This document shows positions 1-64,000 of a stretch of DNA of 64,000 nucleotides, piece by piece. Under the pieces are notes generated by a model that ran no database searches, had not been told where the DNA came from, and worked only from the letters and a program-made list of their open reading frames with translations. How positions within the stretch are numbered: position 1 is the first letter of the stretch; every line of letters starts with the position of its first letter. The stretch is from sequence record PV654397.1; one strand, written 5' to 3'. A program made the translations under genes and the position numbers.

Positions 1-152
1 AGGTTACCCGCCCTTTAGCCCCCTACGCATTTTGCCATAGTCCAATCCCTTTTTATTCATAAAAGTCAAGGGATTACCTATGCATTTTTTTAACGCTGAA
101 GTTTAAAAATGCCTTGACTTTTTTATGATTCAGTACTAAATCCCTTTACGCA

Positions 153-362
153 TTAATCCTTCGTTACGCTTACGATTATCTGTGTATCCCCATAGTCCTG
201 CCATACTTCCACGCCAGCCGTCGCCCTGGTTAGTCGTGCTGTCATCTGCTTAATGGTCTTAGGCTTTAGTGGAACCTGTTGCAGTACTGTACGCATAGTA
301 TCATCGACGTTATCGTGTACGCCTGCAATAGTGCCTAGGACGCTGTATACTGTATAGAACAT
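153..362 (-). CDS. hypothetical early protein (69 aa)
   Basis: ORF with AGGAGG SD upstream; no recognisable motif. Confidence 0.75.
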   Translation of the reverse strand: MFYTVYSVLGTIAGVHDNVDDTMRTVLQQVPLKPKTIKQMTARLTRATAGVEVWQDYGDTQIIVSVTKD

Positions 363-430
363 ATGTATGCCCTCCTGATATAGTTAAGGCCGCTACAAGG
401 CGGCCTATGATGTTTGGTGATGTGTAACGC

Positions 431-832
431 TTACAGTCCTAAGATAGTGCGTGCTTCGTTACGTTCCGTGCACAGCTGCATGATGTGAGCAAGTAAGTCC
501 TTGCTAATGTATCCGGTGTTCATAGCTTCACGAATAGATACATCATAAGCACCGAACCCCGTGCGAACGATACGCACATCATTCAGGTTAGTATTATAGA
601 TACCGCCGAGATCAACGGCTTCGAATACTACATCAACAGAATATTCATTGTTGCCATCGTGGAAGTTTTCCAGTGCAATAGTATTGGATACCGCCCAACG
701 TTTGCAGTTTCCAATGATGCGGCACTGTTCCGGTTGGATAGTGCCATTACTTACAGCGTACTCCAGTGCATCTTTACCAAAAGTCCGAGCCAGTACTAAA
801 ACGTCAGCGAAGGAAGTGATTGAGAAGGTCAT
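431..832 (-). CDS. hypothetical early protein (MTFSITSF...)
   Basis: Start trimmed from 895 because the extra codons are the promoter and leader hairpin; AAGGAG precedes the ATG at 832. Confidence 0.75.
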   Translation of the reverse strand: MTFSITSFADVLVLARTFGKDALEYAVSNGTIQPEQCRIIGNCKRWAVSNTIALENFHDGNNEYSVDVVFEAVDLGGIYNTNLNDVRIVRTGFGAYDVSIREAMNTGYISKDLLAHIMQLCTERNEARTILGL

Positions 833-917
833 GATAAAACTCCTTAATTTAGGAGGGAGAACCATTTCCCCCTCTCTATGTAAAACATTATACATGAATC
901 TAAGTACTATGCAAGTA

Positions 918-1253
918 CTATTTCATTTTAATACCTGGATTCAGGTAACGGTGAGAGCCGTATTCTGGAGAGGTTTCGGTCCAGTACAGTAAATCGATAG
1001 TCCCTTTAGCGTTAATCTTATCTACCAGCTTATTCATCTTAGCGTATACTACATCAGCATCGATGCGTTTAAAGCCAGTAGCTTTAGTGAAGTAGTAATG
1101 ATTTACTTCGCTATCGTTAAGGATATACCGAGAACCGTCAGCCGTTTGTGCGACAATGAATGAGAATGATACTTTACGATCAAGGCCGTCGCAGTATACA
1201 GATGAATCATTGGTACGGATGAAAGCTTTAACGATATCGATTGAAGTACTCAT
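918..1253 (-). CDS. hypothetical early protein (111 aa)
   Basis: ORF with GGAG SD and upstream TTGACA promoter. Confidence 0.75.
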   Translation of the reverse strand: MSTSIDIVKAFIRTNDSSVYCDGLDRKVSFSFIVAQTADGSRYILNDSEVNHYYFTKATGFKRIDADVVYAKMNKLVDKINAKGTIDLLYWTETSPEYGSHRYLNPGIKMK

Positions 1254-1399
1254 GGTGAATCTCCTAACTTTGTGGGCCGTCGCACCGTTGCCGCCCTACG
1301 AGATACATTATTGCAGTACTGATATACTTTGTCAATACTTTTTTATTAATAGTTTTAGTTCCACCAGCAGATAGTTACTCACCGTTATTAACTATATAT

Positions 1400-1445
1400 T
1401 TTGGATACACCTATGCACCCTGTGGGCTAGTTTTTGTCTATGCGT
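1400..1445 (-). ncRNA. CCC-N3-GGGUGC motif RNA candidate, copy 1
   Basis: GCCCACAGGGTGC (1415-1427, reverse strand) 21 nt downstream of TTGACT-17-TATTAT; no ORF follows. Confidence 0.45.
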
Positions 1446-1447
1446 AT

Positions 1448-1487
1448 ATAATAGCAAAGGGACTGACCGGAGTCAATCCCTTTTTTT
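1448..1487 (-). promoter_or_regulatory. fused intrinsic terminator and sigma70 promoter
   Basis: Hairpin GGGATTGAC-TCCG-GTCAGTCCC-TTT whose left arm is a TTGACT -35, 17 bp before TATTAT. Confidence 0.7.
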
Positions 1488-1499
1488 ATTCTTTTTTTG

Positions 1500-1700
1500 T
1501 TAGATGATTCTCCAATCATCAACGATCATGGTAAGATACCGAACCAGTGATTCGAGTGATTCGTGTTCTCGATAGTCTGCCGCTCCACCAGCGGTACAAG
1601 TACAGCCGATTAAGCCGTTTTGTAGTTCCTGGATCTTTACGTCGATCTGGTTGGCTTTAGCTTCTTTCAGTACTTCAACCAGGGCGATAGCGATAGACAT
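1500..1700 (-). CDS. hypothetical early protein (66 aa)
   Basis: ORF with GGAG SD behind a leader hairpin. Confidence 0.75.
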   Translation of the reverse strand: MSIAIALVEVLKEAKANQIDVKIQELQNGLIGCTCTAGGAADYREHESLESLVRYLTMIVDDWRII

Positions 1701-1755
1701 AATGTTTTACTCCAAACTATTGGCGGGAGAACTATTCCCCCGCTCTATGTAAAAC

Positions 1756-1783
1756 ATTATACATTACTGGTTAGTACTGTCAA
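1756..1783 (-). promoter_or_regulatory. sigma70-type early promoter (representative of more than 25 similar cassettes in 1-20 kb)
   Basis: TTGACA-16-TATAAT followed by GTTTTACATAGAG and a GC-rich hairpin. Confidence 0.8.
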
Positions 1784-1790
1784 ATAGTTT

Positions 1791-2048
1791 TTATGAAATA
1801 TCTTCGATGTAGTCGGCCCATTTCATTTTTTCAGTACTGTCAATGGCTACCGGATTATTTGGATCAAACCATTCACCATCACCGCAATACATACCCACGG
1901 CTACGGTTTTATAGCCATCCTGGGCCGTACACCACGACATTGCACGATAGATATGGCCTTTAACTGGTTGCAGTACTGGTAACGTTTTATGGTCTTCTAC
2001 GTAGGCCATAGCTTGAGGATTTACCCGATATTGTGTGAACTGATCCAT
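1791..2048 (-). CDS. hypothetical early protein (85 aa)
   Basis: ORF with own TTGACA promoter and AGGGG SD. Confidence 0.7.
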   Translation of the reverse strand: MDQFTQYRVNPQAMAYVEDHKTLPVLQPVKGHIYRAMSWCTAQDGYKTVAVGMYCGDGEWFDPNNPVAIDSTEKMKWADYIEDIS

Positions 2049-2124
2049 TATGTTTCCCCTTGTAGTTAGTAAAGTTATTACATCAGTACTATCAAGCTAT
2101 GTCAATAGTACTGAAATAAAACTT

Positions 2125-2349
2125 TTAGATTAGATTATTGAGGCCGTCAATGGTAGACTCACTTTCTTCTTTCTCCCATTGTCGGTAGTACTTCCATGCT
2201 TCATGATAGGTGGCGATTAGTTCATCTTTTTGATCCTGGTTACATGCCAGTACTGAATCACGGTGAGCGGTGTTATAGATAGAATCGAATGATTTCTTCT
2301 CTTCTGCCAGGTTAGCTACTTCCCGCATCAGTTCATCAAAGTTAGCCAT
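2125..2349 (-). CDS. hypothetical early protein (74 aa)
   Basis: ORF with AAGGAG SD, promoter and leader hairpin. Confidence 0.75.
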   Translation of the reverse strand: MANFDELMREVANLAEEKKSFDSIYNTAHRDSVLACNQDQKDELIATYHEAWKYYRQWEKEESESTIDGLNNLI

Positions 2350-2416
2350 TTTATTACTCCTTTTAGTGGGGGAGGATATCTCCCCCTATGCAAAACATTA
2401 TACTTTGTTTTAGTTA

Positions 2417-2680
2417 TTATGCAAGTACTTTTTTCATATAAACATTAAATTCTACACCGCCGTAACCTTCCACGATGATATGTTTTGCGTTATCACGTTT
2501 GCACATAGTGAAACCGTTGTTGATATGTTCTGCATTTTCCAGGGCGACATCACCGATAGCGGCACATACGGCACTAATAACAGTATTCCGCAAAGTACTG
2601 GTATCATTGGCGGTCATAGTAGTTTGCAGTACTACGTTGTCGTATACGTGTGCATTGATAGTGATTTCGATAGTGTTCAT
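2417..2680 (-). CDS. hypothetical early protein (MNTIEITI...)
   Basis: Start trimmed from 2734; AGGAG SD precedes ATG at 2680. Confidence 0.75.
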   Translation of the reverse strand: MNTIEITINAHVYDNVVLQTTMTANDTSTLRNTVISAVCAAIGDVALENAEHINNGFTMCKRDNAKHIIVEGYGGVEFNVYMKKVLA

Positions 2681-2767
2681 GGTGTATCTCCTGGACTTGA
2701 GGGGAAACCATTTCCCCCTCTCGATATAAAACATTATACGTTAATCTAACTACAATGCAAGTACTTT

Positions 2768-2959
2768 TTAAATTTTATTTCCGATATAGTCCGGTCTATT
2801 CTTTTCGGTCATACGCTTTGCTAATGTCTGCATATGGCTTATAGCGTTCAAGGTGTCTTCCTCCAGGGATGAATCAAGATAATCAGGATCATTCTTCACC
2901 TTGCAATGATTATGATATCGTAGTACTGCCAGTACTTTTTTAACTTCTTCTACTGTCAT
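2768..2959 (-). CDS. hypothetical early protein (63 aa)
   Basis: Start overlaps stop of the upstream gene (translational coupling). Confidence 0.65.
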   Translation of the reverse strand: MTVEEVKKVLAVLRYHNHCKVKNDPDYLDSSLEEDTLNAISHMQTLAKRMTEKNRPDYIGNKI

Positions 2960-3228
2960 AATAAGTACCCCACTTCGTTAGCTTTCAGGTTAGTATCAAT
3001 CATCAGTGGATTTTTGTAGTTCACAAAACGATTAGTTTTTTCGATAGCAAATCCCATATAATCCAGCTTACTAACAGTACATTCATTCTTAAAAACTTCT
3101 TTCGCTGCATCGATTGCTGATTGCATGGATAACCGACCATCTAAATTAATGTTTCCAAATGATCCACCAGCAGAAGTAGGATTACCGTTCATATCTTTAA
3201 TGATCATAGTAGCGGAGTAGCTAGACAT
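2956..3228 (-). CDS. hypothetical early protein (90 aa)
   Basis: ORF with AAGGA SD, promoter and leader hairpin. Confidence 0.75.
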   Translation of the reverse strand: MSSYSATMIIKDMNGNPTSAGGSFGNINLDGRLSMQSAIDAAKEVFKNECTVSKLDYMGFAIEKTNRFVNYKNPLMIDTNLKANEVGYLL

Positions 3229-3281
3229 AATTTTGTTTCCTTTTAGTATCGGGGAGAACTATTCTCCCCTTGATGTAAACT

Positions 3282-3309
3282 ATTATACAGTACTGGTATA
3301 CTTTGTCAA
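3282..3309 (-). promoter_or_regulatory. sigma70-type early promoter with AGTACT 9 bp after the -35
   Basis: TTGACA aagtatacc AGTACT g TATAAT. Confidence 0.8.
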
Positions 3310-3312
3310 TAC

Positions 3313-3534
3313 TTAATTACGGTTAAAATGATATGTGCCTTTATCATCCTGTACGCCCCATACTGATTTACCATCAACACCAGTGAAGCCGGATTGTAAT
3401 TCAATATGGAAACCATTATTATCAACTACAAAAACTTTTTTATTTTCATCCCGATAACATTGATATTCTGAATCAACATTAAAGGCCGCATCATTCAGTA
3501 GATTGGAAGCGTAAATGCAAGTCATTGTAGTCAT
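3313..3534 (-). CDS. hypothetical early protein (73 aa)
   Basis: ORF with AAGGA SD, promoter and leader hairpin. Confidence 0.7.
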   Translation of the reverse strand: MTTMTCIYASNLLNDAAFNVDSEYQCYRDENKKVFVVDNNGFHIELQSGFTGVDGKSVWGVQDDKGTYHFNRN

Positions 3535-3654
3535 GATTTTATTCCTTATTGCCAGGGAGAACCGTTCCCCCTCTCGATATAAAACATTATACTTGATTCT
3601 AAGTACAATGCAAGTACTTTTTAAAAAATAGTTTTCAGTACTGAATACTTATAT

Positions 3655-3705
3655 AATAGATACACTTCCGCACCCTATGGGTCAGTGAGTTATCTCTCAA
3701 TGGAT
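3655..3705 (-). ncRNA. CCC-N3-GGGUGC motif RNA candidate, copy 2
   Basis: TGAG-AGATAA-CTCA hairpin then ACCCATAGGGTGC...GTGTATCT behind a fused terminator/promoter (3708-3746). Confidence 0.5.
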
Positions 3706-3754
3706 ATATAATAGCAAAGGGACTGACCGGAGTCAATCCCTTTTTTAATCTTTT

Positions 3755-4339
3755 TTATCGTGTTACCTTACTTGCTGCCACATCACGCTTTTTATAGTAC
3801 TGATTCCAGATATTGCTGGTTAAACCGTAATCAAGTACTTTAATAAGTCCATTACGATCCTGGCCGATATTCTGTTTTCTGATATCTCTTATCGTTAGTG
3901 TTGATAATGTATCATCAACGTGTTGTAGTGCATCAGCAAAGCGGTGCTGGCGTTCGATTGCATTACGTTTAATATTGTACTTTAATTCATTGCACGCGTT
4001 TACGTGCTTCACACTGCCTTTGCTTGCAGTACTCAACCGATCCATAACGATAAACATATTATCAGGATCGCATAAATGCATATGCACCTTTGCAAAGTAC
4101 TGTTTCAACTGAGGGCGGTCATAGTCTAAAAAATTCCATACCTTACATTCAGTTTCATTTTGTTCTACACCCGCATCACAATTCGCGACCTTAATCACTA
4201 ACCGATCATTTAAAGCGAATACTATACGGGAAGAACCAGCACCGATGATCTCCAGGCCAGCTAACCGACAAGCTGAAAGGATCTCTTTGTTGGTTTCCAT
4301 TTCTGACAGTGTACGGATGAATTTAGTATAATTACGCAT
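3755..4339 (-). CDS. Ser/Thr protein kinase-like protein (T7 gp0.7-type single kinase domain)
   Basis: Gly loop IGAGSSRIVF, LVIKVA Lys, NETE alphaC Glu, catalytic RDIRKQN, DYG (DFG equivalent); start trimmed to MRNYTKF after AAGGAG. Confidence 0.8.
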   Translation of the reverse strand: MRNYTKFIRTLSEMETNKEILSACRLAGLEIIGAGSSRIVFALNDRLVIKVANCDAGVEQNETECKVWNFLDYDRPQLKQYFAKVHMHLCDPDNMFIVMDRLSTASKGSVKHVNACNELKYNIKRNAIERQHRFADALQHVDDTLSTLTIRDIRKQNIGQDRNGLIKVLDYGLTSNIWNQYYKKRDVAASKVTR

Positions 4340-4370
4340 TGCATGTTCTCCTTGAGTTAATGAAACTATA

Positions 4371-4613
4371 TTACAGTACTTTACTATCAATGGCAACTAC
4401 TTTTTTAACATTAACGGCGTGGATCACTTCCTTCGTGTTTTTAGTACTGAATACTTTCGCCGCTCCTTGTTCGACCGTGATACGATAGCGACCATTAACA
4501 TCAACCATATTAATAAAGTCCGGCGTGCTGAATGGTGTTGTTTTACATTTGAGTACTGTTAACAGTTCCACCAGCGATGTAGTTTCTTTGATACGTTTTT
4601 CTAAAGTAATCAT
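4371..4613 (-). CDS. hypothetical early protein (MITLEKRI...)
   Basis: Start trimmed; preceded by a 57-bp promoter cassette near-identical to that at 4890-4946. Confidence 0.7.
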   Translation of the reverse strand: MITLEKRIKETTSLVELLTVLKCKTTPFSTPDFINMVDVNGRYRITVEQGAAKVFSTKNTKEVIHAVNVKKVVAIDSKVL

Positions 4614-4670
4614 TTTGTTTCCCCCGTGTTGGTATGTACATATAGTACTAAAACATTTGAGTACTGTCAA

Positions 4671-4889
4671 TTAGATAATATTATATTTCTTAAAATAAAA
4701 TGCGTCTTGTGTTGGTTGATACTCGATACCGTTACCGTTATTGACTTCAACTAATAAACCTTTGTCAATTAGTTTTTTAATAGTACGATACCCTTGTTGA
4801 AAATTGGTAAAATGTGAATCATTACGAAAGGTATAACCGTGCTTAACTGCTTCATCAATAGTTTTCTTTTCGATTTTAGATAATTTCAT
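4671..4889 (-). CDS. small hypothetical protein, possibly winged-helix-like (MKLSKIEK...)
   Basis: Start trimmed; TIKKLIDKGLLVEV resembles a wHTH recognition helix and wing (weak). Confidence 0.65.
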   Translation of the reverse strand: MKLSKIEKKTIDEAVKHGYTFRNDSHFTNFQQGYRTIKKLIDKGLLVEVNNGNGIEYQPTQDAFYFKKYNII

Positions 4890-4942
4890 TTTGTTTCTCC
4901 CGTGTTGGTATGTGTACATAGTACTAAAACAATTGAGTACTG

Positions 4943-5197
4943 TCAACGTGATATTAGTTTTATTTTCTTATTGTATTGTTGATGCTCATAAAGGTTTATC
5001 TTTCCTGTGTTCTCGATTACTATCCTGTTGTTAGTGTCCACGTCGATTACACGCAGTTTCCCGTTGCTTAACTTCCTAGGTAATAGGTTACCATTAATAA
5101 ACTCATTAGCAAGCTGTACGGCCTTTGTGATGATTCTCTGAGGTGCTTTATAGTGTACCCGTAAGATGTTATCTTTATATAGTTGAACCTTAATCAT
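4943..5197 (-). CDS. hypothetical early protein (84 aa)
   Basis: ORF with AGGA SD. Confidence 0.65.
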   Translation of the reverse strand: MIKVQLYKDNILRVHYKAPQRIITKAVQLANEFINGNLLPRKLSNGKLRVIDVDTNNRIVIENTGKINLYEHQQYNKKIKLISR

Positions 5198-5258
5198 TTT
5201 GTTTGTCCTATAAAAAAGGCGGGAACTGATCCCGCCGTGTTGTTAGTACTGCAAGTTA

Positions 5259-5654
5259 TTAGATAACCTGGCGGCGTTTACTGTATACTGTTACACGATT
5301 ACCCTTACGATCATGTCGGATCTCTTTCTGGTTGCGAATCAGTTCACTTGGACGCTTAAGGTTTGCCAGGTGATCCGCGTGAGTCCATGCGGTGTGGTTT
5401 ACCTGTACTTTGATATCAGAATCAGCGATAAACTCATCTTGTGCGTCAAGTATTGCCGCCAGCATATCCGCTCGTTTTAGTTCTGCTGCTGTCAGTACTG
5501 GCTCAGGTGAATTCACAATATCAGAGATTTCTTTGAACTGTACGGCCCAGCGTTGACCTTTCGGTGCTGTCGTTCCCATGTCTTTAAATGCTGCTCCTTC
5601 CTCGCGTGCAACAATACGGGCAGCTTCACGGGTAGCGTAGAATTTAGTAATCAT
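5259..5654 (-). CDS. early protein, paralog of 18945-19211
   Basis: Shared ATRE.ARI.AR..GA.FKDMG...G.RWA and DRKGNRVTVY segments. Confidence 0.75.
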   Translation of the reverse strand: MITKFYATREAARIVAREEGAAFKDMGTTAPKGQRWAVQFKEISDIVNSPEPVLTAAELKRADMLAAILDAQDEFIADSDIKVQVNHTAWTHADHLANLKRPSELIRNQKEIRHDRKGNRVTVYSKRRQVI

Positions 5655-5749
5655 GGTATACATCCTATTAGTTAAGTTAGTACTACAAGTTAGAGTCTAT
5701 TATAAAGTACTATCTGGGCAATGTCAAATAGTACTTTAAATGGATTCTA

Positions 5750-6073
5750 TTACATGTCTTTCTTACGTTTTACATCGTGGTAGCGAACTGTTATTTCTTT
5801 GTTGATCTCTTCCTCGATGCGGTGAATAACTTTTTCTTTCGGGTTGAAACCTATTACAGTTTCCTTAATGATTTCTAAACCCGTGTACTCGCCTTGTGTG
5901 CCGTAACCGTATGTAAAGGTTTCGTGTCCCAGGTCTTCCCAGCGATCACCAATCAATGCGGACACGTAGCAGGAGTGGTAAGTATTGCCGTGGCTATCAG
6001 TCCACCGATTAACTTTAATGTCAAAGGAGGTTACAATTTTCAGTTCTACTTTCTGGGTAAGGATCATAGCCAT
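5750..6073 (-). CDS. early protein, paralog of 12949-13272
   Basis: Shared RWTDS.GNTYHSC, FTYGY and VKRKKD segments. Confidence 0.8.
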   Translation of the reverse strand: MAMILTQKVELKIVTSFDIKVNRWTDSHGNTYHSCYVSALIGDRWEDLGHETFTYGYGTQGEYTGLEIIKETVIGFNPKEKVIHRIEEEINKEITVRYHDVKRKKDM

Positions 6074-6160
6074 TTTTATTTCTCTCTCTTTGTTAGGAGG
6101 GGAACCATTCCCCTCGCTTGATGTAAACTATTATACAGTACTAAGATACTTTGTCAATAC

Positions 6161-6343
6161 TTATTTTTTGGAAAGTTTACGCATTAATTCTACGCTTTCT
6201 TGTGAACGTTTTGCTACTTGACAAGCTGCATGGGCAGTAAACATTTTTGTATAGTCTGACGCTTTGCCACCGAACCGAGCGGCACGTTCACGGGCACTTG
6301 GAACTAATACGATTTCTTTCTTACAGATAGTGCACTTAGCCAT
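6161..6343 (-). CDS. small basic protein with CxxC...HxxC (possible Zn ribbon)
   Basis: Start trimmed to MAKCTICKK; ends AHAAC. Confidence 0.7.
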   Translation of the reverse strand: MAKCTICKKEIVLVPSARERAARFGGKASDYTKMFTAHAACQVAKRSQESVELMRKLSKK

Positions 6344-6431
6344 TTTAATTTCTCTCTCTTTGTTAGGAGGGGAACCGTTTCCCCTCACTTGATGTAAACT
6401 ATTATACAGTACTAAGATACTTTGTCAATAC

Positions 6432-6707
6432 TTAAGTATTGTAAATGTCGTGAATAGTGATAAAGTTTTTACGACCGTAAACATGTAAATCAGTATCAAT
6501 GTAGTGCTTATCAAGTACATCCTCGACGCTTAAAGACGTGTCGTGAATATCTTCATAAAATTGTGGATCAACAATCGTGCTTAAGTCATCTGGCGTTAAC
6601 TTATCGTTAAGACATTGAACCGCCTGGATATCTGCTTCACGTTTCCATTGTTCCAGATTAGTAGTCAGTACTTGCTCGATTTCGTTAGCTGTAAGTAAAG
6701 TCCGCAT
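6432..6707 (-). CDS. acidic hypothetical early protein (91 aa)
   Basis: ORF with AAGGA SD and own promoter. Confidence 0.7.
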   Translation of the reverse strand: MRTLLTANEIEQVLTTNLEQWKREADIQAVQCLNDKLTPDDLSTIVDPQFYEDIHDTSLSVEDVLDKHYIDTDLHVYGRKNFITIHDIYNT

Positions 6708-6771
6708 TTTAATGTTTCCTTATCAGTGGTTGATGTAAGTATTATACTCGTTTAATTTCTATTGTCAAACT

Positions 6772-6856
6772 ATTTTATCAGGGGAGTTTTTCGTATGTCT
6801 TACTCCTGGACTACTTAACGGGGTTACTTATTTCGTTCCCCGTCCTGATGTAAAAC
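6772..6856 (-). ncRNA. two-hairpin RNA candidate with AAG-N4-ACGAAAA loop, copy A
   Basis: Behind TTGCAT/TATAAT promoter; no start codon; near-identical copy at 18262-18346. Confidence 0.55.
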
Positions 6857-6937
6857 ATTATACTTGATTCTAAGTACAATGCAAGTACTTTTTTAAAAAT
6901 AGTTTTCAGTACTTGATAGTACTAGCCACCAGCAAAC

Positions 6938-6985
6938 AATAGATACATTTATGCACCCTGTGGGCTGATTTGTTTCTATGCGTAT
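6938..6985 (-). ncRNA. CCC-N3-GGGUGC motif RNA candidate, copy 3
   Basis: GCCCACAGGGTGC...ATGTATCT behind a fused terminator/promoter (6986-7023). Confidence 0.45.
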
Positions 6986-7032
6986 ATAATAGCAAAGGGA
7001 CTGACCGGAGTCAATCCCTTTTTCAAATATTT

Positions 7033-7182
7033 TTAAACTTCTTTCGGGTTGCGATATGTGATAGCGTTCGGGTACATTTGTTTAATGTTATTCCATGCCT
7101 GGTTAACATTATAACCACTTGATCGAATCAGTTGGTTATTACCGACACCTTGAAACACTACTTCAAATAAGAATTCTTTCAT
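7033..7182 (-). CDS. small hypothetical protein (49 aa, MKEFLFEV...; not in ORF track)
   Basis: ATGA overlap with upstream gene and GAGGTG SD; ends just before a terminator. Confidence 0.65.
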   Translation of the reverse strand: MKEFLFEVVFQGVGNNQLIRSSGYNVNQAWNNIKQMYPNAITYRNPKEV

Positions 7183-7352
7183 GCTTTCACCTCTCGATCT
7201 GCTTTGCCTTTACGCCAGGCTGTTGCTAATTGTTCGCGTTGCCATAAGTCGAGTGATACGTAAAGTTTTGCATTATCACCCTTCGGATATTCGCCAGTAG
7301 TACCAATCCGATAAAACAGATCTTTCAGTACTGTTAATTCTACCTGGACCAT
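7179..7352 (-). CDS. small hypothetical protein (MVQVELTV...)
   Basis: Start trimmed from 7454; GAGGA SD and leader hairpin. Confidence 0.7.
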   Translation of the reverse strand: MVQVELTVLKDLFYRIGTTGEYPKGDNAKLYVSLDLWQREQLATAWRKGKADREVKA

Positions 7353-7438
7353 TATACTTTCCTCTTTGTTCGGAGGGGAACTATTCCCCTTCCGATATAA
7401 AACATTATACACTTTATTCAGTACTGTGCAAGTACTTT

Positions 7439-7651
7439 TTAATCTTTCAGCCAATGATCCTGAATGAATTTTTCACCGGAACCTTGCTGCATTGATTGTA
7501 ACAGACGTTCGCGATGAGCGGCGGCGAATTGCTCAGTACTATGCGTTACACCTGGTTGATATCTGGATTCACCATTTGGGGCGATGTATTGTACATCCCA
7601 CGGTTTTTCGTTAGTATCAGACCATTTACGAACGATTAGTTGACCTTGCAT
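7439..7651 (-). CDS. hypothetical early protein (70 aa)
   Basis: GAGGA SD, promoter and leader hairpin. Confidence 0.75.
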   Translation of the reverse strand: MQGQLIVRKWSDTNEKPWDVQYIAPNGESRYQPGVTHSTEQFAAAHRERLLQSMQQGSGEKFIQDHWLKD

Positions 7652-7724
7652 TTTTCTTTCCTCTTAGTGGGGAGAATCATTTCTCCCCTTCATGTAAACT
7701 ATTATACAGTACTGGATTGCATTG

Positions 7725-8021
7725 TCAATATTTTATTACTTCTTCGTATAATTTATCTAGTACTTCGTATATTTCATTTAATGCACTTGATTTAAAAGCT
7801 GATAAGCTATACCCTTCATCTTTTAAAAATTTAATAAATTCAGTTGATGACGTGAATCCGATCGTTTCATGTGGGAATGAAAAATCAAACGTTCCTTGCA
7901 TTACGCATTTAAATTCATCAGGTGAAAACGTGTTACCTTTTTCCCGTCGCATAGTGAAAAATGTAACACCTGGAATAAACTTAAGCTGTTCCCGTGATTC
8001 AACTTCAATAACTGTTTTCAT
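7725..8021 (-). CDS. hypothetical early protein (98 aa)
   Basis: GAGGT SD, promoter and leader hairpin. Confidence 0.75.
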   Translation of the reverse strand: MKTVIEVESREQLKFIPGVTFFTMRREKGNTFSPDEFKCVMQGTFDFSFPHETIGFTSSTEFIKFLKDEGYSLSAFKSSALNEIYEVLDKLYEEVIKY

Positions 8022-8104
8022 ATATTACCTCTTAGTGGGGAGAATCATTTCTCCCCTTCATGTAAACTATTATACAGTACTATAATCTATTGTCAAATAC
8101 TTTT

Positions 8105-8293
8105 TTACAGTTTATGAATTAATTCTTTATCTAAGCGATAGCGTACATTATTAATGGTAACAGCATTATTTTTAATGCTACGCTGTACGGGTCCACCAGC
8201 AATAACAAACGTTGCTTTATTGCCCCGAACAATGATAGCACTTCCAGGATTACCGAAATCATCTTGTACTAAAATACTTGATAAGTTTTCCAT
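8105..8293 (-). CDS. hypothetical early protein (62 aa)
   Basis: GAGGA SD, promoter and leader hairpin. Confidence 0.7.
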   Translation of the reverse strand: MENLSSILVQDDFGNPGSAIIVRGNKATFVIAGGPVQRSIKNNAVTINNVRYRLDKELIHKL

Positions 8294-8373
8294 TTTTTTA
8301 TTTCCTCTTAGTAGGGGAAGATGTTTCCCCTTGATGCAAGTACTATAACAGTACTGAAAACTAAATGCAAGTA

Positions 8374-8730
8374 CTATGATAAAATCATGATAGGATATTC
8401 ACTATCTATCAATACCTCGAATCCGAAACCTTCGTACCATTCTTTAAGATTAAAGGCGTTATCTTCTCCCGTATCGCATTCTAAGATGATACAATCTGAA
8501 TCATCTGCGGCATCAATAAAGGCATTCATTAATTCGTTACCTTCACCATTGCCCCGACTATCAGGATCAACATAAAGAGAATCAATAAACGCTACACGGT
8601 CATAATCAAGATCCGGTGCAATGATTCCACGTTTAACAAACCAGTACTGCAATTGTGCTACTTTGCCCTGTACCTGATAACCAGTGATCTCGCCATTGTC
8701 AGTAGTACGCGTGATATGTTGTATTCCCAT
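8374..8730 (-). CDS. GNAT-family N-acetyltransferase
   Basis: Motif A IDSLYVDPDSRGNGEGNELM and motif B WYEGFGF. Confidence 0.85.
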   Translation of the reverse strand: MGIQHITRTTDNGEITGYQVQGKVAQLQYWFVKRGIIAPDLDYDRVAFIDSLYVDPDSRGNGEGNELMNAFIDAADDSDCIILECDTGEDNAFNLKEWYEGFGFEVLIDSEYPIMILS

Positions 8731-8793
8731 GATTACTATCCTCAGTTAAGATATAAAACATTATACACTATCTTTCAGTACTGTCAATACTTT

Positions 8794-9051
8794 TTATCTC
8801 ATAGATCTATGCCAACAATTACGCGGATCTCTTTTAAAAGTACTATCATGATCCTCCTGGCAAGTAATACAATACATGCACCCTATAACGGCCTGGCGTC
8901 GATTCTCAGGGATTTTATCGCCGCAGTCGAGGCAATGTACTAGTGATTCTCTTTGTGCGTTAATTTGCTTTCTAGCGTGGTTAACGGCTGCCTGAATCAC
9001 TGCATGAATCTCGTCTTGTTCGGCCCCGTCTTTCGCGTATCCTACTGCCAT
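8794..9051 (-). CDS. DksA/TraR-family C4 zinc-finger protein (YbiI-like)
   Basis: CLDCGDKIPENRRQAVIGCMYCITCQ matches CxxC-x17-CxxC with IPxxR; N-terminal MAVGYAKDGAEQDEI resembles the TraR/YbiI acidic tip. Confidence 0.85.
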   Translation of the reverse strand: MAVGYAKDGAEQDEIHAVIQAAVNHARKQINAQRESLVHCLDCGDKIPENRRQAVIGCMYCITCQEDHDSTFKRDPRNCWHRSMR

Positions 9052-9294
9052 TATTTTAACCTCATTATAAAAATACTATAGTACTGTAATGCTACAATAA
9101 TACTACTAGTGCTAATCTTATTCAAACCACATGATACTACATATCCCCCAGCATTACCACGGATAGTAACGCCTTCGTATTGTCTATATAAATTCAACTG
9201 CGTTTATTGCCTTTGATCAAGAATTGATCAGAATTATACGCCTTATGCTAAATTGATCCAGTACTTTTTTTGATCATTTATTGATCGATATTAT

Positions 9295-9348
9295 ATAGTT
9301 ACATTTGTGCACCCTATGGGTTAGTGACGTTCTCGTCTTGATGTAAGT
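9295..9348 (-). ncRNA. CCC-N3-GGGUGC motif RNA candidate, copy 4
   Basis: GACG-AGAA-CGTC hairpin then ACCCATAGGGTGC behind TTGACA-17-CATAAT (9349-9377); no ORF. Confidence 0.5.
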
Positions 9349-9381
9349 ATTATGCCAGTACTGGAGGATATTGTCAATAGA

Positions 9382-9579
9382 TTATTTTAATTTTTTTCTG
9401 TCATTGATTAATGCTTTCAGTACTATACTAATAACTTGCAATGATTCATCAATGACAATGAAATTATTCTCTTTCATTAGATGATAGTTACCATTGATTG
9501 TATATTCTAACGAGTACTGTTTACGTTTAATTTTTGATAATGTTTCTATTTGTTTTTGTACTGATTTCATGCTAATCAT
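9382..9579 (-). CDS. hypothetical protein
   Basis: ORF; AGGA SD 9 nt before ATG at 9579; start uncertain. Confidence 0.45.
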   Translation of the reverse strand: MISMKSVQKQIETLSKIKRKQYSLEYTINGNYHLMKENNFIVIDESLQVISIVLKALINDRKKLK

Positions 9580-9684
9580 TGTCAAACGTCCTGTAACGCA
9601 TTCTAACGAGATAAACGGTTTAGTACTGGCATTGTATAGGGTAAATGATTAAAGCCCACCAGCGTTAACCAGTGGGCTATAATA

Positions 9685-9828
9685 TTACATCTTGCGGATA
9701 ATCTTAACAGTATCTTTCACCGATTTACCGTTTTGCTGACATTGCTCGATCATCGCGTATTGTTCTGCGGTCAGATCCTCGCCAGTTTTTGCCAGTACTG
9801 CGTCGATGAATGAATCCAGTGCGATCAT
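9685..9828 (-). CDS. small protein (47 aa, MIALDSFI...; not in ORF track), paralog of 13888-14040
   Basis: GAGAG SD and own promoter; shared LD.F...V...E...I..C...GK....T..II.K pattern. Confidence 0.7.
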   Translation of the reverse strand: MIALDSFIDAVLAKTGEDLTAEQYAMIEQCQQNGKSVKDTVKIIRKM

Positions 9829-9918
9829 TTTGTTTCTCTCTTAGGTTAAGTTAACTACTGTTTATAAAACTTATTATACAGTACTATCAAACGTTGTCAA
9901 TAGTACTGGTAATATATT

Positions 9919-10098
9919 TTAGCGGTAGTCGTCGTATGCTTTATTCACCTGGCGAATATAACTTTCAAAGGCTTCGTCTACCGTTTCATACTCCCGAACA
10001 TAATCACCATATGAAACTACATACATACCTTTTTGATCTTCAAACGTCATGATGATAGAATCCAGACCAACGATTTCAGTTTTTGCGATGATAGCCAT
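9919..10098 (-). CDS. small hypothetical protein (59 aa, MAIIAKTE...; not in ORF track)
   Basis: AAGGA SD and own TTGACA promoter. Confidence 0.7.
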   Translation of the reverse strand: MAIIAKTEIVGLDSIIMTFEDQKGMYVVSYGDYVREYETVDEAFESYIRQVNKAYDDYR

Positions 10099-10180
10099 TT
10101 TTAATTCCTTAATAGTGTAGTTGATAAAAGTTATTATGTCAGTACTATCAAACTATGTCAATAGTACTGTGATAATATTT

Positions 10181-10393
10181 TTAGTTAATGATAGTCAGTG
10201 TAAAATTGTAATCACCTGCCTGGTATAGTACTTTGTCGCCGAACGTTCCAACACGTTTCATATTGCAATAGATACCCATAACACTTTTTACATCTTTGAT
10301 ATTCCGAACGCCAGTAATATCCTTGTTTAAATGATCGTGATCAGAAAATAAAACTTGTTTTGCATTTTTCAGTACAGTGCAGATATTAGCCAT
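10181..10393 (-). CDS. hypothetical early protein (70 aa)
   Basis: SD, promoter and leader hairpin. Confidence 0.7.
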   Translation of the reverse strand: MANICTVLKNAKQVLFSDHDHLNKDITGVRNIKDVKSVMGIYCNMKRVGTFGDKVLYQAGDYNFTLTIIN

Positions 10394-10488
10394 TTTGTTT
10401 TCTCTCTGTTAGTGGGGAGAATCATTTTCTCCCCTTGATGTAACTTATTATACAGTACTATAATCTATTGTCAAACTATTTTTTTATA

Positions 10489-10830
10489 TTATTCGAAATC
10501 TTCTGGACCGGACTGATAATCATCTTCACCGTATGCACTTTCTAACCGCTCGCCAGTGTGATCATCAGTTAGTGAGTCATCCTCATAGTTCACGTCTACG
10601 CCAGTGATGTAAAACTGGCTATCGTCTGGATCATTGAAATTAATTTTTTGGATGTTTACAATAACTGTATTGATACCCAGGACACCGCCATCAGCCGTTA
10701 CAAAGTACTGATAGTTTTCGCAACCGCCTGAATTGAAACCGTAATTAATTTCGGCCCGACCATCATTTAAACGCAGTGCCTGAGCGATGATTTCATTTTC
10801 AAAGTTAGATTGAGCAATTGAGATAGTCAT
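10489..10830 (-). CDS. acidic hypothetical early protein (113 aa)
   Basis: AAGGA SD, promoter and hairpin; D/E-rich C-terminus. Confidence 0.75.
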   Translation of the reverse strand: MTISIAQSNFENEIIAQALRLNDGRAEINYGFNSGGCENYQYFVTADGGVLGINTVIVNIQKINFNDPDDSQFYITGVDVNYEDDSLTDDHTGERLESAYGEDDYQSGPEDFE

Positions 10831-10949
10831 GATTCGTTTCCTTATTACCAGGGGAAACCGTTTCCCCTTTCGATGTAAAACATTATACGCTTATTGAGAT
10901 AGTTTGCAAGTACTTTTTAAAAATAGTTTTCAGTACTCAAACATTATAT

Positions 10950-11000
10950 AATAGATACACTTATGCACCCTGTGGGCTAGTGAGCTATCTCTCAATGAAT
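10950..11000 (-). ncRNA. CCC-N3-GGGUGC motif RNA candidate, copy 5
   Basis: TGAG-AGATAG-CTCA hairpin then GCCCACAGGGTGC...GTGTATCT behind a fused terminator/promoter (11003-11042). Confidence 0.5.
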
Positions 11001-11040
11001 ATATAATAGCAAAATGGCTGACCGGAGTCAACCACTTTTT

Positions 11041-11184
11041 TCATTTATTTTTAGCTTTTAGAATCGCCGCCTTTCGCGTCATGCCTTGCTTGATGTATTC
11101 CTGTACTTTCGCTTTACGTGCATTCGCTTTATTTGCTTTCGTAAACGCCGAACAACTTTTATAGTTTAAACCTGTTGGATTCAT
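11041..11184 (-). CDS. small basic protein (47 aa, MNPTGLNY...; not in ORF track)
   Basis: GGTG SD; Lys/Ala-rich; ends at a terminator. Confidence 0.55.
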   Translation of the reverse strand: MNPTGLNYKSCSAFTKANKANARKAKVQEYIKQGMTRKAAILKAKNK

Positions 11185-11270
11185 TTAAATCACCATAAAG
11201 AATAGATAGGTTACTAACAACGCCGCGATCAATGCACCGACCAGGGCCGAACTATAGTAAGCTAATGTTT

Positions 11271-11423
11271 TCATTTTTTAGCCTGAAAGTAATGTTTAAT
11301 TTGTGCGGCGGTCAGTGCACAATTACGCAGGAAGTTTTCTGTATAACTTTTGCGAGTACTGAAAGAGAATTGACCTTTGCCGTTGCCGATAGTAACATCA
11401 AACCGAGCGTTGTATTGTTTCAT
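11271..11423 (-). CDS. small hypothetical protein (MKQYNARF...)
   Basis: Start trimmed; AGGAG SD and leader hairpin. Confidence 0.55.
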   Translation of the reverse strand: MKQYNARFDVTIGNGKGQFSFSTRKSYTENFLRNCALTAAQIKHYFQAKK

Positions 11424-11509
11424 TTTGTTTCTCCTGTTATTGGGGAGAATCATTTCTCCCCTCTATGTAAAACATTATACGCGTTTAAAAACTAATTGCA
11501 AGTATTATT

Positions 11510-11761
11510 TTAAACGTTGTATTTTAAACTTTGTGCGACTAATTTCGCACGGTCAATCATATTCTGCCATTTTTGGATCTCTTCTGGTAGAAAACGATAT
11601 TCACCAATTACAATAGTGATACACTGGTCAGCCTTGTCGATGTATGTGGTATCAATCTCTACTTGAACGGGTACACGTTCGCCGTACTCAGTCCCTGGGA
11701 TAATGCAATCATTATCATAAGTTACAGTAGTAGCAGTGTCTTTGATTAAAATTGTTTCCAT
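11510..11761 (-). CDS. hypothetical early protein (83 aa)
   Basis: GAGGA SD, promoter and hairpin. Confidence 0.75.
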   Translation of the reverse strand: METILIKDTATTVTYDNDCIIPGTEYGERVPVQVEIDTTYIDKADQCITIVIGEYRFLPEEIQKWQNMIDRAKLVAQSLKYNV

Positions 11762-11843
11762 TATACTTTCCTCGTTAGGTGTAAGGGGAACGTTTTCCCC
11801 TTCATGTAAACTATTATACAGTACTAAAAACTAATTGCAAGTA

Positions 11844-11990
11844 CTATTTTTTAGATTTACGCAAACTTTCTACCATCTCAGGAGTAAGGCCCGGCGGGTA
11901 GGAAACTACTTCATCAACGAAACGTAAAGGGAATACCCCAGCGAAAGGTGAACGTGCTTTCTTAGTATTACTCTTTTTTGATGCTTTCAT
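11844..11990 (-). CDS. small basic protein (48 aa, MKASKKSN...; not in ORF track)
   Basis: AAGGA SD, promoter and hairpin. Confidence 0.6.
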   Translation of the reverse strand: MKASKKSNTKKARSPFAGVFPLRFVDEVVSYPPGLTPEMVESLRKSKK

Positions 11991-12059
11991 TTCATATTCC
12001 TTAATTAGTGGGGAGAATCATTTCTCCCCTTCATGTAAAACATTATACGCGTTTAAAAA

Positions 12060-12269
12060 CTAATTGCAAGTACTATTTGAAAGTAAATGCTCATACGCTA
12101 CATTAACTACGTTTTCAATAACCGACTGTACAGAAAGATCCCCCACGTCCTGGCTATAGTAGAAATCGCTTACAGTGGTGTCATCGTATGCAAATACTTT
12201 ACCAGGTACTGCATCAATCACATACATATTAACCTTTAAGATGTCGATCTTATCCTGTACAGTAAGCAT
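12060..12269 (-). CDS. hypothetical early protein (69 aa)
   Basis: ORF directly downstream of 12275-12547. Confidence 0.65.
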   Translation of the reverse strand: MLTVQDKIDILKVNMYVIDAVPGKVFAYDDTTVSDFYYSQDVGDLSVQSVIENVVNVAYEHLLSNSTCN

Positions 12270-12274
12270 ATTAA

Positions 12275-12547
12275 TTAACCTTTTAAGTACTGGCTTAAGT
12301 AGTCTTGTTGATCTTCGGTGATTGCAGCCATCTTCCCTAGTACTGGATTAATGATATAATCCCCTGTAACGTCCTGTAACGCATTCTCAGGCGGTTTAAC
12401 GGCTGGGGTAGCCATAGCCATTGCCTGGACTTGTTCGACGCTGTAACGCTCATAAAGGCGGCATTCTTCCGGTGTTAACATAGCATCAATGCGTTTCATC
12501 GGTTTAATGATGCTTTCGATCTCATTCAGTACTTGATTAACGTTCAT
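12275..12547 (-). CDS. hypothetical early protein (90 aa)
   Basis: GGGGA SD. Confidence 0.7.
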   Translation of the reverse strand: MNVNQVLNEIESIIKPMKRIDAMLTPEECRLYERYSVEQVQAMAMATPAVKPPENALQDVTGDYIINPVLGKMAAITEDQQDYLSQYLKG

Positions 12548-12598
12548 GGTATAATCCCCAATATAAGCGGCCTAAATCGACCGCTAACGATGTTTTGA

Positions 12599-12868
12599 TT
12601 AATAGGTGTATGGTTGACGTTCAAACAATGATTGCACGTTGTACGCCCCACTAATGGGCTTTGCTGGCAAATCGATTTTATATTGTTCACGCTTAAAGAT
12701 AATAAAACGGCAATTGTTTTTAACATCAAAATTGATTGAACGTTCCAGGAGTTTACCATCGTGCACAAATACAAGATAACCGCTCGCTACTTGTTTTGTA
12801 GTACTGGTTGCAACCATAGACCGACGAACATGAGTACCTGCATCGATTAAAGTACTGATATTTTTCAT
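12599..12868 (-). CDS. hypothetical early protein (89 aa)
   Basis: GAGGA SD. Confidence 0.7.
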   Translation of the reverse strand: MKNISTLIDAGTHVRRSMVATSTTKQVASGYLVFVHDGKLLERSINFDVKNNCRFIIFKREQYKIDLPAKPISGAYNVQSLFERQPYTY

Positions 12869-12948
12869 TATACGATCCTCTTAAGTTAATTTAATTTCTT
12901 TCCCCTATGCAGACACTATATCAAAGTATCTGCATAAAGTAAAGCTAA

Positions 12949-13272
12949 TTAAAGATCTTTTTTGCGTTTAACATTCTGTACAGTACAATGCAACGGGATA
13001 TTAAGATCATTGCACAAACGAGTAAGGGAGGTTTCATCAGTATTAAGCCCGTCTACTGATTCCTTTAAGAGAGATAACGCCGTTTGTTGATATGCATCTT
13101 CATAGCCATAAGTAAATGATTCAACCGCCAGATCATTCAAACCGTTATCCAGTTCGACGCTTACATGACAAGAATGATAAGTATTGCCATATGAATCAGT
13201 CCAACGTTTACCGTCAACATTGATTGCACGGATTGCAGCCAGGGAAACGGTGTTAATGATAGTTTTAGCCAT
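12949..13272 (-). CDS. early protein, paralog of 5750-6073
   Basis: RWTDSYGNTYHSC...FTYGY...VKRKKDL. Confidence 0.8.
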   Translation of the reverse strand: MAKTIINTVSLAAIRAINVDGKRWTDSYGNTYHSCHVSVELDNGLNDLAVESFTYGYEDAYQQTALSLLKESVDGLNTDETSLTRLCNDLNIPLHCTVQNVKRKKDL

Positions 13273-13361
13273 TTTTGTATTCCTTAAATTAATATGTTGT
13301 CTTGATAAAATCTATTATGCCAGTACTATCAAACTATGTCAATAGTACTGTGATAATATTT

Positions 13362-13505
13362 TTACTTACTTTTTTCTTTCTTTATTGCTTCCACCTGGTC
13401 GGCCCATTCTTTACCCCATACTTGTAAATTATAATGGTACTGGCAAAGAGCAACTCCCCGCTTTAAACCCGTAATAGATTTCTGACCACATTGACAAGTT
13501 TTCAT
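13362..13505 (-). CDS. small Cys/His protein (47 aa, MKTCQCGQ...LCQYH; not in ORF track)
   Basis: AAGGA SD, leader hairpin; CxC...CxxH possible Zn ligands. Confidence 0.65.
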   Translation of the reverse strand: MKTCQCGQKSITGLKRGVALCQYHYNLQVWGKEWADQVEAIKKEKSK

Positions 13506-13590
13506 TTTAGTTTCCTTGTAGTGGGGAGAACCATTTCTCCCCTTGATGTAATGTATTATACTTTATTCGATTTACTTTGCAAGTACTTTT

Positions 13591-13818
13591 TTAATTTAAT
13601 TCATCCAGGCAAAGGATACGCTCAACGCCCAAATCAGTTAAACTAATCGACGGCACTTGATAGGTTTCAATGTATGCTACACTTGCCCACTGACCGAACT
13701 CATTAACGGCCCAGGTATTCATTGCATTTTGCAATTCCGCACCTTCCTTGTTGGTAATGACTGCAACTACTTGTTCGTTGCCAGTAGTACCAGATACGCG
13801 AGTAATGATAATAGCCAT
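13591..13818 (-). CDS. hypothetical early protein (75 aa)
   Basis: AGGA SD and own promoter. Confidence 0.7.
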   Translation of the reverse strand: MAIIITRVSGTTGNEQVVAVITNKEGAELQNAMNTWAVNEFGQWASVAYIETYQVPSISLTDLGVERILCLDELN

Positions 13819-13887
13819 TTTTTAATTCCTATTCAGTAGTTGATGTATGTATTATGCCAGTACTTAAAACTATTGTCAAACTATTTT

Positions 13888-14040
13888 TTAAAGTTTATCA
13901 ATGATTGATGCCGTTTCATTGATAGTCTTGCCGTGTTTTGCACACGCGATAACTGCTTTAAATTCCTTTGATGACCAATCTTTCTTACTGCATACTGACA
14001 TTACTTGTAAAGTAAAACAATCCAGGTCATAAGTATTCAT
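13888..14040 (-). CDS. small protein (50 aa, MNTYDLDC...; not in ORF track), paralog of 9685-9828
   Basis: GAGGA SD; shared residue pattern with 9685-9828. Confidence 0.65.
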   Translation of the reverse strand: MNTYDLDCFTLQVMSVCSKKDWSSKEFKAVIACAKHGKTINETASIIDKL

Positions 14041-14315
14041 CTTTATATCCTCAGTTAGTTAAGGTGTCTTGCCTTGATGTAATTAATTATACGCTAATCT
14101 CTTAATCGTGCAAGTACTTTTTATTACTTTTTGCAAAATACTTTAAACGCTCTCAATCGCATTACAACGACCTTAACGCCACCAGCTAGGGCAATGCATC
14201 AGATAATCAGTTTAATGCGTTAGAATCGTTTCTAGGCGGTGCTGGTGGCCTGGTAAACGATAAACACAAAAAAGCCCACCGTTTAAGGTGGGCTAGTGAT
14301 TCAGTACTTTAATTG

Positions 14316-14798
14316 TTATGCTTCAACTTTGCGATGAGCTTCGATCCATTCCTCGCGAGTCATACCACTGGAGTTAATCGCGTCCAGTACTACCGCAATG
14401 CAGTTACCACGCACCGGAATCAGATATTCTTCCCCGTTGTCCAGTACTACCGCTACGCGTTCCTGAATCCATTTTTTGGCTTTTACTTCTGGCTTGTCTT
14501 CCCCATACTTAACCGCCAGGGCTTTTTGTGCCATCTCTGTAACTACTTCCAGATCCAATCCAACTACTGCCGCCTGGATACTTTCAATTGTTGCTTGTAG
14601 TTCTGCTTCACGGGCCGCCTTTGCCGCTTCAATTTCTGCCGCTTTATTTGCTTGTAGTTCTTTCGCAGTACTGTACGCGATGTTAAAATTATTGCGTACC
14701 GCTTTCATGGTATCGTTATCCAGTTCAGCCAGGATCTCAGCCGCGACGTTAGTTTCATTTGCTACCAGTGCTTTGATGAATGATTTTACATTAGCCAT
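14316..14798 (-). CDS. H-NS-like protein (coiled-coil N-terminus, H-NS-type C-terminal domain with altered DNA-binding loop)
   Basis: LDNGEEYLIPVRGNCIAVVLDAINSSGMTREEWI aligns without gaps to E. coli H-NS [34 protein letters not shown]; Ala/Glu-rich coiled coil ending GLDLE. Confidence 0.55.
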   Translation of the reverse strand: MANVKSFIKALVANETNVAAEILAELDNDTMKAVRNNFNIAYSTAKELQANKAAEIEAAKAAREAELQATIESIQAAVVGLDLEVVTEMAQKALAVKYGEDKPEVKAKKWIQERVAVVLDNGEEYLIPVRGNCIAVVLDAINSSGMTREEWIEAHRKVEA

Positions 14799-14859
14799 TT
14801 TATAAATCCTCAATTAAAGTTTAGTTTACGTTTATTAGTGTATCAAAGTTTTCTCGACG

Positions 14860-14915
14860 TGTCCAGTTTTTCGTTCGACTTACTGGCGGTCTACTTAGTG
14901 CTCCCCGTCTTGATG
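14860..14915 (-). ncRNA. diverged copy C of the AAG-N4-ACGAAAA hairpin RNA, in the leader of the H-NS-like gene
   Basis: ACGGGGA...AAGTAG...CCAGT-AAGTCGAACGAAAA-ACTGG. Confidence 0.45.
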
Positions 14916-15031
14916 TAATACATTCTACGCTTTTCTGTGGTAATGTCAACTACTTTCTTAAAACTATTTTCAAAGTATCTCAGTACTACGATACTACAAA
15001 AACAAAAAAGCCCACCAGGTGGGCTATGTAC

Positions 15032-15262
15032 TTAATCAGTGAGTAAAATATTAAACACTTTACCATTTAACGTTATTGGTGCACTGCTACCAGGCTCAAG
15101 ATCCGTTAATATACCTGCAATCGCTTTATCATTGGCGACCTTTCCAGTGTCCAACAGTACTACAGTACTGATAAGATTAACGCTCGTTTCAATATCATAA
15201 TGCACGGCGTTAAGTAGTTGTGTAGTACTGCTTTCGTTAAGTAAAACAATTCGCTTAGTCAT
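15032..15262 (-). CDS. hypothetical early protein (76 aa)
   Basis: GGGGT SD. Confidence 0.65.
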   Translation of the reverse strand: MTKRIVLLNESSTTQLLNAVHYDIETSVNLISTVVLLDTGKVANDKAIAGILTDLEPGSSAPITLNGKVFNILLTD

Positions 15263-15283
15263 GATGTTACCCCGTAGTATCTA

Positions 15284-15583
15284 TCAACGGCAATTAATAA
15301 CGCCGGTATGCGTTACTTTCTCAGTATCCATTACAGTGACCGAACCGCGTTTAGTACTGGCATCATAATAAATTGTTGTGCTACCGTTTTCGTCTTCTTC
15401 ATGGAACGGGCCGTTTTTAAATGCTTCCGGCTGGATCTCTAAATCCTTTAATACAATCTCGCCAGTTCTTTCATCGGTCATTGCAACAGTGCACTGAATG
15501 AATTTTTCACTACTTACATCTAATGACGCATTAACAGCGAAAGAGGAAACAGATAAAGCCAGGGCGATGATTGCAATTTTCAT
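15284..15583 (-). CDS. secreted/periplasmic protein with signal peptide and terminal Cys pair
   Basis: MKIAIIALALSVSSFAVNA signal peptide; Cys near both ends of the mature chain. Confidence 0.7.
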   Translation of the reverse strand: MKIAIIALALSVSSFAVNASLDVSSEKFIQCTVAMTDERTGEIVLKDLEIQPEAFKNGPFHEEDENGSTTIYYDASTKRGSVTVMDTEKVTHTGVINCR

Positions 15584-15667
15584 TTGATTATCCTTAGTTA
15601 CCAGGGGGAACCGCTCCCCCTTGCGATGTAAAATATTATACAGTACTAAAAACTATTATCAAGTACT

Positions 15668-15904
15668 TTATGATTTTTTATAAAACATTTCAGCCGTGAT
15701 ATTTTTACCCGTTGGTTGTACTTTATCCAGAATTTTTTGATGCCCAGGCCGTCCAAATGAATATGATCCGTAAACCGTAAACCAGTAGTTACCCTCAGTG
15801 TTTACATGTACAGCACAATAGGGTACACCCCGCGATTCATCACTAGTAAAGTGTACTACCGTTCCCGTTACATTCGCAGACGTTGATTTGATTTGTTCAA
15901 GCAT
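15668..15904 (-). CDS. hypothetical early protein (78 aa)
   Basis: AAGGA SD, promoter and hairpin. Confidence 0.7.
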   Translation of the reverse strand: MLEQIKSTSANVTGTVVHFTSDESRGVPYCAVHVNTEGNYWFTVYGSYSFGRPGHQKILDKVQPTGKNITAEMFYKKS

Positions 15905-16013
15905 TTTCTTATTCCTTAGTTACCAGGGGAACCGCTCCCCCTATGCAAAACATTATACGCGTTTAAAAACTAATTGCAAGTATTTTAATAAAAAGTATTT
16001 GAAAAAATAGTTG

Positions 16014-16042
16014 TTGACAAGTGCATCCAGTACTGGCATAAT
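16014..16042 (+). promoter_or_regulatory. plus-strand sigma70 promoter antisense to the early genes
   Basis: TTGACA-17-CATAAT with AGTACT 9 bp after the -35. Confidence 0.75.
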
Positions 16043-16047
16043 TACTA

Positions 16048-16145
16048 CATCAAGACGAAACAGTCACTAACCCACCGGGTGCCGAGATCCGTCTATTAAA
16101 TGATTCAGTACTGAAAAAGTAACGGGGAGTTATTATCTCCCCGCG
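16048..16145 (+). ncRNA. CCC-N3-GGGUGC motif RNA candidate, copy 6
   Basis: GAC-GAAACA-GTC hairpin, ACCCACCGGGTGC, ends at hairpin CGGGGAG-TTATTAT-CTCCCCG; no ORF. Confidence 0.55.
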
Positions 16146-16148
16146 TTG

Positions 16149-16370
16149 TTATTTTGTAAGGTATAAACAGAAGTCACCTTTATTTGCTACGCCGCCAGTG
16201 TAACGCGAGGAATAGTTAGAAACGTCCTGGACTTCTGCTATTACCAGGGTATCATCATTCAATTCGTCGCAGAAGCAAACGGCTGGATCTTGTACGCCGA
16301 TTTTGTCAGCATGTTCCCGCATAGATTTAACCAGTGCTTCCAGTTGGGAAAGAGTAGTGATATTAGCCAT
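16149..16370 (-). CDS. hypothetical early protein (MANITTLS...)
   Basis: Start trimmed; GAGGA SD and hairpin. Confidence 0.7.
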   Translation of the reverse strand: MANITTLSQLEALVKSMREHADKIGVQDPAVCFCDELNDDTLVIAEVQDVSNYSSRYTGGVANKGDFCLYLTK

Positions 16371-16454
16371 TGTATTTTCCTCATTACCAGGGAGAACCAT
16401 TTCTCCCTTTGATGTAAACCATTATACAGTACTGAAAACTAATTGCAAGTACTT

Positions 16455-16643
16455 TTAATTAAATTCCATAAAATCATTTTCAACGTGCACAACAATCTGA
16501 TTATTTTTAAAGGACGCAGAAAACTCTATACAATCATAAACCGCTTTTTCTGTTACCAGACTATGAGCACCAATCGGATTAATTGGGGATTGAATTGTTT
16601 CAATCTCGTTACCTTGTTCATTAACGATTAAAATATTAAACAT
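16455..16643 (-). CDS. hypothetical early protein (62 aa)
   Basis: AGGAG SD; promoter leader duplicated at 16870-16910. Confidence 0.7.
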   Translation of the reverse strand: MFNILIVNEQGNEIETIQSPINPIGAHSLVTEKAVYDCIEFSASFKNNQIVVHVENDFMEFN

Positions 16644-16682
16644 TGCCGTTACTCCTGGATAGTGTTAACTCGATATAAAGTA

Positions 16683-16865
16683 TTATACGCCTTTATTGCT
16701 TAGTGTCCAGTGATCACGCATCATACGCCCCGCACGATCCCAGCTAGTAGGCATGGGTATGCCTTGCAATTCGTTAGGGGAGATCTCGACCTCGATCCCT
16801 ACATCAATAACAGTCATTCCAGCTTTCGCAGCTTGCTCGCGGATAACCTCAGATAATGTTGTCAT
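16683..16865 (-). CDS. hypothetical early protein (60 aa)
   Basis: AGGAG SD and own promoter. Confidence 0.65.
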   Translation of the reverse strand: MTTLSEVIREQAAKAGMTVIDVGIEVEISPNELQGIPMPTSWDRAGRMMRDHWTLSNKGV

Positions 16866-16939
16866 GATTAAAGCTCCTGGATAGTGTTAACTCGATATAA
16901 AGTATTATACAGTACTGAAAACTAATTGCAAGTACTTTT

Positions 16940-17200
16940 TCAATATTGTTTGTCGTCGTCTTCCTCGATGAATTGACCGACGAAATGATCTACTTTCGCT
17001 TTGAGGCTTTTATAATCTTCTTCTACTTCCTTTAAACGTTCCTGGTAGTATTCCAGTGCTTGAATATACGCCGCCTCAGCAGTTTTTGCACGCATAGCTA
17101 AATTCATTCCACGCGTTTCATCAAATAGCCAATAACCATCGGTGCAATGACTGATAGATAATGATTTACTTAGTGCTGTATAGCTAATTACTTTACTCAT
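16940..17200 (-). CDS. hypothetical phage protein with C-terminal coiled coil (86 aa)
   Basis: GAGGG SD; YWLFDETRGMNLAMRAKT motif typical of phage early proteins (recollection, not searched). Confidence 0.75.
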   Translation of the reverse strand: MSKVISYTALSKSLSISHCTDGYWLFDETRGMNLAMRAKTAEAAYIQALEYYQERLKEVEEDYKSLKAKVDHFVGQFIEEDDDKQY

Positions 17201-17257
17201 TAGATAACCCTCAGTAAAGGCGGGAACTATTACCCGCCATTATCTCAGTACTGAATA

Positions 17258-17497
17258 TTACATTCCAACCATTGCAGCACGGATCGCAGTAGTGCTATAC
17301 TTAAAGCCGTCCGGCGTTGTAGTAGTACCGTTGGCTTTTAATCTGCGGTACATACATTCCGCAGCAATATCTTTAGTTCTACTTTGTGCGATGCAACTTT
17401 GAGCAAGCCGATACAATGACTCACCGTTATTAATCCAAAGGCTTACATTCCAATGAGTTTTGTTTTTGTGACCGTTGTAAGTTTTAGTACTAGCCAT
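17258..17497 (-). CDS. early protein, paralog of 19300-19539
   Basis: Shared GHKNKTHWNVSLWINN and TPDGFKYSTTAIRAAMVGM. Confidence 0.8.
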   Translation of the reverse strand: MASTKTYNGHKNKTHWNVSLWINNGESLYRLAQSCIAQSRTKDIAAECMYRRLKANGTTTTPDGFKYSTTAIRAAMVGM

Positions 17498-17587
17498 TTT
17501 TAAATCCTCGTTTGAGCGGGGAACCACTCCCCGCCTCGATATAAAGTATTATACGCTTTTAAACTTAGTTTGCAAGTACTTTTTAAA

Positions 17588-18199
17588 TTAATATTCGATT
17601 GATTCCACTACGCCATCAATAACATTGAATTGATACTCGTTACCCTCAATCAGTGCCGTAATGTTTTCAGTAGTGAATTGATCCTCATATGCATTCTCTA
17701 AATCACGGTACAACTTGCGGGACAATTCACGAATAGTTTCAGTGAGTAGTTCCTCAAGCTCATTAACTAACGTTTCTTGTTTTGCGGTTAAATCAGTGTA
17801 AGCCGATTCAATGTACCCGCTTACCGTGTTTTCGTGTGCGTAGCGAGAGTGTGAACGTTCTACACTCATTGCCAAATCATCTTCATTCAACAAGTGACGG
17901 ATAGAACGATATTTCGTTAACGCTTTAATCTTGCGTAAAAACTTCACTGCGTCCACGCTGTCAGTACTGATTGATGCACCGTCACCCTGGGACCAAAAAC
18001 CGCTGAATTGTATTTCAGCTTCATTAATGCCATATTCCGGTAGTACTGTTTCTTTATAGTATTCAATTTCACTTTCAGAAAAATAATTGTCGTTTGAGTT
18101 TTTTTCACGTTCCCGAACCAGTTCGATAGCTGACGTTTGTTGTTCTGCGTTCAATTCAGAAAAAGCCATAACATAAGTAGTAGTAGTGATAGTTTTCAT
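17588..18199 (-). CDS. FSGFWSQGDG-motif protein (family seen on plasmids and phages, often auto-annotated as an antitoxin)
   Basis: TTTYVMAFSELNAEQQ N-terminus and IQFSGFWSQGDGAS core; family assignment from memory. Confidence 0.6.
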   Translation of the reverse strand: MKTITTTTYVMAFSELNAEQQTSAIELVREREKNSNDNYFSESEIEYYKETVLPEYGINEAEIQFSGFWSQGDGASISTDSVDAVKFLRKIKALTKYRSIRHLLNEDDLAMSVERSHSRYAHENTVSGYIESAYTDLTAKQETLVNELEELLTETIRELSRKLYRDLENAYEDQFTTENITALIEGNEYQFNVIDGVVESIEY

Positions 18200-18261
18200 T
18201 TTGTAACCCTCATTCAGTAGTTGATGTAAGTATTATACGCTTTTAAAAACATTTGTCAAAC

Positions 18262-18346
18262 TATTTTATCAGGGGAGTTTTTCGTGTGCCTTACTCCTGG
18301 GCTACTTAACGGGAAGTTACTTATTTCGTTCCCCGTCCTGATGTAA
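18262..18346 (-). ncRNA. two-hairpin RNA candidate with AAG-N4-ACGAAAA loop, copy B
   Basis: Near-identical to 6772-6856, with differences in the N4 loop segment and one stem. Confidence 0.55.
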
Positions 18347-18423
18347 AACATTATACGCCTTTAAACATAGTTTGCAAGTACTTTTTAAAAATAGTTTTCA
18401 GTACTGAATATTAAAAAAAAGTA

Positions 18424-18596
18424 TTGACAGCATTATCAAGTACTGGCATAATATACCCCATGACAACAGCTAACCCACCGGGTGCACAATTGTAACTATA
18501 CTAAACTAATTTTGCTATAGATACACTCCCGCACCCTATGGGCTACGGCTTATCTGCCAATGAATACATTATGCCAGTACTGACAAAATAAGTCAA
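18424..18596. promoter_or_regulatory. convergent promoter pair, each followed by a CCC-N3-GGGTGC motif (copies 7 and 8), motifs 45 bp apart
   Basis: Plus TTGACA-17-CATAAT 18424-18452, motif 18473-18485; minus TTGACT-17-CATAAT 18596-18568, motif 18543-18531. Confidence 0.65.
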
Positions 18597-18626
18597 TACC
18601 GGCAATTGTAAAGATTTGTAAACTGC

Positions 18627-18857
18627 TTATACTGCAATCGCGTCCAGGCTGTAATAATAATAAGTGCCGTATTGGTGTACTTTATTACCTTTTATTTCAG
18701 TACTGAATGAATCCGAACGATTTGCATATGATGTTAATTTAAAGTACTTTGATTTGCTGATACGTTGCCATACACCACAGATCCGCTGTAAGTAAGTAGT
18801 TTTATTCGTGGTAGTATCTTTTACGGTTTTAACTTCAGTCATATACATATTAGTCAT
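18627..18857 (-). CDS. hypothetical early protein (76 aa)
   Basis: GGAG SD, promoter and hairpin. Confidence 0.7.
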   Translation of the reverse strand: MTNMYMTEVKTVKDTTTNKTTYLQRICGVWQRISKSKYFKLTSYANRSDSFSTEIKGNKVHQYGTYYYYSLDAIAV

Positions 18858-18944
18858 TTTTATTACTCCAGGTTATAGGCGGGAAGTGTTCCCGCTCTCG
18901 ATGTAAAACATTATACGCCATTAAACATAGTTTGCAAGTACTTT

Positions 18945-19211
18945 TTATTCAAGTACTGCAATCTTTTTTGTACGGTACACGGTCACGCGGTTGCCCTTTC
19001 GGTCGAGCTTTATTTCTACCACTCGACGCGATACACTATCGGGACTTTTTAAGGCCGCTAACCAGTACTGTAATGATCTGGCGGTACTACGCTTTACAAT
19101 GGCCCAACGTTTACCACGTTCCGATTGTACGCCCATATCTTTAAACGTTGCCCCGTCCTGGCGTGCGGCGATCCGAGCTTGTTCACGCGTCGCAAAATAC
19201 TTAATATTCAT
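18945..19211 (-). CDS. early protein, paralog of 5259-5654
   Basis: Start trimmed to MNIKYFATRE; shared motifs. Confidence 0.75.
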   Translation of the reverse strand: MNIKYFATREQARIAARQDGATFKDMGVQSERGKRWAIVKRSTARSLQYWLAALKSPDSVSRRVVEIKLDRKGNRVTVYRTKKIAVLE

Positions 19212-19299
19212 GCTGTTGCCCTTATCGTTGGTGTATGAATAAAACACTATTATAAAGTACTATCCCCGTGCAATAGTACTTTAAATAAATTCTATTCTA

Positions 19300-19539
19300 T
19301 TACATTCCAACCATCGCCGCACGGATCGCAGTAGTGCTATATTTGAATCCGTCCGGTGTTTTATCTTGTCCAGTCTGTTCTAAAAATAACATCATATGAC
19401 GGGCCGCATCATTGCGATTAGTGTTGTCGTTAATAAAATCCAGGGCCAACCGATACAATCCCTCATCGTTATTAATCCACAGGCTTACATTCCAATGAGT
19501 TTTGTTTTTGTGACCTAAGAACATTTTTGATTTAGCCAT
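19300..19539 (-). CDS. early protein, paralog of 17258-17497
   Basis: Start trimmed to MAKSKMF; shared motifs. Confidence 0.8.
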   Translation of the reverse strand: MAKSKMFLGHKNKTHWNVSLWINNDEGLYRLALDFINDNTNRNDAARHMMLFLEQTGQDKTPDGFKYSTTAIRAAMVGM

Positions 19540-19632
19540 TTTTTTAATCCTCTTATATAGTGGGGAACTATTCCCCACCTGATGTAAAACATTATACGCT
19601 TTTAAACATAGTTTGCAAGTACTTTATTAAAC

Positions 19633-19995
19633 TTATTTGTAAATTTTGCCACTGTCAGCCCATACCAGGAAACGAGGCATATTATCCCATGCATCTTGTT
19701 TTAAGTTTAAGCCGTGCAATTCCTCAGTTGTTGCCATCCCTGGTACTGGCTTACTACACACCGCGAAATTTTCGCCCATATACTGATAAACCATCGTCAA
19801 ATCATTTGAGATCATTATATGGATCATTGAATCCAGCATCAAAGTAGCGGCGTATTGTTCACGCTTAAGCGGCAACATTGCAATAAGTTCCCGATAAGCT
19901 GCAATGTGAATTTTTACCGTTTCAGCCGGAAGACCTTTCATCTCATCGCGGAAGTTTACCAGGTTAAGCATGATTTTATTGATTTGAGTCGCCAT
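19633..19995 (-). CDS. hypothetical early protein (MATQINKI...), first ORF of the early block
   Basis: Start trimmed; SD, leader hairpin and promoter. Confidence 0.7.
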   Translation of the reverse strand: MATQINKIMLNLVNFRDEMKGLPAETVKIHIAAYRELIAMLPLKREQYAATLMLDSMIHIMISNDLTMVYQYMGENFAVCSKPVPGMATTEELHGLNLKQDAWDNMPRFLVWADSGKIYK

Positions 19996-20305
19996 CGTTT
20001 TAATCTCTCTTAATGTGTAGCGGGAAGTGTTCCCGCTCTCGATGTAAAACATTATACGCTTTTATCAGTACGGTGCAAGTACTTTCTACAAATACTTTTA
20101 AAATAGTTTTCTTTCTATATAGGAGTACTATTATTCAGTACTGAATCAATCCACCAAATCATCCCTATACCCCGTAAAACGGCCTCAGACGCATTCTAAC
20201 GCATTAATACACCTAAGCTATACATTTGCACCACTCCCAACAATCCAGGGCGTTACGGGCCGTTTAAACGCGTTAAATTATTTTCAATTATTTTGTTTTT
20301 AGGTA

Positions 20306-20499
20306 TTGACTTGATCCTGAAAAAGCGTATAATTACTACATAGACGCGAGAAAGCGGAAACCCCAGAGGGTGCGGAATTACGCCCAAAATTCAAGATATA
20401 AAAAAAGGATACACTCCCGCACCCTAGCAGGTAAACGCACTTTCTCAGTACTGAAATATAGTACCATAGTCCGGCCCAGGATAGCAAGCAAATTAATTA
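20306..20499. promoter_or_regulatory. second convergent promoter pair with CCC-N3-GGGTGC motifs (copies 9 and 10), 45 bp apart
   Basis: Plus TTGACT-16-TATAAT 20306-20333, motif ends 20373; minus TTGCTA-18-TACTAT, degenerate motif begins 20419. Confidence 0.55.
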
Positions 20500-20521
20500 A
20501 AACTTTTTTGCTTCCAGGGTA

Positions 20522-20615
20522 TTGCTTTATTTTTTCAGTACTGTATAATAGTTCCATCAAGTCGAGAAAGACTCAAGCCCACCGGGTGCATAGTTACGCC
20601 CAAAATTCAGTACTG
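20522..20615 (+). ncRNA. promoter plus CCC-N3-GGGUGC motif RNA candidate, copy 11
   Basis: TTGCTT-16-TATAAT, GTC-GAGAAA-GAC hairpin, GCCCACCGGGTGC; no ORF. Confidence 0.5.
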
Positions 20616-20646
20616 AAAAAATTTTTAAAAATATCCGTCCAGGTCG

Positions 20647-20675
20647 TTGACATTGCCCCCAGTTTATAAGATAAT
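20647..20675 (+). promoter_or_regulatory. sigma70-type promoter firing into the ORF-free zone
   Basis: TTGACA-17-GATAAT. Confidence 0.6.
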
Positions 20676-20771
20676 GATTCCAGATTCAGAAAAATCTAAC
20701 TCCAGATACTGCGGGGAAACTATCCCCACGCGGTAGGGGAACTATTGGAAAAACAAAATAAAATTTTGATT

Positions 20772-20940
20772 TAGCCGTCTATACTTCCAGACGTGTAACC
20801 ATCTAGCCGTTTAGCCATCCAGCCATCCAGAAATCTAGCCGTTTAGCCGTCTAGATGGATAGCCATCTTTACTTCCAGACTTCTGGAGGGCTAGACATAT
20901 CTACGCCCAAAATCCATCCAGGGTAACTACACCCAAAATC
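20772..20940. repeat. cluster of AGCC(G/A)T x7, TACTTCCAGAC x2 and TAC(G/A)CCCAAAATC x2
   Basis: Read directly; partly 8-bp tandem periodicity. Confidence 0.75.
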
Positions 20941-21269
20941 CGTCAGTACTATACCATAGATCTATCTTTTGAAAGGGAGTATTCAGTACTGCCATCATAG
21001 CCCTCACTATGTTACCCTAGGAGGATGAAGACTATCATGTAGTACTGAATACTGTTAGAGGGAATCCACCAGCTTGTGCTGGTGGCATAATGCTTTAGAT
21101 TAAAATCAGTACTGATACCATTCTGTTAATATCAGTACTGTTATTACGATTTTCATATGAGGTTCAAAAAGATGTACCACCACAGGAGGAACTATCTTTT
21201 CTGTACTGTCTCACGACAGGAGGTAGAGTAAATGAATTGTTCGCAGCAACTCATCACCCTATGTAGAAC

Positions 21270-21297
21270 ATTATACAGTACTGAATCATAAAGTCAA
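21270..21297 (-). promoter_or_regulatory. sigma70-type promoter with no convincing downstream ORF
   Basis: TTGACT ttatgattc AGTACT g TATAAT. Confidence 0.65.
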
Positions 21298-21572
21298 TAA
21301 CTTTCTTTCATCTTTCAGTACTGATATTCTTGAGAACTACCCGACTACAAACATCATTATATCCCACAAATCATAAACGTCCCAACGTAAATTTCAACTT
21401 TCGAAGATCCAACTTTTATTTCATAGGTACTCCAAAATTTTTAGGATCGAGATTTAGGATGGAGTACTAACCAACTTTTTGCTGGAGCCTCAAGGGGTAA
21501 TTGAATTTTACCCCGAAGGGTAAAGGGGTAATTGAAATTAAGGTGAAAGTAATAATTCAGTACTAATCATTG

Positions 21573-21842
21573 CGTGATTACTTTTGATTACATTTGATGT
21601 AATTTGCAAAATGGAAAAGGAGCTTGGAAACTACAAAGTACGGCAGACTTCCTCTGCCTACTTAGTGGCATATCGACACCTTCAGTACTGAATACTTTTG
21701 GGGCAGTACTGAATCCTTCCCTAGCATTCTTGAGTAATCTTGTCTATAATAATCAGTACTGAATCATATATAATCATTCTGTGATTCTACGGTGCTCATA
21801 TAAATGTTTATATATGATTACTTATGACTACATATGATTACG
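21573..21842. repeat. two triplets of 10-bp phased TGATTAC-like repeats (21573-21602 and 21813-21842)
   Basis: CGTGATTACT TTTGATTACA TTTGATGTAA; TATGATTACT TATGACTACA TATGATTACG. Confidence 0.6.
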
Positions 21843-21964
21843 GGGTTTAGCCTGGGGAGAATCCTAGTGATCGCATTTGTCCAGGCTGAATTTTAACAAT
21901 TCTTCTAATTGTTAAAGCCTGTCCAATGCTTTCCCTGCGGAGCTTCCCCTGTCTATATGTTGAA

Positions 21965-22171
21965 TTACTTCCTATATATAAGCATTAACATATAGTAGTA
22001 CTGATTATGCTGTACATTCTCTTTAATATTATAAGGGTCTATAGCAATCTCGGTACATCTGTTAAATGCATAGCTATTAAATGCCAGTACTATTATAGAT
22101 CTAATCCATGCTTGGTCAGTCGGTGGTAGTTTACTTATATAGTACTCTTTATAGTTTTTTATGTTCTGCAT
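21965..22171 (-). CDS. ~60-aa paralog array member (KEYY...L.LIY family)
   Basis: KEYYISKL start, MLMLIYRK end; packed operon. Confidence 0.7.
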   Translation of the reverse strand: MQNIKNYKEYYISKLPPTDQAWIRSIIVLAFNSYAFNRCTEIAIDPYNIKENVQHNQYYYMLMLIYRK

Positions 22172-22182
22172 AGTATACCTTA

Positions 22183-22374
22183 TTATTTCAAAGTACCATA
22201 TAGTACTCTTAATAGGAAGTAGTACGTATTAGAGATATCATTAGTAGTTAAAACAATCTTTGTACACATATTAAATTCGTATTGAGTCATTGCCAGGGGG
22301 ATTAAATTGTTAACCCATGCTTGTTCGTTTTCTTTTAGTTTACTTATATAGAAATCTTTATGTTCTTTATTCAT
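22183..22374 (-). CDS. ~60-aa paralog array member
   Basis: KDFYISKL...PL...F..C. Confidence 0.7.
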   Translation of the reverse strand: MNKEHKDFYISKLKENEQAWVNNLIPLAMTQYEFNMCTKIVLTTNDISNTYYFLLRVLYGTLK

Positions 22375-22576
22375 ATAGGAATAGTATACCTATGATGCCG
22401 GAGTACATATTAGTACTGTTATTATTGGCGTTTGCGTTTAAAGTCATTTGAATACAATTATTGTAGCATACTCTGCCGAAATAAGTATCAGTACTTAAAG
22501 GTGCTGTAGTCCTTAGAAACATTTGTTCTGTGGGGCTGAGGTGTTTGGAATAGAATTCTTTATGTTCTTTATTCAT
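22367..22576 (-). CDS. ~60-aa paralog array member
   Basis: KEFYSKHL; very similar to 22950-23156. Confidence 0.75.
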   Translation of the reverse strand: MNKEHKEFYSKHLSPTEQMFLRTTAPLSTDTYFGRVCYNNCIQMTLNANANNNSTNMYSGIIGILFLYE

Positions 22577-22581
22577 ATTAG

Positions 22582-22767
22582 TTAGTGTCTGTATATAAGT
22601 AATAGTAAGAATACGTACTGCACCTGTTCATCTTTAGTATTGAGTACTGTACGTATTGCGTCATGGAACAAGAATATAGTACTTGGGTCATTAGAATTTA
22701 AGGGGTTTACGGGGACGGCGTGTTTGTAGTTCCCTTTAACAAATTGTATATAGTATTCTCTATGCAT
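22582..22767 (-). CDS. ~60-aa paralog array member
   Basis: REYY...LLLIYRH. Confidence 0.7.
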   Translation of the reverse strand: MHREYYIQFVKGNYKHAVPVNPLNSNDPSTIFLFHDAIRTVLNTKDEQVQYVFLLLLIYRH

Positions 22768-22768
22768 A

Positions 22769-22957
22769 TCAGTACCTATATATTAGGGCGAGAATGTAGT
22801 ACAGTTTATATGTATTATAATCTGGGTTGATAGCACATAGTGTGTGGTAGTGGAATTGTTTGGTATTTTTCTTATCCTTGATATCTATTGGGTTTAGTGG
22901 TATAAGCATTTGGGAGTTTAGTTCCAGATGGTTTAAGTAGAATTCTTTGTTATTCAT
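22769..22957 (-). CDS. ~60-aa paralog array member
   Basis: KEFYLNHL...LALIYRY. Confidence 0.7.
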   Translation of the reverse strand: MNNKEFYLNHLELNSQMLIPLNPIDIKDKKNTKQFHYHTLCAINPDYNTYKLYYILALIYRY

Positions 22958-23156
22958 AGAAGAATATTAGTCCCATTACGCCTGAGTATTGAATATTTTT
23001 GTTATTGTTTTCTAAAGCTTCTAGAGTAATACGTATACAATTATTAAAGCAATCTCTGGCGTGTGGTGTATCTAAACTTAAAGGTGATACACTCCTTAGA
23101 AACATTTGTTCTGATGCACTGAGGTGTTTGGTGTAAAATTCTTTCTGTTCGTTCAT
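22950..23156 (-). CDS. ~60-aa paralog array member
   Basis: KEFYTKHL; very similar to 22367-22576. Confidence 0.75.
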   Translation of the reverse strand: MNEQKEFYTKHLSASEQMFLRSVSPLSLDTPHARDCFNNCIRITLEALENNNKNIQYSGVMGLIFFYE

Positions 23157-23166
23157 ATTGGCCTCT

Positions 23167-23355
23167 TTAGTACACGAAAGCTAGGTACAGTGTATGATAC
23201 AGTACTCGATGATAGCTATCAAAATCTAGTATACATGCTTTAGTGCACATAGTAAAGTACACTTTATCGTTTTGAGCATTGATACCGCGAGGTTTATCTA
23301 ATAGATTAGTACTGAGGTACATTGGGAAATATTTTGTGTAGTATTCTTTATGCAT
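23167..23355 (-). CDS. ~60-aa paralog array member (start trimmed to MHKEYY)
   Basis: Family motif. Confidence 0.7.
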   Translation of the reverse strand: MHKEYYTKYFPMYLSTNLLDKPRGINAQNDKVYFTMCTKACILDFDSYHRVLYHTLYLAFVY

Positions 23356-23356
23356 A

Positions 23357-23539
23357 TTAGTACCTGAATATAAGTAGGATAGTGTTATATAATTGGTCAT
23401 AACTACTACTATTTTCTATACTTCGTTCTATGCAGTTATTGAATCCCAGTACTGCCAAATCGTTATCCAGGGGGACTTTGTATCTGGCGTAGTGTTCAAA
23501 AATGCTGGGGAGAAATTGTGTGTAGTATTCTTTGTGCAT
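23357..23539 (-). CDS. ~60-aa paralog array member
   Basis: MHKEYY...LLIFRY. Confidence 0.7.
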   Translation of the reverse strand: MHKEYYTQFLPSIFEHYARYKVPLDNDLAVLGFNNCIERSIENSSSYDQLYNTILLIFRY

Positions 23540-23540
23540 A

Positions 23541-23732
23541 TTAGTACTTATATATTAGTAAAAGGATGTGATACAGTACTCGATTATAGTCTTCAATATA
23601 TATCGAGGATTTAGTGCACTGAATGAAGTAGTCTTTTTCGTAGTTTTTTTCTATACCCAATGGTTCTGTTGGTAGAAGGTGTTGGAGATACATTGGGAGT
23701 TTCTCTATGTAGTATTCTTTGTGGTTATTCAT
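23541..23732 (-). CDS. ~60-aa paralog array member
   Basis: KEYYIEKL...LLLIYKY. Confidence 0.7.
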   Translation of the reverse strand: MNNHKEYYIEKLPMYLQHLLPTEPLGIEKNYEKDYFIQCTKSSIYIEDYNRVLYHILLLIYKY

Positions 23733-23740
23733 ATTATGTG

Positions 23741-23914
23741 TTATTTCGTGAAAACAAGGGTTAGTACTGCATAGTACAAGTCATACGTATCTTTAGGGTT
23801 AATAGCACCTTTAATACATTCTTTCATTACTTCATTATAGATAATTTTAGTACTGAATGTATTGGATGTTACTATATCGGAATTAAGGTACGAGAGGTAG
23901 AATTCTTTATACAT
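23741..23914 (-). CDS. ~60-aa paralog array member (start trimmed to MYKEFY)
   Basis: Family motif. Confidence 0.7.
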   Translation of the reverse strand: MYKEFYLSYLNSDIVTSNTFSTKIIYNEVMKECIKGAINPKDTYDLYYAVLTLVFTK

Positions 23915-24566
23915 AGTTTGAAATATACGTAATGAGGTGATGAAATTTCTTATCAGTACTGATAAGTTCCTGTACATGTTTTGTTAGTTTGTACGCGTTT
24001 TTATAGAGTCCTGGATTATCGATTACAGTACTGTACATGAATTCTTCTTCCTCGGATAATTCTTTGTGTTCTAGTTCTTTGAGGAATTGCAGTACTGTAT
24101 CAGTTTCGTTAGTACGTTGCTTTTGGAAGAAGTGCATGTTATCGTGTATTTTTTCTGAACCCATGCAGTACATATCGCCGATTTGGAATTGTGCAGTACT
24201 GATATCATGGGTGCTATTACAATTCCCGAAGAAGTATACATTCCCGAAAGATAGAATTATAGTGCACGGGATATTATCCATGTGTATATAGATAGATGCA
24301 TTCTTTAGTGCTTTTGTGCTGGTATTAGTACTCAATACTTTTAAATCAGTATTATAGATATTAATAAAAGCAAGAGCTATATTATTTTTCTTCAAGTACG
24401 ATTTGAGGTTCTTAGATACGAGAACATTTCTGGATTTTTTCTTTTTATTTCGTTTCTTTAGTACACACGGGTCGTAAGTATATGCTGGTGTAAAAGATTC
24501 TGCTTGAATACTGTTGAGGTATTTAAAGTGCTTAAGGTATTGTTTGCTGTGTGCATTAAGTTTCAT
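23907..24566 (-). CDS. hypothetical protein (219 aa) with LSEEE-F-YS C-terminal motif
   Basis: AAGGA SD; ELSEEEEFMYS resembles 43041-43691 and 60957-61529. Confidence 0.75.
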   Translation of the reverse strand: MKLNAHSKQYLKHFKYLNSIQAESFTPAYTYDPCVLKKRNKKKKSRNVLVSKNLKSYLKKNNIALAFINIYNTDLKVLSTNTSTKALKNASIYIHMDNIPCTIILSFGNVYFFGNCNSTHDISTAQFQIGDMYCMGSEKIHDNMHFFQKQRTNETDTVLQFLKELEHKELSEEEEFMYSTVIDNPGLYKNAYKLTKHVQELISTDKKFHHLITYISNYV

Positions 24567-24576
24567 TTGGTTTCCT

Positions 24577-24756
24577 TTATACAGATGCGAGAGCGAGGAT
24601 TTCCCTGAAGGGATTATCTTTTGTTAGTGCGTGATGAATGCAGCTATTGAGATTAATATTTTTAGTACTATTAGTTGCCAGGTTGTAGTACTTCACGAAG
24701 GTGTCGTACATGAAACGGTCTTTAATGCTTATGTGTTCTATATAGTATTCTTGCAT
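24577..24756 (-). CDS. ~60-aa paralog array member (MQEYYIEH...; not in ORF track)
   Basis: 59 aa, AAGGA SD, ends FREILALASV. Confidence 0.7.
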   Translation of the reverse strand: MQEYYIEHISIKDRFMYDTFVKYYNLATNSTKNINLNSCIHHALTKDNPFREILALASV

Positions 24757-24764
24757 ATTATTCC

Positions 24765-24953
24765 TTACATAGAGATGAGTTTCAGTACATCAATATACAT
24801 ATAACGTTCAGATGACAGTACACGGGTAGTGATAATCTCAATCGATATATTTTTAATTCCATGTGCAGATGATTGATGGTGCTGAATAAATGAGTTGTGC
24901 ATACTTTGTTCTATGTGGTTTAGTTTATTGAAGTAGTACTCAAAAGTGTTCAT
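24765..24953 (-). CDS. ~60-aa paralog array member
   Basis: MNTFEYYFNKL...YIDVLKLISM. Confidence 0.7.
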   Translation of the reverse strand: MNTFEYYFNKLNHIEQSMHNSFIQHHQSSAHGIKNISIEIITTRVLSSERYMYIDVLKLISM

Positions 24954-24960
24954 GTCTACC

Positions 24961-25140
24961 TTAGATTGAGATTAGTTTAAGTACTTCTCTGTACGTGTAC
25001 TTTTCGTTTTGTGCTTCTACTGTACACGAGAGTAGATAACGTTTTTTATCTCTTTTGTTCCCGACTGTGTAGTACCTTTGGAATTTATTATAGTTGTATC
25101 TATCTTTGTGCTGGAGGTTATAGATATAGAATTCTTGCAT
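24961..25140 (-). CDS. ~60-aa paralog array member (MQEFYIYN...; not in ORF track)
   Basis: 59 aa; ends AQNEKYTYREVLKLISI, identical to 25343-25525. Confidence 0.75.
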   Translation of the reverse strand: MQEFYIYNLQHKDRYNYNKFQRYYTVGNKRDKKRYLLSCTVEAQNEKYTYREVLKLISI

Positions 25141-25148
25141 AGAGTACC

Positions 25149-25334
25149 TTAGATTGCTATCAGTTTGAGTACTTCAATATATGTGCGGTACTCTGCTTTA
25201 ATTAAATTTGTACACACTGTAAGGGAATTTCTTTGTATAAGTTTATTGCCGCTTTTATACGCATTTCTCCACACATAGAGATGAGATCTTTCAGGCATAG
25301 ATAGTTTATTTGTATAGTACTCAAATGTATTCAT
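25149..25334 (-). CDS. ~60-aa paralog array member
   Basis: MNTFEYYTNKL...YIEVLKLIAI. Confidence 0.7.
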   Translation of the reverse strand: MNTFEYYTNKLSMPERSHLYVWRNAYKSGNKLIQRNSLTVCTNLIKAEYRTYIEVLKLIAI

Positions 25335-25342
25335 ATATTACC

Positions 25343-25525
25343 TCAAATAGAGATTAGTTTAAGTACTTCTCTGTATGTGTACTTTTCGTTTTGTGCATCT
25401 CTTGTGCTTGTATATAGGTATCCTCGACGATATTTGTTGCTCCCGTTCTTGTAGTTGAATTCGAACTTATTGTAGATGAATCTATCGCCAGGCTGTAATT
25501 TACTTAAGTACAATTCAATGCTCAT
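25343..25525 (-). CDS. ~60-aa paralog array member (start trimmed to MSIELY)
   Basis: Ends YTYREVLKLISI. Confidence 0.7.
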   Translation of the reverse strand: MSIELYLSKLQPGDRFIYNKFEFNYKNGSNKYRRGYLYTSTRDAQNEKYTYREVLKLISI

Positions 25526-25535
25526 AGTATTCTCT

Positions 25536-25721
25536 TTACATATCAATAAGTTTCAGTACTGCTCTGTACGTGTACTTAGTTGTTAGTGCTTCTTTTATAG
25601 CAATACAGAAGTAATGTTGTTTGTCTCTTATACTACCGCGTTTGTAGTACCATACATTGGAGTTGTGGGTGTACTTGTCCCTGTCGGATAGATTTTGGTA
25701 ATAGTATAATATATGATTCAT
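25536..25721 (-). CDS. ~60-aa paralog array member
   Basis: Ends YTYRAVLKLIDM. Confidence 0.7.
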   Translation of the reverse strand: MNHILYYYQNLSDRDKYTHNSNVWYYKRGSIRDKQHYFCIAIKEALTTKYTYRAVLKLIDM

Positions 25722-25930
25722 GGTAATGTAATTAGCCTTATTATGTTAAAGTACTCGGTCCCTGGTACACCTTGTAGAATATTATCAACTACATTTTCTT
25801 GGTGCAGGATTAATACATTCGGTGCGGTTCTTTTAAGGTTTTTTAAAGTACTGTATTCTTGTTTAAGGATGAACTGTACATCTTTAGGGAGAATATCTAA
25901 GTAGTACTGGTGTATGTTCATTGTTTTCAT
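25718..25930 (-). CDS. ~60-aa paralog array member
   Basis: MNIHQYYLDIL; similar to 26129-26341. Confidence 0.65.
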   Translation of the reverse strand: MKTMNIHQYYLDILPKDVQFILKQEYSTLKNLKRTAPNVLILHQENVVDNILQGVPGTEYFNIIRLITLP

Positions 25931-25941
25931 ATAGTACTCTT

Positions 25942-26127
25942 TTAGAACTTAAAGATGAGGTTCATGATAGATAAGTACTTAGTTTCAGGAAATTGATGTT
26001 CTATTGCATAACGTGTCTCCAGTCTGAAGTCAAATTTATAAAAGGGACTATTCATATCCATAGGTTCATTGGGAAATGAATCTCTGTATTGTTTGTGCAG
26101 CTTACTACAGTAGAATTCTTTATACAT
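25942..26127 (-). CDS. ~60-aa paralog array member
   Basis: MYKEFYCSKL...LIFKF. Confidence 0.7.
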   Translation of the reverse strand: MYKEFYCSKLHKQYRDSFPNEPMDMNSPFYKFDFRLETRYAIEHQFPETKYLSIMNLIFKF

Positions 26128-26128
26128 A

Positions 26129-26341
26129 TTAGTGCTCGATTAAAAGGGTTAGGATGTAATAGTATTGCATACTTTCTACCCCTTGTACAGCATTTCTTAT
26201 TTTATTATTCCTGTACGAGTTCAAGAGTTTAGGACAATGTTTGAAGTTTATATAATTATTTTGTGTATACAGTAGGCTTTCTCGTAGACCTTTTGTTGGT
26301 AGTGCATCAATGTAGTACTGTTCAATGTTCATAGTGTTCAT
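26129..26341 (-). CDS. ~60-aa paralog array member
   Basis: MNIEQYYIDAL...ILTLLIEH. Confidence 0.65.
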   Translation of the reverse strand: MNTMNIEQYYIDALPTKGLRESLLYTQNNYINFKHCPKLLNSYRNNKIRNAVQGVESMQYYYILTLLIEH

Positions 26342-26565
26342 AGAGCTACCAGTACTAAGATTTTTGATAATTGTTTATTGCTATTCCCGCAGATGTTGCT
26401 GTGTAAAATACTCACTACAAGGGTATCAAGTGCATTGTTCAGCATAAGGTTACATCCAGTACTGTTATGTGTTTTTAGCTCAATTAGCCACGAACTATCC
26501 GCGAGAAACTTCGCGTACTCTAGTTCATTTAGAGTATTAATGTAGTACTTAAGTGTAGTTGTCAT
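26338..26565 (-). CDS. first gene of the small-paralog operon (75 aa)
   Basis: LKYYINTL...ILVLVAL; AAGGAG SD. Confidence 0.65.
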   Translation of the reverse strand: MTTTLKYYINTLNELEYAKFLADSSWLIELKTHNSTGCNLMLNNALDTLVVSILHSNICGNSNKQLSKILVLVAL

Positions 26566-26590
26566 GTGTAGTTCTCCTTATATTCCTTCT

Positions 26591-26619
26591 ATAGTACACC
26601 AGTACTGAAAGGATGTCAA
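26591..26619 (-). promoter_or_regulatory. sigma70 promoter of the small-paralog operon
   Basis: TTGACA-17-TACTAT with AGTACT in the spacer. Confidence 0.75.
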
Positions 26620-26636
26620 GGGTTTTGTTTATGGGG

Positions 26637-26644
26637 TATAAATA
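26637..26644 (+). promoter_or_regulatory. T4-type late promoter
   Basis: Exact TATAAATA (T4 gp55 consensus) upstream of the first MLPF gene. Confidence 0.65.
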
Positions 26645-26671
26645 TGATATAATGAATAAAGGAGAAGAAAT

Positions 26672-27820
26672 ATGTTACCTTTTGTTAGAATGTTTGATTA
26701 TGGGAATGAAGCACCTACCAACTCTGGGCGTTTTAAAATATATTCCAGTGATTCTATGTATCTTCATGATACTTATACTGACAAGTTGTATGCATCTTCT
26801 GCGACGAATTGGGGTACTGGTACAGGTGTAGCATCGAGTAAATTTATTCTTTGTGCGGAGAATGTTAAACGAGTTCTATTGGAAGATAACAGTAGTGATT
26901 GTCAATTGTATGAAGAGAAAGGTACTGGAAAAGTTTTTATCACTGGTAACACGAAGGCATTCACTGGTGTAACTGATAGAAAAACTTTGTGGACGGACTG
27001 TACTACGTGGATAACATCAAGTGGTATTAATGTTTCTGATATAAAATACATGAGTAGTTTTTATGATATGAAGGTGAATTTGATAACAAACGATGGTACA
27101 TTGTATTGTTGTGGAGCTAACAATATATCGAACATATCATCATTTGGTGATGGCACAAACATTAATTCTTTTAACACATTCAAAAGAGTAGATACTATAA
27201 CTTCGGTTAAAAAGGCAGTTGGTAACATTTATTTGCGAGAAGATAATACTTTATGGGGTTGTGGTTTTAACTATTACTACCAGTTGGGCACGGGTAATCA
27301 AACTTCTATTACTGGGGTGACGATGATTTCTTCGGATGTTATAGATTTTAATGTAAGTTATCAGAGTACATTTTTTATCAAATCGGATAATAATTTGTAC
27401 GCTTGTGGTAAACAGTTCGGTGCACAATATGGGAACGAATTTGGTACAGGTGGTACTTCCTCTTCTACTGATATACAATATAAAACTCCCACATTATTGA
27501 GTGCAGGTGTTTATAGTTTATATACTTGTGTTGGTAACATGGCATCACATATAGTTAAAGGTGATGAAGTACTTTATGCATCTGGAAGCAACTCGTCTGG
27601 TCAATTAGGTGTTGGTAATAATAATAATCAGTACTCCTATACTCCTTCATATACTTCGTTTAATACCTCTTGTAATTTGGTACGCACCCCATCTGGTTCA
27701 CTTATACTTACTGATACTGGAAAATTATATTATTGTGGCCTTGCAATAGTAGTAATGGGTGGTATTTCTGGACAGAACGTTCTTAATTATACAGAAGTCG
27801 ATATGTCATTTTTGCAGTAA
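26672..27820 (+). CDS. MLPF-tag RCC1/BLIP-II-like beta-propeller protein 1
   Basis: MLPFVRMFDYGN; repeats such as LWGCGFNYYYQLGTG and LYASGSNSSGQLGVG. Confidence 0.85.
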   Translation: MLPFVRMFDYGNEAPTNSGRFKIYSSDSMYLHDTYTDKLYASSATNWGTGTGVASSKFILCAENVKRVLLEDNSSDCQLYEEKGTGKVFITGNTKAFTGVTDRKTLWTDCTTWITSSGINVSDIKYMSSFYDMKVNLITNDGTLYCCGANNISNISSFGDGTNINSFNTFKRVDTITSVKKAVGNIYLREDNTLWGCGFNYYYQLGTGNQTSITGVTMISSDVIDFNVSYQSTFFIKSDNNLYACGKQFGAQYGNEFGTGGTSSSTDIQYKTPTLLSAGVYSLYTCVGNMASHIVKGDEVLYASGSNSSGQLGVGNNNNQYSYTPSYTSFNTSCNLVRTPSGSLILTDTGKLYYCGLAIVVMGGISGQNVLNYTEVDMSFLQ

Positions 27821-27828
27821 ATTAATAT

Positions 27829-27887
27829 GCCAGTACTTGATACTGGCTTTTTTGATTAAATATAGTATAATGAATAAAGGAGGAAAT
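27829..27887 (+). repeat. conserved intergenic cassette (GCCAGTAC hairpin terminator, ATTAAATATAGTATAAT, AAAGGAGG RBS); further copies from 29004, 31441, 32654, 33917, 34727, 35936 and 40647, variant at 30254, terminator only at 43015
   Basis: Near-identical ~65-bp sequence read before eight MLPF genes. Confidence 0.85.
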
Positions 27888-28997
27888 ATGTTACCTTTTG
27901 TAAGAATGGTTAAGTACGGGAATATTGCACCAGTACCGAAAAAAATAAAGAAAGTTATAGCAGGATATGATAATTTATATGTACTATATGGTGATGGTTC
28001 GCTATATGGTTGTGGAATCAATAACTATCAACAGTTAAATATTGATGGAACTGCTACACAAAATAATTGGGTACTAATTACCAATGGTGTTAGTAATGCA
28101 TGGGCTGGTGGATACAATATTTTATATTTGAAAGAAGATAAATTTATAATGCACGGAACTAATGTCTCATTAGGTTTAGGAAATACTACAATTCCATTAG
28201 GTGGAGTAGATGTAACTTCTTCATTCCCAGATATCTCTAATATTAAAATGATATCCATTGGTTTTGATTCAATGCACTATGTTAGTGCTGATGGTACAAC
28301 TGTATATGGAAGAGGTATGAACACAAATGGTTCTGTTGGTTCAGGTAGTACTTACTCACAGAGTACTTTCACTTCAGTACTGAATAATGGAACTAATCAG
28401 GTTATTGATATATTTGGTAACGTTAATAATACAGTGCTTCTAACATCGAATGGTGAGCTTCGAGCATGTGGGACAAGTGCTTATGGTTCTATAGGAAATG
28501 AAACTGGTAAGTGGACATCGTTTGGTTTAAAATTATCTGGCACTAAAATAATGGGTGGTAATGGGTATAGTACGCTTGCATATACAAATTCGGGAATGTA
28601 CCACTCAGGGTGGCAGTTAAATGGGGAACTAGGAAATGGTTTAGATACTAACGTACAGGTATATCCATTTCAATTTAACTCTAAAACGATAGATAGCAAG
28701 ATAGATAAAATTGCCAAATCATCATCTGGGTCATATGTTAACATGTACTCAACAACAGAAGGAAAGATATATACGACAGGTTCGTTTGGTAAAAACGGGT
28801 CAACTACTGCATTGAATTTGTTCACCAATACATTAACACTTATAAATTACAATCCAGATACCGCCTCGTTGTATACGTGCACAAACTTCAGTGTTGTGTA
28901 TGATGGTAATGAAACTATTGCTGTAAGTGGTAGTCCTACATATGTACCAGGGGGCGTTGCCGCTAATAGATGGACTACAATTCCATTACCCAAGTAA
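27888..28997 (+). CDS. MLPF-tag RCC1-like protein 2
   Basis: Start trimmed from 27759; MLPFVRMVKYGN; LYGCGINNYQQL repeats. Confidence 0.85.
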   Translation: MLPFVRMVKYGNIAPVPKKIKKVIAGYDNLYVLYGDGSLYGCGINNYQQLNIDGTATQNNWVLITNGVSNAWAGGYNILYLKEDKFIMHGTNVSLGLGNTTIPLGGVDVTSSFPDISNIKMISIGFDSMHYVSADGTTVYGRGMNTNGSVGSGSTYSQSTFTSVLNNGTNQVIDIFGNVNNTVLLTSNGELRACGTSAYGSIGNETGKWTSFGLKLSGTKIMGGNGYSTLAYTNSGMYHSGWQLNGELGNGLDTNVQVYPFQFNSKTIDSKIDKIAKSSSGSYVNMYSTTEGKIYTTGSFGKNGSTTALNLFTNTLTLINYNPDTASLYTCTNFSVVYDGNETIAVSGSPTYVPGGVAANRWTTIPLPK

Positions 28998-29068
28998 TAC
29001 TATGCCAGTACTTGATGCTGGCATTTCTTTTTGTATTAAATATAGTATAATGTATAAAGGAGGAAAAT

Positions 29069-30250
29069 ATGTTACCTTTTGTTAGAATGTTTGATTATGG
29101 GAACGTCGTTGAGCCACCTGTGGGTACACGTTATACCTGTAGTGACTATAGTGCGACTTATAGTTTAATAAAGGATGGTGTGTTATATGTATCTGGGATG
29201 AATAACTATTATCAGTTAGGTAATAACACTAACGTAACACGTTACAACGAGTGGTTAAAAGTTCCAGAGACTGATAGTGTTAAGTTTTGTAGTACTGGTT
29301 ATAGTCAGACAATGTATCTGACTAACAATGGTAGGATAATGATAGCAGGGGAAGATCCTACTTTCGGTGCGACGGCGGTGAGTGTAAAGGTTTGGACTGA
29401 TATAACTTCTAGATTTAGTGCAGTTGATACTAAAAAGATTGTTTATATTTCAATAGAACGCTTTGGTGTAATGATGATCATGGAAGATGGTTCAGTATGG
29501 GCGTGTGGTGTTGATAATACTGGTTGGAGTGGACAAGGGAGTAAGACTGTTGGTTTCTTTACTTTCAGACAAATATACACCGGAAGTGCAGGAAGTGCAG
29601 TTGCTTGTACTGCTGGTACTGGTACTGCGAGAATTCTGTTAGCTAATGGAACAATCTTGTCCTCTGGTACTAATACATATCATCAATGTAATGCTAGTAC
29701 TAATCCGTCTGTTCTAACATTCACTGAATCATTCCCTGGGGTTGATCCTTCATTGATATATCAAATCAAGATGTGTAATAACAACTGTATTATATTTTTG
29801 AGTGATAAGAGATATTACGGTACTGGCTGGGGAAGTTTTGGTGCATTGGGTGATGGTGATATTACGGGTTCGAATAATAAATTCTATGCAGGTACATTGT
29901 CAGTTGCTCCTAAAAACATGCGTGCTTATATGTCGTATCTATGTAGTTCTTCTGGGGATTCTAGTATGTACATAGGCGATGATAATTTCATATACACCTG
30001 CGGTTATCGTGGGAGGAACTTAATAAATGCCACTACAGATATTGGTACGTTCACGAAATGCATTCAAAGTGCACAAGGATACAAGAATGGACTTATATAT
30101 AGTGGGAATTATTGTGCTGTAGTTTTTGATCCAGATTTGGGTACAGGAATGACTTATGCGGTTTCATCACCAAAATTGAATTCTCCAGCACCACAGGCTA
30201 GTGTTCCAGCATTGGGTATGAGTTCGTTACAATCTATCATTTTACCATAA
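29069..30250 (+). CDS. MLPF-tag RCC1-like protein 3
   Basis: MLPFVRMFDYGN; LYVSGMNNYYQLGN. Confidence 0.85.
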   Translation: MLPFVRMFDYGNVVEPPVGTRYTCSDYSATYSLIKDGVLYVSGMNNYYQLGNNTNVTRYNEWLKVPETDSVKFCSTGYSQTMYLTNNGRIMIAGEDPTFGATAVSVKVWTDITSRFSAVDTKKIVYISIERFGVMMIMEDGSVWACGVDNTGWSGQGSKTVGFFTFRQIYTGSAGSAVACTAGTGTARILLANGTILSSGTNTYHQCNASTNPSVLTFTESFPGVDPSLIYQIKMCNNNCIIFLSDKRYYGTGWGSFGALGDGDITGSNNKFYAGTLSVAPKNMRAYMSYLCSSSGDSSMYIGDDNFIYTCGYRGRNLINATTDIGTFTKCIQSAQGYKNGLIYSGNYCAVVFDPDLGTGMTYAVSSPKLNSPAPQASVPALGMSSLQSIILP

Positions 30251-30324
30251 ATGATACCAGTACTGAAATACGTACTGGTATTTTTTTGTAAATACATTAT
30301 AATTATTATATGGAGATTTTAGTT

Positions 30325-31434
30325 ATGTTACCTTTTGTTAGAATGTTTGATTATGGGAATATCACACCTGGTCCTAAAAATATAATTAAAGTTGGTGCTT
30401 CTACACAGGGTCAATTCTTATTGACTGATTCACATGATTTATATTACATAGGAAGAAATCAAGGTGGTGAATCTGGAAATGGTAATACCAACACGGTATC
30501 TTCATGGATATTAGTAAGTGCAAATGTTTCTAATTTTTTCGTGGGTGATCGTGCACTTGTTATTATTAAAAATGATAATACGATATGGACATCAGGTCAA
30601 ACGTACTGGTTCACATCTTCTACAACTACTTCTTACAGTACTACATTAGTTGATAGAACCAGTTGGTTCACAAATGCAATACCAGTAAGTGAAATTGCTA
30701 ATATTGTATGTTCAAATGGTGTAATATTTGTACTTAGTTCTAGTTCAGTACTATATGGTGCAGGATATAATGGATACCGTGGTGCATTAGGTATTGGTTC
30801 ATCATCAATTTATACATTAACTCAATGTGCTACTAACGTACGTAAAGTAATGACAACGGGAAATGATAGCATATATATTAGTACTGACAATAGGTTATAT
30901 AGTTCTGGCTGGAATGATAGTGGTCAACATGGAACAAACAACCGAGTTCAGGTTAATACATGGGCGGCTAGAGCGAGTGGGGTTATTGATGCTACGGTAG
31001 GTGGTACTAATATAATGTATTACAATGGTACGCGTTATAATACCTGTGGATATGCCCCTAATTTCTATGGTTCTACTGTACAATTAATGACGGGTATTCC
31101 TGATGCGACTCTACCTAATATTGCTCCTTTATACATGACTAATACAATGAATTCTAGCTCTGCTGCTATGATGATAATAACTCCATCCTACCAGAAAGGT
31201 GTAGGTGGGGTTCGTGGTTTAGGATTAGGTGGCGACCAGAGAGGTGTGGAAAATACAGCAGTTAATTTGGATTTGAAAGTTCCGTTGAGTTCGATTAAAG
31301 ACATTGTTTTTAGTGATGGTTTAACTTCAATATTAACAAAAGACGGAGATGTATATAGTACTGGATCGTATTACGCCATTCCTGGAGCAAGCGAGGATGT
31401 TGCAGTCTTTACTAAAATTGATTTACCAAAATAA
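30325..31434 (+). CDS. MLPF-tag RCC1-like protein 4
   Basis: Start trimmed from 30310; LYGAGYNGYRGALGIG. Confidence 0.85.
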   Translation: MLPFVRMFDYGNITPGPKNIIKVGASTQGQFLLTDSHDLYYIGRNQGGESGNGNTNTVSSWILVSANVSNFFVGDRALVIIKNDNTIWTSGQTYWFTSSTTTSYSTTLVDRTSWFTNAIPVSEIANIVCSNGVIFVLSSSSVLYGAGYNGYRGALGIGSSSIYTLTQCATNVRKVMTTGNDSIYISTDNRLYSSGWNDSGQHGTNNRVQVNTWAARASGVIDATVGGTNIMYYNGTRYNTCGYAPNFYGSTVQLMTGIPDATLPNIAPLYMTNTMNSSSAAMMIITPSYQKGVGGVRGLGLGGDQRGVENTAVNLDLKVPLSSIKDIVFSDGLTSILTKDGDVYSTGSYYAIPGASEDVAVFTKIDLPK

Positions 31435-31504
31435 CATAATGCCAGTACTTGAGTACTGGCATTCTTTTTGATTAAATATAGTATAATGAATAAAGGAGGG
31501 AATT

Positions 31505-32647
31505 ATGTTACCTTTTGCAAGAATGGTTAAGTACGGGAATATTGCACCAGTTCCTGTAGTTCCTACAATAAAAGATTTTAAGATCGGCTTTTCACATGAA
31601 GTATTATTGGACAGTGCAGGTGATGTATGGGGTATTGGATACAATACAGATGGGCAGTTGGGTTTTTTGGATGCAAATACCAATTCACTAGGTGCATGGT
31701 CTAAGATATATACTGATGTTCGATTAATTGGAGTTACTGCTAGATATACAGTGGTAGTTACTAATAATAATAGAATACTATACGCAGGAAATAACTTAAT
31801 TTCTAGTACTACTACTCTTGGGTGGACCGATATAACTGCCAGTATGGGTCCGGTTGCAGTGGATAGCATCGATGCATTATATTGTACAGAGGGTATGATG
31901 CATATTAAAACTTCAGATGGTTCTTTATATGCATATGGTCGTAACATGAACGCAAACAGTGGTGTTACTGGTGGTGTTATTAGTGTTGCAACTAAGGTTA
32001 ATTTGCCTTCTGCTGTAAATGACATGCGATATACGTTTAGTTATGGTTCAGTACTATGTCGATTGGATACGACTTCTATATACGCATGGGGACGAAACAC
32101 AAATGGTGAATTAGGTCAGGGTAATGCAACAGCCATTGTTACTCCAAAACTATTGTCTGGTTCTTCTATTGCAATGGGTACTTCGTATAATGCTACTGCA
32201 ATTGTTTCTGGTTCTGCATCGTTAGTTACGTGTGGTGGTCAGAATAGTGGTCAGTTGGGTAATGGTATTACTACTGATGGTAATGTATACACCTTTGGTG
32301 TCAGGACATACCCAGGCGATCTTAATACAATAAGAAGTCCAGTGGATTGCAGTACAACTTACACCTCTGCATTTATGAGTCCAGATGGTATATATTACAC
32401 TGGTGCTAACCGAAGTATGTTTGGTGGTATTAGTGGTGCTTCTACCGTTGCTGTATATACTAAATGTAGTGATTTACCAATAACATATTCTAATATAATT
32501 CAGTGGAGTAGTGGTACTATAGGTGGTGCTATATGTAGTAGTACAGAGTTATACCAATGTGGTATAGGTAGATACATTGCTGGTGATGGTGCGAGCACAA
32601 CCAGGTATGGATTTAGGAAGACACCATTACCTTGGGATACTTATTGA
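31505..32647 (+). CDS. MLPF-tag RCC1-like protein 5
   Basis: MLPFARMVKYGN; IYAWGRNTNGELGQG. Confidence 0.85.
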   Translation: MLPFARMVKYGNIAPVPVVPTIKDFKIGFSHEVLLDSAGDVWGIGYNTDGQLGFLDANTNSLGAWSKIYTDVRLIGVTARYTVVVTNNNRILYAGNNLISSTTTLGWTDITASMGPVAVDSIDALYCTEGMMHIKTSDGSLYAYGRNMNANSGVTGGVISVATKVNLPSAVNDMRYTFSYGSVLCRLDTTSIYAWGRNTNGELGQGNATAIVTPKLLSGSSIAMGTSYNATAIVSGSASLVTCGGQNSGQLGNGITTDGNVYTFGVRTYPGDLNTIRSPVDCSTTYTSAFMSPDGIYYTGANRSMFGGISGASTVAVYTKCSDLPITYSNIIQWSSGTIGGAICSSTELYQCGIGRYIAGDGASTTRYGFRKTPLPWDTY

Positions 32648-32718
32648 CATTACGCCAGTACTCTGTACTGGCTTTTCTTTTTGTATTAAATATAGTATAA
32701 TGAATAAAGGAGGGAATT

Positions 32719-33909
32719 ATGTTACCTTTTGTTAGAATGTTTGATTATGGGAATATCACACCTGAACCTCTTCAAATTAAGAAAATAATACCAACTGATA
32801 CTGAGGTTGTTGTACTTTATACCGACGGTCAACTATACGCACGAGGCAGTAATAGTTATGGGAAGTTTGGTAGAGGAAATAATAATGCAGTAAGGTCGTG
32901 GACATTAATTAGAGAAAATGTCAAAGATTGCTGGATGACACAAGGAACTTTGTTAGTACAAGATAATGACTTAAATTATTTTTATTGTGGATATGGTAGT
33001 CATATTGGTTTACCAACTAGTACTACTACGTTTTTAAGTTATAACCAATATATTGAAAATTTGTACACACAAAGTTCAAGTACTTCAATTAAACAGATGT
33101 ATGCAGGTACTACGTGGTTTACTTTCTTAATGGATAATAATACAATATGGAGTACAGGGTGGAATAGTGCTAGACAATTCGCAGATGGTACAGGAACTAC
33201 TTATCAAATATCAGATGGTTCATTTGTTAAAGCGGTAACACCAGATGTTGATATTGCACAAATAATGTCAACATATAACTGTGTAATGTTGTTTGATAAA
33301 CAAAATAATTTATATATTGGTGGTAGTACATCTGGCATAAGTACTAGTACCACATGGACACCATTTAATGAATATACTTTATATCAGCCAAGTACCACAT
33401 ATACAAAAACATTACAATATACTGTTTGTTCATTTGGTGCTGTCAGTGCTTTAGTAGAGAATCCAAGTACAGGAGCACGTCAGTTTCTAGTTGGTGGATT
33501 AGCTAATAATGGAGCATGGGGAAATAAAACTACATCTAGCACTGTTAATGGAGTTTTAGGAAATAATAGTGCTACATTACCACCCGGTACTTTGTATTCA
33601 ATTCATACTGGATACCCAGCACAATCTAGTATACTAGTTACGAGTGCAGGTGTATATGCAACTGGTTTAAATGCGAGTAGTTATGCTGGCACATTGGGTG
33701 TTGGTTATGATGCTACCATTGGTAAATTTACTGCATGTCCATTGCCGTCAGAAATAACATATTCTATGTATGATAAAATAAAAATATATCGCGGTTCGTT
33801 GCGTACTTTCCTAACTGCTGATATGAAAAATATATATTCAACCGGAACTTATGATGATGGTGGTCCTAGTACAAATAGATATGTTCTGGATACACCTAGA
33901 CAATTGTAA
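32719..33909 (+). CDS. MLPF-tag RCC1-like protein 6
   Basis: LYARGSNSYGKFGRG. Confidence 0.85.
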   Translation: MLPFVRMFDYGNITPEPLQIKKIIPTDTEVVVLYTDGQLYARGSNSYGKFGRGNNNAVRSWTLIRENVKDCWMTQGTLLVQDNDLNYFYCGYGSHIGLPTSTTTFLSYNQYIENLYTQSSSTSIKQMYAGTTWFTFLMDNNTIWSTGWNSARQFADGTGTTYQISDGSFVKAVTPDVDIAQIMSTYNCVMLFDKQNNLYIGGSTSGISTSTTWTPFNEYTLYQPSTTYTKTLQYTVCSFGAVSALVENPSTGARQFLVGGLANNGAWGNKTTSSTVNGVLGNNSATLPPGTLYSIHTGYPAQSSILVTSAGVYATGLNASSYAGTLGVGYDATIGKFTACPLPSEITYSMYDKIKIYRGSLRTFLTADMKNIYSTGTYDDGGPSTNRYVLDTPRQL

Positions 33910-33981
33910 TGTAAAAGCCAGTACTTGATACTGGCTTTTCTTTTTGTATTAAATATAGTATAATGAATAAAGGAGGGAAAT

Positions 33982-34719
33982 ATGTTACCTTTTGCAAGAA
34001 TTGTTAAGTACGGGAATAAAATTGAATATAAGCCACATGGTGAACAATTAATCACGACAATAGGAACAACACAATTTACAGTTCCTGCTGGCGTTACCGA
34101 AATATCAGTATGTGTTATTTCGCCGGGTGGTCAACGCGGTGCTGGTGGCGGCTTATCGTGGCGTAATAATATTCCGGTTTCTGGTGGTGAGTACTTAAGT
34201 GTTTCTCTTACACATCCCAACACTACTACAGCAGTTGAAAACGGTTTATATCGTGGAACTGAAAAACTATGTGTTAGCTTCACTGGTGCATATACGGTTG
34301 GTGGACTAGGTGGAAAAGCTGCTAACGCTATTAATGATGGTGGTGGTAATGGTGGCAACACTGGTTTAAGTGGTGGTGCAGTCATTGGTGGTGGTGCTGG
34401 TGGCTACACTGGTAAAGGTGGTAACGGAAATGCAATCACTGGTGAAAATGGTGCTGGCGGTGGCGGTGGTGGTGGTGCATTCTATAATACCTCGTTCATT
34501 GGTACGGGTGGTGGTACTGGTATCATTGTTCAAGGTGCTAATGGTATTGGTGGTAGCTACGATGGTTCATATAATGGTGGTGCTGGTAGTGGTGGTGCTG
34601 GTAAGAGGTATGGTGGTGGTGGTAGTATATGGGATAATTCTTCTTATACGGCGGCTGGTGGTGGTGCTGTGCGAATAATATGGGGACGTGGGAGATATTA
34701 TCCTAACAATTCAGTCTAA
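33982..34719 (+). CDS. MLPF-tag glycine-rich protein (tail-fibre-type Gly-rich domain, not RCC1)
   Basis: MLPFARIVKYGN, then FTVPAGVTEISVCVISPGG...GAGGGLSWRNNIPV...GGGAVRIIWG. Confidence 0.8.
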   Translation: MLPFARIVKYGNKIEYKPHGEQLITTIGTTQFTVPAGVTEISVCVISPGGQRGAGGGLSWRNNIPVSGGEYLSVSLTHPNTTTAVENGLYRGTEKLCVSFTGAYTVGGLGGKAANAINDGGGNGGNTGLSGGAVIGGGAGGYTGKGGNGNAITGENGAGGGGGGGAFYNTSFIGTGGGTGIIVQGANGIGGSYDGSYNGGAGSGGAGKRYGGGGSIWDNSSYTAAGGGAVRIIWGRGRYYPNNSV

Positions 34720-34791
34720 AATATAGGCCAGTACTTGATACTGGCTTTTCTTTTTGTATTAAATATATTATATTGAATAAAGGAGGAAAAT

Positions 34792-35922
34792 ATGTTACCT
34801 TTTGCAAGAATGGTTAAGTACGGAAATAAAAGACCATCTAATAATATCAAAAAGATTTCATGTACAACCAATAACAGTGTTTTGGTGCTCACCGAAAGTG
34901 GAGATTTGTATGGTTTTGGATTCAATTCAGGTGGTGAACTTGGCACTGGTGCAACAACTAGTGTTACTTCAGTTATTCAAATTGACACTGGCGTTGATGA
35001 TGTATGGGGTGGTAGTCTATGTGCAATGTACAGAAAAGGCGATGAATTCTTTGGCAGCGGGGACGGTTCTTATTATGGTTCAAGTGCTGTTAACTCAACC
35101 ACATTTGTAAATGTAACACACATATTCCAAGATATAGATATTCTTAATATTAAGAAAATTAAAATGACAACAGGTTTGTTTATATTAATGCAAAACGGCA
35201 ACTTATATGGATGTGGGGTAAACACCAATTGTCAATTTGGTACTGGTGAGGCAGTGAATTTTCGTTATCCTATAGCTACATTAACACAAACGGATGTTGT
35301 TGATTTTGATATTTTAGGAAACTCTAGTATAATATTAAAGACCGATGGGTACATGTACAGTGCGGGTGATAATGGTCGTGGACAACTTGGTAGTTCTACT
35401 GCAACCACACTTCTGGTATATACACAAATTAGTAAATTTCCAAACGTAACCAATTTGGATCTGTTCGGACACTCACAAGTTACTTCATTATTCAAAGATA
35501 GTGATGGTAAAACGTGGTTGAGTGGTAATAGTTATGGTATTGATTACCCAGTAGTAGCTACAACATTATTCAGTAAAGAAGCACCAGTACCTGAAGGTAC
35601 ATTTCGTTTTATCAACACAAGGGCAGGGTCAAATACACCAATAATATGTACACCCACTGGGTATTATGTTGCTGGTACTAACCCTTATGGTGCATATGGT
35701 ATAGGTACGAATGTAACTCTGACAACATTCACAAGAATGGATTCTATGGATAGATACATATCTGATTATAATAATGTTCCTGTTTTCGATGGATGTTTCT
35801 ATGGGACATATTTTGCAGTTGGGGAACGTCTGTTTGGTGCAGGTAATGGTAATACTGGTAATGTTCCTGGATATACTGGATCACAGCGTAACTATGTGGA
35901 AATTAATTATAAAAATAATTAA
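34792..35922 (+). CDS. MLPF-tag RCC1-like protein 7
   Basis: LYGFGFNSGGELGTG. Confidence 0.85.
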   Translation: MLPFARMVKYGNKRPSNNIKKISCTTNNSVLVLTESGDLYGFGFNSGGELGTGATTSVTSVIQIDTGVDDVWGGSLCAMYRKGDEFFGSGDGSYYGSSAVNSTTFVNVTHIFQDIDILNIKKIKMTTGLFILMQNGNLYGCGVNTNCQFGTGEAVNFRYPIATLTQTDVVDFDILGNSSIILKTDGYMYSAGDNGRGQLGSSTATTLLVYTQISKFPNVTNLDLFGHSQVTSLFKDSDGKTWLSGNSYGIDYPVVATTLFSKEAPVPEGTFRFINTRAGSNTPIICTPTGYYVAGTNPYGAYGIGTNVTLTTFTRMDSMDRYISDYNNVPVFDGCFYGTYFAVGERLFGAGNGNTGNVPGYTGSQRNYVEINYKNN

Positions 35923-36000
35923 ACCTTAATACTATGCCAGTACTTGATACTGGCTTTTCTTATTGTATTAAATATAGTATAATGAATAAAGGAGGAAAAT

Positions 36001-37176
36001 ATGTTACCTTTTGCAAGAATGGTTAAGTACGGAAATAAATTACCACCACCATCGGGTGTTATGAAGATAAGTACATCTTATGCACATATGGGTATGTTAT
36101 TCGATACTGGCAATTTATATCTACGTGGAAATGGTTCACTGTACAGGTTAGGAAATGATAGTACTACGACAGTATCAAATGGGTGGGTCAAGTGTCCATA
36201 TAAAGTTTCTGATGTTTGGTGCTTCTTCGCAGCGACAATTATACTTACGACTGATGGAGAATTTTACTTAGCTGGTCAAATGGGTTATGTCGGTGTCTCT
36301 GCATCACCAGTTCCTGGATGGACTAATATCACATCTTTATTGTCTACAATACCAGCACTTACTACAGTAGTAGATATAGCTGCTACTGAATCTACCGCAT
36401 CAAATGGTGCGTTATTGATTTTGTTAAGTAATGGGGACTTATATGGGATTGGGCGTAATACAGGAGGTGCATTGGGTGTTACTGGTGCAAAAACAACGCC
36501 GATCCAGATTGCTACTGGAGTTAGTATGATTGCTGGAACAACGTCTGGCGATGCTTTCCATTATGTAAAAAATAATCAATACTACAGATGTGGCAATAAC
36601 GCAAGTTACAACTTAGGGTCAAGTTCTTCTAAACTTTCTACATTTACGGTAAGTACTGATATATCGGGAACAGTTATTGGTATTTCATGTACTACATTAA
36701 CGACTTTAGTACTTACATCTAATAATGGTAATATTAGAGTATATACTGCTGGTATAAACACTGATTATACTTTAGGTATTGGTTATGGAGATACAAGTGT
36801 TACAATGAGTCCATTTAGTATGACTCCAGCAATTGTTGGTATCACACCAGATGCTAATTCAATGAATAACCACTGTTTGAATTATTCTTTAATGGCAATG
36901 ACACAGAATGGTAAGCTTTATACATGTGGTAGTGGTGTTGCTCTTGGTTGGCCTATTTCTATTGAATCAGAAAGATCTTATTATCACCAGGTACAATATG
37001 AGGATATGGATATTGCACCAGATGTTAATGCATTTTCAGCACAAGGGGGTTCCGGTTTGTTATACGCATTAGTGGGGACAAATGAGGTGTACTGGTGTGG
37101 AAGTGGTTCTTATTTCCAGGAACAGAGTGCAGGTACACGACAAGTTAAAATGAAGAAAATGATTTTACCAGAATAG
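36001..37176 (+). CDS. MLPF-tag RCC1-like protein 8
   Basis: LYGIGRNTGGALGV. Confidence 0.85.
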   Translation: MLPFARMVKYGNKLPPPSGVMKISTSYAHMGMLFDTGNLYLRGNGSLYRLGNDSTTTVSNGWVKCPYKVSDVWCFFAATIILTTDGEFYLAGQMGYVGVSASPVPGWTNITSLLSTIPALTTVVDIAATESTASNGALLILLSNGDLYGIGRNTGGALGVTGAKTTPIQIATGVSMIAGTTSGDAFHYVKNNQYYRCGNNASYNLGSSSSKLSTFTVSTDISGTVIGISCTTLTTLVLTSNNGNIRVYTAGINTDYTLGIGYGDTSVTMSPFSMTPAIVGITPDANSMNNHCLNYSLMAMTQNGKLYTCGSGVALGWPISIESERSYYHQVQYEDMDIAPDVNAFSAQGGSGLLYALVGTNEVYWCGSGSYFQEQSAGTRQVKMKKMILPE

Positions 37177-37185
37177 GAGGAAAAT

Positions 37186-38304
37186 ATGTTACCTTTTGCA
37201 AGAATGGTTAAGTACGGGAATGTAAGAGAAGTTACGAAAATACGTAAAATGGTCACGGACGGAACTAGTGGAATTTTATTCCTAACAACAAGTGGTAAAT
37301 TATATGCTGCGGGACCAAATACAAATGGTAAGTTTGGTGATGTTACTACATCGGCTGATAAGTGGACTTTGATATATGAAAATGTTGATGACTTTTACTA
37401 TTCACCTACGTGGACATTTTTAAAACTCAAAGACGGTCAGTATATGTGCAGCGGTGAAACTACTGCATTTGGTTATCCAACAAGTAATATATTTGTTAAT
37501 TGTAGTTCGATTTTTAATGCAGTAACTGGTACAATAATTGATGTTCAAGTTAATGCGTTACGTAACTGTATAGGGGTACTGACAAACTTAGGAGAATTGT
37601 GGTTCATTGGTACGAATACGCAATATATATTTGGAATGAGCACACCAAGTAGTAGTACATCTTTTGTTAAAAATACGATAGTCAGTGATGTCAAGTCATT
37701 CAAATTAATGTATGCAAACGTATGGGCATTAACTAATTCTGGTGTTCTTTATGGTTCTGGAAACCCAAACGCTAATCAAATACCTAGTTCCACTGGGTTT
37801 ACCCAAATTGCAACAGGGGTTTTGGGTTATTCAGCAACAGTTGCTGTTGTAGTGCTTAATACAGCTAGTGGTGTATTTGCCAGAGGAAACGTCAACAATA
37901 AATATGGAACATCAGTGTCTGGTTCAACTGCAACTTTAGTTTCTTGTTCGTTACCATTCACATATAATGCAGCTACATTTGCATTTCCTAAAATCGTTTA
38001 TAATAGTAGTTCGGTTGCAGCAAAAATAATAATCCAGAATGGAACCGATTATTATGTGTCAGCAGTTTCCGATAATTATGGGTTTACCAGTACAAATGCA
38101 AGTTTTACACCTGGACCGGTTCCAGCATTTACTAAGATGATCAATGCACCAACTTCAATAGAGCCTATATTCTTTGACAGTACATATTCATCATATTATA
38201 TAGAAAATGACATATGTTATGTTACAGGTAGATTGTTCCCAATACCTAGCTACACTACATCAGATAAAGCATTAATATATACTGAAGAAAAAATAGTAAT
38301 ATAG
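37186..38304 (+). CDS. MLPF-tag RCC1-like protein 9
   Basis: LYAAGPNTNGKFG; directly coupled to the previous gene. Confidence 0.85.
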   Translation: MLPFARMVKYGNVREVTKIRKMVTDGTSGILFLTTSGKLYAAGPNTNGKFGDVTTSADKWTLIYENVDDFYYSPTWTFLKLKDGQYMCSGETTAFGYPTSNIFVNCSSIFNAVTGTIIDVQVNALRNCIGVLTNLGELWFIGTNTQYIFGMSTPSSSTSFVKNTIVSDVKSFKLMYANVWALTNSGVLYGSGNPNANQIPSSTGFTQIATGVLGYSATVAVVVLNTASGVFARGNVNNKYGTSVSGSTATLVSCSLPFTYNAATFAFPKIVYNSSSVAAKIIIQNGTDYYVSAVSDNYGFTSTNASFTPGPVPAFTKMINAPTSIEPIFFDSTYSSYYIENDICYVTGRLFPIPSYTTSDKALIYTEEKIVI

Positions 38305-38316
38305 GAGAGAATAATT

Positions 38317-39465
38317 ATGTTACCTTTTGTTAGAATGTTTGATTATGGAAATGAAGCACCAGCATTACCAAAAATAAAGAAATTGTCAACTGGATACCAA
38401 CATACTATGCTTTTAACGCAGAATGGCGATTTATATGCTAAGGGTAGTAATGCAGCAGGACAGCTAGGTACTGGTAATACAACAGCAGCGAGGGAATGGA
38501 TATTAGTTAATAGTTCAGTTGCTGATGTTTATTGCTCTGCTAACGGTACATTGATTAAAAAGAATGATGAATCATGGTGGAGTTCTGGTTCCGGTGCAGC
38601 AGCAGGTGTCAATTCAGTTGTGAATACATGGACCAATGTGAGTGCACAAATCAATAGTATGCTTACTTCTCTCCCTGGTTCCTTTATTAAACAATTTGTA
38701 TCCTCGTTTTATAGCTCAATGGCTATACGTTCGGATGACACAGTTTGGGTAATTGGGCAAAACAACAATGGTGAAATTACTGGAACTACTGCAAAATATA
38801 ATACATGTGTGAATATAACCTCTAGTTTCCCCAGTACACCAGTAAAAATCTATGGTAGTGAGAACTGTATGGCTTATACTGACAGTACTGGTGCATTTTA
38901 TTATAGTGGTCAAATGGTCGGTGGGAATGCTGGTGGTTCAGCAAATGCAACAACATTTACTAGATATAATGTTGGTTTGAGTACAAATAAAATAATAGAC
39001 TTTAATACTACTGGCTATGGTTCATTCTTTATTATAGAAACTACTGCTGGAGTTAAACAGGTATACGCTGGTGGTTACCAACGATATGGTCAATTGGGTG
39101 ATGGTGGCACTACAACAACAATACTTGCTCCTGCACAAATAACAACACCTAACTCTAATTTAATTAAATTGTTTAAAGGTACGTCAATGTACAATCAGCA
39201 TTTAATAACCAAATCTGGTATATATGCAACTGGTCAAAACTCCCAATCACAATACAATGGTACTTTGGGTATTGGTTCAAACATTGATGCTACTACATAT
39301 ACACTGGCACAAATATCATTATCATCATATGATGATATTGAAATACATACAACATTGGATAGAACATTCTTATGGGCAGGTGATTATGTTTATAGTACAG
39401 GTTTAAATTCTACATATTCATCAATCACTAGCAACTCATATGTGTTGGATATGCCATCAATATAA
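38317..39465 (+). CDS. MLPF-tag RCC1-like protein 10
   Basis: LYAKGSNAAGQLGTG. Confidence 0.85.
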   Translation: MLPFVRMFDYGNEAPALPKIKKLSTGYQHTMLLTQNGDLYAKGSNAAGQLGTGNTTAAREWILVNSSVADVYCSANGTLIKKNDESWWSSGSGAAAGVNSVVNTWTNVSAQINSMLTSLPGSFIKQFVSSFYSSMAIRSDDTVWVIGQNNNGEITGTTAKYNTCVNITSSFPSTPVKIYGSENCMAYTDSTGAFYYSGQMVGGNAGGSANATTFTRYNVGLSTNKIIDFNTTGYGSFFIIETTAGVKQVYAGGYQRYGQLGDGGTTTTILAPAQITTPNSNLIKLFKGTSMYNQHLITKSGIYATGQNSQSQYNGTLGIGSNIDATTYTLAQISLSSYDDIEIHTTLDRTFLWAGDYVYSTGLNSTYSSITSNSYVLDMPSI

Positions 39466-39479
39466 CAAGGAGAAAAAGA

Positions 39480-40640
39480 ATGTTACCTTTTGTTAGAATG
39501 TTTGATTACGGAAACATTGCACCATCCCCTGCTGCCATTAAAAAATTAGTTGCAGGGTATAACTGGGTTATGGTATTGGGTAGTAATGGTAAATTATATA
39601 CCCGTGGTTCCAATTCAAGTGGTCAGTTGGGTTTAGGAGACAATACAACCAGAACATCATGGACAGTAACTGCATCGGATGTCATTGATGTATGGTGTGG
39701 TCAGTATGCTACAATGATTCACAAATCAGATGGTACATATCAATACACAGGGCGACAATACAATGTGTGTATGGGTACATCATCTGTTAATGCATGGACT
39801 TCTATGCAAACTCTTATTAATCAAGTTAATTCCCAAGGAACAATTTCAGAAATATCACTAGGGAATAACTTCATTTCAATACTTATGAGTAATGGGACAA
39901 TTTGGAGTGGTGGTTATAACACAGGAGGGCAGCTTGGCAATGCTTCTTATTCTAACAGTTTTACTACATTAGTAAAATCAATTATACCAAGTGGTGCGGT
40001 TCCGAAAAGGATTATTGCAGGTATAAACATGTGTTCATTTATTGCCGAAAGTGGTAGACTATATTACACAGGTGAAGTTAATGGTGATACTAACAGTACT
40101 TCAACCGTGAGTTTTTATAATGTATTCGCATTATCAGATAGATTACCAGCAACTGTTAGTACTATAGCATTTATAAGTACTGTTAATGGTATGGTTCAAG
40201 GTATTGCTAGAAACAATAGTACGTCTGTTGTTACTGTGTATACTGGTGGTGACCAATCATATGGACAGGCTGCTACTAATACAGCAGCATCAACCAGCAT
40301 ATTGACAACTGTTGTGGCAAATCAACCACAAGGAAATATATTAGATATAGGATATGGGTACGGATATTACTCGAACTTTGTTATTACTGATACTGGCGTA
40401 TACGTTGCTGGTAATAACTCTGCAACTTCATACTATGGACAATTAAGTACAGGTTCAACTACTAACGTATTAACTTACACTAAATCTATTACTCCTGATT
40501 TGAATTTCAAAGATGTTAAAATCCAAAGTTGCTATGGTAAAACATATATGACAGATGGAAACAAAATATATTCAAGTGGTACTAACCTAGTATCTGGTGG
40601 TACTGCTAGTACTGTATTTGTTGAAGATTCACCAATTTAA
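39480..40640 (+). CDS. MLPF-tag RCC1-like protein 11
   Basis: LYTRGSNSSGQLGLG. Confidence 0.85.
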   Translation: MLPFVRMFDYGNIAPSPAAIKKLVAGYNWVMVLGSNGKLYTRGSNSSGQLGLGDNTTRTSWTVTASDVIDVWCGQYATMIHKSDGTYQYTGRQYNVCMGTSSVNAWTSMQTLINQVNSQGTISEISLGNNFISILMSNGTIWSGGYNTGGQLGNASYSNSFTTLVKSIIPSGAVPKRIIAGINMCSFIAESGRLYYTGEVNGDTNSTSTVSFYNVFALSDRLPATVSTIAFISTVNGMVQGIARNNSTSVVTVYTGGDQSYGQAATNTAASTSILTTVVANQPQGNILDIGYGYGYYSNFVITDTGVYVAGNNSATSYYGQLSTGSTTNVLTYTKSITPDLNFKDVKIQSCYGKTYMTDGNKIYSSGTNLVSGGTASTVFVEDSPI

Positions 40641-40710
40641 AATAATGCCAGTACTCTGTACTGGCTTTTCTTTTTGATTAAATATAGTATAAAGAATAAA
40701 GGAGGGAATT

Positions 40711-41856
40711 ATGTTACCTTTTGTTAGAATGTTTGATTACGGAAATGAAGTGCAGCCATTGCCAGGTATTAAAAAGATTGTTGCACGAGGTATATATTGT
40801 ATGGTACTACTTGATAGTGGGGATTTATACATAAGAGGTCAAAACTTAGGTAGTACGTTTGGTAATGGTTCAGCCACTAATACTATATATACTGGTGATT
40901 GGGTTTTAAGTACAACTGGAATAAAAAATATATGGAGTAATTCAGGTACTACGATTTGTACAACATTTGACAACCGAGTTCTTTCAAGTGGATCTATTCG
41001 TGGCTTAACTGGAAGTTCAGCATCATCAACTACCACATTCACTGACAGAACAACTACTTTTATTAATGCTGGTTTAAATCCAGAACAAATCGTTGATGTT
41101 GCTCTAAATGGATATGATATTTTCGCACTAGCGGCATCTGGAGAAGTTTACAGTGGAGGTATTAACTATTCAGGCCAACATGGAAGTACTGGAGCACGAG
41201 CATTCCAATTAAACACAGTATACACGAATGCCAAAAAAATTTCCCTAAGTCCAGAACAAGCGGGTACTTTTTGGTATTTGGATACTTCAAATGATTTTTA
41301 CGGGTGTGGAAATGGAAGTGTTGGTCAGATATTAGGAACTACAACAGTGAGTTCCAAAAAATTAATAAGTTCTGATGTAATTGATTTTACTGCTAATATT
41401 AATTGTTTCTTTATTTCTAAATCTGATGGTTTATATTGTGCAGGTTCACAGTTTAATGGTCAACTTGGGAATGGAGTTAGAAGTAACAATATTGGTGAAG
41501 TTGGTAGAACAACTTTATATAAACTCCCAAATTTCTCGTCAGCACCTAGTTACATTTTTAACGATACATACTTAACTGTTGTCCTTTATGAAAACAAATG
41601 GTATTGTACAGGTTCAACAAGCAAATCTGGAGCCGGAATTAATAATAGTAGCAGTAGTTTTATTGTTAATAATACAATTATACCTGACAATTCAAATCCA
41701 AGATATGCAATTAATAATGACAATAGTTATGTTGTATCTAAATCTGGGTTATTATATGGTACAGGAATATATTCAAGCTCAACAGATCTATTACCAGGTT
41801 ACTCAACATCACAATATGAATATGTGTTATTGAGTACTAAGGGTATGAATAATTAA
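40711..41856 (+). CDS. MLPF-tag RCC1-like protein 12
   Basis: LYCAGSQFNGQLGNG. Confidence 0.85.
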   Translation: MLPFVRMFDYGNEVQPLPGIKKIVARGIYCMVLLDSGDLYIRGQNLGSTFGNGSATNTIYTGDWVLSTTGIKNIWSNSGTTICTTFDNRVLSSGSIRGLTGSSASSTTTFTDRTTTFINAGLNPEQIVDVALNGYDIFALAASGEVYSGGINYSGQHGSTGARAFQLNTVYTNAKKISLSPEQAGTFWYLDTSNDFYGCGNGSVGQILGTTTVSSKKLISSDVIDFTANINCFFISKSDGLYCAGSQFNGQLGNGVRSNNIGEVGRTTLYKLPNFSSAPSYIFNDTYLTVVLYENKWYCTGSTSKSGAGINNSSSSFIVNNTIIPDNSNPRYAINNDNSYVVSKSGLLYGTGIYSSSTDLLPGYSTSQYEYVLLSTKGMNN

Positions 41857-41871
41857 TAAAGGAGAAAAAGA

Positions 41872-43008
41872 ATGTTACCTTTTGCAAGAATGGTTAAGTA
41901 CGGGAATATAAAAGTAAAGAGTACTATCCAAAAAGTTATCCTTGGTGGTGGTGGTCAATGTGTGGTAACATTACTCAGTGATGGTAGAGTGTATGGACGT
42001 GGATACAATACAACATATGGGTTGGGTACTGGTACAACAACATTCGTAAGTGATTGGGTATTAATGGGCGATAATATTGTTGATATCCATTCAAATGGTG
42101 TTACTGGCACATTCCTTATTACCAAAGAAAATAGAATTTTGTATTCTGGTTTTGCGACACCAATCAATGGCACAACATCACATTATACACGTTTCACTGA
42201 TTTAACATCAACTGTATTTGCTGCGGTGGATGTTAGTAATATTAAAACAATTACGGGAAATGGTAATGTTACAATGGTTCTTTTGAATGATGGTTCACTT
42301 TATGGGAGTGGTGCAAATACAGGGGTTATAGGTAATGGTAGTAACGTTGCATTATCAACACAAACATATGTGACTAATGATGTGCGTGATGTGAAAACAT
42401 ATCCATCAATGAACACTATAACAAAAAATAATAATCAAATATTGGCTAGTGGTATTTTATACCAAGGCGTGAACGGTACAAATTCATCAATAAACACGTC
42501 TTCATATACATTACTGTACACATTACCGAGTTCTGATTGTTTTCAATTTGCATTTGATACATATACATTTGGATATGTTGACCCTAGTACTAACACTTCT
42601 TATATAAGAGGTATACCAATAAATGGTTCATTAGGTAATGGCGTTACTAATAATACAGCAGTTACAACATGGGTTACTAAAGTTTGGAATACACCAATTG
42701 ATAGTTCTATACCTAATAAATCATATACAACTAACCATGTCTCCTTGTTCAATGATGGAAACTTATGGACAACTGGTGCATCTAGTGTAGGTTATTCCAA
42801 TGGTACAAATAGCACAACAGCTAATACATGGACCAGTTCATCTAATTTACCATTCAACACTAATAACATAACAGACTATGCTTTTGGTGGTAGTATTACT
42901 GTAGTGGTAATCGACTACAGGACTATGTACATACTAGCTAACAACGCCATTGCTGGTACTGCTACGACAACTTATAAATTTGAGCCATATAATTCTCCAC
43001 CAGTTTAA
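41872..43008 (+). CDS. MLPF-tag RCC1-like protein 13
   Basis: VYGRGYNTTYGLGTG. Confidence 0.85.
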   Translation: MLPFARMVKYGNIKVKSTIQKVILGGGGQCVVTLLSDGRVYGRGYNTTYGLGTGTTTFVSDWVLMGDNIVDIHSNGVTGTFLITKENRILYSGFATPINGTTSHYTRFTDLTSTVFAAVDVSNIKTITGNGNVTMVLLNDGSLYGSGANTGVIGNGSNVALSTQTYVTNDVRDVKTYPSMNTITKNNNQILASGILYQGVNGTNSSINTSSYTLLYTLPSSDCFQFAFDTYTFGYVDPSTNTSYIRGIPINGSLGNGVTNNTAVTTWVTKVWNTPIDSSIPNKSYTTNHVSLFNDGNLWTTGASSVGYSNGTNSTTANTWTSSSNLPFNTNNITDYAFGGSITVVVIDYRTMYILANNAIAGTATTTYKFEPYNSPPV

Positions 43009-43040
43009 TATAATGCCAGTACTATGTACTGGCTTTTCTT

Positions 43041-43691
43041 TTACATATTATATAATGTGAATGCAGTTACTTTACCAGTTGTTGTTAGTTCATTATAAAG
43101 ATACTCCAAGATTCTCGCACACTCTAAGTATATCTCGATATCATCATGAATAAGTGAGTACTGAAATAGCTGTTCTTCAGATAATTTGTATTGACTTCCT
43201 TTTAATGAATTGAGAATATCTTTCACATCATCAAGTACTGGGTAAAGTACGAAATCTTCATCATATTTTGAAGCAATAAATTCAAATCCACCACCATCAG
43301 TACTAGATATACCAATCAGTACTTTATCAATCAAGTTAATGTTTATATAACGGTTGTGATTTGGGTGAATTGAAATCTCAAACATACGAGTACTGTTACA
43401 ATCAACATCAATATACAAATATACATCGTTGAATTTATAAGTTAAGCAACCGTACTCAAGAAAATCAGAGCAAATAATTGATGAGTTTTTTCTCGTCTCT
43501 GCGTAATGCATCTTGATATTCTTTTCACGCATAAGTAATTCGAACTTTGCACTAAACTTGCCACCAGCAAGATAGTTAGTATTAGGACGTTTGTAACTTG
43601 CAACTGGTCGGTGGGATGATGTAAAGTATTTTTTTGTGAATCGTTTATGTTTAGTGAAATATTCTTGATAGAACTTACTTCTTTTATTCAT
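43041..43691 (-). CDS. hypothetical protein (216 aa) with LSEEQLFQYS motif, inserted antisense in the MLPF array
   Basis: GAGGT SD; motif shared with 23907-24566. Confidence 0.75.
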   Translation of the reverse strand: MNKRSKFYQEYFTKHKRFTKKYFTSSHRPVASYKRPNTNYLAGGKFSAKFELLMREKNIKMHYAETRKNSSIICSDFLEYGCLTYKFNDVYLYIDVDCNSTRMFEISIHPNHNRYININLIDKVLIGISSTDGGGFEFIASKYDEDFVLYPVLDDVKDILNSLKGSQYKLSEEQLFQYSLIHDDIEIYLECARILEYLYNELTTTGKVTAFTLYNM

Positions 43692-43768
43692 GAGTACCTC
43701 AATTAAATCGCTGTAAAATTGTACATTATAAAATGATTAAATAAAGTATAACACAAGGAGATTTTATC

Positions 43769-44893
43769 ATGTTACCTTTCGTATTGTTATTTGATTATGG
43801 GAACGAAAAACAAGAAAGTTCTTATGATGTTAGTGTATATGGAAACAATAACTACATTTTAAATAAACAAACTGGAAACCTTTTTGCATCCGGTGCTGCG
43901 GCATTCATGGGTGATAACACAGTTAAGTATTATATTACCCAAATAGAATCAAATGTTCATAGCTGTGAGATAGGTTTCCTATCATCATGGATAATTAAGA
44001 AGGACAAAACTGTTTTCATTTTAGGAAACAAAAGCAGTATAGGATTAACTGGTTCGACAACATCATGGTTCGAAATTACAAATTTATTTTCTGCTGTTCC
44101 TGAAATATGGGACAACCTATTTGAATGTAAAGTTCAATTGGGATATAACTGTATACGTGTTATGACACCACTAGGATCAATCTATGCGATTGGTACAAAC
44201 ACTTATGGTGCATTGGGTACTGGTACTACATCCTCATCAACTTCGTTCGTTAAAAGTGGTGCTGTGGATGCTGTACGCATGGAATCAACAGAACGTTCAG
44301 TGTTCTATCAAAACAGTTATGGACAATGGTTTGGATGTGGTGATAACACATATGGTATACTAGGTCTAGGAACTACCGCTAGTCGTGTAAACTCATACAC
44401 CGCACCAGTATGGACTAATGCAGAAGCTGTTAGCTTCTCTAACCGTGGGATCATATACAGCCTCAATGGTACTCTATACTCATGTGGTGACAAAGTTAAT
44501 GGTCAGCTAGGGGATGGATATACACAAAGCATAGACGCAGCCAGGAGCACACCATACACCATAGGAACCGCATTCCAAATTGGTAAGGCAATAACATCAG
44601 CTACACAAGCATCAGCCAACGTATTCATTGGTAAAGATAATAAGTTCTATGGTACTGGTAGTATTGCTGCTGGTATAAATGGTAGTACTAGTGCTGCATT
44701 AAGTAAAGTTACTGCGTTATCAGCAGCACTACCACCTGACATTACATACAATGATATTATAACATTCAATACAGGGACCGTAACTTTTATTCAAGCAAAA
44801 GGACAACTATATTATGTTGGTAGAAGAACTTACATAGATAATAGTTCAGACGTTACCACACAGTTCAGTGTAATTGGTGGCTTAGATAATTAA
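43769..44893 (+). CDS. MLPF-tag RCC1-like protein 14 (diverged tag MLPFVLLFDYGN)
   Basis: IYAIGTNTYGALGTG, WFGCGDNTYGILGLG. Confidence 0.85.
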   Translation: MLPFVLLFDYGNEKQESSYDVSVYGNNNYILNKQTGNLFASGAAAFMGDNTVKYYITQIESNVHSCEIGFLSSWIIKKDKTVFILGNKSSIGLTGSTTSWFEITNLFSAVPEIWDNLFECKVQLGYNCIRVMTPLGSIYAIGTNTYGALGTGTTSSSTSFVKSGAVDAVRMESTERSVFYQNSYGQWFGCGDNTYGILGLGTTASRVNSYTAPVWTNAEAVSFSNRGIIYSLNGTLYSCGDKVNGQLGDGYTQSIDAARSTPYTIGTAFQIGKAITSATQASANVFIGKDNKFYGTGSIAAGINGSTSAALSKVTALSAALPPDITYNDIITFNTGTVTFIQAKGQLYYVGRRTYIDNSSDVTTQFSVIGGLDN

Positions 44894-44898
44894 AATTA

Positions 44899-44928
44899 AT
44901 CCAGTACTATTATAGTACTGGATTTTTA
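44899..44928. terminator. bidirectional terminator between convergent gene blocks
   Basis: ATCCAGTACTAT-T-ATAGTACTGGAT palindrome flanked by A and T tracts. Confidence 0.75.
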
Positions 44929-45300
44929 TTATAACATACGTTTTTTACGAATAGTATTGTGGATATTTTTTAAGTAGTTCACACCTTTACACAACCCATA
45001 AAATACACCAGCACATACACCAAATGCAGGTATCATACATGCAAACATCGTTATCAATTCCCACATCTCCATACCATCTTGATTCGGTCCAAGGTCAAAG
45101 ATAACAACCAAAACCAAACCCGTGATACTTAGCATATAATATGCCATAAAGATAATAAAAGAAACAATACCAACATCAGAGCGAACTGAATTTAGCATAT
45201 TATATACTGGGGTTACACAGAAGTAATACAATAACCAAATCAAAGAACCTAAACTAAACACAATAATAGTAATGATTGAAAATATTTCACGATAACTCAT
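44929..45300 (-). CDS. small 3-TM membrane protein, paralog family
   Basis: Three hydrophobic segments, basic C-terminal tail. Confidence 0.75.
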   Translation of the reverse strand: MSYREIFSIITIIVFSLGSLIWLLYYFCVTPVYNMLNSVRSDVGIVSFIIFMAYYMLSITGLVLVVIFDLGPNQDGMEMWELITMFACMIPAFGVCAGVFYGLCKGVNYLKNIHNTIRKKRML

Positions 45301-45301
45301 T

Positions 45302-45664
45302 TTAGTCCCTCGTACCTAAACGATCATGGATTTCGGAAATCTTATGATACAACCACGCCATCAACTCAACTGATGCACAGAGAATAACCACACACAGTGT
45401 TAGTGAACATATCATAATACCAAATGTTATAAAATTCAAACTCGATGTTAATAATGCAACCAGCATTAGAATAAAACCAAAATTGAATGCTGTACTCAAT
45501 ACAGTATATGCTGGACTATATCTCCTTTGTATTACATCATATATATTTGATAATGGTCGCTTATGGAAGTACTTCCCAATGCACACGAATGCATTCAGTG
45601 AGAAGATAAATGTATACGCCATTACCATTAATTGACCAATAAAAGATAATTCAATATTATTCAT
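45302..45664 (-). CDS. small 3-TM membrane protein, paralog family
   Basis: GKYF motif after TM1; IHDRLG tail. Confidence 0.75.
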   Translation of the reverse strand: MNNIELSFIGQLMVMAYTFIFSLNAFVCIGKYFHKRPLSNIYDVIQRRYSPAYTVLSTAFNFGFILMLVALLTSSLNFITFGIMICSLTLCVVILCASVELMAWLYHKISEIHDRLGTRD

Positions 45665-45665
45665 G

Positions 45666-46037
45666 TTATCCTCGTTTGCGGTATTTGATGCTTTGGTGCA
45701 TTCTCTGAAAATGTGGAACTAATACATATTGTACGGTTTGCCAAATTACCATCAGATTATGGACAGCACCACCGAGTAGACCAAACACTACACAGATAAT
45801 TGCCAGTACTGGATCACCATCTACCATACCCCATTTGAATATATGTAAAATCCATACAGTGATAAGTAGTAATAAACTAATCCAATACGTAGTAAAAAAT
45901 CCCGCATGTAATTCATAATCATCAGCAATTTCATCGTATACGGTTTCCAAGAAGGATACACAGAAGAACTTACCAATAATAACAATTGTACTAATAAACA
46001 ACATAGAAGTTAATATAATAAGTGCAATTTCCATCAC
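45666..46037 (-). CDS. small 3-TM membrane protein, paralog family
   Basis: GKFF after TM1; basic tail. Confidence 0.75.
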   Translation of the reverse strand: MMEIALIILTSMLFISTIVIIGKFFCVSFLETVYDEIADDYELHAGFFTTYWISLLLLITVWILHIFKWGMVDGDPVLAIICVVFGLLGGAVHNLMVIWQTVQYVLVPHFQRMHQSIKYRKRG

Positions 46038-46348
46038 ATCCCTCGTTTACGCTTTTGATTGCGTCTAAATTCGGTTAGCCCACGACTAATCGGTGGCATC
46101 AGACTACATAAAAAAATAACAGTTGTTGGTAATAACATGAAGTCAATCATTGCTGTATTAACAGGTGGATCACATACCAAATAATACAAACAAGTAATAC
46201 TAATTATGGTTGACCCAATAAAAGGAATACAAAATTCTTTTATCTGTTTTTCAACATAATCAAACATCTTCAATACAAATAAAAATCCAACCCAACACAT
46301 AATAAAATAGAATGAATAAAGCGTGTAAATCAATGTTACGATATCCAT
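46034..46348 (-). CDS. small 3-TM membrane protein, paralog family
   Basis: Three hydrophobic segments; basic tail. Confidence 0.75.
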   Translation of the reverse strand: MDIVTLIYTLYSFYFIMCWVGFLFVLKMFDYVEKQIKEFCIPFIGSTIISITCLYYLVCDPPVNTAMIDFMLLPTTVIFLCSLMPPISRGLTEFRRNQKRKRGM

Positions 46349-46686
46349 TAGTACCTCGCATCAGGAACTTTAGCACGTAATTTATGAACGGCTGGGATCA
46401 ACAACAAACTTACATATGCAATAGTTGAACCCCAATAGAATACTAATATAATTGGTTCACCATTAGAACGTAAACCTCTACTAATCATTGAGTAGTGAAT
46501 AATAGGCATAAACATCGCCATAAAAAACCATGCGTGTAATTTTAATTGCAGCATGTTATCAGAGATGAATACTGAAATTGGTCGTTTGAAGAACCACATC
46601 AGAAAGTAGAACCCAGCACTAACAATATAGTACATAGTACTAACTTTCATATACCACGGCATTAAGTGTAAAAAATATTCCATCAT
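46348..46686 (-). CDS. small 3-TM membrane protein, paralog family
   Basis: WFFKR after TM1; KLRAKVP tail. Confidence 0.75.
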   Translation of the reverse strand: MMEYFLHLMPWYMKVSTMYYIVSAGFYFLMWFFKRPISVFISDNMLQLKLHAWFFMAMFMPIIHYSMISRGLRSNGEPIILVFYWGSTIAYVSLLLIPAVHKLRAKVPDARY

Positions 46687-47030
46687 TCCTCCGGTATCTT
46701 GTTTCGAAGTTCAATCATAACACAACAAAGTTTAATGATCAAGTAAAAAACTACACATATCATACCTATGGTTCCATAAACGACTGAAAAAGCTGGTAGT
46801 GCTTTTCCGGCGAGAACAGCCACAACACATGCTATAAATGTTGATGCAAACAATGATTGATTAATGAAAGAATTCATAAAATCTTCACCATTACGCTTAT
46901 AGAATTGTCGTTTAAAATACCATCCTAGAAACATAACTACCCAAAATGTTACATAACCTGTTAGAATAATCCCTGCAAGTGAATGTGCGACAGGACTACT
47001 CCTTAAAAACTCAAGATAAGCTTCAATCAT
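46683..47030 (-). CDS. small 3-TM membrane protein, paralog family
   Basis: WYFKR after TM1; ELRNKIP tail. Confidence 0.75.
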   Translation of the reverse strand: MIEAYLEFLRSSPVAHSLAGIILTGYVTFWVVMFLGWYFKRQFYKRNGEDFMNSFINQSLFASTFIACVVAVLAGKALPAFSVVYGTIGMICVVFYLIIKLCCVMIELRNKIPEE

Positions 47031-47368
47031 TAGAAGTCTCCACGAATTTTTTCTCTACCATTAATGATGAGATTAAACAAGTATATCAGCACCCAAATTA
47101 GTAATCCAAGGAATACAATATATTGTGATATTGAGTTCAACTGTGGATTAGCACAATAAATTAAGTGTGCGATAAGACCAACAATTGCAAACATACCTTG
47201 GATAATAGTGAAAAGAAGTAGTGAAATGTTTCCATCAGGATACAGTTTGAAAACGATTTTCTTTTTAAAATACCATAGTACTACAACTAGTGCATGATAA
47301 AAGAAAAAACCAAACAGATAAATCAAAGTAATACTAAGCATTGTATCTGAATTAAAAAACTCAAGCAT
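47030..47368 (-). CDS. small 3-TM membrane protein, paralog family
   Basis: WYFKK after TM1; GREKIR tail; promoter TTGACT-17-TACTAT at 47398-47426. Confidence 0.75.
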   Translation of the reverse strand: MLEFFNSDTMLSITLIYLFGFFFYHALVVVLWYFKKKIVFKLYPDGNISLLLFTIIQGMFAIVGLIAHLIYCANPQLNSISQYIVFLGLLIWVLIYLFNLIINGREKIRGDF

Positions 47369-47435
47369 ATCGTATCTCCGGTGGTGAATATTAAGTTATA
47401 GTACTACACTATGGTAGTACAGTCAATACATGTAA

Positions 47436-48206
47436 TTAAATTTTCTCAAGGAACAAGTTTTCGCACTGCTCTTCCCAATCATACGGGTTGTTGTTGTATA
47501 CTGCTGAAATCAACAGAGGCATACGCAGTGAAGGAGCACGAAGTGCATCTTCATGTTTCAGCATCCAATTCAGGATTGCTTTGCTACCATTACTATTAAC
47601 ACCTTTAGTTGACAGGATGTTGGTCTTGTTCATTACGTTTTCAATGTGAATCATGATATCGCTTTTAGTCTGGATCTGTAAGTCAACATACACAGAGCGA
47701 GACATAAGAGCAGCATAGTGAGCAGACATTTTGGTTTTAGCTTTAGCATTCAGTGCTAAATCTTTGTTAGTAATGAATACGATACGACCGTTAAAATCAA
47801 AGCTGTTAGGGATACCGTTGGTAGTTAAGTACTTAGAGCTAGTCATGTAAGACACAGTACGCTTACCGCTATCCAGTACTGCTTTGAGCAGGTTCATACC
47901 GTCTTCTGAATCAAAGATACTGTCCATATCATCCAGTACTAATACGTTAGTGCTGTGACGATTCTTGTACAGAACTTCATACAGAGCAAGAGTAGTCATC
48001 TTACCACTGATAGTAGCTACGTTCCATTCTGCTGCATCATGAGCTTTCTGGAGGCGTTGTGACAGGGTGTAAGTCTTACCAACACCAGGTGCACCGCTGA
48101 CAACCATACTTTTTACAGTACTGCTATCGTCGAGCAAACACTCAAGAGCAACCATCATGGAGTTGAAGTTTTTCTGGATTTGAATGCTACGTGCTTCTCT
48201 GGTCAT
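47436..48206 (-). CDS. AAA+ family ATPase
   Basis: Walker A GAPGVGKT, Walker B VLVLDDMD, sensor region IVFITN, ALMSRS Arg finger. Confidence 0.85.
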   Translation of the reverse strand: MTREARSIQIQKNFNSMMVALECLLDDSSTVKSMVVSGAPGVGKTYTLSQRLQKAHDAAEWNVATISGKMTTLALYEVLYKNRHSTNVLVLDDMDSIFDSEDGMNLLKAVLDSGKRTVSYMTSSKYLTTNGIPNSFDFNGRIVFITNKDLALNAKAKTKMSAHYAALMSRSVYVDLQIQTKSDIMIHIENVMNKTNILSTKGVNSNGSKAILNWMLKHEDALRAPSLRMPLLISAVYNNNPYDWEEQCENLFLEKI

Positions 48207-48234
48207 TTCGTTATCCTCATCAGTTGATGAAATA

Positions 48235-48271
48235 ATTATAGCAAAAAGGGCCGACCGAAGTCAACCCTTTT
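48235..48271 (-). promoter_or_regulatory. fused terminator and promoter (UUCG-type loop); further copies at 50030, 51903, 52626, 56922, 59965 and 63559
   Basis: AAAAGGG-TTGAC-TTCG-GTCGG-CCCTTTTT-GC-TATAAT; TTGACT-18-TATAAT. Confidence 0.8.
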
Positions 48272-48274
48272 GTT

Positions 48275-48781
48275 TTATAAAATTACTTCACCAAAAATGC
48301 CATTGATATCACGTTCAATGATGTATTCACCTTCATGTTCTTCTAAGAACTTTTTAATGGCTTCATTAACTTTAGGACGATGCATGTTGTTGAATGTTTC
48401 AGTACATCCGTCACCTTTTTCATAATAACCACTTTTGTGATGTGGATTACCGCAGAACGCAATTGTATGTGTAATACGTTCTAACTCAGCAGCAAGATGC
48501 CCCCCATTGTCTTTGTTAAAGAAAATGGAAATTTCATTTTTCCAAAATACTTCAACTTGATATATTTTTTTAAAAGAACTATTAATGCGTTTCAAACGCT
48601 TATCGTTATCACCTGCAATACCGGCTTTATCTGATTCATTATATACATCGTTATGTATATAATAATAAGCTGTTTTGTCTTTTTTAAAACCACTTGGTGT
48701 TCTGTTCGGATGTCCTTGTCCTCGAAGGAATGCATTAGGTGTAATCTGAAACTCACCGAAATCAGGATCAATTATAGTTAC
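48275..48781 (-). pseudogene. C-terminal part of putative homing endonuclease A (repeat unit plus GIY-YIG/T5orf172-like domain)
   Basis: Frame stays open upstream of the tracked TTG start: VTIIDPDFGEFQITPNAFLRGQGHP...YYYI...KAGI...RLKRIN...ELER..H...GDGCTETF; broken at 48782. Confidence 0.6.
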
Positions 48782-49777
48782 ATCTAAAAAAACAACAGAA
48801 CAATTTATTAAAGACGCGAAAGAAAAAAGAACTGATATTGATTTTGAATATAGTAAAGTTCTTTTTAAGTGGTAGTGGGCATCCTATCCGTGGTGGTTCA
48901 TCTAAAAAAACAACAGAACAATTTATTAAAGACGCGAAAGAAAAAAGAACTGATATTGATTTTGAATATAGTAAAGGTAAAGCCAATTATATTAATGCAT
49001 ATACAAAAGTAACTATAATTGATCCTGATTTCGGTGAGTTTCAGATTACACCTAATGCATTCCTTCGAGGACAAGGAGAACTCACCATATTCAGGATCTA
49101 TAACAGTTACTTTTGTTTTGTTATTAACATAGTTAACTTTACTATATTCAAAATCAATATCAGTTCTTTTTTCTTTCGCGTCTTTAATAAATTGTTCTGT
49201 TGTTTTTTTAGTTCGGATGTCCTTGTCCTCGAAGGAATGCATTAGGTGTAATCTGAAACTCACCGAAATCAGGATCAATTATAGTTACTTTTGTATTTGG
49301 CTTTACTATAATCATAATTAATATCAGTTCTTTTTTCCTTTCCTTCAGTGACGAATTGCTCTGTGGTTTTCGATTGTAATTTAATCTGGTCTTCAATTGC
49401 TCGTTTCGGATGTCCTTGTCCTCGAAGGAATGCATTAGGTGTAATCTGAAACTCACCGAAATCAGGATCAATTATAGTTACTTGGCTTTACTATAATCAT
49501 AATTAATATCAGTTCTTTTTTCCTTTCCTTCAGTGACGAATTGCTCTGTGGTTTTCGAACGTAATTTAATATTTTTTTGAATTGCTCGTTTCGGATGTCC
49601 TTGTCCTCGAAGGAATGCACTAGGTGTAATCTGAAACTCACCGAAATCAGGATCAATTATAGTTACTTTTGTATGTGCACTAACATAATCAACTTTACTA
49701 TAATCATAATTAATATCAGTTCTTTTTTCCTTTCCTTCAGCGACAAATTGTTCTGTGGTTTTTTTAACAGACATTAC
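48782..49777. repeat. scrambled DUF723-like coding repeats in both orientations; N-terminus of endonuclease A at 49478-49774
   Basis: KTTEQF..(D/E)..EKRTDI.(F/Y).YSK..Y.N..TKVT.IDP.FGEF.ITP..FL.G.GHP units with out-of-register junctions. Confidence 0.75.
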
Positions 49778-50003
49778 TTAAAACCCCTTTCCAGTACTGA
49801 ACCCGTCCAGCACCATTAATCTTAGCTTGAATCTTATCTTTTTCGACAAGACCTTCTTTGAAATCAATGGAAGTATTATCGCACTGAATTACATCTAAGT
49901 CAAGTACTTCTTGTGTACTTAATGAAGTATTGTCTGCAATTTGTTGTAAAGTAATGATATCAGTACCGAAGAATTCTGCTAATCGTATAAAAGATAGTTT
50001 CAT
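49764..50003 (-). CDS. hypothetical protein (79 aa)
   Basis: GAGGT SD and own terminator/promoter cassette. Confidence 0.7.
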   Translation of the reverse strand: MKLSFIRLAEFFGTDIITLQQIADNTSLSTQEVLDLDVIQCDNTSIDFKEGLVEKDKIQAKINGAGRVQYWKGVLSNVC

Positions 50004-50072
50004 GTATTACCTCTTGAGTTGATGAAATAATTATAGCAAAAAGGGCTGACCGAAGTCAACCCTTTTTATGTG

Positions 50073-50524
50073 CTATTGTTTTACACCACCCCACTTTTCA
50101 TAGATCGATAAAATTTTTTCTAAATTAGTGATTGTAGTTGTTTCTGTATATCCATCTGGCATTTCTTTTTTAGACAAGATACCATTACCAAATAGTCTCT
50201 TGCATTCTTTTTCTGCTTCCTTACAATTTATCACAGTTGGGAAACTATATACACAAATTAGTTTTACTTTAAATAATGATTTTTTATTTTGTTGCTTAAC
50301 ACGTTTTCCTTTTTGTTTTTCAATACCATATTTTAAAGCAATAGGTAAATCGTTGTCTGAAATAATGTTAACATATGCATATTGCTGGGAATAACCTGCA
50401 CGCAATGGATGCCCACTACCTCTTAAAAAATCATCTGGTATAACACTGAACTCACCATATTCAGGATCTATAACAGTTACTTTTGTTTTGTTATTAACAT
50501 AGTTAACTTTACTATATTCAAAAT
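50073..50524 (-). pseudogene. C-terminal part of putative homing endonuclease B (repeat unit plus GIY-YIG-like domain)
   Basis: Frame open to ~50524: FEYSKVNYVNNKTKVTVIDPEYGEF...GHPLRAG...YAYVNII..LKYGI...RVKQQN...AEKECK...MPDGYTET. Confidence 0.6.
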
Positions 50525-51860
50525 AACTTTACTATATTCAAAATCAATATCAGTTCTTTTTTCTTTCGCGTCTTTAATAAATTGTTCTGTTGTTTTTTTA
50601 GCTTTACCTCCCCTTCTAGGATGCCCACAGCCACGTAAAAAACTATTAGGTGTAATATCGAACTCACCATATTCAGGATCTATAACAGTTACTTTTGTTT
50701 TGTTATTAACATAGTTAACTTTACTATATTCAAAATTCGCGTCTTTAATAAATTGTTCTGTTGTTTTTTTAGATGAACCACCACGGATAGGATGCCCACT
50801 ACCACTTAAAAAGCTTTTCGGTGTAATATCAAACTCACCAAATTCAGGATCAATAATAGTTACTTTTGTTTTAGTATTAATATAATTAACTTTGCTATAA
50901 TCAAAATCAATGTCAGATCTCTTTTCTTTTGCTTCTTTAATAAATTGTTCTGTTGTTTTTGTTTTTTTTACAATATCGTTATTAATAGATCTAGAAGGAT
51001 GCCCACTACCACTTAAAAAGTTGCTTGGTGTAACACTGAACTCACCATATTCAGGATCTATAATAGTTACTTTTGTTCTATAATTAACGTACTCCGCTTT
51101 ACTATATTCAAAATCAATATCAGTTCTTTTTTCTTTCGCGTCTTTAATAAATTGTTCTGTTGTTTTTTTAGATAGGTGTAATCTGAAACTCACCGAAATC
51201 AGGATCAATTATAGTTACTTTTGTATATGCATTAATATAATTGGCTTTACTATAATCATAATTAATATCAGTTCTTTTTTCCTTTCCTTCAGTGACGAAT
51301 TGCTCTGTGGTTTTCGATCCTTGTCCTCGAAGGAATGCATTAGGTGTAATCTGAAACTCACCGAAATCAGGATCAATTATAGTTACTTTTGTATGTGCAT
51401 TAATATAATTGGCTTTACTATAATCATAATTAATATCAGTTCTTTTTTCCTTTCCTTCAGTGACGAATTGTTCTGTGGTTTTCGATTGTGCTTGCATACT
51501 GTTTTTAATAGCTCGCATTGGATGTCCACCACCAAACAAAAAATCCGAAGGTGTAATCTGAAACTCACCGAAATCAGGATCAATTATAGTTACTTTTGTA
51601 TATGCATTAATATAATTGGCTTTACTCGCGTCTTTAATAAATTGTTCTGTTGTTTTTTTAGATGAACCACCACGGATAGGATGCCCACTACCACTTAAAA
51701 AGTGATTGGGTGTAATATCAAACTCACCAAATTCAGGATCAATAATAGTTACTTTTGTAAAAGAATTAATATAATTAACTTTACTATAATCAAAATCAAT
51801 GTCAGTTCTTTTTTCTTTTGCGTCTTTAATGAATTGTTCAGTTGTTTTTTTAGCTGGCAT
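50525..51860 (-). repeat. N-terminal DUF723-like repeat region of endonuclease B, chimeric with A-type repeats
   Basis: Starts MPAKKTTEQF at 51860 with GGAG SD; several frame-breaking splices. Confidence 0.7.
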
Positions 51861-51928
51861 TAATTAAAAACTCCAATTTAGTACTTTAATTTCTATAAAA
51901 TAATTATAGCAAAAAGGGCTGACCGAAG

Positions 51929-52144
51929 TCAACCCTTTGTTTTGTTAACATAATCATTCCATAGATTATATATATTGTTTTCAACACAATCATCATCGCT
52001 TAATTCTATAATTGACGAGATAAGTTCTGATACGGTTTGTGTATTCAAATCAGTATCACGATGTCTCAACCACCATTTCAGGGTGAGTGTTCGGACAGTG
52101 TTCGGATTGTTTGTAAACTTGTATCTAGCAGTGTCAAGTATCAT
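51929..52144 (-). CDS. hypothetical protein (71 aa)
   Basis: ORF downstream of denV. Confidence 0.6.
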   Translation of the reverse strand: MILDTARYKFTNNPNTVRTLTLKWWLRHRDTDLNTQTVSELISSIIELSDDDCVENNIYNLWNDYVNKTKG

Positions 52145-52159
52145 TTTTTTAATCGCTAT

Positions 52160-52597
52160 TTATTTAATCATCTCGGTATAGTAATCAGGTAAGTCAACGT
52201 CAGTAAATTTATACCAAGTAGGCTTCATCTGGAGCTTCTCAATCAAACGCTCACGAGACATTTTAATCTCTGACTCCGATGGTACGTAGTCATTACAAAA
52301 CTCAGCAGGGAAGCCGCTAATGTCGTTTACTTCAGTGTTTTGAATCTTCATACCACGACGCAAACATTCGTTAACAATATCAATATGACGCTTCTGTAAG
52401 TACAGTAACTTGTTGTAGAAGAATGTTACATGACCTGAACCTAACAGGTAAGTACTGTTAATTTTGAAATCACGGACTCGCTTACGTGCTTGAACATGTT
52501 TTTGTACAGCACCAAACACACGTGGGAGTTCACGATATTCAGCCATCAGATGTTGGTCAGCAAGTTCTTTAACGTGTACTAAGTTAATGCGTGTCAT
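52160..52597 (-). CDS. denV: pyrimidine dimer DNA glycosylase / endonuclease V
   Basis: [31 protein letters not shown]...KRVRDFKI...LG.GHVTFFY matches T4 DenV. Confidence 0.95.
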
Positions 52598-52669
52598 GTA
52601 TTCATCCTCTCGTTTCGATGAAATGATTATAGCAAAAAGGGCCGACTGAAGTCAACCCTTTTTTTCTTT

Positions 52670-52739
52670 CAATCAAACATAGTCTACCAGAATGTACCAT
52701 GCGATGGTGATTAGAACAAAGAATGATACACTTCTTCAT
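52670..52739 (-). pseudogene. possible HNH endonuclease relic
   Basis: Short frame KKCIILCSNHHRMVHSG resembles the HNH C-terminal CxxLCxNxHRxxH motif; no SD and no N-terminal part. Confidence 0.3.
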
Positions 52740-52751
52740 TGTTTAATCCAT

Positions 52752-53021
52752 TTATTCAACAATCCCCAACTTCACAATCTCATACCCGTCCAGATAGCCG
52801 TAGGAACACTCAGGTGTTTCATAAGATGAACCATCATAGATGCCCTGGCATTGGCTTTTGGAATTCTCAAGCAATCGTTGCAGTACTGATACGTCATCAA
52901 GAACGTAATACAAGTTAGCATATAAATCCGTTACAATACAGTACTCCAACATGTCAAATGTATCAATCGAAATTTCAACCTTAGCAAATCGTTTCTTTTC
53001 TTTATTATACAATGCGTACAT
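52752..53021 (-). CDS. hypothetical protein, paralog of 54883-55140
   Basis: Start trimmed to MYALYNK; shared V.D...L..LL...PE...YEI..L. Confidence 0.7.
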   Translation of the reverse strand: MYALYNKEKKRFAKVEISIDTFDMLEYCIVTDLYANLYYVLDDVSVLQRLLENSKSQCQGIYDGSSYETPECSYGYLDGYEIVKLGIVE

Positions 53022-53022
53022 A

Positions 53023-53394
53023 TTAATCTCCATAATCAAGTTTAACCAACTTACCACACAGATACCCAAAGTTTTCTGGCTTCGCATCTGAATAGAAGAA
53101 GTCAGTACTTAACTCTGAATTCAATGCTAAAGCACACAACTCCACCCAAAATAAACCCCTATGTTGTACTGGCTTACAACGTTTCTGTACAGTTACTAGT
53201 CCAGTACATGATGACCACAAAGTAGGACAGATACCAGTATCACTACGCTTGGAGTACTGCATCCATGAACGTTCATTGAGGTTAGCTATCATTCCAGTTA
53301 GGAATAACTTCCAACTTTTGAAGGTTGGAATCTTGATAGCATAATCCCCAATAAGGATAACAGTTCGTGTTGCACCTTTCAAATCTATATTCAT
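53023..53394 (-). CDS. minimal protein-kinase-like protein (123 aa)
   Basis: GATRTV, AIKIP, NLNE, DAKPENFG, KLDYG motifs; lacks most of the C-lobe. Confidence 0.65.
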   Translation of the reverse strand: MNIDLKGATRTVILIGDYAIKIPTFKSWKLFLTGMIANLNERSWMQYSKRSDTGICPTLWSSCTGLVTVQKRCKPVQHRGLFWVELCALALNSELSTDFFYSDAKPENFGYLCGKLVKLDYGD

Positions 53395-53403
53395 ATTTTT
53401 TAA

Positions 53404-53655
53404 TTAGAAGAACACAAACCAAGTCCAGAATAAATTCCACACTACAAATAAAAACATAGTGGTTTTATGTACAATATCAGCAGTACTGGTCCATCCTCCA
53501 CCGTGTCCTATTCCATTTATGAATAGAACTAAGAACAAGATACCATTTACTACCATAGTACATAGTAAGTACACAAACACATTCCATGCAAGTTCAGGGG
53601 ATACTAACGTAAATGGTAAAACAATTAGTAGTATTAGAACTAATAAAATTTTCAT
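53404..53655 (-). CDS. small membrane protein
   Basis: Three hydrophobic stretches. Confidence 0.65.
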   Translation of the reverse strand: MKILLVLILLIVLPFTLVSPELAWNVFVYLLCTMVVNGILFLVLFINGIGHGGGWTSTADIVHKTTMFLFVVWNLFWTWFVFF

Positions 53656-53683
53656 TTATCGCCTCATTTAATTAACGTGACAA

Positions 53684-53860
53684 TTAGTACGAATCAGATT
53701 CCCAGTACTCGATTGCTTCTTTCAGCAATTCTTTAGCACGTTGTTTTGCAATGCGAGCGGGTAACAGATATGTGTACATTAACTGTCGCTTCACTTCATT
53801 CAGTGAAAGCTGTTCATGGTACAGTGCATCCATCAGTCGATTACGAGTACGTAGTTTCAT
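53684..53860 (-). CDS. small hypothetical protein (58 aa, MKLRTRNR...; not in ORF track)
   Basis: AAGGA SD. Confidence 0.65.
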   Translation of the reverse strand: MKLRTRNRLMDALYHEQLSLNEVKRQLMYTYLLPARIAKQRAKELLKEAIEYWESDSY

Positions 53861-53871
53861 ATAAGTTATCC

Positions 53872-54426
53872 TTATTTCAAAGAATCATAGTAAGCAGTGT
53901 CAAAGATTGGAGTCATAATAACATAGTCAATACGGTCAATGTAAGTTGAACTCCACATTTCTGGTTTGTCATATAATTGACGCTCGCGTTCATTCATACG
54001 AGTCAGTACTTCTTCCAATTTACTACGTGAAGCCATCAATGTATTACGCGATCCATAAGTGAAGTACTCAGTCCATTGATATTCATATTCAGTACTGATA
54101 GATTGAATAGTACCATCTTTGAAATGAGCTAAGGCATATCCTTTCTCTACAAAGTTATCAGGTGGAAGAACACTATCTGGATTAGTTTTCAATGCTTTGG
54201 TTAACTTTTCTTTAATTTCAGTTAACGTGCATACTGAACGAATGTTCTTCAGGTTTGATACTTGAAAATCACTGTACTTTCCAAAGAAAAATACACGCCA
54301 ATCTTTAGGTTCATTATCAGATACGGTAATATTCGGATGATGGGCGAGTAAACGAAGAAGGCCAGCTTTGTGACCGTTAATGTAGATCTCATGGATGTGG
54401 TTAGCAGTTTTCTTAAAAGTAATCAT
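53872..54426 (-). CDS. hypothetical protein (184 aa)
   Basis: GAGGA SD, leader hairpin and TTGACA promoter. Confidence 0.75.
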   Translation of the reverse strand: MITFKKTANHIHEIYINGHKAGLLRLLAHHPNITVSDNEPKDWRVFFFGKYSDFQVSNLKNIRSVCTLTEIKEKLTKALKTNPDSVLPPDNFVEKGYALAHFKDGTIQSISTEYEYQWTEYFTYGSRNTLMASRSKLEEVLTRMNERERQLYDKPEMWSSTYIDRIDYVIMTPIFDTAYYDSLK

Positions 54427-54502
54427 GACAATTCCTCGATTGTGGGGATGAGAAGTTCATCCCCTTGATAAACATTATACAGTACTGAATGAGTTTGTCA
54501 AC

Positions 54503-54883
54503 TCAAAATAAATTCATTTCATGTGCGTATTGTGGTTCAAGATGCGATAAGTTTTTGAAGCTTTCTTTCAACTCAGCATCATCTACATACACCGTGCCTG
54601 GTACATTCCCCATAGTGAAACCTACCCACACAGTCATGTCACCAGTCCCTAAGCGTGGCATTGATAGCGAACCATCAGGTGAAACATCAAACGCTACACT
54701 GAAGTCATTCGTCACAACGTCAGAACCATTTTCGAGAATAATACAACCACGTTCTTTAAGCTTCTGAATGTGGATAGCAGCCTCTACAGCACGTTTGAAG
54801 TTATAGTAAGACTCTTTATCCTCAAACATTGATTGTTTAATCAGACGCTTGTTTAGCTCGGTTACTTTGTGCATTTGACGCAT
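54503..54883 (-). CDS. hypothetical protein (126 aa)
   Basis: Coupled to the upstream gene. Confidence 0.7.
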   Translation of the reverse strand: MRQMHKVTELNKRLIKQSMFEDKESYYNFKRAVEAAIHIQKLKERGCIILENGSDVVTNDFSVAFDVSPDGSLSMPRLGTGDMTVWVGFTMGNVPGTVYVDDAELKESFKNLSHLEPQYAHEMNLF

Positions 54884-55140
54884 TACTTATCCATCTCCCA
54901 CAGTTGTAGAATTTCATAAGAGCCTGGTGGTGCTGGATTCCTGATCTCAGGGAATTGAGTACTTTTAGGATTTCCACCAGCATTAAATTCATCAAGTAAT
55001 GATTCCAGTTCGCGACGATCCTGAACAACATAAACACAATCACCTGAACCTTCTTCGAGAATCATTTCACTTCCTGCACAATCCCATACTGTTGAGATAC
55101 ATAGAATCTCTTTTGTATTTTTATTACGCAATGCAAACAT
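54883..55140 (-). CDS. hypothetical protein, paralog of 52752-53021
   Basis: MFALRNK...YVVQDRRELESLL...FPEI...YEILQL. Confidence 0.7.
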   Translation of the reverse strand: MFALRNKNTKEILCISTVWDCAGSEMILEEGSGDCVYVVQDRRELESLLDEFNAGGNPKSTQFPEIRNPAPPGSYEILQLWEMDK

Positions 55141-55149
55141 AGCAATCCC

Positions 55150-55518
55150 CTATCGATTTGGCATTTTATCTCGTAATTTCACAAGATAATCAATCACGGT
55201 ACATCCTGAAATAAAGGTAATATAAGTACTGAAAAATCCTACCAGAATAAAGGCAACAAGCGTACTCCCATTTGGTTCTTCAGCTTTAATACCAATGATA
55301 CCATCAGATGCAGTGAAAAATGTAGACATAAACGTTAGACAGATGTACATCACTAATAAGAATTCATGTTCTAATGACGGATAAAAACGGTCAAAGAGTT
55401 TATAAAATTTAAAGTACAGTAGGAGTATACCAACAAAGGCATAGAAAGTAAACAGTGTTGTTATGATATATGATATTAAATTTAAATTATACATCTCAAC
55501 GCTCCGGTAGATTATCAC
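55150..55518 (-). CDS. small 3-TM membrane protein, same family as 44929-47368
   Basis: LYFKFYKLFDRFYP; KLRDKMP tail. Confidence 0.75.
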   Translation of the reverse strand: MIIYRSVEMYNLNLISYIITTLFTFYAFVGILLLYFKFYKLFDRFYPSLEHEFLLVMYICLTFMSTFFTASDGIIGIKAEEPNGSTLVAFILVGFFSTYITFISGCTVIDYLVKLRDKMPNR

Positions 55519-55843
55519 GTAAGGTTTTAATTCGATTATACAATTTCATTGCTACATTCCCAAATAAACCAGAACCCATTACTAAAATGTATGCGATGAT
55601 CATAGTAATAATTACAATAGTACCTAGACTGTAATGTACTGCACTGATACCCATTATTGTTTCTACAATGATGTGAGCAACAGAAATCATCAAAAGTACT
55701 ACTACAATTGGATGATTTGGATACATTCGGTTAAACAATGTTTTGTACTTAAAGAAGTACAGTACTCCACCAAATAAGAAGTACACAATGTAGATTGATG
55801 CAACGGCATAAGCAAACGCATTAGTGTAAAAAATCATTATCAA
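55496..55843 (-). CDS. small 3-TM membrane protein, same family
   Basis: YFFKYKTLFNRMYP; TLRDNLP tail. Confidence 0.75.
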   Translation of the reverse strand: MIMIFYTNAFAYAVASIYIVYFLFGGVLYFFKYKTLFNRMYPNHPIVVVLLMISVAHIIVETIMGISAVHYSLGTIVIITMIIAYILVMGSGLFGNVAMKLYNRIKTLRDNLPER

Positions 55844-55846
55844 TCC

Positions 55847-56185
55847 TTACTTTTCAGGGATTTTATTACGCCACTCATCGATGCGATGAAGCAGTTTAAA
55901 GAGCAAAAATATCGGAACAGTAGCTATCATAGTAGCAATTGTTAGCAATGTCAACACCGATACGAGATTTAATTCGTCAGTACTATATCCACATACCAGT
56001 GCTTCAATTATCCCCCACGTACATGCACTGAACATCAAAAATGAAATTGGTGCATCGTAGTATATGCGTTGATACAAGGTCGTGTATCGGAAGAATGCAA
56101 TAATGTAACAAAACATGTAATACACCCAAATTAACGATACTACATAAAATGATACCTTATTAATTAATTCAAAATGATGTTCCAT
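55847..56185 (-). CDS. small 3-TM membrane protein, same family
   Basis: FFRYTTLYQRIY; EWRNKIP tail. Confidence 0.75.
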   Translation of the reverse strand: MEHHFELINKVSFYVVSLIWVYYMFCYIIAFFRYTTLYQRIYYDAPISFLMFSACTWGIIEALVCGYSTDELNLVSVLTLLTIATMIATVPIFLLFKLLHRIDEWRNKIPEK

Positions 56186-56194
56186 TTTTACCCC

Positions 56195-56470
56195 CTACAT
56201 ATATTCTAAGAATAATGTATTAGCTTCGTCTATGTTCTTAAGATAATACATGTAATACAGATTTGGTTGTCCGTCTTTTGAACTCAAATCAAAGTACTTT
56301 AAACTATGCACCTTCATGACAAAAACAAATAATGACTTAAAACCAATCTCACCGTACTTAATAAACAGTTCATCTAAATGAATGTAACTCTTAGTTTCAG
56401 ATAATTCCTTCACATCAGCTTCAATTTCTTGTAAGCGAAGTTTACCGATTAAGTTTTCAAATGAACGCAT
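56195..56470 (-). CDS. hypothetical protein (MRSFENLI...)
   Basis: Start trimmed; AAGGA SD. Confidence 0.65.
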   Translation of the reverse strand: MRSFENLIGKLRLQEIEADVKELSETKSYIHLDELFIKYGEIGFKSLFVFVMKVHSLKYFDLSSKDGQPNLYYMYYLKNIDEANTLFLEYM

Positions 56471-56481
56471 GATGTTGTTCC

Positions 56482-56895
56482 TTATGCTGGTACACAATTT
56501 TTTATAATGAATACACGTTTCATGAATGAACTTTCATATACGTACTTCAGTTTACCATTTTCACGCATACGATGAAACACATCTTTACCGCTAGTACTCC
56601 ATGTTGAACCAGTCTCTGCATCAACATTGTTCATTACACCAGATGTTACATTCACCCCGTACTTGAAGCTAAAGGTACTACCTTCTTCCACTAGAGGGAT
56701 TGGTGTACTACGTTCATGTTCCAGTACAAGTTTACTGCCGATGATGTTGTACGAAGTTAGCTTGCATTTTAAAACACCCATCTCTTGTGCAGTTGGGTAA
56801 TTCTTCTCAAATAAATCAGATACTTCATTTGCATAACAAACTGAACTAATCATAAGAAGTAATGAACTGATAGAACGGAAAATAACTTTTAACAT
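56482..56895 (-). CDS. secreted/periplasmic protein with Cys pair
   Basis: Signal peptide ending VCYA; own promoter cassette. Confidence 0.75.
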   Translation of the reverse strand: MLKVIFRSISSLLLMISSVCYANEVSDLFEKNYPTAQEMGVLKCKLTSYNIIGSKLVLEHERSTPIPLVEEGSTFSFKYGVNVTSGVMNNVDAETGSTWSTSGKDVFHRMRENGKLKYVYESSFMKRVFIIKNCVPA

Positions 56896-56961
56896 GTTTG
56901 CCTCCAGTAGTTGATGAAATGATTATAGCAAAAAGGGCCGACCGAAGTCAACCCTTTTCTT

Positions 56962-57336
56962 TTATATTTTACATGTCATGTCTGGTTTTGGCTTTTCATT
57001 CTTTGGCTTTTCAAATGGATTTGGCTTAGGGGACTTTTTATCTTTGTCATCTTTAGCTTTCTTTTTGTTTTCTTTTTTATCCGATTTGTCAGCTTTGTCT
57101 TTCTTATCTTTTGAATCTTTGTCAGCTTTAGATTGTGGTTCCTCACATACAGCAGTTTTTGGCTCCGGCATATCACATGAGTTATCCACTGGTTTAATGA
57201 ACTCTTTACAGTTGTAGAAGTATAAACTTTCATTGGTAGTAAGATTGTGGAATCTAAAGGTATTTTCACCATTAGTATATACTTTCTTAGTACTCTCAAT
57301 ATCATTACACATTGCAACTGTGTCACCGGAATTCAT
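56962..57336 (-). CDS. protein with K/D-rich low-complexity tail (possibly C-terminal half of a split gene)
   Basis: DKDSKDKKDKADKSDKK; overlaps the upstream ORF by 14 nt. Confidence 0.55.
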   Translation of the reverse strand: MNSGDTVAMCNDIESTKKVYTNGENTFRFHNLTTNESLYFYNCKEFIKPVDNSCDMPEPKTAVCEEPQSKADKDSKDKKDKADKSDKKENKKKAKDDKDKKSPKPNPFEKPKNEKPKPDMTCKI

Positions 57337-57574
57337 GCTCGATACCTATTACATCCGACTTACGTTCAGATAGTATTCCAGACGTATATCGATCTTTGTT
57401 ATCAAATGCATTGAACCCTATAGTTTTATTATTGTCATGTACCAATCCTCTAGTGTAAGACTTGGTATAGAACTCACCGTTTCTAAACTCCTGTCTAGCA
57501 ATGGAGCACTGGTATTCAGTACTATAAACTATATCAGTAAACAATACAAGTGAAAATAAAACATATTTAAACAT
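57323..57574 (-). CDS. secreted protein, related to 56482-56895
   Basis: Signal peptide, early Cys, YTSGIL vs VTSGVM; TGTAAATA upstream at 57604-57611. Confidence 0.6.
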   Translation of the reverse strand: MFKYVLFSLVLFTDIVYSTEYQCSIARQEFRNGEFYTKSYTRGLVHDNNKTIGFNAFDNKDRYTSGILSERKSDVIGIEHEFR

Positions 57575-57645
57575 TGCATTACCTCTTATAAAACCCTCTA
57601 CAATATTTACAAAAAAAGGTTGACCGAAGTCAACCTTTTAAATGT

Positions 57646-59133
57646 TTATTTTTTATCCTTTCCAACACCACGGTCGTACTCTTTGAATGAGTTATCAAGT
57701 GTAGTTAGTGCATACTCATATGCTTCTGGTGATTCAATGTCAACATCATCTGCACCATTTACTAAATCAGCCCAAGCCTTTTGAAGTTTACGAGCATTGT
57801 TACCAACATTATCTTTAATCCAACTAATATTTTTGTTGATACTTTTACTATCAGCACCTGCTTTTTTACCAATCTCGGATATCCACATCATTAACTTTTG
57901 AAGTTCATGAATTGATTTATCAGTCATTTCAAGATGTTCTTCTTCCATACCGTCAGAATCAGATGAACCAACGTCAATTCCATGTTTAGCTAATAGTTTA
58001 CCAAGTTCAAAGAATGCAGCTTCAGCAGGGAAGTCATAACCTTTGTCTTTGTAGTTATTCCATGCACTATCAAACTCGTCAACAAAACGGTTAGCATAAT
58101 CTGGATTTTTAACTAATGCTTTATATACTGCCATTGCATGTTCAAAACCTTCTTTATCTGACCCAAACTCTTCCATCTCAGGACGATGAATGTACCCATC
58201 CATATCAACGGTATCAGGTAGATCTTCTTGCTCAGGCACAACATCTTTCTGTTCAACTGCACCTTCTTCATCTTTACGTAGTAGATATCCATCAGGTGTC
58301 ACTTTCTCACCATGTTCTGCTTCATACTTTTTCATAGTGTTGAATGCAGCATCCATAGCTGTTACGAAGCGACTTTTCTCACCTTGTACATAAGATTTAA
58401 GTGCACTGTTAACTGCATCTGATACGAGCTTAACCTTATCGTCTTTACCTTCTAAACGGTTTTCAAGTTTAGCCAGTACATTCTTGACTTGCTGGGCATT
58501 AGCACGGTCTGCTTTACCAATATTATCAAAAGTTTTAAGAATACCATCAAGACTTGCTTCACCCTGTTCAGGTTCTTTGGAATCTTCTTTGTGTGTACCT
58601 TCAAGTGCACGCATGATAGTACTGAATACTTCAGTAGGTTCAGTACTCTTATTACCTTTCATTGCATCAAGTACAGCTTGTGCTTTACCTTTGAGTTCTT
58701 CTTTAGGAACTGCCTGTAGTGCTTTGACAATACCCTGAATCAACTGTGGTTTGTTAGCAAAGATCTTACCTAAGTTATCAGATAACTCTTTAACAGGGTT
58801 AGCTGCTTTAGGAGCTTCTGGTTTTGGTTCTTCTTTAGGAACTGCTTGTTCTTTCTCAGCACGTTCCATATCAGCAAGGCGTTGTTTCTGTGTTGCGTTA
58901 AGAAGACCTAATGAGTTAACATAACGTAGCTTTTCTAGCTCAGTCATGTTCTCAGTACTCTTAACTTCACCTGCTTCTGCGTTTGCCTTACCAGCTAAAC
59001 CTGTCCCTTGATTACGTGAACCACGTGACCCCTGTCCTGCTTGGTAGCTATTTTGACGACGATTGCGTTCACTCCATTTATCAGAGTGACCTGCCATGTT
59101 CCCGCCATTTTTATCAGTAAATTGACCTGGCAT
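57646..59133 (-). CDS. late, highly charged helical protein (candidate internal head protein)
   Basis: Likely start MPGQF after GGAGAG SD (track start 59157); exact TATAAATA at 59179-59186. Confidence 0.75.
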   Translation of the reverse strand: MPGQFTDKNGGNMAGHSDKWSERNRRQNSYQAGQGSRGSRNQGTGLAGKANAEAGEVKSTENMTELEKLRYVNSLGLLNATQKQRLADMERAEKEQAVPKEEPKPEAPKAANPVKELSDNLGKIFANKPQLIQGIVKALQAVPKEELKGKAQAVLDAMKGNKSTEPTEVFSTIMRALEGTHKEDSKEPEQGEASLDGILKTFDNIGKADRANAQQVKNVLAKLENRLEGKDDKVKLVSDAVNSALKSYVQGEKSRFVTAMDAAFNTMKKYEAEHGEKVTPDGYLLRKDEEGAVEQKDVVPEQEDLPDTVDMDGYIHRPEMEEFGSDKEGFEHAMAVYKALVKNPDYANRFVDEFDSAWNNYKDKGYDFPAEAAFFELGKLLAKHGIDVGSSDSDGMEEEHLEMTDKSIHELQKLMMWISEIGKKAGADSKSINKNISWIKDNVGNNARKLQKAWADLVNGADDVDIESPEAYEYALTTLDNSFKEYDRGVGKDKK

Positions 59134-59178
59134 TTGATTTCTCTCCATAGATTTCATATTGTTTATTCTCTATGACTA

Positions 59179-59186
59179 TATTTATA
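59179..59186 (-). promoter_or_regulatory. T4-type late promoter
   Basis: Exact TATAAATA. Confidence 0.65.
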
Positions 59187-59238
59187 GTATAAAGAAAAGG
59201 TTGACCGAAGTCAACCCTATTTTCACTGTACTATACCA

Positions 59239-59535
59239 TTAGTAGTTACAGTCAGCTTTCGCTGTGAATGTTTTACTTTCACCTCGTTGTGTGGTGATTC
59301 GTCCGAGTAAAGTAGTTTTGTCAATAGTCATTGTAGTTAGTACTGGAACATTACCTTCAAAGTCAATAGCTTTGAAATTGTAGGTGGTTTCATTCTCCAC
59401 TACACTTGGACCAAAGAGTTCATATGTGTTGATTTCAAGTGTGTCACCATCTGAACGCAACAGTGTACAGTCCAGATTAGGAGTAGCCAGTACTGGGAAA
59501 GCCAAACACATCATCATTACAATAATTAATTTCAT
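59239..59535 (-). CDS. secreted protein with terminal Cys pair
   Basis: Signal peptide ending PVLA; architecture like 15284-15583. Confidence 0.7.
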   Translation of the reverse strand: MKLIIVMMMCLAFPVLATPNLDCTLLRSDGDTLEINTYELFGPSVVENETTYNFKAIDFEGNVPVLTTMTIDKTTLLGRITTQRGESKTFTAKADCNY

Positions 59536-59795
59536 TTCACTTCTCCTGTTTTTTTCTTAGGATCAACCAATGACCAAATGAAGAATCCGAGAATTACAAG
59601 TACCCACAGAATCATGATAAAGAAAGCAAACAGTACAATAGTATTTGTCAAAAAGAAATACAATAGAATGTTCGACCCAATACTACATACAATCAATGCA
59701 GCTTCATGTTTAACAACACGAATGGCTGTAATGAGTGCGGGAAGAAATCCGACAAATAACAGTACTAATGCATATAGTGATAATGTTTCAGCCAT
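59532..59795 (-). CDS. superinfection-immunity (T4 Imm-like) membrane protein
   Basis: FLPALITAIR..KH...N...FFIWSL pattern like Imm YMLPWFIALMR...FIWSI. Confidence 0.5.
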   Translation of the reverse strand: MAETLSLYALVLLFVGFLPALITAIRVVKHEAALIVCSIGSNILLYFFLTNTIVLFAFFIMILWVLVILGFFIWSLVDPKKKTGEVK

Positions 59796-59803
59796 GATAT
59801 CCC

Positions 59804-59917
59804 TTATTTGGTTTGTTCAACACTAGGTGTATTGATATAGGTGTCAATTGAATAACATACTGTACCCACTACAACAGCAGCGATTAGGGCAGTGATGATG
59901 AATTTAGTACCTTGCAT
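59804..59917 (-). CDS. 37-aa single-TM peptide (not in ORF track)
   Basis: GAGGT SD, promoter cassette upstream, hydrophobic FIITALIAAVVVGTV. Confidence 0.55.
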   Translation of the reverse strand: MQGTKFIITALIAAVVVGTVCYSIDTYINTPSVEQTK

Positions 59918-60004
59918 AATTTAATACCTCACGTTGTTTGTATTTTGTATCACTTGATGAAAATATTATACGACAAAGGGCTGACTGAAGTCAACCCCTT
60001 TTAA

Positions 60005-60388
60005 TTATTTTTTAAACTTATGTTTTTCGCCTTCAATAGAGTTCACGATGTCATCATGAATCTTGCGAAGGTTATGAGTTTTCTTTAGTGCTTCATGTAG
60101 TGCACGGAATGCTGCGTGTACTGTTGCCTTGAAGTGCTCTTTAGGAGTCACTTTAAGTTTCTCAATGATATCACGTACATAAATTGGATGATCTTCAAAT
60201 ACACGATTCAATTCATGGCCTAGTGATTCTAGACTGAAAGCTTTTTCACGTGAAGGACGATCATGTGCAAGACTTTGGTCAGGCTTTAGTAGACCTAGTG
60301 AATCAAGATACTTATGCTTATGTGCATTATCAATTCCAGAAATATCCACATCATGCGATGGATCTTTCTTATTCCATTTATCAACCAT
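60005..60388 (-). CDS. late His/Lys-rich protein, paralog of the N-terminal domain of 57646-59133
   Basis: KYLDSLGLL vs RYVNSLGLL; VTPKEHFK vs AVPKEELK; AAGGAG SD. Confidence 0.75.
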   Translation of the reverse strand: MVDKWNKKDPSHDVDISGIDNAHKHKYLDSLGLLKPDQSLAHDRPSREKAFSLESLGHELNRVFEDHPIYVRDIIEKLKVTPKEHFKATVHAAFRALHEALKKTHNLRKIHDDIVNSIEGEKHKFKK

Positions 60389-60420
60389 TTCATACTCCTT
60401 AAAGAGATAAATTACTTTAA

Positions 60421-60428
60421 TATTTATA
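60421..60428 (-). promoter_or_regulatory. T4-type late promoter
   Basis: Exact TATAAATA. Confidence 0.65.
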
Positions 60429-60499
60429 CTTCATGTGCTGTTTATTTCAACAGACACTTAAGATTATATCACATATGAAATGGTTGTTCCAAAGTCAAA

Positions 60500-60943
60500 T
60501 CAGTACTGTTTAAGTTCTGAACTGAAGATAAAGGAATCCATATCTTCTAGTGTTAACTTCAAGTTCGGTGTGTACTTTAATATCACACATTCAGGTTTCT
60601 TAATGGCAGCTTGATAGGCAGCAATTGCCAACTGTTGAAGCTGCTCTGGTGTGTAGTTCATGCGTTCTGCATTGAATACGATGTTCTTAATATCACCACC
60701 TGGCAGCTTCTCAAACTCACGCATAACAGCAGCCATCACATCATCAGATGTATTCTTATAAGCCCAATGAGGTAGTTGCATAACGTCATAAATCTCGCCA
60801 TTGTCGTTCATAAGAGAGATCCATTTTTTACCGTCCGATGAACTAAACAGACGACCTTTAATAGCAATGTTCTCTACCAAATTAACAAAGGCAAATATGT
60901 CTTGCTCATTTAGTTCAATGCTATTAACGTTAATCCAACCCAT
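60500..60943 (-). CDS. hypothetical protein (MGWINVNS...)
   Basis: Start trimmed; GGAG SD. Confidence 0.7.
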   Translation of the reverse strand: MGWINVNSIELNEQDIFAFVNLVENIAIKGRLFSSSDGKKWISLMNDNGEIYDVMQLPHWAYKNTSDDVMAAVMREFEKLPGGDIKNIVFNAERMNYTPEQLQQLAIAAYQAAIKKPECVILKYTPNLKLTLEDMDSFIFSSELKQY

Positions 60944-60956
60944 ACTACATCTCCAG

Positions 60957-61529
60957 TTATAAATCACGAACGACATTCATTAAACACAATTTGGGCTTTA
61001 TCGCATTCAAAACCCATATGCATTCTTTGTAAGTTGCTATTATAGCATCTAAATGCTCAGTTACAATGCTTTCTTGAAAATATTCTTCTTCATTGAGCTT
61101 TGCTAAATTAGTCACATCACATGTAGGTACTATAGGTCTGGATTGTACACCCATTCCATTATTGATATTGGTAAAATGTAAAAAATTGTACTTCACCACA
61201 CCGTTATCTACACTTATGATACATGTCAAATGTTCCAACTCAGTTAGTTCGGTATTACAAGTGACATGAATGAATCCAGCATTATAGGCTCTATAATCAT
61301 CTACTAATATCTCAAAATCATTACGTTTAAATATAAGTGAAATGAGTTTGTCTTGTGGTTTAACCTTCTGAAATTTTACCGAATTTACGTATGATACTTT
61401 AATCTTAGATGAAATTATCTTTTTACTAAGTGCAGTTAATTCTTCTTTAGCCTTAAAAGTTAAAGTTATAGGTCTAAATCTAGAACTTTTGTTCTTCTTT
61501 GATACTTTGAACTTACCTTTTCTATTCAT
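60957..61529 (-). CDS. hypothetical protein (190 aa) with LNEEEYFQES motif
   Basis: Basic N-terminus and C-terminal motif like 23907 and 43041. Confidence 0.7.
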   Translation of the reverse strand: MNRKGKFKVSKKNKSSRFRPITLTFKAKEELTALSKKIISSKIKVSYVNSVKFQKVKPQDKLISLIFKRNDFEILVDDYRAYNAGFIHVTCNTELTELEHLTCIISVDNGVVKYNFLHFTNINNGMGVQSRPIVPTCDVTNLAKLNEEEYFQESIVTEHLDAIIATYKECIWVLNAIKPKLCLMNVVRDL

Positions 61530-61583
61530 TAATTAAACCCCACATAAAGTAAAAGGGTTGGTATTATACCAACCCTATATCTT

Positions 61584-61820
61584 TTATTTTTTAATAGATT
61601 CATAAAGCAGAAACAACCAAATAAACATTGATGAACAAACTACTACTGGGATTAATGTAAATTCAGTAAAGAATAAAAGTATTCCATAAGTTAGTATGCA
61701 ACATAAGTTTACGTACATAATTGCTTCTGCATTTTTATTTTTCATTTTATATGCAATGAATGTTGGTGACCACATTACCAAAAATGCAAACAACGCACAT
61801 ATGATGATTATAGTTTCCAT
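61584..61820 (-). CDS. superinfection-immunity (T4 Imm-like) membrane protein
   Basis: MET start, WSPTFIAYKMKNKNAEAIMYVNL pattern; GGAGGT SD. Confidence 0.55.
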   Translation of the reverse strand: METIIIICALFAFLVMWSPTFIAYKMKNKNAEAIMYVNLCCILTYGILLFFTEFTLIPVVVCSSMFIWLFLLYESIKK

Positions 61821-61890
61821 ATTACACCTCCGTAAAATAATGTTCTGTACTGCTATTATTTACAGAGAATATCTGAAAAATTGATCTAGA

Positions 61891-62115
61891 TCATTTTTTA
61901 GTCACTTTACAATTTGAATCTTTTTTGTACTGAACAATCACATTGTTCTTAAGGAAGATGATGGTCCCATAGGAACCTTGGGCTGCAACTTCAACAATAT
62001 GGTTCTTATATGTTTCAGTGTACCCTTCCATCTCGTTGACACACACTACATGATACTTTGGTTTAGCACATACAACAGTACTCAAGAATAGCAGTACTAG
62101 TACTAGATATTTCAT
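61891..62115 (-). CDS. small secreted or lipoprotein-like protein
   Basis: Signal peptide ending VVCA; Cys pair. Confidence 0.65.
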   Translation of the reverse strand: MKYLVLVLLFLSTVVCAKPKYHVVCVNEMEGYTETYKNHIVEVAAQGSYGTIIFLKNNVIVQYKKDSNCKVTKK

Positions 62116-62165
62116 TTTATTACCTTATAAACAAGAACAGGAATCCTTTTACGGATTCCTATAAT

Positions 62166-62459
62166 TTAGTCCTTTAATGTACCATTGTGTAAACGATTAT
62201 ACACATCATTGCGACGCAATTCAACAATATCTTCAGCGTACTTCATTGTAAACGCCCATGCTTGTGGATGCACATTAAGCTTCATACGAATGCGATTCTT
62301 CATCAATTCACCGCTTAGGCGAACAAACTCATGAACACCACGACTTCCGTACTCTGAAATCAAATCATTGATGTACATGTTGCGAAGGGTTTCGTCTGTA
62401 CATTCTTTGACCATTTCTACGTCTGCCACGATGCTTGCATTTACTGAAGTACTGATCAT
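62166..62459 (-). CDS. hypothetical protein (97 aa)
   Basis: AAGGT SD. Confidence 0.7.
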   Translation of the reverse strand: MISTSVNASIVADVEMVKECTDETLRNMYINDLISEYGSRGVHEFVRLSGELMKNRIRMKLNVHPQAWAFTMKYAEDIVELRRNDVYNRLHNGTLKD

Positions 62460-62470
62460 TTTAAGTTACC

Positions 62471-62737
62471 TTATTTGAATTGGACTGTAATTTTATCACC
62501 TTCAACTACGAACTTACAGTCGTAGCGACGGGCCATATCCATATACATATGCTCAGAATACCACGGAACATCAATAACTGGATGCTCTGCGTATTGTAGC
62601 ACTTCACGGTCACCAACAGTAGTGATGACGAAAGGAATGTTCATCTCTCGCAAAAACAACTCAGCACCTGGTGAACGATTGACAAACTCAGTGTCGTTAC
62701 GCAAAGTAAAACCATTGTATTGTAATTTAAGCTTCAT
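62471..62737 (-). CDS. hypothetical protein (88 aa)
   Basis: GAGGA SD. Confidence 0.7.
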   Translation of the reverse strand: MKLKLQYNGFTLRNDTEFVNRSPGAELFLREMNIPFVITTVGDREVLQYAEHPVIDVPWYSEHMYMDMARRYDCKFVVEGDKITVQFK

Positions 62738-62751
62738 GATTATCCTCTAAG

Positions 62752-63096
62752 TTAATACCATTCTTTTAAACCATCAAGTTCGGCTATGTGAGTAATTATA
62801 ACACAGATAACACTCAGGTCAAGCATTATTTGCTCATAATTTAATTTTATTCTATCATCATTGTATGCTCGAAAAACAACATCAAAGTCAAAGTAGTTAT
62901 CGTTTTCATCATTCATTGGAATGATTCTATATCTACGTCTACCATCATCATTGAATACAGTCAAACACTGTTTGAATTTCTTCATTAACTGTGTAGTCAA
63001 TGCATTGTAATATGCAACATCATATTGTGTACAACGTGGGTCATTGGGTAGATAAAACGATACAAATTTTTTTAATTCTATTTGAGTCTTATCCAT
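62752..63096 (-). CDS. hypothetical protein (MDKTQIEL...)
   Basis: Start trimmed; coupled to the upstream gene. Confidence 0.65.
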   Translation of the reverse strand: MDKTQIELKKFVSFYLPNDPRCTQYDVAYYNALTTQLMKKFKQCLTVFNDDGRRRYRIIPMNDENDNYFDFDVVFRAYNDDRIKLNYEQIMLDLSVICVIITHIAELDGLKEWY

Positions 63097-63529
63097 ATAC
63101 AGCCTCATGTATTACTCTTTTACTTTGGCGGTACTCATCCTTTGCTTCTCTCACTGACATGATACGAACCAGATTGGCACTACCACAATAGTACTGAACC
63201 TGACTACGACCAATGTCAACATGATTATCAGGAACTTCATATACTGATACAGCAAACCCTGCACGATGTAATTTACCCAAGTCCATAGTAAAGAACTTAA
63301 ACAAATCATTCAAACTCTGACAGCCAAATGCCCAGCCACGTTTGATTGAATAGATTCCATCTTCAGTTGGTTCTGGTTGGAATTGCGAAGGCGTGGTCAT
63401 GCACAAACGGTCAAATCCATTTTTAGTACTGTATCGTGAAGAGTACCGTGCGAACGGCCCTACTGTTTTTGCTGGATCTAAGTTAGGTTCAATATAACTG
63501 AATTTAAGTTCAAAACGATATACGTACAT
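63089..63529 (-). CDS. conserved-type phage hypothetical protein (146 aa)
   Basis: GP...PEP.ED...FGC.S....F......GF.V.VYEV...V..G.SQV pattern; own promoter cassette. Confidence 0.7.
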   Translation of the reverse strand: MYVYRFELKFSYIEPNLDPAKTVGPFARYSSRYSTKNGFDRLCMTTPSQFQPEPTEDGIYSIKRGWAFGCQSLNDLFKFFTMDLGKLHRAGFAVSVYEVPDNHVDIGRSQVQYYCGSANLVRIMSVREAKDEYRQSKRVIHEAVYG

Positions 63530-63584
63530 AATTAAAATCCCCAGTAGTTGATGAAATAATTATAACAAAAAAGGTTGACCGAAG

Positions 63585-63776
63585 TCAACCTTTATTTTGA
63601 AGTTCTTGAACTAATTGTCGTACTTCTTGGATGTCACGACACTGCTTTACAGTGAAGTAATCATACTTACGACCATAGGTTCTTGGATCATCACCTTCCA
63701 TATACTGCTGCACATCAAAGATTTGTAAGTATGGATGCTGCATAACACGAATGTTATCACATTGATAAATCAACAT
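63585..63776 (-). CDS. hypothetical protein (MLIYQCDN...)
   Basis: Start trimmed; GAGGA SD. Confidence 0.65.
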   Translation of the reverse strand: MLIYQCDNIRVMQHPYLQIFDVQQYMEGDDPRTYGRKYDYFTVKQCRDIQEVRQLVQELQNKG

Positions 63777-63780
63777 ATGT

Positions 63781-63981
63781 TTAGTCCTCATATTTACACA
63801 AGCCACCGAATGTTGCCTGTTTTGCTGCCTTACGCATCATCACAAGTTTAACATACTGTTCGCCATTACTTTCTTCATATACATCAACTTGAAGAAATGC
63901 AAGCATATTGGGATCAGTATCATTCGAGTACTGCGTAAAACTAATGTCACCTACAGTATGTTCTTTAACAAAATTATACAC
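63781..63981 (-). CDS. hypothetical protein (66 aa)
   Basis: GGTG SD. Confidence 0.65.
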   Translation of the reverse strand: MYNFVKEHTVGDISFTQYSNDTDPNMLAFLQVDVYEESNGEQYVKLVMMRKAAKQATFGGLCKYED

Positions 63982-64000
63982 TTCACCATCGATATAAACG

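What the first reader, a model, noticed from the sequence alone, without database searches (positions are those of the whole stretch)
1..64000. Genome-wide hyper-enrichment of the palindrome AGTACT (ScaI site), resembling HIP1
Seen: I count 11 AGTACT in bases 1-2000, where composition predicts under 1. The site recurs densely through intergenic DNA and inside genes in every frame (S-T, V-L, Q-Y and K-Y codon pairs). It is often extended to CAGTACTG or TTCAGTACTGAA and forms terminator stems (GCCAGTAC...). Established: lytic phages usually deplete 6-bp palindromes to avoid restriction, and cyanobacterial HIP1 is the classic counter-example. Inference: the site is positively maintained, for example as the target of a phage DNA-binding protein or methyltransferase that marks self DNA, compacts the genome, seeds recombination or titrates a host nuclease.
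Basis: partly seen in the sequence, partly recalled or inferred. Interest (0 to 1): 0.82.

Follow-up and report, generated by a model that had tools for sequence, protein, structure and literature searches.

The report
Phage genome saturated with AGTACT palindrome
A giant E. coli phage and its whole group of relatives carry the 6-letter palindrome AGTACT about ten times more often than chance, kept there by selection even inside genes. This is a virus counterpart of the unexplained cyanobacterial HIP1 repeat, and its reader protein is still unknown.

Summary
The window is bases 1-64000 of Escherichia phage WPEC5, a 381-kb RaK2-like jumbo phage.

- **Enrichment.** AGTACT occurs 273 times against about 22 expected and is the commonest hexamer. 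Genome-wide it occurs 984 times (8x); CAGTACTG reaches 57x.
- **Codon controls.** Long ORFs hold 204 sites against 56±6 after synonymous shuffling. 53% of their Ser-Thr dipeptides are written AGT-ACT.
- **Maintenance.** Sites are lost about three times more slowly than other hexamers within the genus, yet their positions turn over between genera.
- **Density.** It sits near 2.3 sites/kb in long genes, short genes and spacers alike.
- **Distribution.** The trait is confined to the enterobacterial RaK2-like clade. There it co-occurs perfectly with total absence of GCGC.
- **Host contrast.** E. coli is poor in AGTACT and rich in GCGC.
- **Readers sought.** I found no AGTACT methyltransferase, ScaI-like nuclease or repressor. 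SlmA, hairpins, codon bias and CpG decay are rejected.

Best reading: a selected, locally required mark on duplex DNA that labels phage DNA as self.

By-product: an 8.4-kb gene block with zero ACT on the sense strand, conserved in phage 121Q.

The parts
1..64000 (.). Field of 273 AGTACT sites, 4.3 per kb. The consensus is H-AGTACT-D, with C preferred at -1 and G at +1.
   Evidence: Sequence information is confined to the hexamer plus one base on each side.
1..21662 (.). Left copy of the 21,662-bp direct terminal repeat. It has the densest zone, about 138 sites: 4.0 per kb in ORFs and 9.8 per kb in spacers.
   Evidence: The sequence is identical to bases 359,665-381,326 of the record. A DTR of 20,993 bp was confirmed experimentally in the close relative fEgEco12 (PMC13070987).
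11813..11845 (-). Example early sigma70-type promoter with two embedded sites. On the minus strand it reads AGTAC-TTGCAA (-35), then a spacer, then AGTACT-G-TATAAT (-10). The two sites are 20 bp apart.
   Evidence: Intergenic listing; site coordinates 11820 and 11840.
16421..16453 (-). Second example of the same two-site promoter module, with sites at 16428 and 16448.
   Evidence: The window holds 19 site pairs spaced 19-24 bp apart, 16 of them in the first 21.7 kb.
21965..26565 (-). Array of about 24 small co-oriented ORFs next to the DTR. AGTACT lies inside the genes at 6.5 per kb.
   Evidence: Annotation; density.
26672..44893 (+). Sixteen tandem RCC1-like genes. This is the lowest but still enriched density in the window, 4 to 15 sites per 4 kb against 1.35 expected.
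49903..51880 (.). Longest AGTACT-free stretch in the window, 1,977 bp at 30% G+C. It covers a DUF4379 gene and an 'endonuclease' gene.

Best explanation
AGTACT is a lineage-specific, selectively maintained iterated palindrome, a phage counterpart of cyanobacterial HIP1.

**What is shown.**
- It is read at the level of duplex DNA as an exact 6-8 bp two-fold symmetric word (CAGTACTG is best). It is not read as a codon, peptide, hairpin or larger repeat.
- Selection holds its density near one site per 400 bp everywhere in the chromosome, while individual positions drift.
- A subset of under 10% of sites has been built into early sigma70 promoters of the terminal repeat, at two fixed places.

**What is inferred.**
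- The word serves as a locally required 'self' mark on unmodified phage DNA.
- Phage DNA carries 2.7 to 6.4 sites per kb, whereas two 50-kb samples of E. coli carry about 0.08 per kb. The same clade has purged GCGC completely, whereas the host sample has 7.5 per kb.
- I propose that a symmetric, enzyme-grade reader encoded by the phage recognises the site. This would keep phage DNA from a fate meant for host DNA (nuclease attack or shut-off), or recruit a phage function to it.
- The reader protein and the exact output are not identified.
For: **The enrichment is real.**
- 273 sites against 22.07 ± 4.73 in shuffles.
- 984 against 121 genome-wide, the top-ranked hexamer.
- CAGTACTG 215 against 3.8.

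**It acts at DNA level and is selected.**
- All three frames are enriched against synonymous shuffles.
- 125 of 237 Ser-Thr dipeptides in 38 long ORFs are AGT-ACT, against 41 expected.

**Specificity is sharp.**
- One-mismatch words reach only 0.4x to 2.2x.
- There is no sequence information beyond one base either side of the hexamer.
- The two flanks do not covary, as expected for two independent half-sites.

**Sites are retained within the genus.**
- Retention is 91%, 94% and 87%, against 79%, 79% and 60% for other hexamers, in phages BF17, G17 and 121Q.
- My arithmetic on those counts gives z of about 3.2, 3.7 and 5.3.

**Positions turn over between genera.** At 73% nucleotide identity, 21-43% of sites are shared against 20-22% for other hexamers. 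Density nevertheless stays at 35-45 sites per 21 kb.

**Density behaves like a set point.**
- It is 2.1-2.5 per kb in ORFs and 1.5-3.3 per kb in spacers outside the terminal zone.
- It ranges only from 2.3 to 3.3 per kb across ORF length classes.
- Spacing is Poisson-like.

**Sites are needed locally.** In the 8.4-kb block where sense-strand ACT is banned, AGTACA appears 45 times against about 2.8 expected. Elsewhere that word is only about 2x enriched.

**Clade limits.** Ten of ten loci from the enterobacterial RaK2-like clade, RaK2 included, are 3.2x to 6.7x enriched and have zero GCGC. Eighteen of eighteen more distant capsid relatives show neither feature fully.

**Host contrast.** In 100 kb of E. 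coli K-12, AGTACT occurs 8 times against 22.8 expected and GCGC 748 times against 442.

**Promoter subset.**
Against: - No reader was found. Only a DNMT3-like C5 methyltransferase and a Dam-type methyltransferase are present, and no ScaI-type, MutH or Vsr enzyme or classical repressor appeared among ORFs of 60-450 aa. Most ORFs have no Pfam match at all, so this absence is weak evidence.
- Slower loss of sites would also arise under a repair process that restores them.
- The self-mark and nuclease-sparing output is inference from composition contrasts alone.
- Host density rests on only 100 kb of one strain.
- Many promoter copies are paralogous and are not independent events. Some are swapped as whole modules between strains, for example AGTACT exchanged with AAACGC.
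- High density in the terminal repeat is explained by its spacers and short ORFs, so it is not evidence for protection of DNA ends.
Confidence: 0.4

Rival explanations
1. Methyltransferase-coupled repair drive, following Elhai's model for HIP1. An orphan methyltransferase marks GTAC or AGTACT, and a methyl-directed short-patch or mismatch repair activity converts near-cognate words into the palindrome. Abundance would then be a by-product of biased repair, not of site function.
For: - In cyanobacteria each highly iterated palindrome co-occurs with a methyltransferase for that sequence, and one-base deviants cluster at the outer positions (PMC4390886).
- Here too the commonest one-base deviants are at the outer positions: NGTACT/AGTACN at 1.4x to 2.2x, against 0.4x to 1.7x for inner positions. 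GTAC itself is 2.3x enriched.
- The phage encodes an unassigned Dam-type methyltransferase.
- Slower loss of sites is compatible with a restoring process.
Against: - Transition neighbours are not depleted: AGTATT/AATACT is at 1.11x and AGCACT/AGTGCT at 1.67x.
- Density is no higher in unconstrained spacers than in long conserved genes outside the terminal zone. A drive should pile sites up where constraint is weakest.
- In the ACT-free island the near-cognate AGTACA accumulates to about 16x. A drive acting on the full palindrome would keep converting that word into the banned form.
- No Vsr or MutH-like gene was detected.
- The C5 methyltransferase is DNMT3-like, which points to CpG rather than AGTACT.
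Confidence: 0.2
2. Operator or promoter module. AGTACT is the binding site of a regulator of early transcription, and the copies inside genes are secondary, acting as a buffer or arising by chance spread.
For: - In the terminal repeat the site sits at two fixed places in sigma70-type promoters: AGTAC-TTGCA at -35 and AGTACT-G-TATAAT at -10, 20-22 bp apart.
- Sites peak threefold at 40-80 nt upstream of start codons.
- Spacer density there is 9.8 per kb.
Against: - Only about 28 plus 35 of the 984 sites have these contexts.
- Two-thirds of the window's sites (182 of 273) lie inside annotated genes. Genome-wide, ORFs hold about 2.1-2.5 sites per kb, the same as spacers, and sites in ORFs are under synonymous selection.
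- Promoter copies are largely paralogous modules, and some strains carry a version without AGTACT at the same promoter.
Confidence: 0.1
3. RNA-level signal. AGUACU, or its ACU part, is a target or decoy for a sequence-specific endoribonuclease, or it forms pairs between transcripts. Because the word is a palindrome, transcripts from either strand would carry it.
For: - An 8.4-kb gene block has no ACU at all on its sense strand, in any frame. This is conserved in phage 121Q at about 82% nucleotide identity, which argues that some agent reads ACU on a single strand.
- An enterobacterial MazF is reported to cut U^ACU and U^ACG (PMC10864209).
- Spacers lie within long co-oriented gene arrays and may be transcribed by read-through.
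Against: - ACT as such is not enriched in the genome: ACT is at 1.07x and AGT at 1.18x.
- The enriched word and its flank preferences are strictly two-fold symmetric. CAGTAC (606) and GTACTG (621) are equal although most genes share one strand.
- The two flanks do not covary, so there is no pairing signature.
- Promoter copies lie upstream of the start sites of their own transcripts.
Confidence: 0.1
4. No function. The excess comes from codon, dipeptide or paralogue composition, or is the end product of CpG decay and the GCGC purge (G-CG-C to G-TA-C).
For: - AGT is 34% of Ser codons and ACT 51% of Thr codons in long ORFs.
- GCGC is absent, and GTGC and GCAC are mildly raised at 1.56x and 1.36x.
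- Tandem paralogue arrays inflate some counts.
Against: - The excess survives synonymous and codon-order shuffles with z above 20.
- It holds in 38 ORFs of at least 400 aa, which include the large conserved replication and structural genes, and in spacers.
- TGTACA, the equivalent decay product with the other flank, is only 1.7x enriched, and the intermediates AGTGCT/AGCACT only 1.5x to 1.8x, against 8.1x for AGTACT.
- The 356 missing GCGC cannot supply 860 extra AGTACT.
Confidence: 0.02
5. Hijack of the host nucleoid-occlusion factor SlmA, whose binding site GTGAGTACTCAC contains AGTACT. The phage would use it to block cell division or to sequester SlmA.
For: The SlmA site is centred on AGTACT (PMC3020112). 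All hosts of the enriched clade are Enterobacterales.
Against: - SlmA needs G1, T2, A4 and G5, with a purine at position 3 (PMC3020112).
- The phage genome has no match to GTRAGYRCTYAC, and half-sites are at or below chance at 20 and 12 against 26 expected.
- The base next to the hexamer is G in only 7% of sites, against 18% background.
Confidence: 0.03

Closest known systems
HIP1 (GCGATCGC), the highly iterated palindrome of cyanobacteria
   Same: - Both are a short palindrome that is the most over-represented word of the genome.
- Both are dispersed through genes in all reading frames and through spacers.
- Both are conserved between related genomes above control and are lineage-specific.
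- Density is comparable, about one site per few hundred bp.
- The function of both is unresolved (PMC5861425, PMC4390886).
   Different: - The word is different, AT-rich and 6-8 bp long.
- The carrier is a lytic virus, not a cell.
- No cognate methyltransferase could be assigned.
- No long-range periodicity is detectable; spacing is Poisson-like at 1-5 kb.
- It coexists with extreme avoidance of other palindromes.
Chi (GCTGGTGG) and other over-represented words that modulate nucleases
   Same: A frequent 'self' word that distinguishes resident DNA from foreign DNA and must be present locally along the molecule. Canonical Chi is itself clustered in this phage's terminal repeat.
   Different: Chi is asymmetric, orientation-dependent and read on single-stranded DNA by RecBCD. 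AGTACT is a palindrome. No nuclease partner is known, so this is a functional analogy only.
SlmA-binding site GTGAGTACTCAC of E. coli
   Same: It contains the same central hexamer and is a dispersed chromosomal site for a symmetric dimer (PMC3020112).
   Different: The flanks that SlmA requires are absent, and the adjacent G is actively disfavoured. The phage genome holds no full match.
ScaI/Eco255I-type restriction-modification target
   Same: The recognition word is identical, and the specificity is sharp and enzyme-like: exact hexamer 8x, one-mismatch words at most 2.2x.
   Different: Restriction targets are normally avoided by phages, and this phage does avoid 23 other 6-bp palindromes in the window. 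No ScaI-type nuclease or matching methyltransferase gene was found.

Membership tests
HIP-type highly iterated palindrome | A short palindrome many-fold over-represented against composition and Markov expectation | tested here: met
   The hexamer is 12.6x enriched in the window and 8.1x in the genome. The octamer CAGTACTG is 57x enriched.
HIP-type highly iterated palindrome | Dispersed in coding DNA in all frames and in non-coding DNA, not part of a longer repeat | tested here: met
   All three frames are enriched. There is no flank information beyond one base either side.
HIP-type highly iterated palindrome | Sites conserved between related genomes above control words | tested here: met
   Within the genus, 87-94% of sites are retained against 60-79% of other hexamers. 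Between genera the excess is weak, 21-43% against 20-22%.
HIP-type highly iterated palindrome | A cognate orphan methyltransferase recognising the palindrome or its core | tested here: inconclusive
   Two methyltransferases are present. The C5 enzyme is DNMT3-like, pointing to CpG. The specificity of the Dam-type enzyme is unknown. No other methyltransferase appeared in the Pfam scan.
HIP-type highly iterated palindrome | The HIP1 sequence GCGATCGC itself, in a cyanobacterial host | tested here: not met
   The word and the carrier both differ, so the resemblance is in behaviour and not in family membership.
HIP-type highly iterated palindrome | Periodic spacing at the 10-90 kb scale | not tested
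   The genome is only 360 kb. At 1-5 kb the variance-to-mean ratio of site counts is 1.0 to 1.5.
Sigma70 promoter element or operator | Fixed position relative to -35 and -10 upstream of genes | tested here: met
   This holds for a subset only: AGTACTTGCA 28 times and AGTACTG-N1-2-ATAAT 35 times among 984 sites. It is not met by the large majority of sites, which lack these contexts.
SlmA-binding site | GT-R-AG-Y/R-CT-Y-AC, with G1, T2, A4 and G5 required | tested here: not met
   There are no matches in the genome, and half-sites are at or below chance (requirements from PMC3020112).
Restriction-modification target (ScaI type) | Cognate nuclease and/or methyltransferase encoded by the same genome | tested here: not met
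   No such family appeared among ORFs of 60-450 aa. Most ORFs have no Pfam match, so a novel enzyme is not excluded.
REP/MITE-like repeated element or hairpin | Conserved flanks, intergenic location, covarying arms | tested here: not met
   Flanks carry no information. Arm extension equals the flank-shuffled expectation. Two-thirds of the window's sites lie inside annotated genes.
Chi-like nuclease attenuator | Recognition by a helicase-nuclease that changes its activity at the site | not testable with these tools
   This needs biochemistry. Only the composition contrast with the host and the local requirement point this way.

The most novel reading that the evidence does not exclude
Enterobacterial RaK2-like jumbo phages, whose DNA is not hypermodified, tell self from host purely by sequence composition. 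They would do this through three coupled devices:
- a total purge of GCGC, which is frequent in the host and would be the entry point for a phage nuclease;
- saturation with AGTACT, which is rare in the host and would act as a 'spare me' or recruitment mark needed about every 400 bp;
- an ACU-free operon whose transcripts survive an ACU-specific RNase that destroys other messages.
Probability: 0.15. Interest if true: 0.9.

Novelty: new variant of a known kind. Interest (0 to 1): 0.78.

Why it matters
- Iterated palindromes such as HIP1 have resisted explanation for thirty years, in organisms that are slow to manipulate. Here the same phenomenon appears in a lytic coliphage that grows on laboratory E. 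coli, with only about a thousand sites.
- Sister clades lack the trait, and a natural internal control exists: a block where the site is forbidden and replaced by a near-cognate word.
- This makes the question 'what reads an iterated palindrome, and why must it be everywhere' directly testable by pulldown, methylome sequencing and recoding.
- It also shows that a phage can avoid restriction-type palindromes absolutely while selecting one palindrome to saturation. That bears on how phages with unmodified DNA mark their own DNA.
- I found no paper describing this. Full-text searches for AGTACT with phage, jumbo-phage and RaK2-group terms returned nothing relevant.

Tried and rejected
1. **Codon, dipeptide or paralogue artefact.** Rejected by synonymous and codon-order shuffles.
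2. **Longer repeat or mobile element.** Rejected because the flanks carry no information.
3. **Hairpin, cruciform or terminator stems.** Rejected because arm extension equals chance.
4. **SlmA sites.** Rejected, with no matches in the genome.
5. **VSP-type depletion of neighbouring words.** Not seen.
6. **By-product of the GCGC/CpG purge.** Rejected because it would not be specific to the A/T flank.
7. **The C5 methyltransferase as reader.**
   - It is DNMT3-like, pointing to CpG.
   - Its homologues sit in more than 60 other viral contigs that are depleted of AGTACT, at a median 0.15x.
   - It was not found in the Yersinia-type jumbo contigs.
8. **The Dam-type methyltransferase as reader.** Unresolved. 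The pattern search found only phage 121Q. tblastn shows homologues of at least 60% identity in 52 records and distant ones in many unrelated phages.
9. **Proteome-wide Pfam scan for a ScaI-type, MutH, Vsr, MazF or HTH protein.** Nothing found.
10. **Regular spacing.** Not found; spacing is Poisson-like.
11. **End-protection reading of the dense terminal repeat.** Not needed. The density is explained by spacers with promoter copies and by short ORFs.
12. **The AGTACT-free 8.5-kb island as a recent import.** Rejected. It is conserved across the genus and turned out to be an ACT ban.
13. **Homologues of an island protein outside the genus.** None found.
14. **Polarised gain/loss counts from four genomes.** Too few events, and several were whole-module swaps.

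Full report
**Identity of the window.** The 64-kb window is bases 1-64000 of Escherichia phage WPEC5 (PV654397.1, 381,326 bp, linear), matched at 100% identity. Its close relatives are Asteriusvirus jumbo myophages such as 121Q, PBECO4, G17 and BF17. I fetched the whole record. Bases 1-21,662 are repeated exactly at the right end, so the first third of the window is the left direct terminal repeat. A terminal repeat of 20,993 bp was confirmed by PhageTerm and restriction digests in the 98%-identical phage fEgEco12. That phage's virion DNA was cut as predicted by ten ordinary enzymes; ScaI was not among them (PMC13070987).

- AGTACT occurs 273 times in the window and is the commonest hexamer. 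Eleven copies lie in the first 2 kb.
- Composition predicts 21.6. Dinucleotide-preserving shuffles give 22.07 ± 4.73 with a maximum of 34.
- No other 6-bp palindrome exceeds 3.2x. Twenty-three of the 64 are absent from the window.
- In the 359,664-bp unique genome there are 984 sites against 121 expected. AGTACT is again the top hexamer, and every 10-kb bin is enriched.
- The word is sharply defined. Information lies in the hexamer plus one base each side: at -1, C is 47% and G 7%, with the mirror pattern at +1. CAGTACTG occurs 215 times against 3.8 expected.
- One-mismatch words are only 0.4x to 2.2x enriched.
- Palindromic arms beyond the hexamer extend exactly as far as independent flank preferences predict.

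**It is not a codon effect.**
- In the window's annotated genes the three frames hold 78, 40 and 63 sites, 181 in all. Synonymous shuffling gives 57.7 ± 6.0 and codon-order shuffling 27.8 ± 5.2.
- In 38 ORFs of at least 400 aa across the genome there are 204 sites against 56 ± 6.
- In those ORFs 125 of 237 Ser-Thr dipeptides are written AGT-ACT, where codon usage predicts 41.
- Where a Val-Leu pair follows a codon ending in A, 62 of 86 read A-GTA-CTn.

**Distribution.**
- Outside the terminal zone the density is almost the same in every class of DNA. ORFs hold 2.1-2.5 sites per kb and spacers 1.5-3.3 per kb. Across ORF length classes the range is 2.3-3.3 per kb.
- Spacing is Poisson-like, with a variance-to-mean ratio of 1.03 at 1 kb.
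- Only the terminal repeat and the adjacent 6 kb are denser: 4.0-6.5 per kb in ORFs and 9.8 per kb in spacers.
- The extra spacer copies sit in sigma70-type early promoters at two fixed places, AGTAC-TTGCA at -35 and AGTACT-G-TATAAT at -10, 20-22 bp apart. This gives a threefold peak 40-80 nt upstream of start codons.
- These contexts account for roughly 60-80 of the 984 sites. Many are paralogous modules, and some strains carry AAACGC in place of AGTACT at the same promoter.

**Evolution.**
- Within the genus, sites are kept far better than other hexamers: 101 of 111 (91%) against 79% in BF17, 93 of 99 (94%) against 79% in G17, and 84 of 97 (87%) against 60% in 121Q. This holds in both ORFs and spacers.
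- Between genera, at about 73% nucleotide identity around the capsid gene, only 21-43% of sites are shared against 20-22% for other hexamers. Each genome still has 35-45 sites per 21 kb. Density is conserved and positions are not.
- The trait is clade-limited. Loci with a capsid protein at least 85-92% identical, including Yersinia phage fHe-Yen9-04, are 3.2x to 6.5x enriched, and RaK2 itself is 6.7x enriched. A 72% relative is 2.4x enriched, and 64-69% relatives are not enriched.
- In all ten enriched loci GCGC is absent, against 11-28 expected in each. In all eighteen other loci it is present. Genome-wide in WPEC5, GCGC occurs 0 times against 356 expected.
- E. coli K-12 shows the opposite in 100 kb: AGTACT 8 against 22.8 expected, and GCGC 748 against 442.

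**An informative exception.**
- The only long gap without AGTACT is 343,500-352,020, for which about 7e-7 gaps of that size are expected. It is not an import, because it is conserved across the genus.
- It is a block of about 24 co-oriented small genes in which the sense strand has no ACT at all for 8,447 bp, against about 128 expected. The next-longest such run in the genome is 475 bp.
- The ban holds in all three frames. Thr codon ACT is used 0 times out of 99, against 46.5% elsewhere. Out-of-frame ACT occurs 0 times against 33 and 17.5 expected in the two frames.
- ACA, ACC and ACG are present.
- The homologous block of 121Q is also free of it for 7,511 bp, although one island protein is only 56% identical between the two phages.
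- Inside the block AGTAC is followed by A 45 times, by C 3 times and by G twice. AGTACA therefore stands at about 16x, whereas elsewhere it is about 2x.
- I read this as the AGTACT pressure persisting where the exact word is forbidden and being met by the next-best word. That argues for a function needed locally. It argues against a purely global role such as titration, and against a repair drive aimed at the full palindrome.

**Search for a reader.**
- The phage has two DNA methyltransferases.
- The C5 enzyme aligns over its full length with the DNMT3A/B catalytic domain. This fits the CpG methylation reported for RaK2 (PMC3622015). Its homologues occur in many viral contigs that are depleted of AGTACT.
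- The specificity of the Dam-type enzyme is unknown.
- I scanned ORFs of 60-450 aa against Pfam in batches. Two batch outputs were truncated at 25 families. There was no ScaI-type, MutH or Vsr enzyme, no MazF/PemK toxin and no classical repressor.
- The scan did find homing-type nucleases (HNH, PDDEXK_5, TnsA-like) and the usual T4-like replication and recombination set.
- The SlmA site GTGAGTACTCAC contains the hexamer. SlmA requires G1, T2, A4 and G5 (PMC3020112), and the genome has no match.

**Interpretation.**
- *Shown:* AGTACT is an exact, two-fold symmetric word under selection at the DNA level. It is held at a set density along the whole chromosome of one phage clade, and positions turn over.
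- *Inferred:* it is a self mark on unmodified DNA read by a symmetric factor with enzyme-like precision, and it is needed locally. The perfect coupling with the GCGC purge and the inverse composition of the host suggest discrimination between phage and host DNA. What the mark triggers is unknown; sparing from a nuclease, recruitment of a phage function and early-promoter control are all possible.
- *Main rival:* a methyltransferase-linked repair drive of the kind proposed for HIP1 (PMC4390886). The bias of one-base deviants towards outer positions fits it. The even density across constraint classes, the undepleted transition neighbours and the AGTACA build-up do not.
- Xu et al. used above-control conservation of HIP1 sites to argue for selection (PMC5861425). 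The same argument applies here.

**Novelty.** Full-text searches for AGTACT together with phage, jumbo-phage and RaK2-group names found no description of this. Genome papers on CBB, RaK2, Sharanji and fEgEco12 do not mention it. I rate it a new variant of a known kind: a HIP-like iterated palindrome with a new word, in a virus, coupled to absolute avoidance of other palindromes.

Noticed in passing
Outside the window: WPEC5 343,573-352,020 (L007 43,573 to L008 2,020); homologue in 121Q at L174 6,074-13,585: An 8.4-kb block of about 24 co-oriented small genes has zero ACT (ACU) on the sense strand in all three frames, against about 128 expected. It is the most extreme word-free run in the genome (expected number of such runs about 1e-71) and is conserved in 121Q. 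AGTACT is replaced there by AGTACA. This suggests transcripts immune to an ACU-specific endoribonuclease, or some other single-strand reader.
   Followed up: partly
Whole window and whole genome: GCGC is completely absent: 0 against 68 expected in the window and 0 against 356 in the genome. It is also absent from all ten loci of the enterobacterial RaK2-like clade and present in all eighteen more distant relatives. The host sample has 7.5 per kb. Twenty-three of the 64 six-bp palindromes are absent from the window.
   Followed up: partly
Window 1361, 1585, 3164, 4568, 6926, 8193, 9656, 14179, 21066 (CCACCAGC on the + strand); 14241, 21078 (GCTGGTGG): E. coli Chi is about 16x enriched genome-wide (37 against 2.3 expected). 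Nine copies in one orientation are clustered in the 21.7-kb terminal repeat, the orientation that would face RecBCD entering from the left end.
   Followed up: partly
Window 1-21662: The first 21,662 bp are the left copy of a direct terminal repeat, packed with short ORFs. Each ORF is preceded by a sigma70-type promoter and then a G+C-rich stem-loop (GGGGA...TCCCC) lying between the -10 box and the ribosome-binding site.
   Followed up: partly
Window 26672-44893 (+): Sixteen tandem genes of about 380 aa; fourteen match the RCC1-like beta-propeller domain (best E-value 8e-31).
   Followed up: no
Window 21965-26565 (-): About 24 tightly packed ORFs of 59-70 aa, which look like a tandem paralogue array. 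A similar array lies at 352-359.6 kb, next to the right repeat. Paralogy was not checked.
   Followed up: no
Window 50022-50066 and 51907-51943 (- strand): A combined terminator-promoter module, AAAGGGTTGACTTCGGTCAGCCCTTTTTGCTATAAT. Stretches of 33-46 nt match at 91-100% in distant phages (Vibrio, Aeromonas phage 65, Yersinia fHe-Yen9-03).
   Followed up: no
Outside the window: WPEC5 100,609-101,469 (-): A 286-aa C5 cytosine methyltransferase whose best solved-structure match, over its full length, is the DNMT3A/3B catalytic domain. It is probably a CpG methylase.
   Followed up: partly
Window 49903-51880: A 2-kb stretch without AGTACT, at 30% G+C, holds a DUF4379 zinc-finger gene and an 'endonuclease' gene with only weak Pfam hits. 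It may be a mobile insertion.
   Followed up: no
WPEC5 1-75.5 kb (ORF not pinpointed): One ORF matches the ParE-like toxin domain (E-value 6e-11) in the batch Pfam scan.
   Followed up: no

What the first reader, a model, noticed from the sequence alone, without database searches (positions are those of the whole stretch)
1400..20615. Eleven-copy family of promoter-driven structured RNA candidates with covarying hairpin plus CCC-N3-GGG-UGC core
Seen: motif (A/G)CCCA(C/T/G)(A/C)GGGTGC at 1415, 3670, 6953, 9309, 10965, 18531 and 20419 (degenerate) on minus, and at 16070, 18473, 20362 and 20577 on plus. It lies 21-28 nt downstream of a sigma70 -10 where measured, and no ORF follows directly. In most copies a first hairpin has a covarying stem around a purine-rich loop: GAC-GAAACA-GTC, CGC-GAGAAA-GCG, GTC-GAGAAA-GAC, GACG-AGAA-CGTC, TGAG-AGATAA-CTCA, GGC-AGATAA-GCC. 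A 3' UGUA(U/A)CU tail can pair with the 5' end in several. Four copies run antisense to the gene flow. Inference: a multicopy early small RNA acting as a protein decoy or anti-defence RNA, a put/boxB-like antitermination signal, or a replication primer. I do not recognise it as a described family.
Basis: partly seen in the sequence, partly recalled or inferred. Interest (0 to 1): 0.82.

Follow-up and report, generated by a model that had tools for sequence, protein, structure and literature searches.

The report
Conserved early-promoter RNA leader family
The 21.7-kb terminal repeat of this jumbo E. coli phage carries eleven copies of a strong host-type promoter fused to a conserved ~55-nt folded RNA; the RNA matches no described family, occurs in every related jumbo-phage genus sampled and nowhere else searched, and its function is unknown.

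Summary
The window is Escherichia phage WPEC5 (Asteriusvirus, 381 kb), positions 1-64000. A covariance model finds exactly 11 copies, 10 strong and 1 degenerate, all inside the direct terminal repeat (window 1-21662). Each copy is an extended -10 sigma70 promoter followed by a ~55-nt leader. The leader has hairpin H1 (44 different stems, purine-rich loops), a short linker, a near-invariant mini-hairpin RCCC-N3/4-GGGU, then GC-N6-YRYCY-AU.

I collected 154 distinct copies from Asteriusvirus, Mimasvirus, Alcyoneusvirus and Eneladusvirus phages and from metagenomic jumbo contigs. None turned up in Rfam, in 185,579 bacterial and archaeal genomes, in the rest of a 350-kb sister genome, or in the PA5oct repeat.

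About a third of copies point against gene flow. Some of these end at a terminator about 20 nt later (~95-nt orphan RNAs) or sit in convergent pairs. Sense copies are usually followed by a second consensus promoter before the gene.

Best reading: an undescribed, multicopy immediate-early RNA module that a conserved protein binds, serving as a 5' tag on early mRNAs and as a free small RNA. nut/put-like antitermination remains a serious rival. No expression data exist.

The parts
1..21662 (.). Direct terminal repeat (DTR) of phage WPEC5. It contains all 11 copies, and a second identical DTR copy ends the genome record.
   Evidence: Window pos 1 equals record 359665; 2836 nt compared with 0 mismatches; implied length 21662. 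Sister phages have DTRs of 21525 bp and 20993 bp, the latter confirmed by restriction digests (PMC13070987).
1395..1483 (-). Copy c1: terminator hairpin with -35 (1456-1483), promoter TTGACT-17-TATTAT (1448-1476), leader 1395-1452.
   Evidence: (56.4 bits).
3650..3743 (-). Copy c2: terminator hairpin with -35 (3716-3743), promoter 3708-3736, leader 3650-3707. H1 is UGAG-AGAUAA-CUCA.
   Evidence: (63.4 bits).
3586..3613 (-). Second (class C) promoter AGTAC-TTGCAT-16-TATAAT, downstream of c2 and upstream of gene 3313-3534.
6933..7021 (-). Copy c3: terminator hairpin with -35 (6994-7021), promoter 6986-7014, leader 6933-6990 with a weak H1.
   Evidence: (53.8 bits).
6857..6884 (-). Class C promoter downstream of c3.
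9289..9377 (-). Copy c4: promoter TTGACA-17-CATAAT (9349-9377), leader 9289-9346. It heads the unit that holds the DksA/TraR-type gene 8794-9051.
   Evidence: (50.3 bits).
10945..11038 (-). Copy c5: terminator hairpin with -35 (11011-11038), promoter 11003-11031, leader 10945-11002.
   Evidence: 60.6 bits.
10882..10909 (-). Class C promoter downstream of c5.
16014..16143 (+). Copy c6, an orphan antisense unit: promoter 16014-16042, leader 16045-16102, then bidirectional terminator 16123-16143. Predicted RNA is ~95 nt with no ORF.
   Evidence: (48.3 bits).
18424..18505 (+). Copy c7: promoter 18424-18452, leader 18448-18505. It is convergent with c8.
   Evidence: (40.1 bits).
18511..18596 (-). 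Copy c8: promoter 18568-18596, leader 18511-18568. It is convergent with c7.
   Evidence: (46.1 bits).
18350..18377 (-). Class C promoter downstream of c8.
20306..20393 (+). Copy c9: promoter TTGACT-16-TATAAT (20306-20333), leader 20336-20393. It is convergent with c10.
   Evidence: (40.5 bits).
20399..20491 (-). Copy c10, degenerate: weak promoter 20463-20491, leader 20399-20457, core CCUGCUAGGGUGC.
   Evidence: (23.8 bits, E 0.003).
20522..20609 (+). Copy c11: promoter 20522-20549, leader 20552-20609. It points into the ORF-poor, repeat-rich DTR end (20650-21662).
   Evidence: (41.3 bits).

Best explanation
Each copy is a compact transcription unit for a ~55-nt structured RNA module.

Shown from sequence:
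- A very strong extended -10 sigma70 promoter. Its -35 often lies in the 5' arm of an upstream terminator hairpin with a UNCG loop.
- A conserved CAU/CAA 6-8 nt after the -10, taken as the start site.
- H1, starting 2-3 nt after that start, with a variable stem and a G(A/C)GAAA, AGAACAA or AGAUAA loop.
- A 4-5 nt linker.
- The near-invariant mini-hairpin RCCC-N3/4-GGGU.
- Then GC, six purine-rich bases, YRYCY and AU.

Inferred:
- Host RNA polymerase makes this RNA in the first minutes from about 11 sites per terminal repeat (22 per packaged genome).
- The RNA domain itself is the selected product. H1 plus the invariant block form a two-part recognition site for a conserved protein.
- That protein is most likely part of the host transcription, termination or RNA-decay machinery shared by Enterobacterales, or else a conserved phage early protein.
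- In sense copies the module tags the 5' end of early mRNAs. In orphan and convergent copies it is released as a free small RNA. The family therefore works by being bound, either to recruit the factor or to titrate it.
For: Folding.
- All four H1 pairs show changes on both sides: 155 cells, 0 of 500 shuffles reach this, and slid registers collapse.
- There are 44 distinct stems with conserved loop types.
- In the mini-hairpin the R:U pair is A-U in 60 copies and G-U in 38. The innermost C-G becomes U-A in copies from CBB and from a metagenomic contig, scored; a third copy, in Yen9-03, shows the same CCU...AGG change by eye.
- The loop is 3 nt in 81 copies and 4 nt in 22, mixed within single genomes. 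A hairpin tolerates this; a dimer-bound duplex site does not.

Selection.
- The core is identical in 132 of 154 distinct copies from genera that share only about 23-29% ANI (PMC13070987).
- Flanks and H1 stems differ even within one genome, so repeat homogenisation alone cannot explain the conservation.

The RNA itself appears to be the product.
- 15 of 109 copies are followed by a terminator-like hairpin within 120 nt and no ORF. Examples are window 16014-16143 and K64-1 copies 16703-16760(-) and 9322-9379(-).
- An antisense orphan sits in the same region of the early block, in the same orientation, in CBB, GAP32, Serratia BF and Yersinia Yen9-03, with a different but still paired H1.
- Convergent pairs near one DTR end recur in all genera examined.
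- 52 of 109 copies are followed by another promoter within 150 nt, so the gene does not depend on this promoter.

Specificity.
- Only 11 of roughly 45 strong promoters in the DTR carry the leader.
- A 350-kb sister genome has hits only in the DTR-equivalent 19 kb.
Against: There are no transcript data for any phage of this clade in the searched literature, so the start site, RNA ends and abundance are all predicted. No binding partner is identified. Sense copies have no terminator between the leader and the next promoter, so a free small RNA would require processing there. The core stem never varies apart from three U-A cases, so its pairing rests on few events. GGGU can alternatively pair with the downstream YRYCY (90-100% compatible), leaving the fold of the 3' half unresolved. 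A cis role such as antitermination or stabilisation would also explain the sense copies.
Confidence: 0.4

Rival explanations
1. Cis-acting processivity signal, working like a nut or put site. The nascent leader (hairpin plus conserved block) stays attached to the polymerase that made it, with or without a phage or Nus-type factor. It makes that polymerase resistant to terminators and to Rho across the long untranslated stretches and small genes of the early block.
For: - The layout is two-part: a hairpin with a purine-rich loop plus a conserved 12-nt block at the start of early transcription units.
- Many copies start immediately after a terminator, so they reset transcription with a tagged RNA.
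- Sense copies are followed by about 110-335 nt of untranslated RNA.
- Some units contain internal terminators, e.g. window 5218-5236 and GAP32 9199-9228 after copy 8823-8880.
- The phage relies on host polymerase for these promoters, and a DksA/TraR-type protein is encoded in one unit.
Against: About a third of copies face against gene flow, run straight into a terminator or collide with a twin. In those copies antitermination would only produce antisense RNA. Most terminators in the window coincide with the next copy's promoter rather than lying inside units. Nearly every gene has its own consensus promoter. No similarity to any described antitermination RNA was returned.
Confidence: 0.25
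2. 5' stabiliser or processing determinant only. A hairpin 2-3 nt from the triphosphate end protects early mRNAs from 5'-end-dependent decay, and the invariant block is a site for a processing nuclease.
For: - H1 starts 2-3 nt after the predicted start, and in many copies flanking bases extend the stem to the very end.
- Leaders from the class C promoters also begin with a GC hairpin.
Against: A stabiliser does not need an invariant 12-nt block. Six or so copies have almost no H1 stem yet keep the core. Orphan units have no mRNA to protect.
Confidence: 0.12
3. DNA-level element: a promoter-proximal operator, roadblock or non-template-strand hairpin (working like an ops or Q-loading site) read by a DNA-binding or polymerase-binding factor.
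For: - Spacing and orientation relative to the promoter are fixed in all copies.
- CCC-N3-GGG is an inverted repeat.
- Orphan and convergent copies would make sense as promoter-level devices.
Against: H1 stems change by compensatory pairs, which duplex recognition does not require. The spacer is 3 or 4 nt within one genome. Variation is wobble-compatible: R before CCC opposite U, and Y/R in the tail opposite G/U. This fits RNA better than duplex DNA. A non-template single-strand hairpin is not excluded.
Confidence: 0.08
4. A purely architectural repeat: a PeSL-like terminator-promoter cassette kept because it mediates recombination and shuffling of early-gene modules. The leader would be a passenger.
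For: - Composite terminator/promoter structure is present in 52 of 128 upstream regions.
- The region is highly mosaic between close relatives: 40-80% coverage in many pieces.
- PeSLs are described in T4-type phages (PMC4122927).
Against: Recombination-driven homogenisation cannot keep a 12-nt core invariant across genera while H1 stems and flanks diverge with compensatory changes. PeSLs are followed directly by a Shine-Dalgarno sequence and start codon, which is not the case here.
Confidence: 0.05
5. Transcript-primed replication or R-loop origin. The RNA stays hybridised in the A/T-rich stretch after the leader and primes DNA synthesis in the terminal repeat.
For: - A strong promoter is followed by an A/T-rich stretch.
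- Convergent pairs lie near one DTR end.
Against: Eleven origins in 20 kb are not expected. Nothing in the conserved block suggests hybrid stabilisation. There is no origin-type evidence, and the GC-skew flip lies at the DTR boundary, not at the copies.
Confidence: 0.05

Closest known systems
Lambda-type nut sites (boxA plus boxB, N/Nus-dependent antitermination) and the ribosomal RNA operon antiterminator leaders
   Same: Promoter-proximal position in early transcripts. Two-part layout of a small hairpin, whose stem sequence is free and whose loop is purine-rich, next to a conserved short block. The phage depends on host RNA polymerase.
   Different: No sequence or model match was returned. 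Here the hairpin comes first and the conserved block itself folds into a mini-hairpin. There are 11 copies per repeat instead of two per genome. A third of copies are antisense, orphan or convergent. No N-like protein is known.
HK022 put RNAs (protein-independent cis antitermination)
   Same: Structured RNA just downstream of early promoters that could act on the transcribing polymerase without a dedicated ORF.
   Different: By established knowledge, put has two substantial stem-loops. Here there is one 3-5 bp hairpin and one 4-bp hairpin with an invariant sequence. Orphan copies end at terminators. The effect on RNA polymerase is untested.
PeSL composite promoter-terminator cassettes of T4-type phages (PMC2839356, PMC4122927)
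   Same: Multicopy cassettes with a stem-loop immediately upstream of, or here overlapping, a sigma70-type early promoter. They have A/T-rich upstream flanks and sit among small variable early ORFs in a mosaic region.
   Different: PeSLs run straight into a Shine-Dalgarno sequence and start codon. Here a conserved 55-nt structured leader follows, often with a second promoter before the gene. The leader is conserved across genera.
Highly expressed non-coding RNAs in the terminal repeat of Pseudomonas phage PA5oct (PMC7318152)
   Same: A distant relative of the same jumbo-phage lineage makes abundant ORF-less RNAs (2-5% of phage reads) from its long terminal repeat.
   Different: Those RNAs are 236 and 451 nt long and single-copy. 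The covariance model finds no copy of this motif in the PA5oct repeat (best E 0.75).
5'-terminal stem-loop stabilisers of bacterial and phage mRNAs
   Same: A hairpin within 2-3 nt of the predicted 5' end.
   Different: Stabilisers need no invariant downstream block and do not occur as orphan units.

Membership tests
Any described RNA family (Rfam 15, 4227 models) | Score at or above the family's gathering threshold | tested here: not met
   0 hits over the whole window at gathering thresholds. With permissive filters over 1-21500, only two chance-level hits appear elsewhere (E 1.2 and 3.6, about half the gathering score), and none lies on a copy.
tRNA / tmRNA | Cloverleaf or tmRNA detected by ARAGORN | tested here: not met
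   0 genes in 64 kb.
nut-type antiterminator (boxA + boxB) | Small hairpin with a purine-rich GNRA-like loop whose stem sequence is free | tested here: inconclusive
   H1 has 44 different stems. Loops are GCGAAA (23), GAGAAA (19), AGAUAA (10) and AGAACAA (10). The loops are 6-7 nt and were not compared letter by letter with boxB.
nut-type antiterminator (boxA + boxB) | Conserved linear boxA-type block next to the hairpin, recognised by NusB/NusE | tested here: inconclusive
   A conserved 12-nt block exists, but it lies 3' of the hairpin and folds on itself. No model of boxA was available to score it, and no Rfam hit was returned.
nut-type antiterminator (boxA + boxB) | Phage-encoded N-type protein | not tested
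   Ten early proteins near copies gave only a DksA/TraR zinc finger in Pfam. No systematic search was made.
put-type cis antiterminator | Sits in sense orientation between an early promoter and the terminators it overrides | tested here: not met
   This holds for some copies only. 4 of 11 copies in the window, and about a third family-wide, are antisense, orphan or convergent. 15 of 109 are followed by a terminator-like hairpin within 120 nt.
put-type cis antiterminator | Acts on RNA polymerase in cis without protein | not testable with these tools
   Needs transcription data.
PeSL composite promoter-terminator cassette | Stem-loop just upstream of a sigma70-like early promoter, with an A/T-rich upstream flank | tested here: met
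   Window 1456-1483, 3716-3743, 6994-7021 and 11011-11038. 52 of 128 distinct upstream regions family-wide, 26 of them with UNCG loops. Here the hairpin overlaps the -35.
PeSL composite promoter-terminator cassette | Promoter followed directly by the Shine-Dalgarno sequence and start codon of the next gene (PMC4122927) | tested here: not met
   A conserved 55-nt leader follows instead. The next start codon is about 110-335 nt away, usually after another promoter.
5' stabiliser hairpin | Hairpin within a few nt of the real 5' end | tested here: inconclusive
   H1 starts 2-3 nt after the predicted start, but the start is inferred from promoter geometry only.

The most novel reading that the evidence does not exclude
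The terminal repeat of these jumbo phages works as a first-entering RNA factory. About 22 gene copies of a 55-nt aptamer-like RNA are fired from the strongest host-type promoters within the first minutes of infection. The RNA captures a conserved host protein, such as a polymerase-associated, RNA-decay or defence factor, making this an RNA-based host-takeover or anti-defence device. The same domain also marks the phage's own early mRNAs.
Probability: 0.2. Interest if true: 0.85.

Novelty: new variant of a known kind. Interest (0 to 1): 0.62.

Why it matters
Jumbo phages of this clade (121Q, PBECO4, RaK2, GAP32 and CBB relatives) are being characterised for therapy and biocontrol, yet their early programme is a block of unannotated small genes. 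This family gives that block a defined regulatory grammar. There are three promoter classes, and one of them is fused to a conserved RNA with strong covariation. That yields a concrete candidate for how the phage treats host transcription or RNA-handling machinery in the first minutes. It is a ready-made seed (154 distinct copies, one covariance model) for a new RNA family. It would also correct several spurious mini-CDS annotations in deposited genomes. If the RNA proves to be a decoy or a processivity tag, it would be the first RNA-level early takeover element described for this lineage.

Tried and rejected
- Known RNA families: Rfam at gathering and at permissive thresholds, and ARAGORN, found nothing on the copies.
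Rejected as a family feature.
- A base-pairing target in host ribosomal or tRNA genes of the rrnH operon: only G-U-rich matches of a kind that G-rich shuffles also give. Rejected as a lead.
- Presence in the distant relative PA5oct, whose repeat makes abundant ncRNAs: no copy.
- Presence in cellular genomes: 0 matches to a strict promoter-plus-core-plus-tail pattern in 185,579 species genomes.
- Presence in other viruses: an IMG/VR scan gave 90 stretches, but only those on Rak2-like jumbo contigs have the leader anatomy. The rest are unrelated hairpins.
- Coding potential: the record's mini-CDSs over the copies span the promoters, and H1 changes are compensatory rather than codon-like.
- Duplex palindrome operator: disfavoured by the mixed 3/4-nt spacers and by H1 covariation.
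- Choosing between the two pairings of GGGU. Pairing with RCCC shows two scored C-G to U-A double changes, plus a third seen by eye. Pairing with the downstream YRYCY is 90-100% compatible but shows one-sided changes only. This could not be resolved.
- Literature: no transcriptome and no mention of this leader for Asteriusvirus, Mimasvirus, Alcyoneusvirus or Eneladusvirus.

Full report
**Identity of the window.** The first 20 kb match Escherichia phage WPEC5 (PV654397.1, 381,326 bp) at 100% over positions 1-20000. Related records are Asteriusvirus jumbo phages such as 121Q, PBECO4, G17 and fEgEco12. Window position 1 recurs at record position 359,665 with 0 mismatches over 2,836 nt. Window 1-21,662 is therefore the direct terminal repeat (DTR), present at both genome ends. 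Sister phages have DTRs of 21,525 bp and 20,993 bp, the latter confirmed by restriction digests (PMC13070987). CBB has 22,456 bp (PMC5259590).

**Check of the observation.** The looser core CCCANNGGGTGC has 10 exact matches at the stated places and strands. I built a covariance model from 92 copies and ran it without filters over all 64 kb. It returns exactly eleven hits: ten at 40-63 bits and the degenerate copy 20399-20457(-) at 23.8 bits. The next best hit is 12 bits. Every copy lies 20-27 nt (from the -10 to the R of RCCC) behind a sigma70-type promoter. No real ORF follows directly.

**Anatomy.** From the promoter onward a copy has these parts.
- A -35 hexamer TTGACW, a 17-nt spacer and a TG-extended -10 (TATTAT or CATAAT). 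Family-wide, the spacer is 17 nt in 73 of 108 promoters and TG is present in 69.
- In 52 of 128 distinct upstream regions the -35 lies in the 5' arm of a GC hairpin followed by a T-run. The loop is UNCG in 26 of them. Upstream transcription should therefore stop exactly where the new unit starts.
- A conserved CAU/CAA 6-8 nt after the -10, taken as the start site by inference.
- H1, a 3-5 bp stem with a 6-7 nt purine-rich loop.
- A 4-5 nt linker.
- The mini-hairpin RCCC-N3/4-GGGU.
- GC, six purine-rich bases ending in U, then N-Y-R-Y-C-Y and AU. Conservation stops after that.

**Distribution.**
- blastn with one copy finds 68 phage records. All are Rak2-like jumbo phages of Escherichia, Salmonella, Klebsiella, Cronobacter, Pectobacterium, Serratia, Yersinia and Erwinia.
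- In CBB, GAP32, K64-1, Serratia BF and Yersinia fHe-Yen9-03 there are about 10-12 copies each, all in the DTR or early block and in both orientations.
- In the 350-kb genome of the sister phage EC22.5-2 the model finds 10 hits, all within a 19-kb stretch. Sigma70-like promoters occur elsewhere too.
- A pattern scan of IMG/VR returns true members only on Rak2-like jumbo contigs.
- A strict pattern finds 22 stretches in metagenome contigs and none in 185,579 bacterial and archaeal species genomes.
- The DTR of the distant relative PA5oct has no copy, although it makes two abundant ncRNAs (PMC7318152).
- In all I hold 154 distinct copies, of which 132 have the canonical core.

**Is it a folded single strand?**
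- H1: all four pairs change on both sides (155 cells). Pair types include UA, GC, AU, CG, GU and UG. No shuffle out of 500 reaches the observed values, and slid registers collapse. There are 44 distinct stems, while the loops keep a few types.
- Mini-hairpin: the base before CCC is A (60) or G (38) opposite an invariant U. The innermost C-G is replaced by U-A in copies from CBB and from a metagenomic contig, scored. A third copy, in Yen9-03, shows the same CCU...AGG change by eye. The loop is 3 nt in 81 copies and 4 nt in 22, mixed within genomes.
- These features fit an RNA hairpin, or at most a single-stranded DNA hairpin, and not a duplex site.
- The 3' half is unresolved. GGGUG can also pair with the downstream YRYCY: 127, 129, 118, 132 and 132 of 132 canonical copies are compatible. 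The tail varies only Y to Y opposite G and R to R opposite U, while neighbouring columns show transversions. That helix competes with the mini-hairpin and would be rich in G-U pairs. A few copies have broken tails. It may be an alternative state.

**Context.**
- The DTR holds about 45 strong promoter-like sites on the gene strand, in three classes. Class A is the one described here. Class B is TTGACA-16-TATAAT with 12 perfect copies. Class C is AGTAC-TTGCAW-16-TATAAT with 15 copies. Only class A carries the leader.
- In sense copies a class C promoter typically follows 60-100 nt later and then the gene. Family-wide, 52 of 109 copies have another promoter within 150 nt.
- About a third of copies face against gene flow. 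Copy c6 (16014-16143) runs into a bidirectional terminator about 20 nt after the leader, predicting a ~95-nt ORF-less RNA. K64-1, CBB, GAP32, Serratia BF and Yen9-03 have equivalent orphans. The one in the last four sits in the same region of the early block and in the same orientation, with a different but paired H1.
- Convergent pairs (c7/c8 and c9/c10 here; CBB 1008+/1076-, 3818+/3886- and 20840+/20908-) recur near one DTR end.
- Copy c11 fires into the ORF-poor, repeat-rich DTR end.

**Interpretation.**
- The cross-genus invariance of the core, set against divergent flanks and compensating H1 stems, means selection on the element itself and not repeat homogenisation.
- Orphan units are maintained without ORFs, and the promoter is redundant in sense units. 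The RNA domain therefore appears to be the product.
- I read it as a protein-recognition module. It would be a 5' tag on early mRNAs and a free small RNA from orphan and convergent units, acting by recruiting or titrating a conserved partner (confidence 0.4).
- nut/put-like processive antitermination is the main rival (0.25). It fits the two-part layout and the terminator-then-restart design, but not the orphans.
- A stabiliser-only role, a DNA-level role, a PeSL-like recombination-only role and a primer role are less likely, for the reasons given in their entries.
- PeSL cassettes of T4-type phages (PMC4122927) are the closest architectural relative of the terminator-promoter part. They lack the leader.

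**Limits.** No expression data exist for this clade in the literature I could search. The start site, RNA ends and abundance are predictions, and the partner is unknown.

In one search I used the E. coli Chi octamer from memory as a search pattern. I later found it printed in the abstracts of 10.1101/2021.07.08.451572 and PMC13181404. In my private reasoning I also recalled short consensus motifs of well-known bacterial and phage regulatory sites as leads. None was used as evidence, and none belongs to a virus of animals, people or crops or to a toxin.

Noticed in passing
window 1361-54981 (19 sites); within the DTR at 1361, 1585, 3164, 4568, 6926, 8193, 9656, 14179 and 21066 on the minus strand, and 14241 and 21078 on the plus strand: The E. 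coli Chi octamer occurs 19 times where 0.67 are expected. In the DTR, 9 of 11 copies are on the minus strand, the orientation a RecBCD enzyme entering at window position 1 would read. Two sit just downstream of leader copies c1 and c3. This suggests protection of the physical genome ends.
   Followed up: partly
whole window; dense in 20600-22000: AGTACT, often as TCAGTACTGA, occurs 273 times against 22 expected, inside genes as well as between them. It lies in the spacer of class A promoters, abuts the -35 of all 15 class C promoters, and recurs 10-25 nt after the leaders. In relatives, some downstream copies form longer palindromes that resemble SOS-box half-sites; that resemblance comes from memory and was not tested.
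   Followed up: partly
window 1-20000, minus strand: About 45 strong sigma70-type promoters lie in 20 kb, in three sequence classes. Twelve are perfect 12-of-12 consensus promoters with a 16-nt spacer. Nearly every small early gene has its own promoter.
   Followed up: partly
window 1456-1483, 3716-3743, 6994-7021, 11011-11038: Terminator hairpins with UCCG loops whose 5' arm contains the -35 hexamer of the next promoter. This is a PeSL-like composite terminator/promoter (PMC4122927).
   Followed up: yes
window 6767-6850 (-) and 18260-18343 (-): A second ORF-less structured candidate of ~84 nt in two copies, each between a class C and a class B promoter. Predicted multi-helix fold of -19 to -21 kcal/mol, against about -12 for shuffles.
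   Followed up: partly
window 20650-21662: The ORF-poor end of the DTR has short direct repeats (TAGCC-type units at 20772-20880) and many AGTACT palindromes. It is possibly a terminus or packaging-related region.
   Followed up: no
window ~21000-23000: GC skew changes sign just past the DTR boundary, from about -0.09 to +0.2, although genes stay on the minus strand.
   Followed up: no
window 1427-1519, 3635-3736, 6906-6995, 10930-11031, 20253-20387, 20378-20557: Mini-CDSs annotated in the record (WPEC5_CDS0005, 0013, 0022, 0036, 0068, 0069) overlap the promoter-plus-leader units and are probably not genes.
   Followed up: partly
window 8794-9051 (-): A DksA/TraR-type zinc-finger protein (Pfam PF01258, E 3.7e-9) is the only early gene near a copy with a family assignment. 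It lies in the unit headed by copy c4 and could act on host RNA polymerase.
   Followed up: no
L104 (PA5oct) 8263-8498 and 21951-22401: A distant relative's terminal repeat encodes two highly expressed ncRNAs (2-5% of phage reads; PMC7318152). They are unrelated in sequence to the family studied here.
   Followed up: yes

Follow-up and report, generated by a model that had tools for sequence, protein, structure and literature searches.

A conserved RNA with a predicted pseudoknot in the early leaders of enterobacterial phages

The window considered here is a 64,000-nucleotide stretch of sequence record PV654397.1, from an Asteriusvirus jumbo coliphage that is 99.7% identical to phage WPEC5. 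Three related, ORF-less units lie on its minus strand, at 6849-6777 (unit 1), 18342-18268 (unit 2) and 14914-14842 (unit 3). None of the three holds an ATG, and every minus-strand frame of units 1 and 2, and two of three in unit 3, has a stop. The stretches at 6772-6856 and 18262-18346, which contain units 1 and 2, share 79 identical bases over about 85. A preliminary description had noted these two near-identical units and a diverged third copy at 14863-14886, and that observation is correct: all three copies are present where it placed them.

Consensus sigma-70 promoters flank each unit. The upstream promoter (P1) of unit 1 is TTGCAT (6884-6879), a 16-nt spacer and TATAAT (6862-6857), with an inferred start near A6851/C6850. 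This promoter was read by eye; its -35 matches only 3 of 6 consensus bases, so the promoter scan does not list it. P1 of unit 2 is TTGCAA-16-TATAAT at 18377-18350. P1 of unit 3 is TTGACA-16-TAGAAT at 14949-14922 (11 of 12 consensus bases), directly following a strong minus-strand terminator at 15025-15009 plus a T-run. Downstream, units 1 and 2 are each followed by a second promoter (P2), a perfect TTGACA-16-TATAAT (12 of 12). P2 of unit 1, at 6768-6741, drives a 91-aa gene at 6707-6432 (PHROG 14947, unknown function), and P2 of unit 2, at 18259-18232, drives a 203-aa gene at 18199-17588 (PHROG 5162, unknown function). Unit 3 has only a weak P2-like site, TTGATA-17-TAAACT at 14846-14818 (9 of 12), ahead of a 160-aa gene at 14798-14316 that ends at a terminator at 14294-14273. 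The preliminary description called this gene H-NS-like. However, it has no H-NS match in Pfam, only PHROG 27871 of unknown function.

The elements themselves are built from the same parts. Unit 1 reads, 5' to 3', P0a AUCAGG (6849-6844), hairpin H1 (6843-6818, ACGGGG/CCCCGU), linker UAAGUA (6817-6812), S1a GUC (6811-6809), L1 CA (6808-6807), S2a GGAGU (6806-6802), L2 AA (6801-6800), S1b GAC (6799-6797), L3 AUACGAAAA (6796-6788), S2b ACUCC (6787-6783) and P0b CCUGAU (6782-6777). Its minimum-energy fold gives P0, H1 and S2 at -21 kcal/mol (z -3.2), whereas S1 comes from covariation. Unit 2 reads P0a AUCAGG (18342-18337), H1 (18336-18309, ACGGGGA/UUCCCGU, with one G·U pair), UAAGUA (18308-18303), S1a GCC (18302-18300), L1 CA (18299-18298), S2a GGAGU (18297-18293), L2 AA (18292-18291), S1b GGC (18290-18288), L3 ACACGAAAA (18287-18279), S2b ACUCC (18278-18274) and P0b CCUGAU (18273-18268), with a fold of -19.3 kcal/mol (z -2.05). 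Unit 3 has no H1 hairpin. Here an outer P0, AUCAAG (14914-14909), pairs with CUUUGAU (14848-14842) and an inner P0, GACG (14909-14906), pairs with CGUC (14859-14856). These enclose UAAGUA (14897-14892), S1a GAC (14891-14889), L1 CG (14888-14887), S2a CCAGU (14886-14882), L2 AA (14881-14880), S1b GUC (14879-14877), L3 GAACGAAAA (14876-14868) and S2b ACUGG (14867-14863). The minimum-energy fold of unit 3 gives GACG/CGUC plus S2.

Is the resemblance between the three more than chance? The pattern AAGNNNNACGAAAAAC occurs exactly 3 times in the window against 0.56 expected, but on its own this is weak, as 2 of 100 shuffles reach 3. Much stronger evidence comes from a covariance model built only from T7-type phage sequences, with no window sequence in it. 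This model recovers exactly the three copies and nothing else in the 64 kb up to E=10. Unit 3 is the best hit (14921-14849, 25.9 bits, E 2.7e-5), followed by unit 1 (6839-6771, E 4.1e-4) and unit 2 (18332-18262, E 8.3e-4). The match is therefore far beyond chance.

The element is not private to this phage. Units that are 88-93% identical occur between tandem promoters in Justusliebigvirus and Vequintavirinae phages (the rV5/phi92-like group). The same core is in T7 itself at 536-595, in the A1 transcript just before promoter A2 (the record annotates A1 at 498 and A2 at 626), and in about 490 Autographiviridae records. It is also found in the Rak2-like phages RaK2, K64-1, Munch and Hallingskeid, and in LIMEzero and LTH01. 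The T7-only model finds 1-3 copies per whole phage genome. In contrast, there is no match in Rfam 15, no bacterial copies were found, and the element is absent from Pseudomonas phage gh-1.

The preliminary description interpreted each copy as a hairpin with an invariant 14-nt loop, AAG-N4-ACGAAAA, whose four central bases form a variable specificity element in a protein-binding RNA module. These four bases are ACAU in unit 1, GCAC in unit 2 and UCGA in unit 3. This interpretation is only partly supported. The element is indeed discrete, ORF-less and promoter-proximal, with strongly constrained unpaired bases and a stem that covaries, which is the signature of a functional structured RNA that binds a macromolecule or ligand. 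Protein binding is plausible, although it remains an inference. However, a simple hairpin is not supported. The 5' part of the supposed loop (G-N-C) pairs with the G-N-C that ends and follows the UAAGUAG linker. Together with a closing helix that encloses the core, this gives an H-type pseudoknot. Nor are the four variable bases free. Position 1 covaries with the linker base (U paired with A in unit 1, C with G in unit 2), position 2 is always C, position 3 is a purine and only position 4 varies freely. In other words, the variation is structural covariation and a variable 4-nt specificity element is not supported.

The structural evidence comes from several sets of sequences. In 26 distinct T7-type sequences, 92.6% of cells are paired and 10 of 15 pairs have changes on both sides. 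The covariation score is 0.413 against 0.135 for shuffles, none of 500 of which reach it, and slid controls give only 16-35% paired. Five of the 6 pairs of the helix between the loop and the 3' strand are compensated. Across 43 distinct sequences of all types, S2 is 100% paired with 3 of 4 pairs compensated. The middle pair of S1, between the base after UAAGUAG and the first variable loop base, forms in 42 of the 43 (AU 30, UA 8, CG 4, other 1) between invariant G-C and C-G pairs, and RaK2 has GCU/AGC. In an independent metagenome set, 27 of 27 stem-bearing sequences pair at that position, including a new G-C, whereas only 6 of 20 chance matches without a stem do so. Minimum-energy folds recover the closing helix in all ten jumbo, rV5-type and LIMEzero-type copies, and the closing helix together with S2 in 8.

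Could the element instead act as DNA, for example as an UP element or factor site for P2, or be a remnant of promoter-cassette recombination with no RNA role? The A-tract of ACGAAAAAC lies where an UP subsite of T7 A2 would be, and P1 and half of H1 derive from the generic promoter cassette of this phage. However, the distance from the element to the next -35 varies from about 2 nt to over 40 nt. Furthermore, three helices keep complementarity through compensatory changes, which has no meaning in duplex DNA, and G·U pairs outnumber A·C 12 to 1 in the helices, which points to RNA on the sense strand. A DNA-level role is therefore already disfavoured, and is the least likely of the explanations considered.

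What the analysis establishes is that the three units are members of one conserved, pseudoknotted RNA family, encoded at the 5' end of immediate-early transcripts made by host sigma-70 RNA polymerase. Confidence that this is a real structured RNA family shared with T7 is about 0.9. The core is UAAGUA, S1a (G-N-C), 2 nt, S2a (4-6 nt), (A)UAA, S1b (G-N'-C), R-N-ACGAAAA and S2b, enclosed by a helix that pairs the sequence just 3' of S2b with sequence upstream of the linker. In units 1 and 2 that helix is AUCAGG/CCUGAU and the phage's generic 5' hairpin, H1, is inserted. In T7-type phages the upstream strand lies in the loop of H1, making a second pseudoknot whose 3' strand is often the -35 hexamer of promoter A2. 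Everything beyond this, including any binding partner and any function, is inferred.

One clue to function is position. The element always follows the first sigma-70 early promoter, starting within about 5 nt of the inferred start in the jumbo and rV5 types, and usually precedes a second one. It usually follows a terminator and often lies in the terminal repeat. Perhaps the element folds as it is transcribed and presents its invariant unpaired bases (UAAGUA, UAA, ACGAA) to a host component conserved across Enterobacterales. The most likely partner would be the transcribing RNA polymerase or its elongation and termination factors. In this scenario, polymerases that start at the first promoter (P1, or A1 in T7) would become resistant to pausing, Rho or terminators, in the manner of HK022 put RNA, which needs no phage protein. 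This would fit the only moment when no phage protein yet exists. T7-type leaders also carry an rrn-type boxA. This put-like, cis-acting mechanism is the best guess, but a tentative one (about 0.35), and some observations do not fit. Polymerases starting at P2 (A2 and A3 in T7) transcribe the same genes without the element. Unit 3 heads a single gene bracketed by strong terminators (15025-15009 and 14294-14273), so read-through is not obviously needed there. The window has no boxA, and decades of in vitro work on T7 A1 transcription are not known to have reported an antitermination effect of this segment. The very high conservation of unpaired bases would equally fit a trans-acting decoy or a ligand pocket.

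The decoy is the nearest rival, although it is still considered unlikely. In this view the leader RNA, made in large amounts from the strongest early promoter, would act free or after processing to sequester a host RNA-binding protein, such as a defence nuclease or toxin, or a protein of RNA decay such as RNase E or Hfq. An ORF-less unit with its own promoter, followed by a second promoter that serves the gene, does look like a separate gene. It is exchanged as a cassette between unrelated phage genera, and it is restricted to phages of Enterobacterales. In addition, the T7 leader is released by RNase III at R0.3. However, no terminator or defined 3' end follows the element, no partner is known, and a discrete small RNA could be neither shown nor excluded from public data that comprised only assembled contigs.

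A 5' stabilizer or processing signal is more doubtful. A compact 5'-terminal pseudoknot might block 5'-end-dependent RNase E entry or scanning, or direct a cut, lengthening the life of P1 transcripts. The element does start within a few nucleotides of the inferred 5' end, every other early cassette of this phage carries a plain 5' hairpin at the same place, and H1 of units 1 and 2 is that generic hairpin. Nevertheless, a plain hairpin would be enough for this job. It does not explain about 17 invariant unpaired bases kept across phage families, or the two-layer pseudoknot.

Less likely still is a riboswitch-like aptamer that senses a host metabolite or ion at the onset of infection. A compact H-type pseudoknot with an A-rich third loop and invariant junction bases has the size and complexity of small aptamers. 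However, no expression platform is visible, with no terminator and no Shine-Dalgarno sequestration conserved across types. A second promoter also lies between the element and the gene, and no Rfam riboswitch matches, even at E up to 10.

Among the closest known systems is the HK022 put RNA (putL, putR), a cis-acting antiterminator that binds RNA polymerase and needs no protein factor (PMC9378689). It too is coliphage-encoded, about 70 nt, directly downstream of an early sigma-70 promoter (PL) and highly structured, with tertiary contacts, and it works, as this element could, before any phage protein exists. However, there is no sequence or structure homology. The T7-only model finds nothing in the whole HK022 genome, and put is two long stems with a triplex rather than an H-type pseudoknot with a closing helix. 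Lambda-type nut sites and the rrn boxB-boxA-boxC leader are likewise promoter-proximal leader RNA signals that modify elongation, and the rrn-type boxA of the T7-type leaders lies further downstream of the element. However, the element itself has no boxA, its "loop" is part of a pseudoknot and not a GNRA-like boxB pentaloop, and no N-like protein is implied.

The pistol self-cleaving ribozyme (RF02679) is also phage-associated, and has a hairpin whose loop forms a pseudoknot, followed by an A-rich linker. The linker UUAAGUAG resembles the UUAAAUAG linker of a pistol ribozyme, which raises the possibility of a new self-cleaving ribozyme. This is very unlikely, because Rfam's pistol and all other ribozyme models give no match at E up to 10, the strand order differs from pistol, there is no evidence of cleavage, and full-length T7 A1 leader RNAs are classic in vitro and in vivo products. 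The last comparison is with the promoter-plus-stem-loop early cassettes of large lytic phages, such as PeSL of T4-type phages and the RpoD-like promoters with UP elements in the Rak2-like phage CBB (PMC5259590). P1 and the H1 hairpin of units 1 and 2 belong to the window's own 26-copy early promoter/5'-hairpin cassette family, and the unit travels with its promoter between phage genera. However, those cassettes are plain promoter-hairpin modules in front of genes, and only 3 of about 45 early promoters in the window carry this pseudoknot core.

The DNA in which the three copies of the element occur is the left 64 kb of an Asteriusvirus (Rak2-like) jumbo coliphage that is 99.7% identical to Escherichia phage WPEC5, with the same coordinates. 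Relatives annotate this region as part of the direct terminal repeat. Positions 1-21,000 form an early region that holds dozens of short minus-strand genes and about 45 strong sigma-70 promoters, 12 of which are perfect TTGACA-16/17-TATAAT. A 26-copy cassette recurs on the minus strand of this region. It consists of an A/T-rich upstream stretch, TTGCAA or TTGACA, TATAAT, a 5' hairpin formed by the initial transcribed ACAUCGAGAGGGGGAAC...GUUCCCCC (also GGGGGAAC..GUUCCCCC), a Shine-Dalgarno sequence and ATG. The initial transcribed AUCGAGAGGG is the same as the start of the T7 A1 transcript, which suggests shared or exchanged promoter-leader modules.

Other repeats are found in the window. A hairpin CAAAGGGACTGACCGGAGTCAATCCCTTTTT (plus strand) occurs four times, at 1455-1495, 3715-3755, 6993-7033 and 11010-11050, and a related AAAAAGGGCCGACCGAAGTCAACCCTTTT occurs nine times, with related copies at 48243-63607. 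On the minus strand each is a terminator-like stem directly followed by a -10-like GCTATTATAT or GCTATAAT. This is probably what the preliminary description counted as its first ncRNA family, and it looks like a terminator-promoter composite. On the plus strand at 26672-44000 there are about 15 tandem paralogous genes of about 380 aa, spaced about 1.2 kb apart. All of them start MLPFVRMFDYGN, they carry RCC1 repeats (Pfam PF00415, PF13540, PF25390) and each is followed by a GCCAGTACT..AGTACTGGC terminator. Finally, dense families of 84-224-nt direct repeats (D1, D4, D5) at 48698-51850 suggest a block of small paralogous genes.

The observation itself has been confirmed, because all three copies put forward in the preliminary description (units 1, 2 and 3) are present at the stated places on the minus strand. 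Units 1 and 2 share 79 identical bases over about 85. No small ORF was found, since none of the three units holds an ATG and stops interrupt all but one of their nine minus-strand frames. An AUG-AAG-UAA minigene can be seen in T7 A2, but it is not conserved in T3. The loop pattern alone is only weakly above chance, with three occurrences found against 0.56 expected, and 2 of 100 shuffles reach three. The decisive test was a covariance model (R1) built from 26 T7-type sequences, none of them from this phage group. R1 finds exactly these three sites in the 64 kb, with E values of 2.7e-5, 4.1e-4 and 8.3e-4, and nothing else up to E=10. The same model finds three copies in the whole 121Q genome, in the same order, and one each in T7, muut, A7_1 and Munch. 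So this is a low-copy, specific element and not the generic promoter cassette.

The element is not private to this phage. A BLAST search with unit 1 found units that are 88-93% identical in unrelated genera, namely in the Justusliebigvirus phages muut, outra and EmilieFrey and in the Vequintavirinae phages A7_1, A73, W70 and A5-4. In each case the unit lies between two consensus promoters, and in A7_1 and A73 it lies after a terminator. The downstream genes differ. However, the unit, the second promoter (P2) and the 91-aa gene at window positions 6432-6856 are shared as one block with muut (1501-1932). The protein is 95% identical and the unit about 88% identical, which points to recent horizontal exchange of an early cassette.

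A weak hit in T7-like phages then led to Klebsiella phage Pkp-1. This phage has GUUAAGUAGUCA-GCCUGU-AAGACAUACGAAAA-ACAGGC, which is the same linker and loop with a different stem. T7 itself has GGAUAAGUAGACAGCCUGAUAAGUCGCACGAAAAACAGGUAUUGACA at about 545-595. This lies inside the transcript from promoter A1 (annotated at 498 in NC_001604) and ends in the -35 box of A2 (annotated start 626). About 490 Autographiviridae records hold the element, including T3, Kayfunavirus, Klebsiella, Yersinia, Erwinia and Citrobacter phages and Cronobacter GAP227. So do the Rak2-like phages RaK2, K64-1, Muenster, Munch, 7t3, fENko-Kae01 and Hallingskeid, as well as Pantoea LIMEzero and the Vequintavirinae phage LTH01. 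One record labelled 'UNVERIFIED_ORG', that of phage CMSTMSU (640-690), has S2 (the stem of the originally described hairpin) shortened to GAG/CUC by small deletions. It is either a decayed copy or contains sequencing errors.

All carriers seen infect Enterobacterales. The element was not found by R1 in Pseudomonas phage gh-1 or SP6, but R1 also missed the diverged RaK2 copy, which was aligned by eye from a BLAST hit, and these negative results are therefore weak. For gh-1 the A1-A3 region was also read directly and no motif was seen, and a loop pattern is absent from the left end of SP6. A host copy or host mimicry was also considered. There was no blastn match in 5,426 complete E. coli genomes at E up to 1, although that search cannot see matches of about 15 nt. 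A strict pattern scan of one genome each of 185,579 prokaryote species gave only stemless chance hits plus one T7-like contig in a metagenome bin.

The structure of the T7 type was examined on 26 distinct sequences, in which three helices were tested. These were H1 (a short G+C hairpin), H2 (the originally described hairpin, whose stem is S2) and a helix between the H1 loop and the bases just 3' of H2. In total 92.6% of cells pair, against 77% in shuffles and 16-35% when partners are slid, and 10 of 15 pairs change on both sides. The covariation score is 0.413 against 0.135, and 0 of 500 shuffles reach it. The loop-to-3' helix takes at least six forms, GUCAA/UUGAC, GUCAUC/GAUGAC, GUCGGU/ACCGAC and GAUUAG/CUAAUC, plus GUCAC/GUGAC and GCUAA/UUAGC in metagenomes. 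In most T7-like phages its 3' strand is the -35 hexamer of A2. In T7 this strand (UUGAC, 590-595) belongs to the outer pseudoknot as well as to the promoter, so one sequence does two jobs. In contrast, the pairing strand is separate from the next promoter in Kayfunavirus, in Pkp-1 and in phages of the type of locus L012.

A model-fitted alignment of 43 distinct sequences of all types reveals a common core. The linker UAAGUA followed by G-N-C is present in all three window copies, and these columns are invariant in the 43 sequences except for one C at the first U. S2 is a stem of 4-6 bp that encloses UAA, S1b and R-N-ACGAA(A/C)A. It is 100% paired, and 3 of 4 pairs are compensated, with the forms CCUG/CAGG, CCAG/CUGG, CUUG/CAAG and GGAG/CUCC. 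In the window it is GGAGU/ACUCC in units 1 and 2 and CCAGU/ACUGG in unit 3. The base after UAAGUAG covaries with the first of the four loop bases that had been taken as variable (AU 30, UA 8, CG 4, one exception). That pair lies between an invariant G-C and an invariant C-G, and together they form a 3-bp helix, S1, between linker and 'loop'. S1 is GUC/GAC in unit 1, GCC/GGC in unit 2 and GAC/GUC in unit 3, so that units 1 and 2 differ at exactly these two positions (U-A against C-G). RaK2, which is not in the alignment, has GCU/AGC, and this compensates a second S1 position.

S1 was then tested on data not used to propose it, a metagenome scan with both positions left free. All 27 distinct stem-bearing sequences pair (AU 25, UA 1 and a new GC in a T3-like contig), whereas only 6 of 20 chance matches without a stem do. 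The core is therefore an H-type pseudoknot that runs from UAAGUA through S1a (G-N-C), L1 (2 nt), S2a, L2 ((A)UAA), S1b (G-N'-C) and L3 (R-N-ACGAAAA) to S2b. The preliminary description had proposed a hairpin with a fixed loop and a variable 4-nt specificity element, and its interpretation is only partly supported. The element is real but was under-read, in that it is a pseudoknot rather than a hairpin, it forms one family with the T7 A1 leader, and the 'variable box' is covariation rather than a specificity code.

In jumbo, rV5-type and LIMEzero-type copies the bases 3' of S2 also pair with bases upstream of the linker. This closing helix is AUCAGG/CCUGAU in units 1 and 2, GACG/CGUC plus AUCAAG/CUUUGAU in unit 3, GACGG/CCGUC in LTH01, GCGGC/GUCGC in the copy at locus L060, GGCGA/UCGCC in RaK2 and CCGAA/UUCGG in LIMEzero. 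Minimum-energy folding recovers it in all ten copies tried, and together with S2 in 8. The topology differs from the T7 type, where the 5' strand lies in the H1 loop. H1 of units 1 and 2 is the phage's generic 5' hairpin inserted in the junction, and unit 3, LTH01 and Hallingskeid lack it. Perhaps the element is a 5' stabiliser, but this is considered unlikely.

Could the element act as DNA? G·U pairs outnumber A·C 12 to 1 in the helices, the helices keep complementarity while changing sequence, and the distance to the next -35 varies from about 2 nt to over 40 nt. These points argue against a DNA protein site or an UP element of P2. The latter was rejected because of the widely varying spacing and the covarying helices, and a DNA-level element is the least likely of the alternatives.

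Judged by promoter consensus only, each window copy lies directly downstream of the first early sigma-70 promoter (P1) of a transcription unit. Units 1 and 3 also follow a terminator-like hairpin (7021-6994 and 15025-15009, respectively). Each copy precedes a second promoter, which is perfect for units 1 and 2 and weak for unit 3. The same order of P1, element and P2 holds in T7 (A1, element, A2), muut, A7_1, A73, LTH01, Munch, RaK2, Hallingskeid and LIMEzero. The downstream genes (91, 203 and 160 aa) belong to PHROGs of unknown function. The gene after unit 3 (14316-14798, minus strand) had been called H-NS-like, but this label is not supported by Pfam, in which it has no H-NS match. It belongs to PHROG 27871 and has an alanine- and glutamate-rich N-terminal stretch (residues about 50-85) that could form a helix. 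A riboswitch would couple an aptamer to an expression platform (a terminator or Shine-Dalgarno sequestration). No terminator follows the units, and the AGGAG inside S2 of units 1 and 2 is not conserved in other types. An aptamer is regarded as improbable.

One alternative is that the RNA is a trans-acting decoy for a host protein, which is possible but less likely than a role in cis. The RNA data consist of assembled (Logan) contigs of RNA-labelled runs, which cannot show transcript ends such as the defined 5' and 3' ends that a small-RNA gene with a discrete transcript would have. Over positions 6000-7500, the contigs of two such runs of one study cover the flanking genes and stop at 6719 and 6791. 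The stop at 6791 falls inside sequence shared by units 1 and 2 and is explained by assembly branching at a repeat. The contig breaks near unit 1 most probably reflect its repetition in the genome.

What the analysis establishes is that a conserved pseudoknotted RNA lies at the 5' end of the first host-transcribed phage RNAs. That it binds a host component common to Enterobacterales is an inference, as is any function. The best guess, to which a probability of only about 0.35 can be given, is that it acts in cis on the transcribing polymerase or its termination factors, as the put RNA of HK022 does (PMC9378689). Three things fit this idea, the position, the timing before any phage protein exists and the boxA in T7-type leaders. 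However, two observations do not fit. Polymerases initiated at P2, A2 and A3 lack the element, and unit 3 heads a single gene closed by a strong terminator at 14294-14273. Several other ideas were considered as possibilities only, namely CRISPR-repeat mimicry (RNA anti-CRISPR), similarity of the T7 loop to the 16S 3' region AAGUCGUAACAAGG, a sarcin-ricin or loop-E AGUA/GAA motif and a -10-like sigma pause element in UAAGUAG, which lacks the critical T.

The T7 A1 promoter and its transcript are among the most used objects in transcription research. Even so, this segment contains a pseudoknot with about 17 invariant unpaired bases that is conserved from T7 to 380-kb jumbo phages. Literature searches, which did not extend to subscription-only papers such as the original T7 sequence papers, found no description of it. 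If it acts on RNA polymerase, Rho or a defence protein, it would reveal how unrelated virulent phages secure their very first transcripts using RNA alone, and this is directly testable in T7, the most tractable phage. It would also give annotators a marker for immediate-early operons in jumbo phages whose early genes are all of unknown function.

How does the element compare with known systems? Rfam 15 gives no hit at gathering score in the whole window, and only noise at E up to 10 around unit 1 and in T7 480-930 (mir-12, Lnt, PutA thermometer, Ysr197). No Rfam family matches, including pistol, hammerhead, twister, hatchet and every other ribozyme and riboswitch model, and a ribozyme is considered very unlikely. 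In comparison with lambda or rrn nut-type sites, there is no boxA (GCUCUUUAACAA or CGCUCUUA) next to the hairpin. The window has one boxA-like site with one mismatch, at 63960, which is consistent with chance. T7-type early leaders do carry an rrn-type boxA (GCUCUUUAACAA), but 40-230 nt downstream, as seen in T7 (783-826) and at phage loci L006, L093, L034 and L103. In T7 it is preceded by the hairpin GGUC-UAACGAAACCU-GACC and then UAAGAC, which are the same words (ACGAAA, UAAG) as in the motif but in a different arrangement. The element is not homologous to HK022 put, an RNA that suppresses pausing and termination in cis by binding the RNAP beta' zinc-binding domain, because R1 finds nothing in the full HK022 genome at E up to 10. 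A more far-reaching but doubtful possibility is that the T7 A1 leader and the early leaders of jumbo and rV5-like coliphages share an undescribed class of double-pseudoknot RNA that, with no phage protein, would reprogram a core host machine in the first seconds of infection. That machine could be the RNA polymerase elongation complex, or Rho or another RNA-handling factor specific to Enterobacterales. In this view the element would be mobile between phage families as a promoter-plus-RNA cassette, and it would be a second class of RNA-only host takeover element, structurally unrelated to put.
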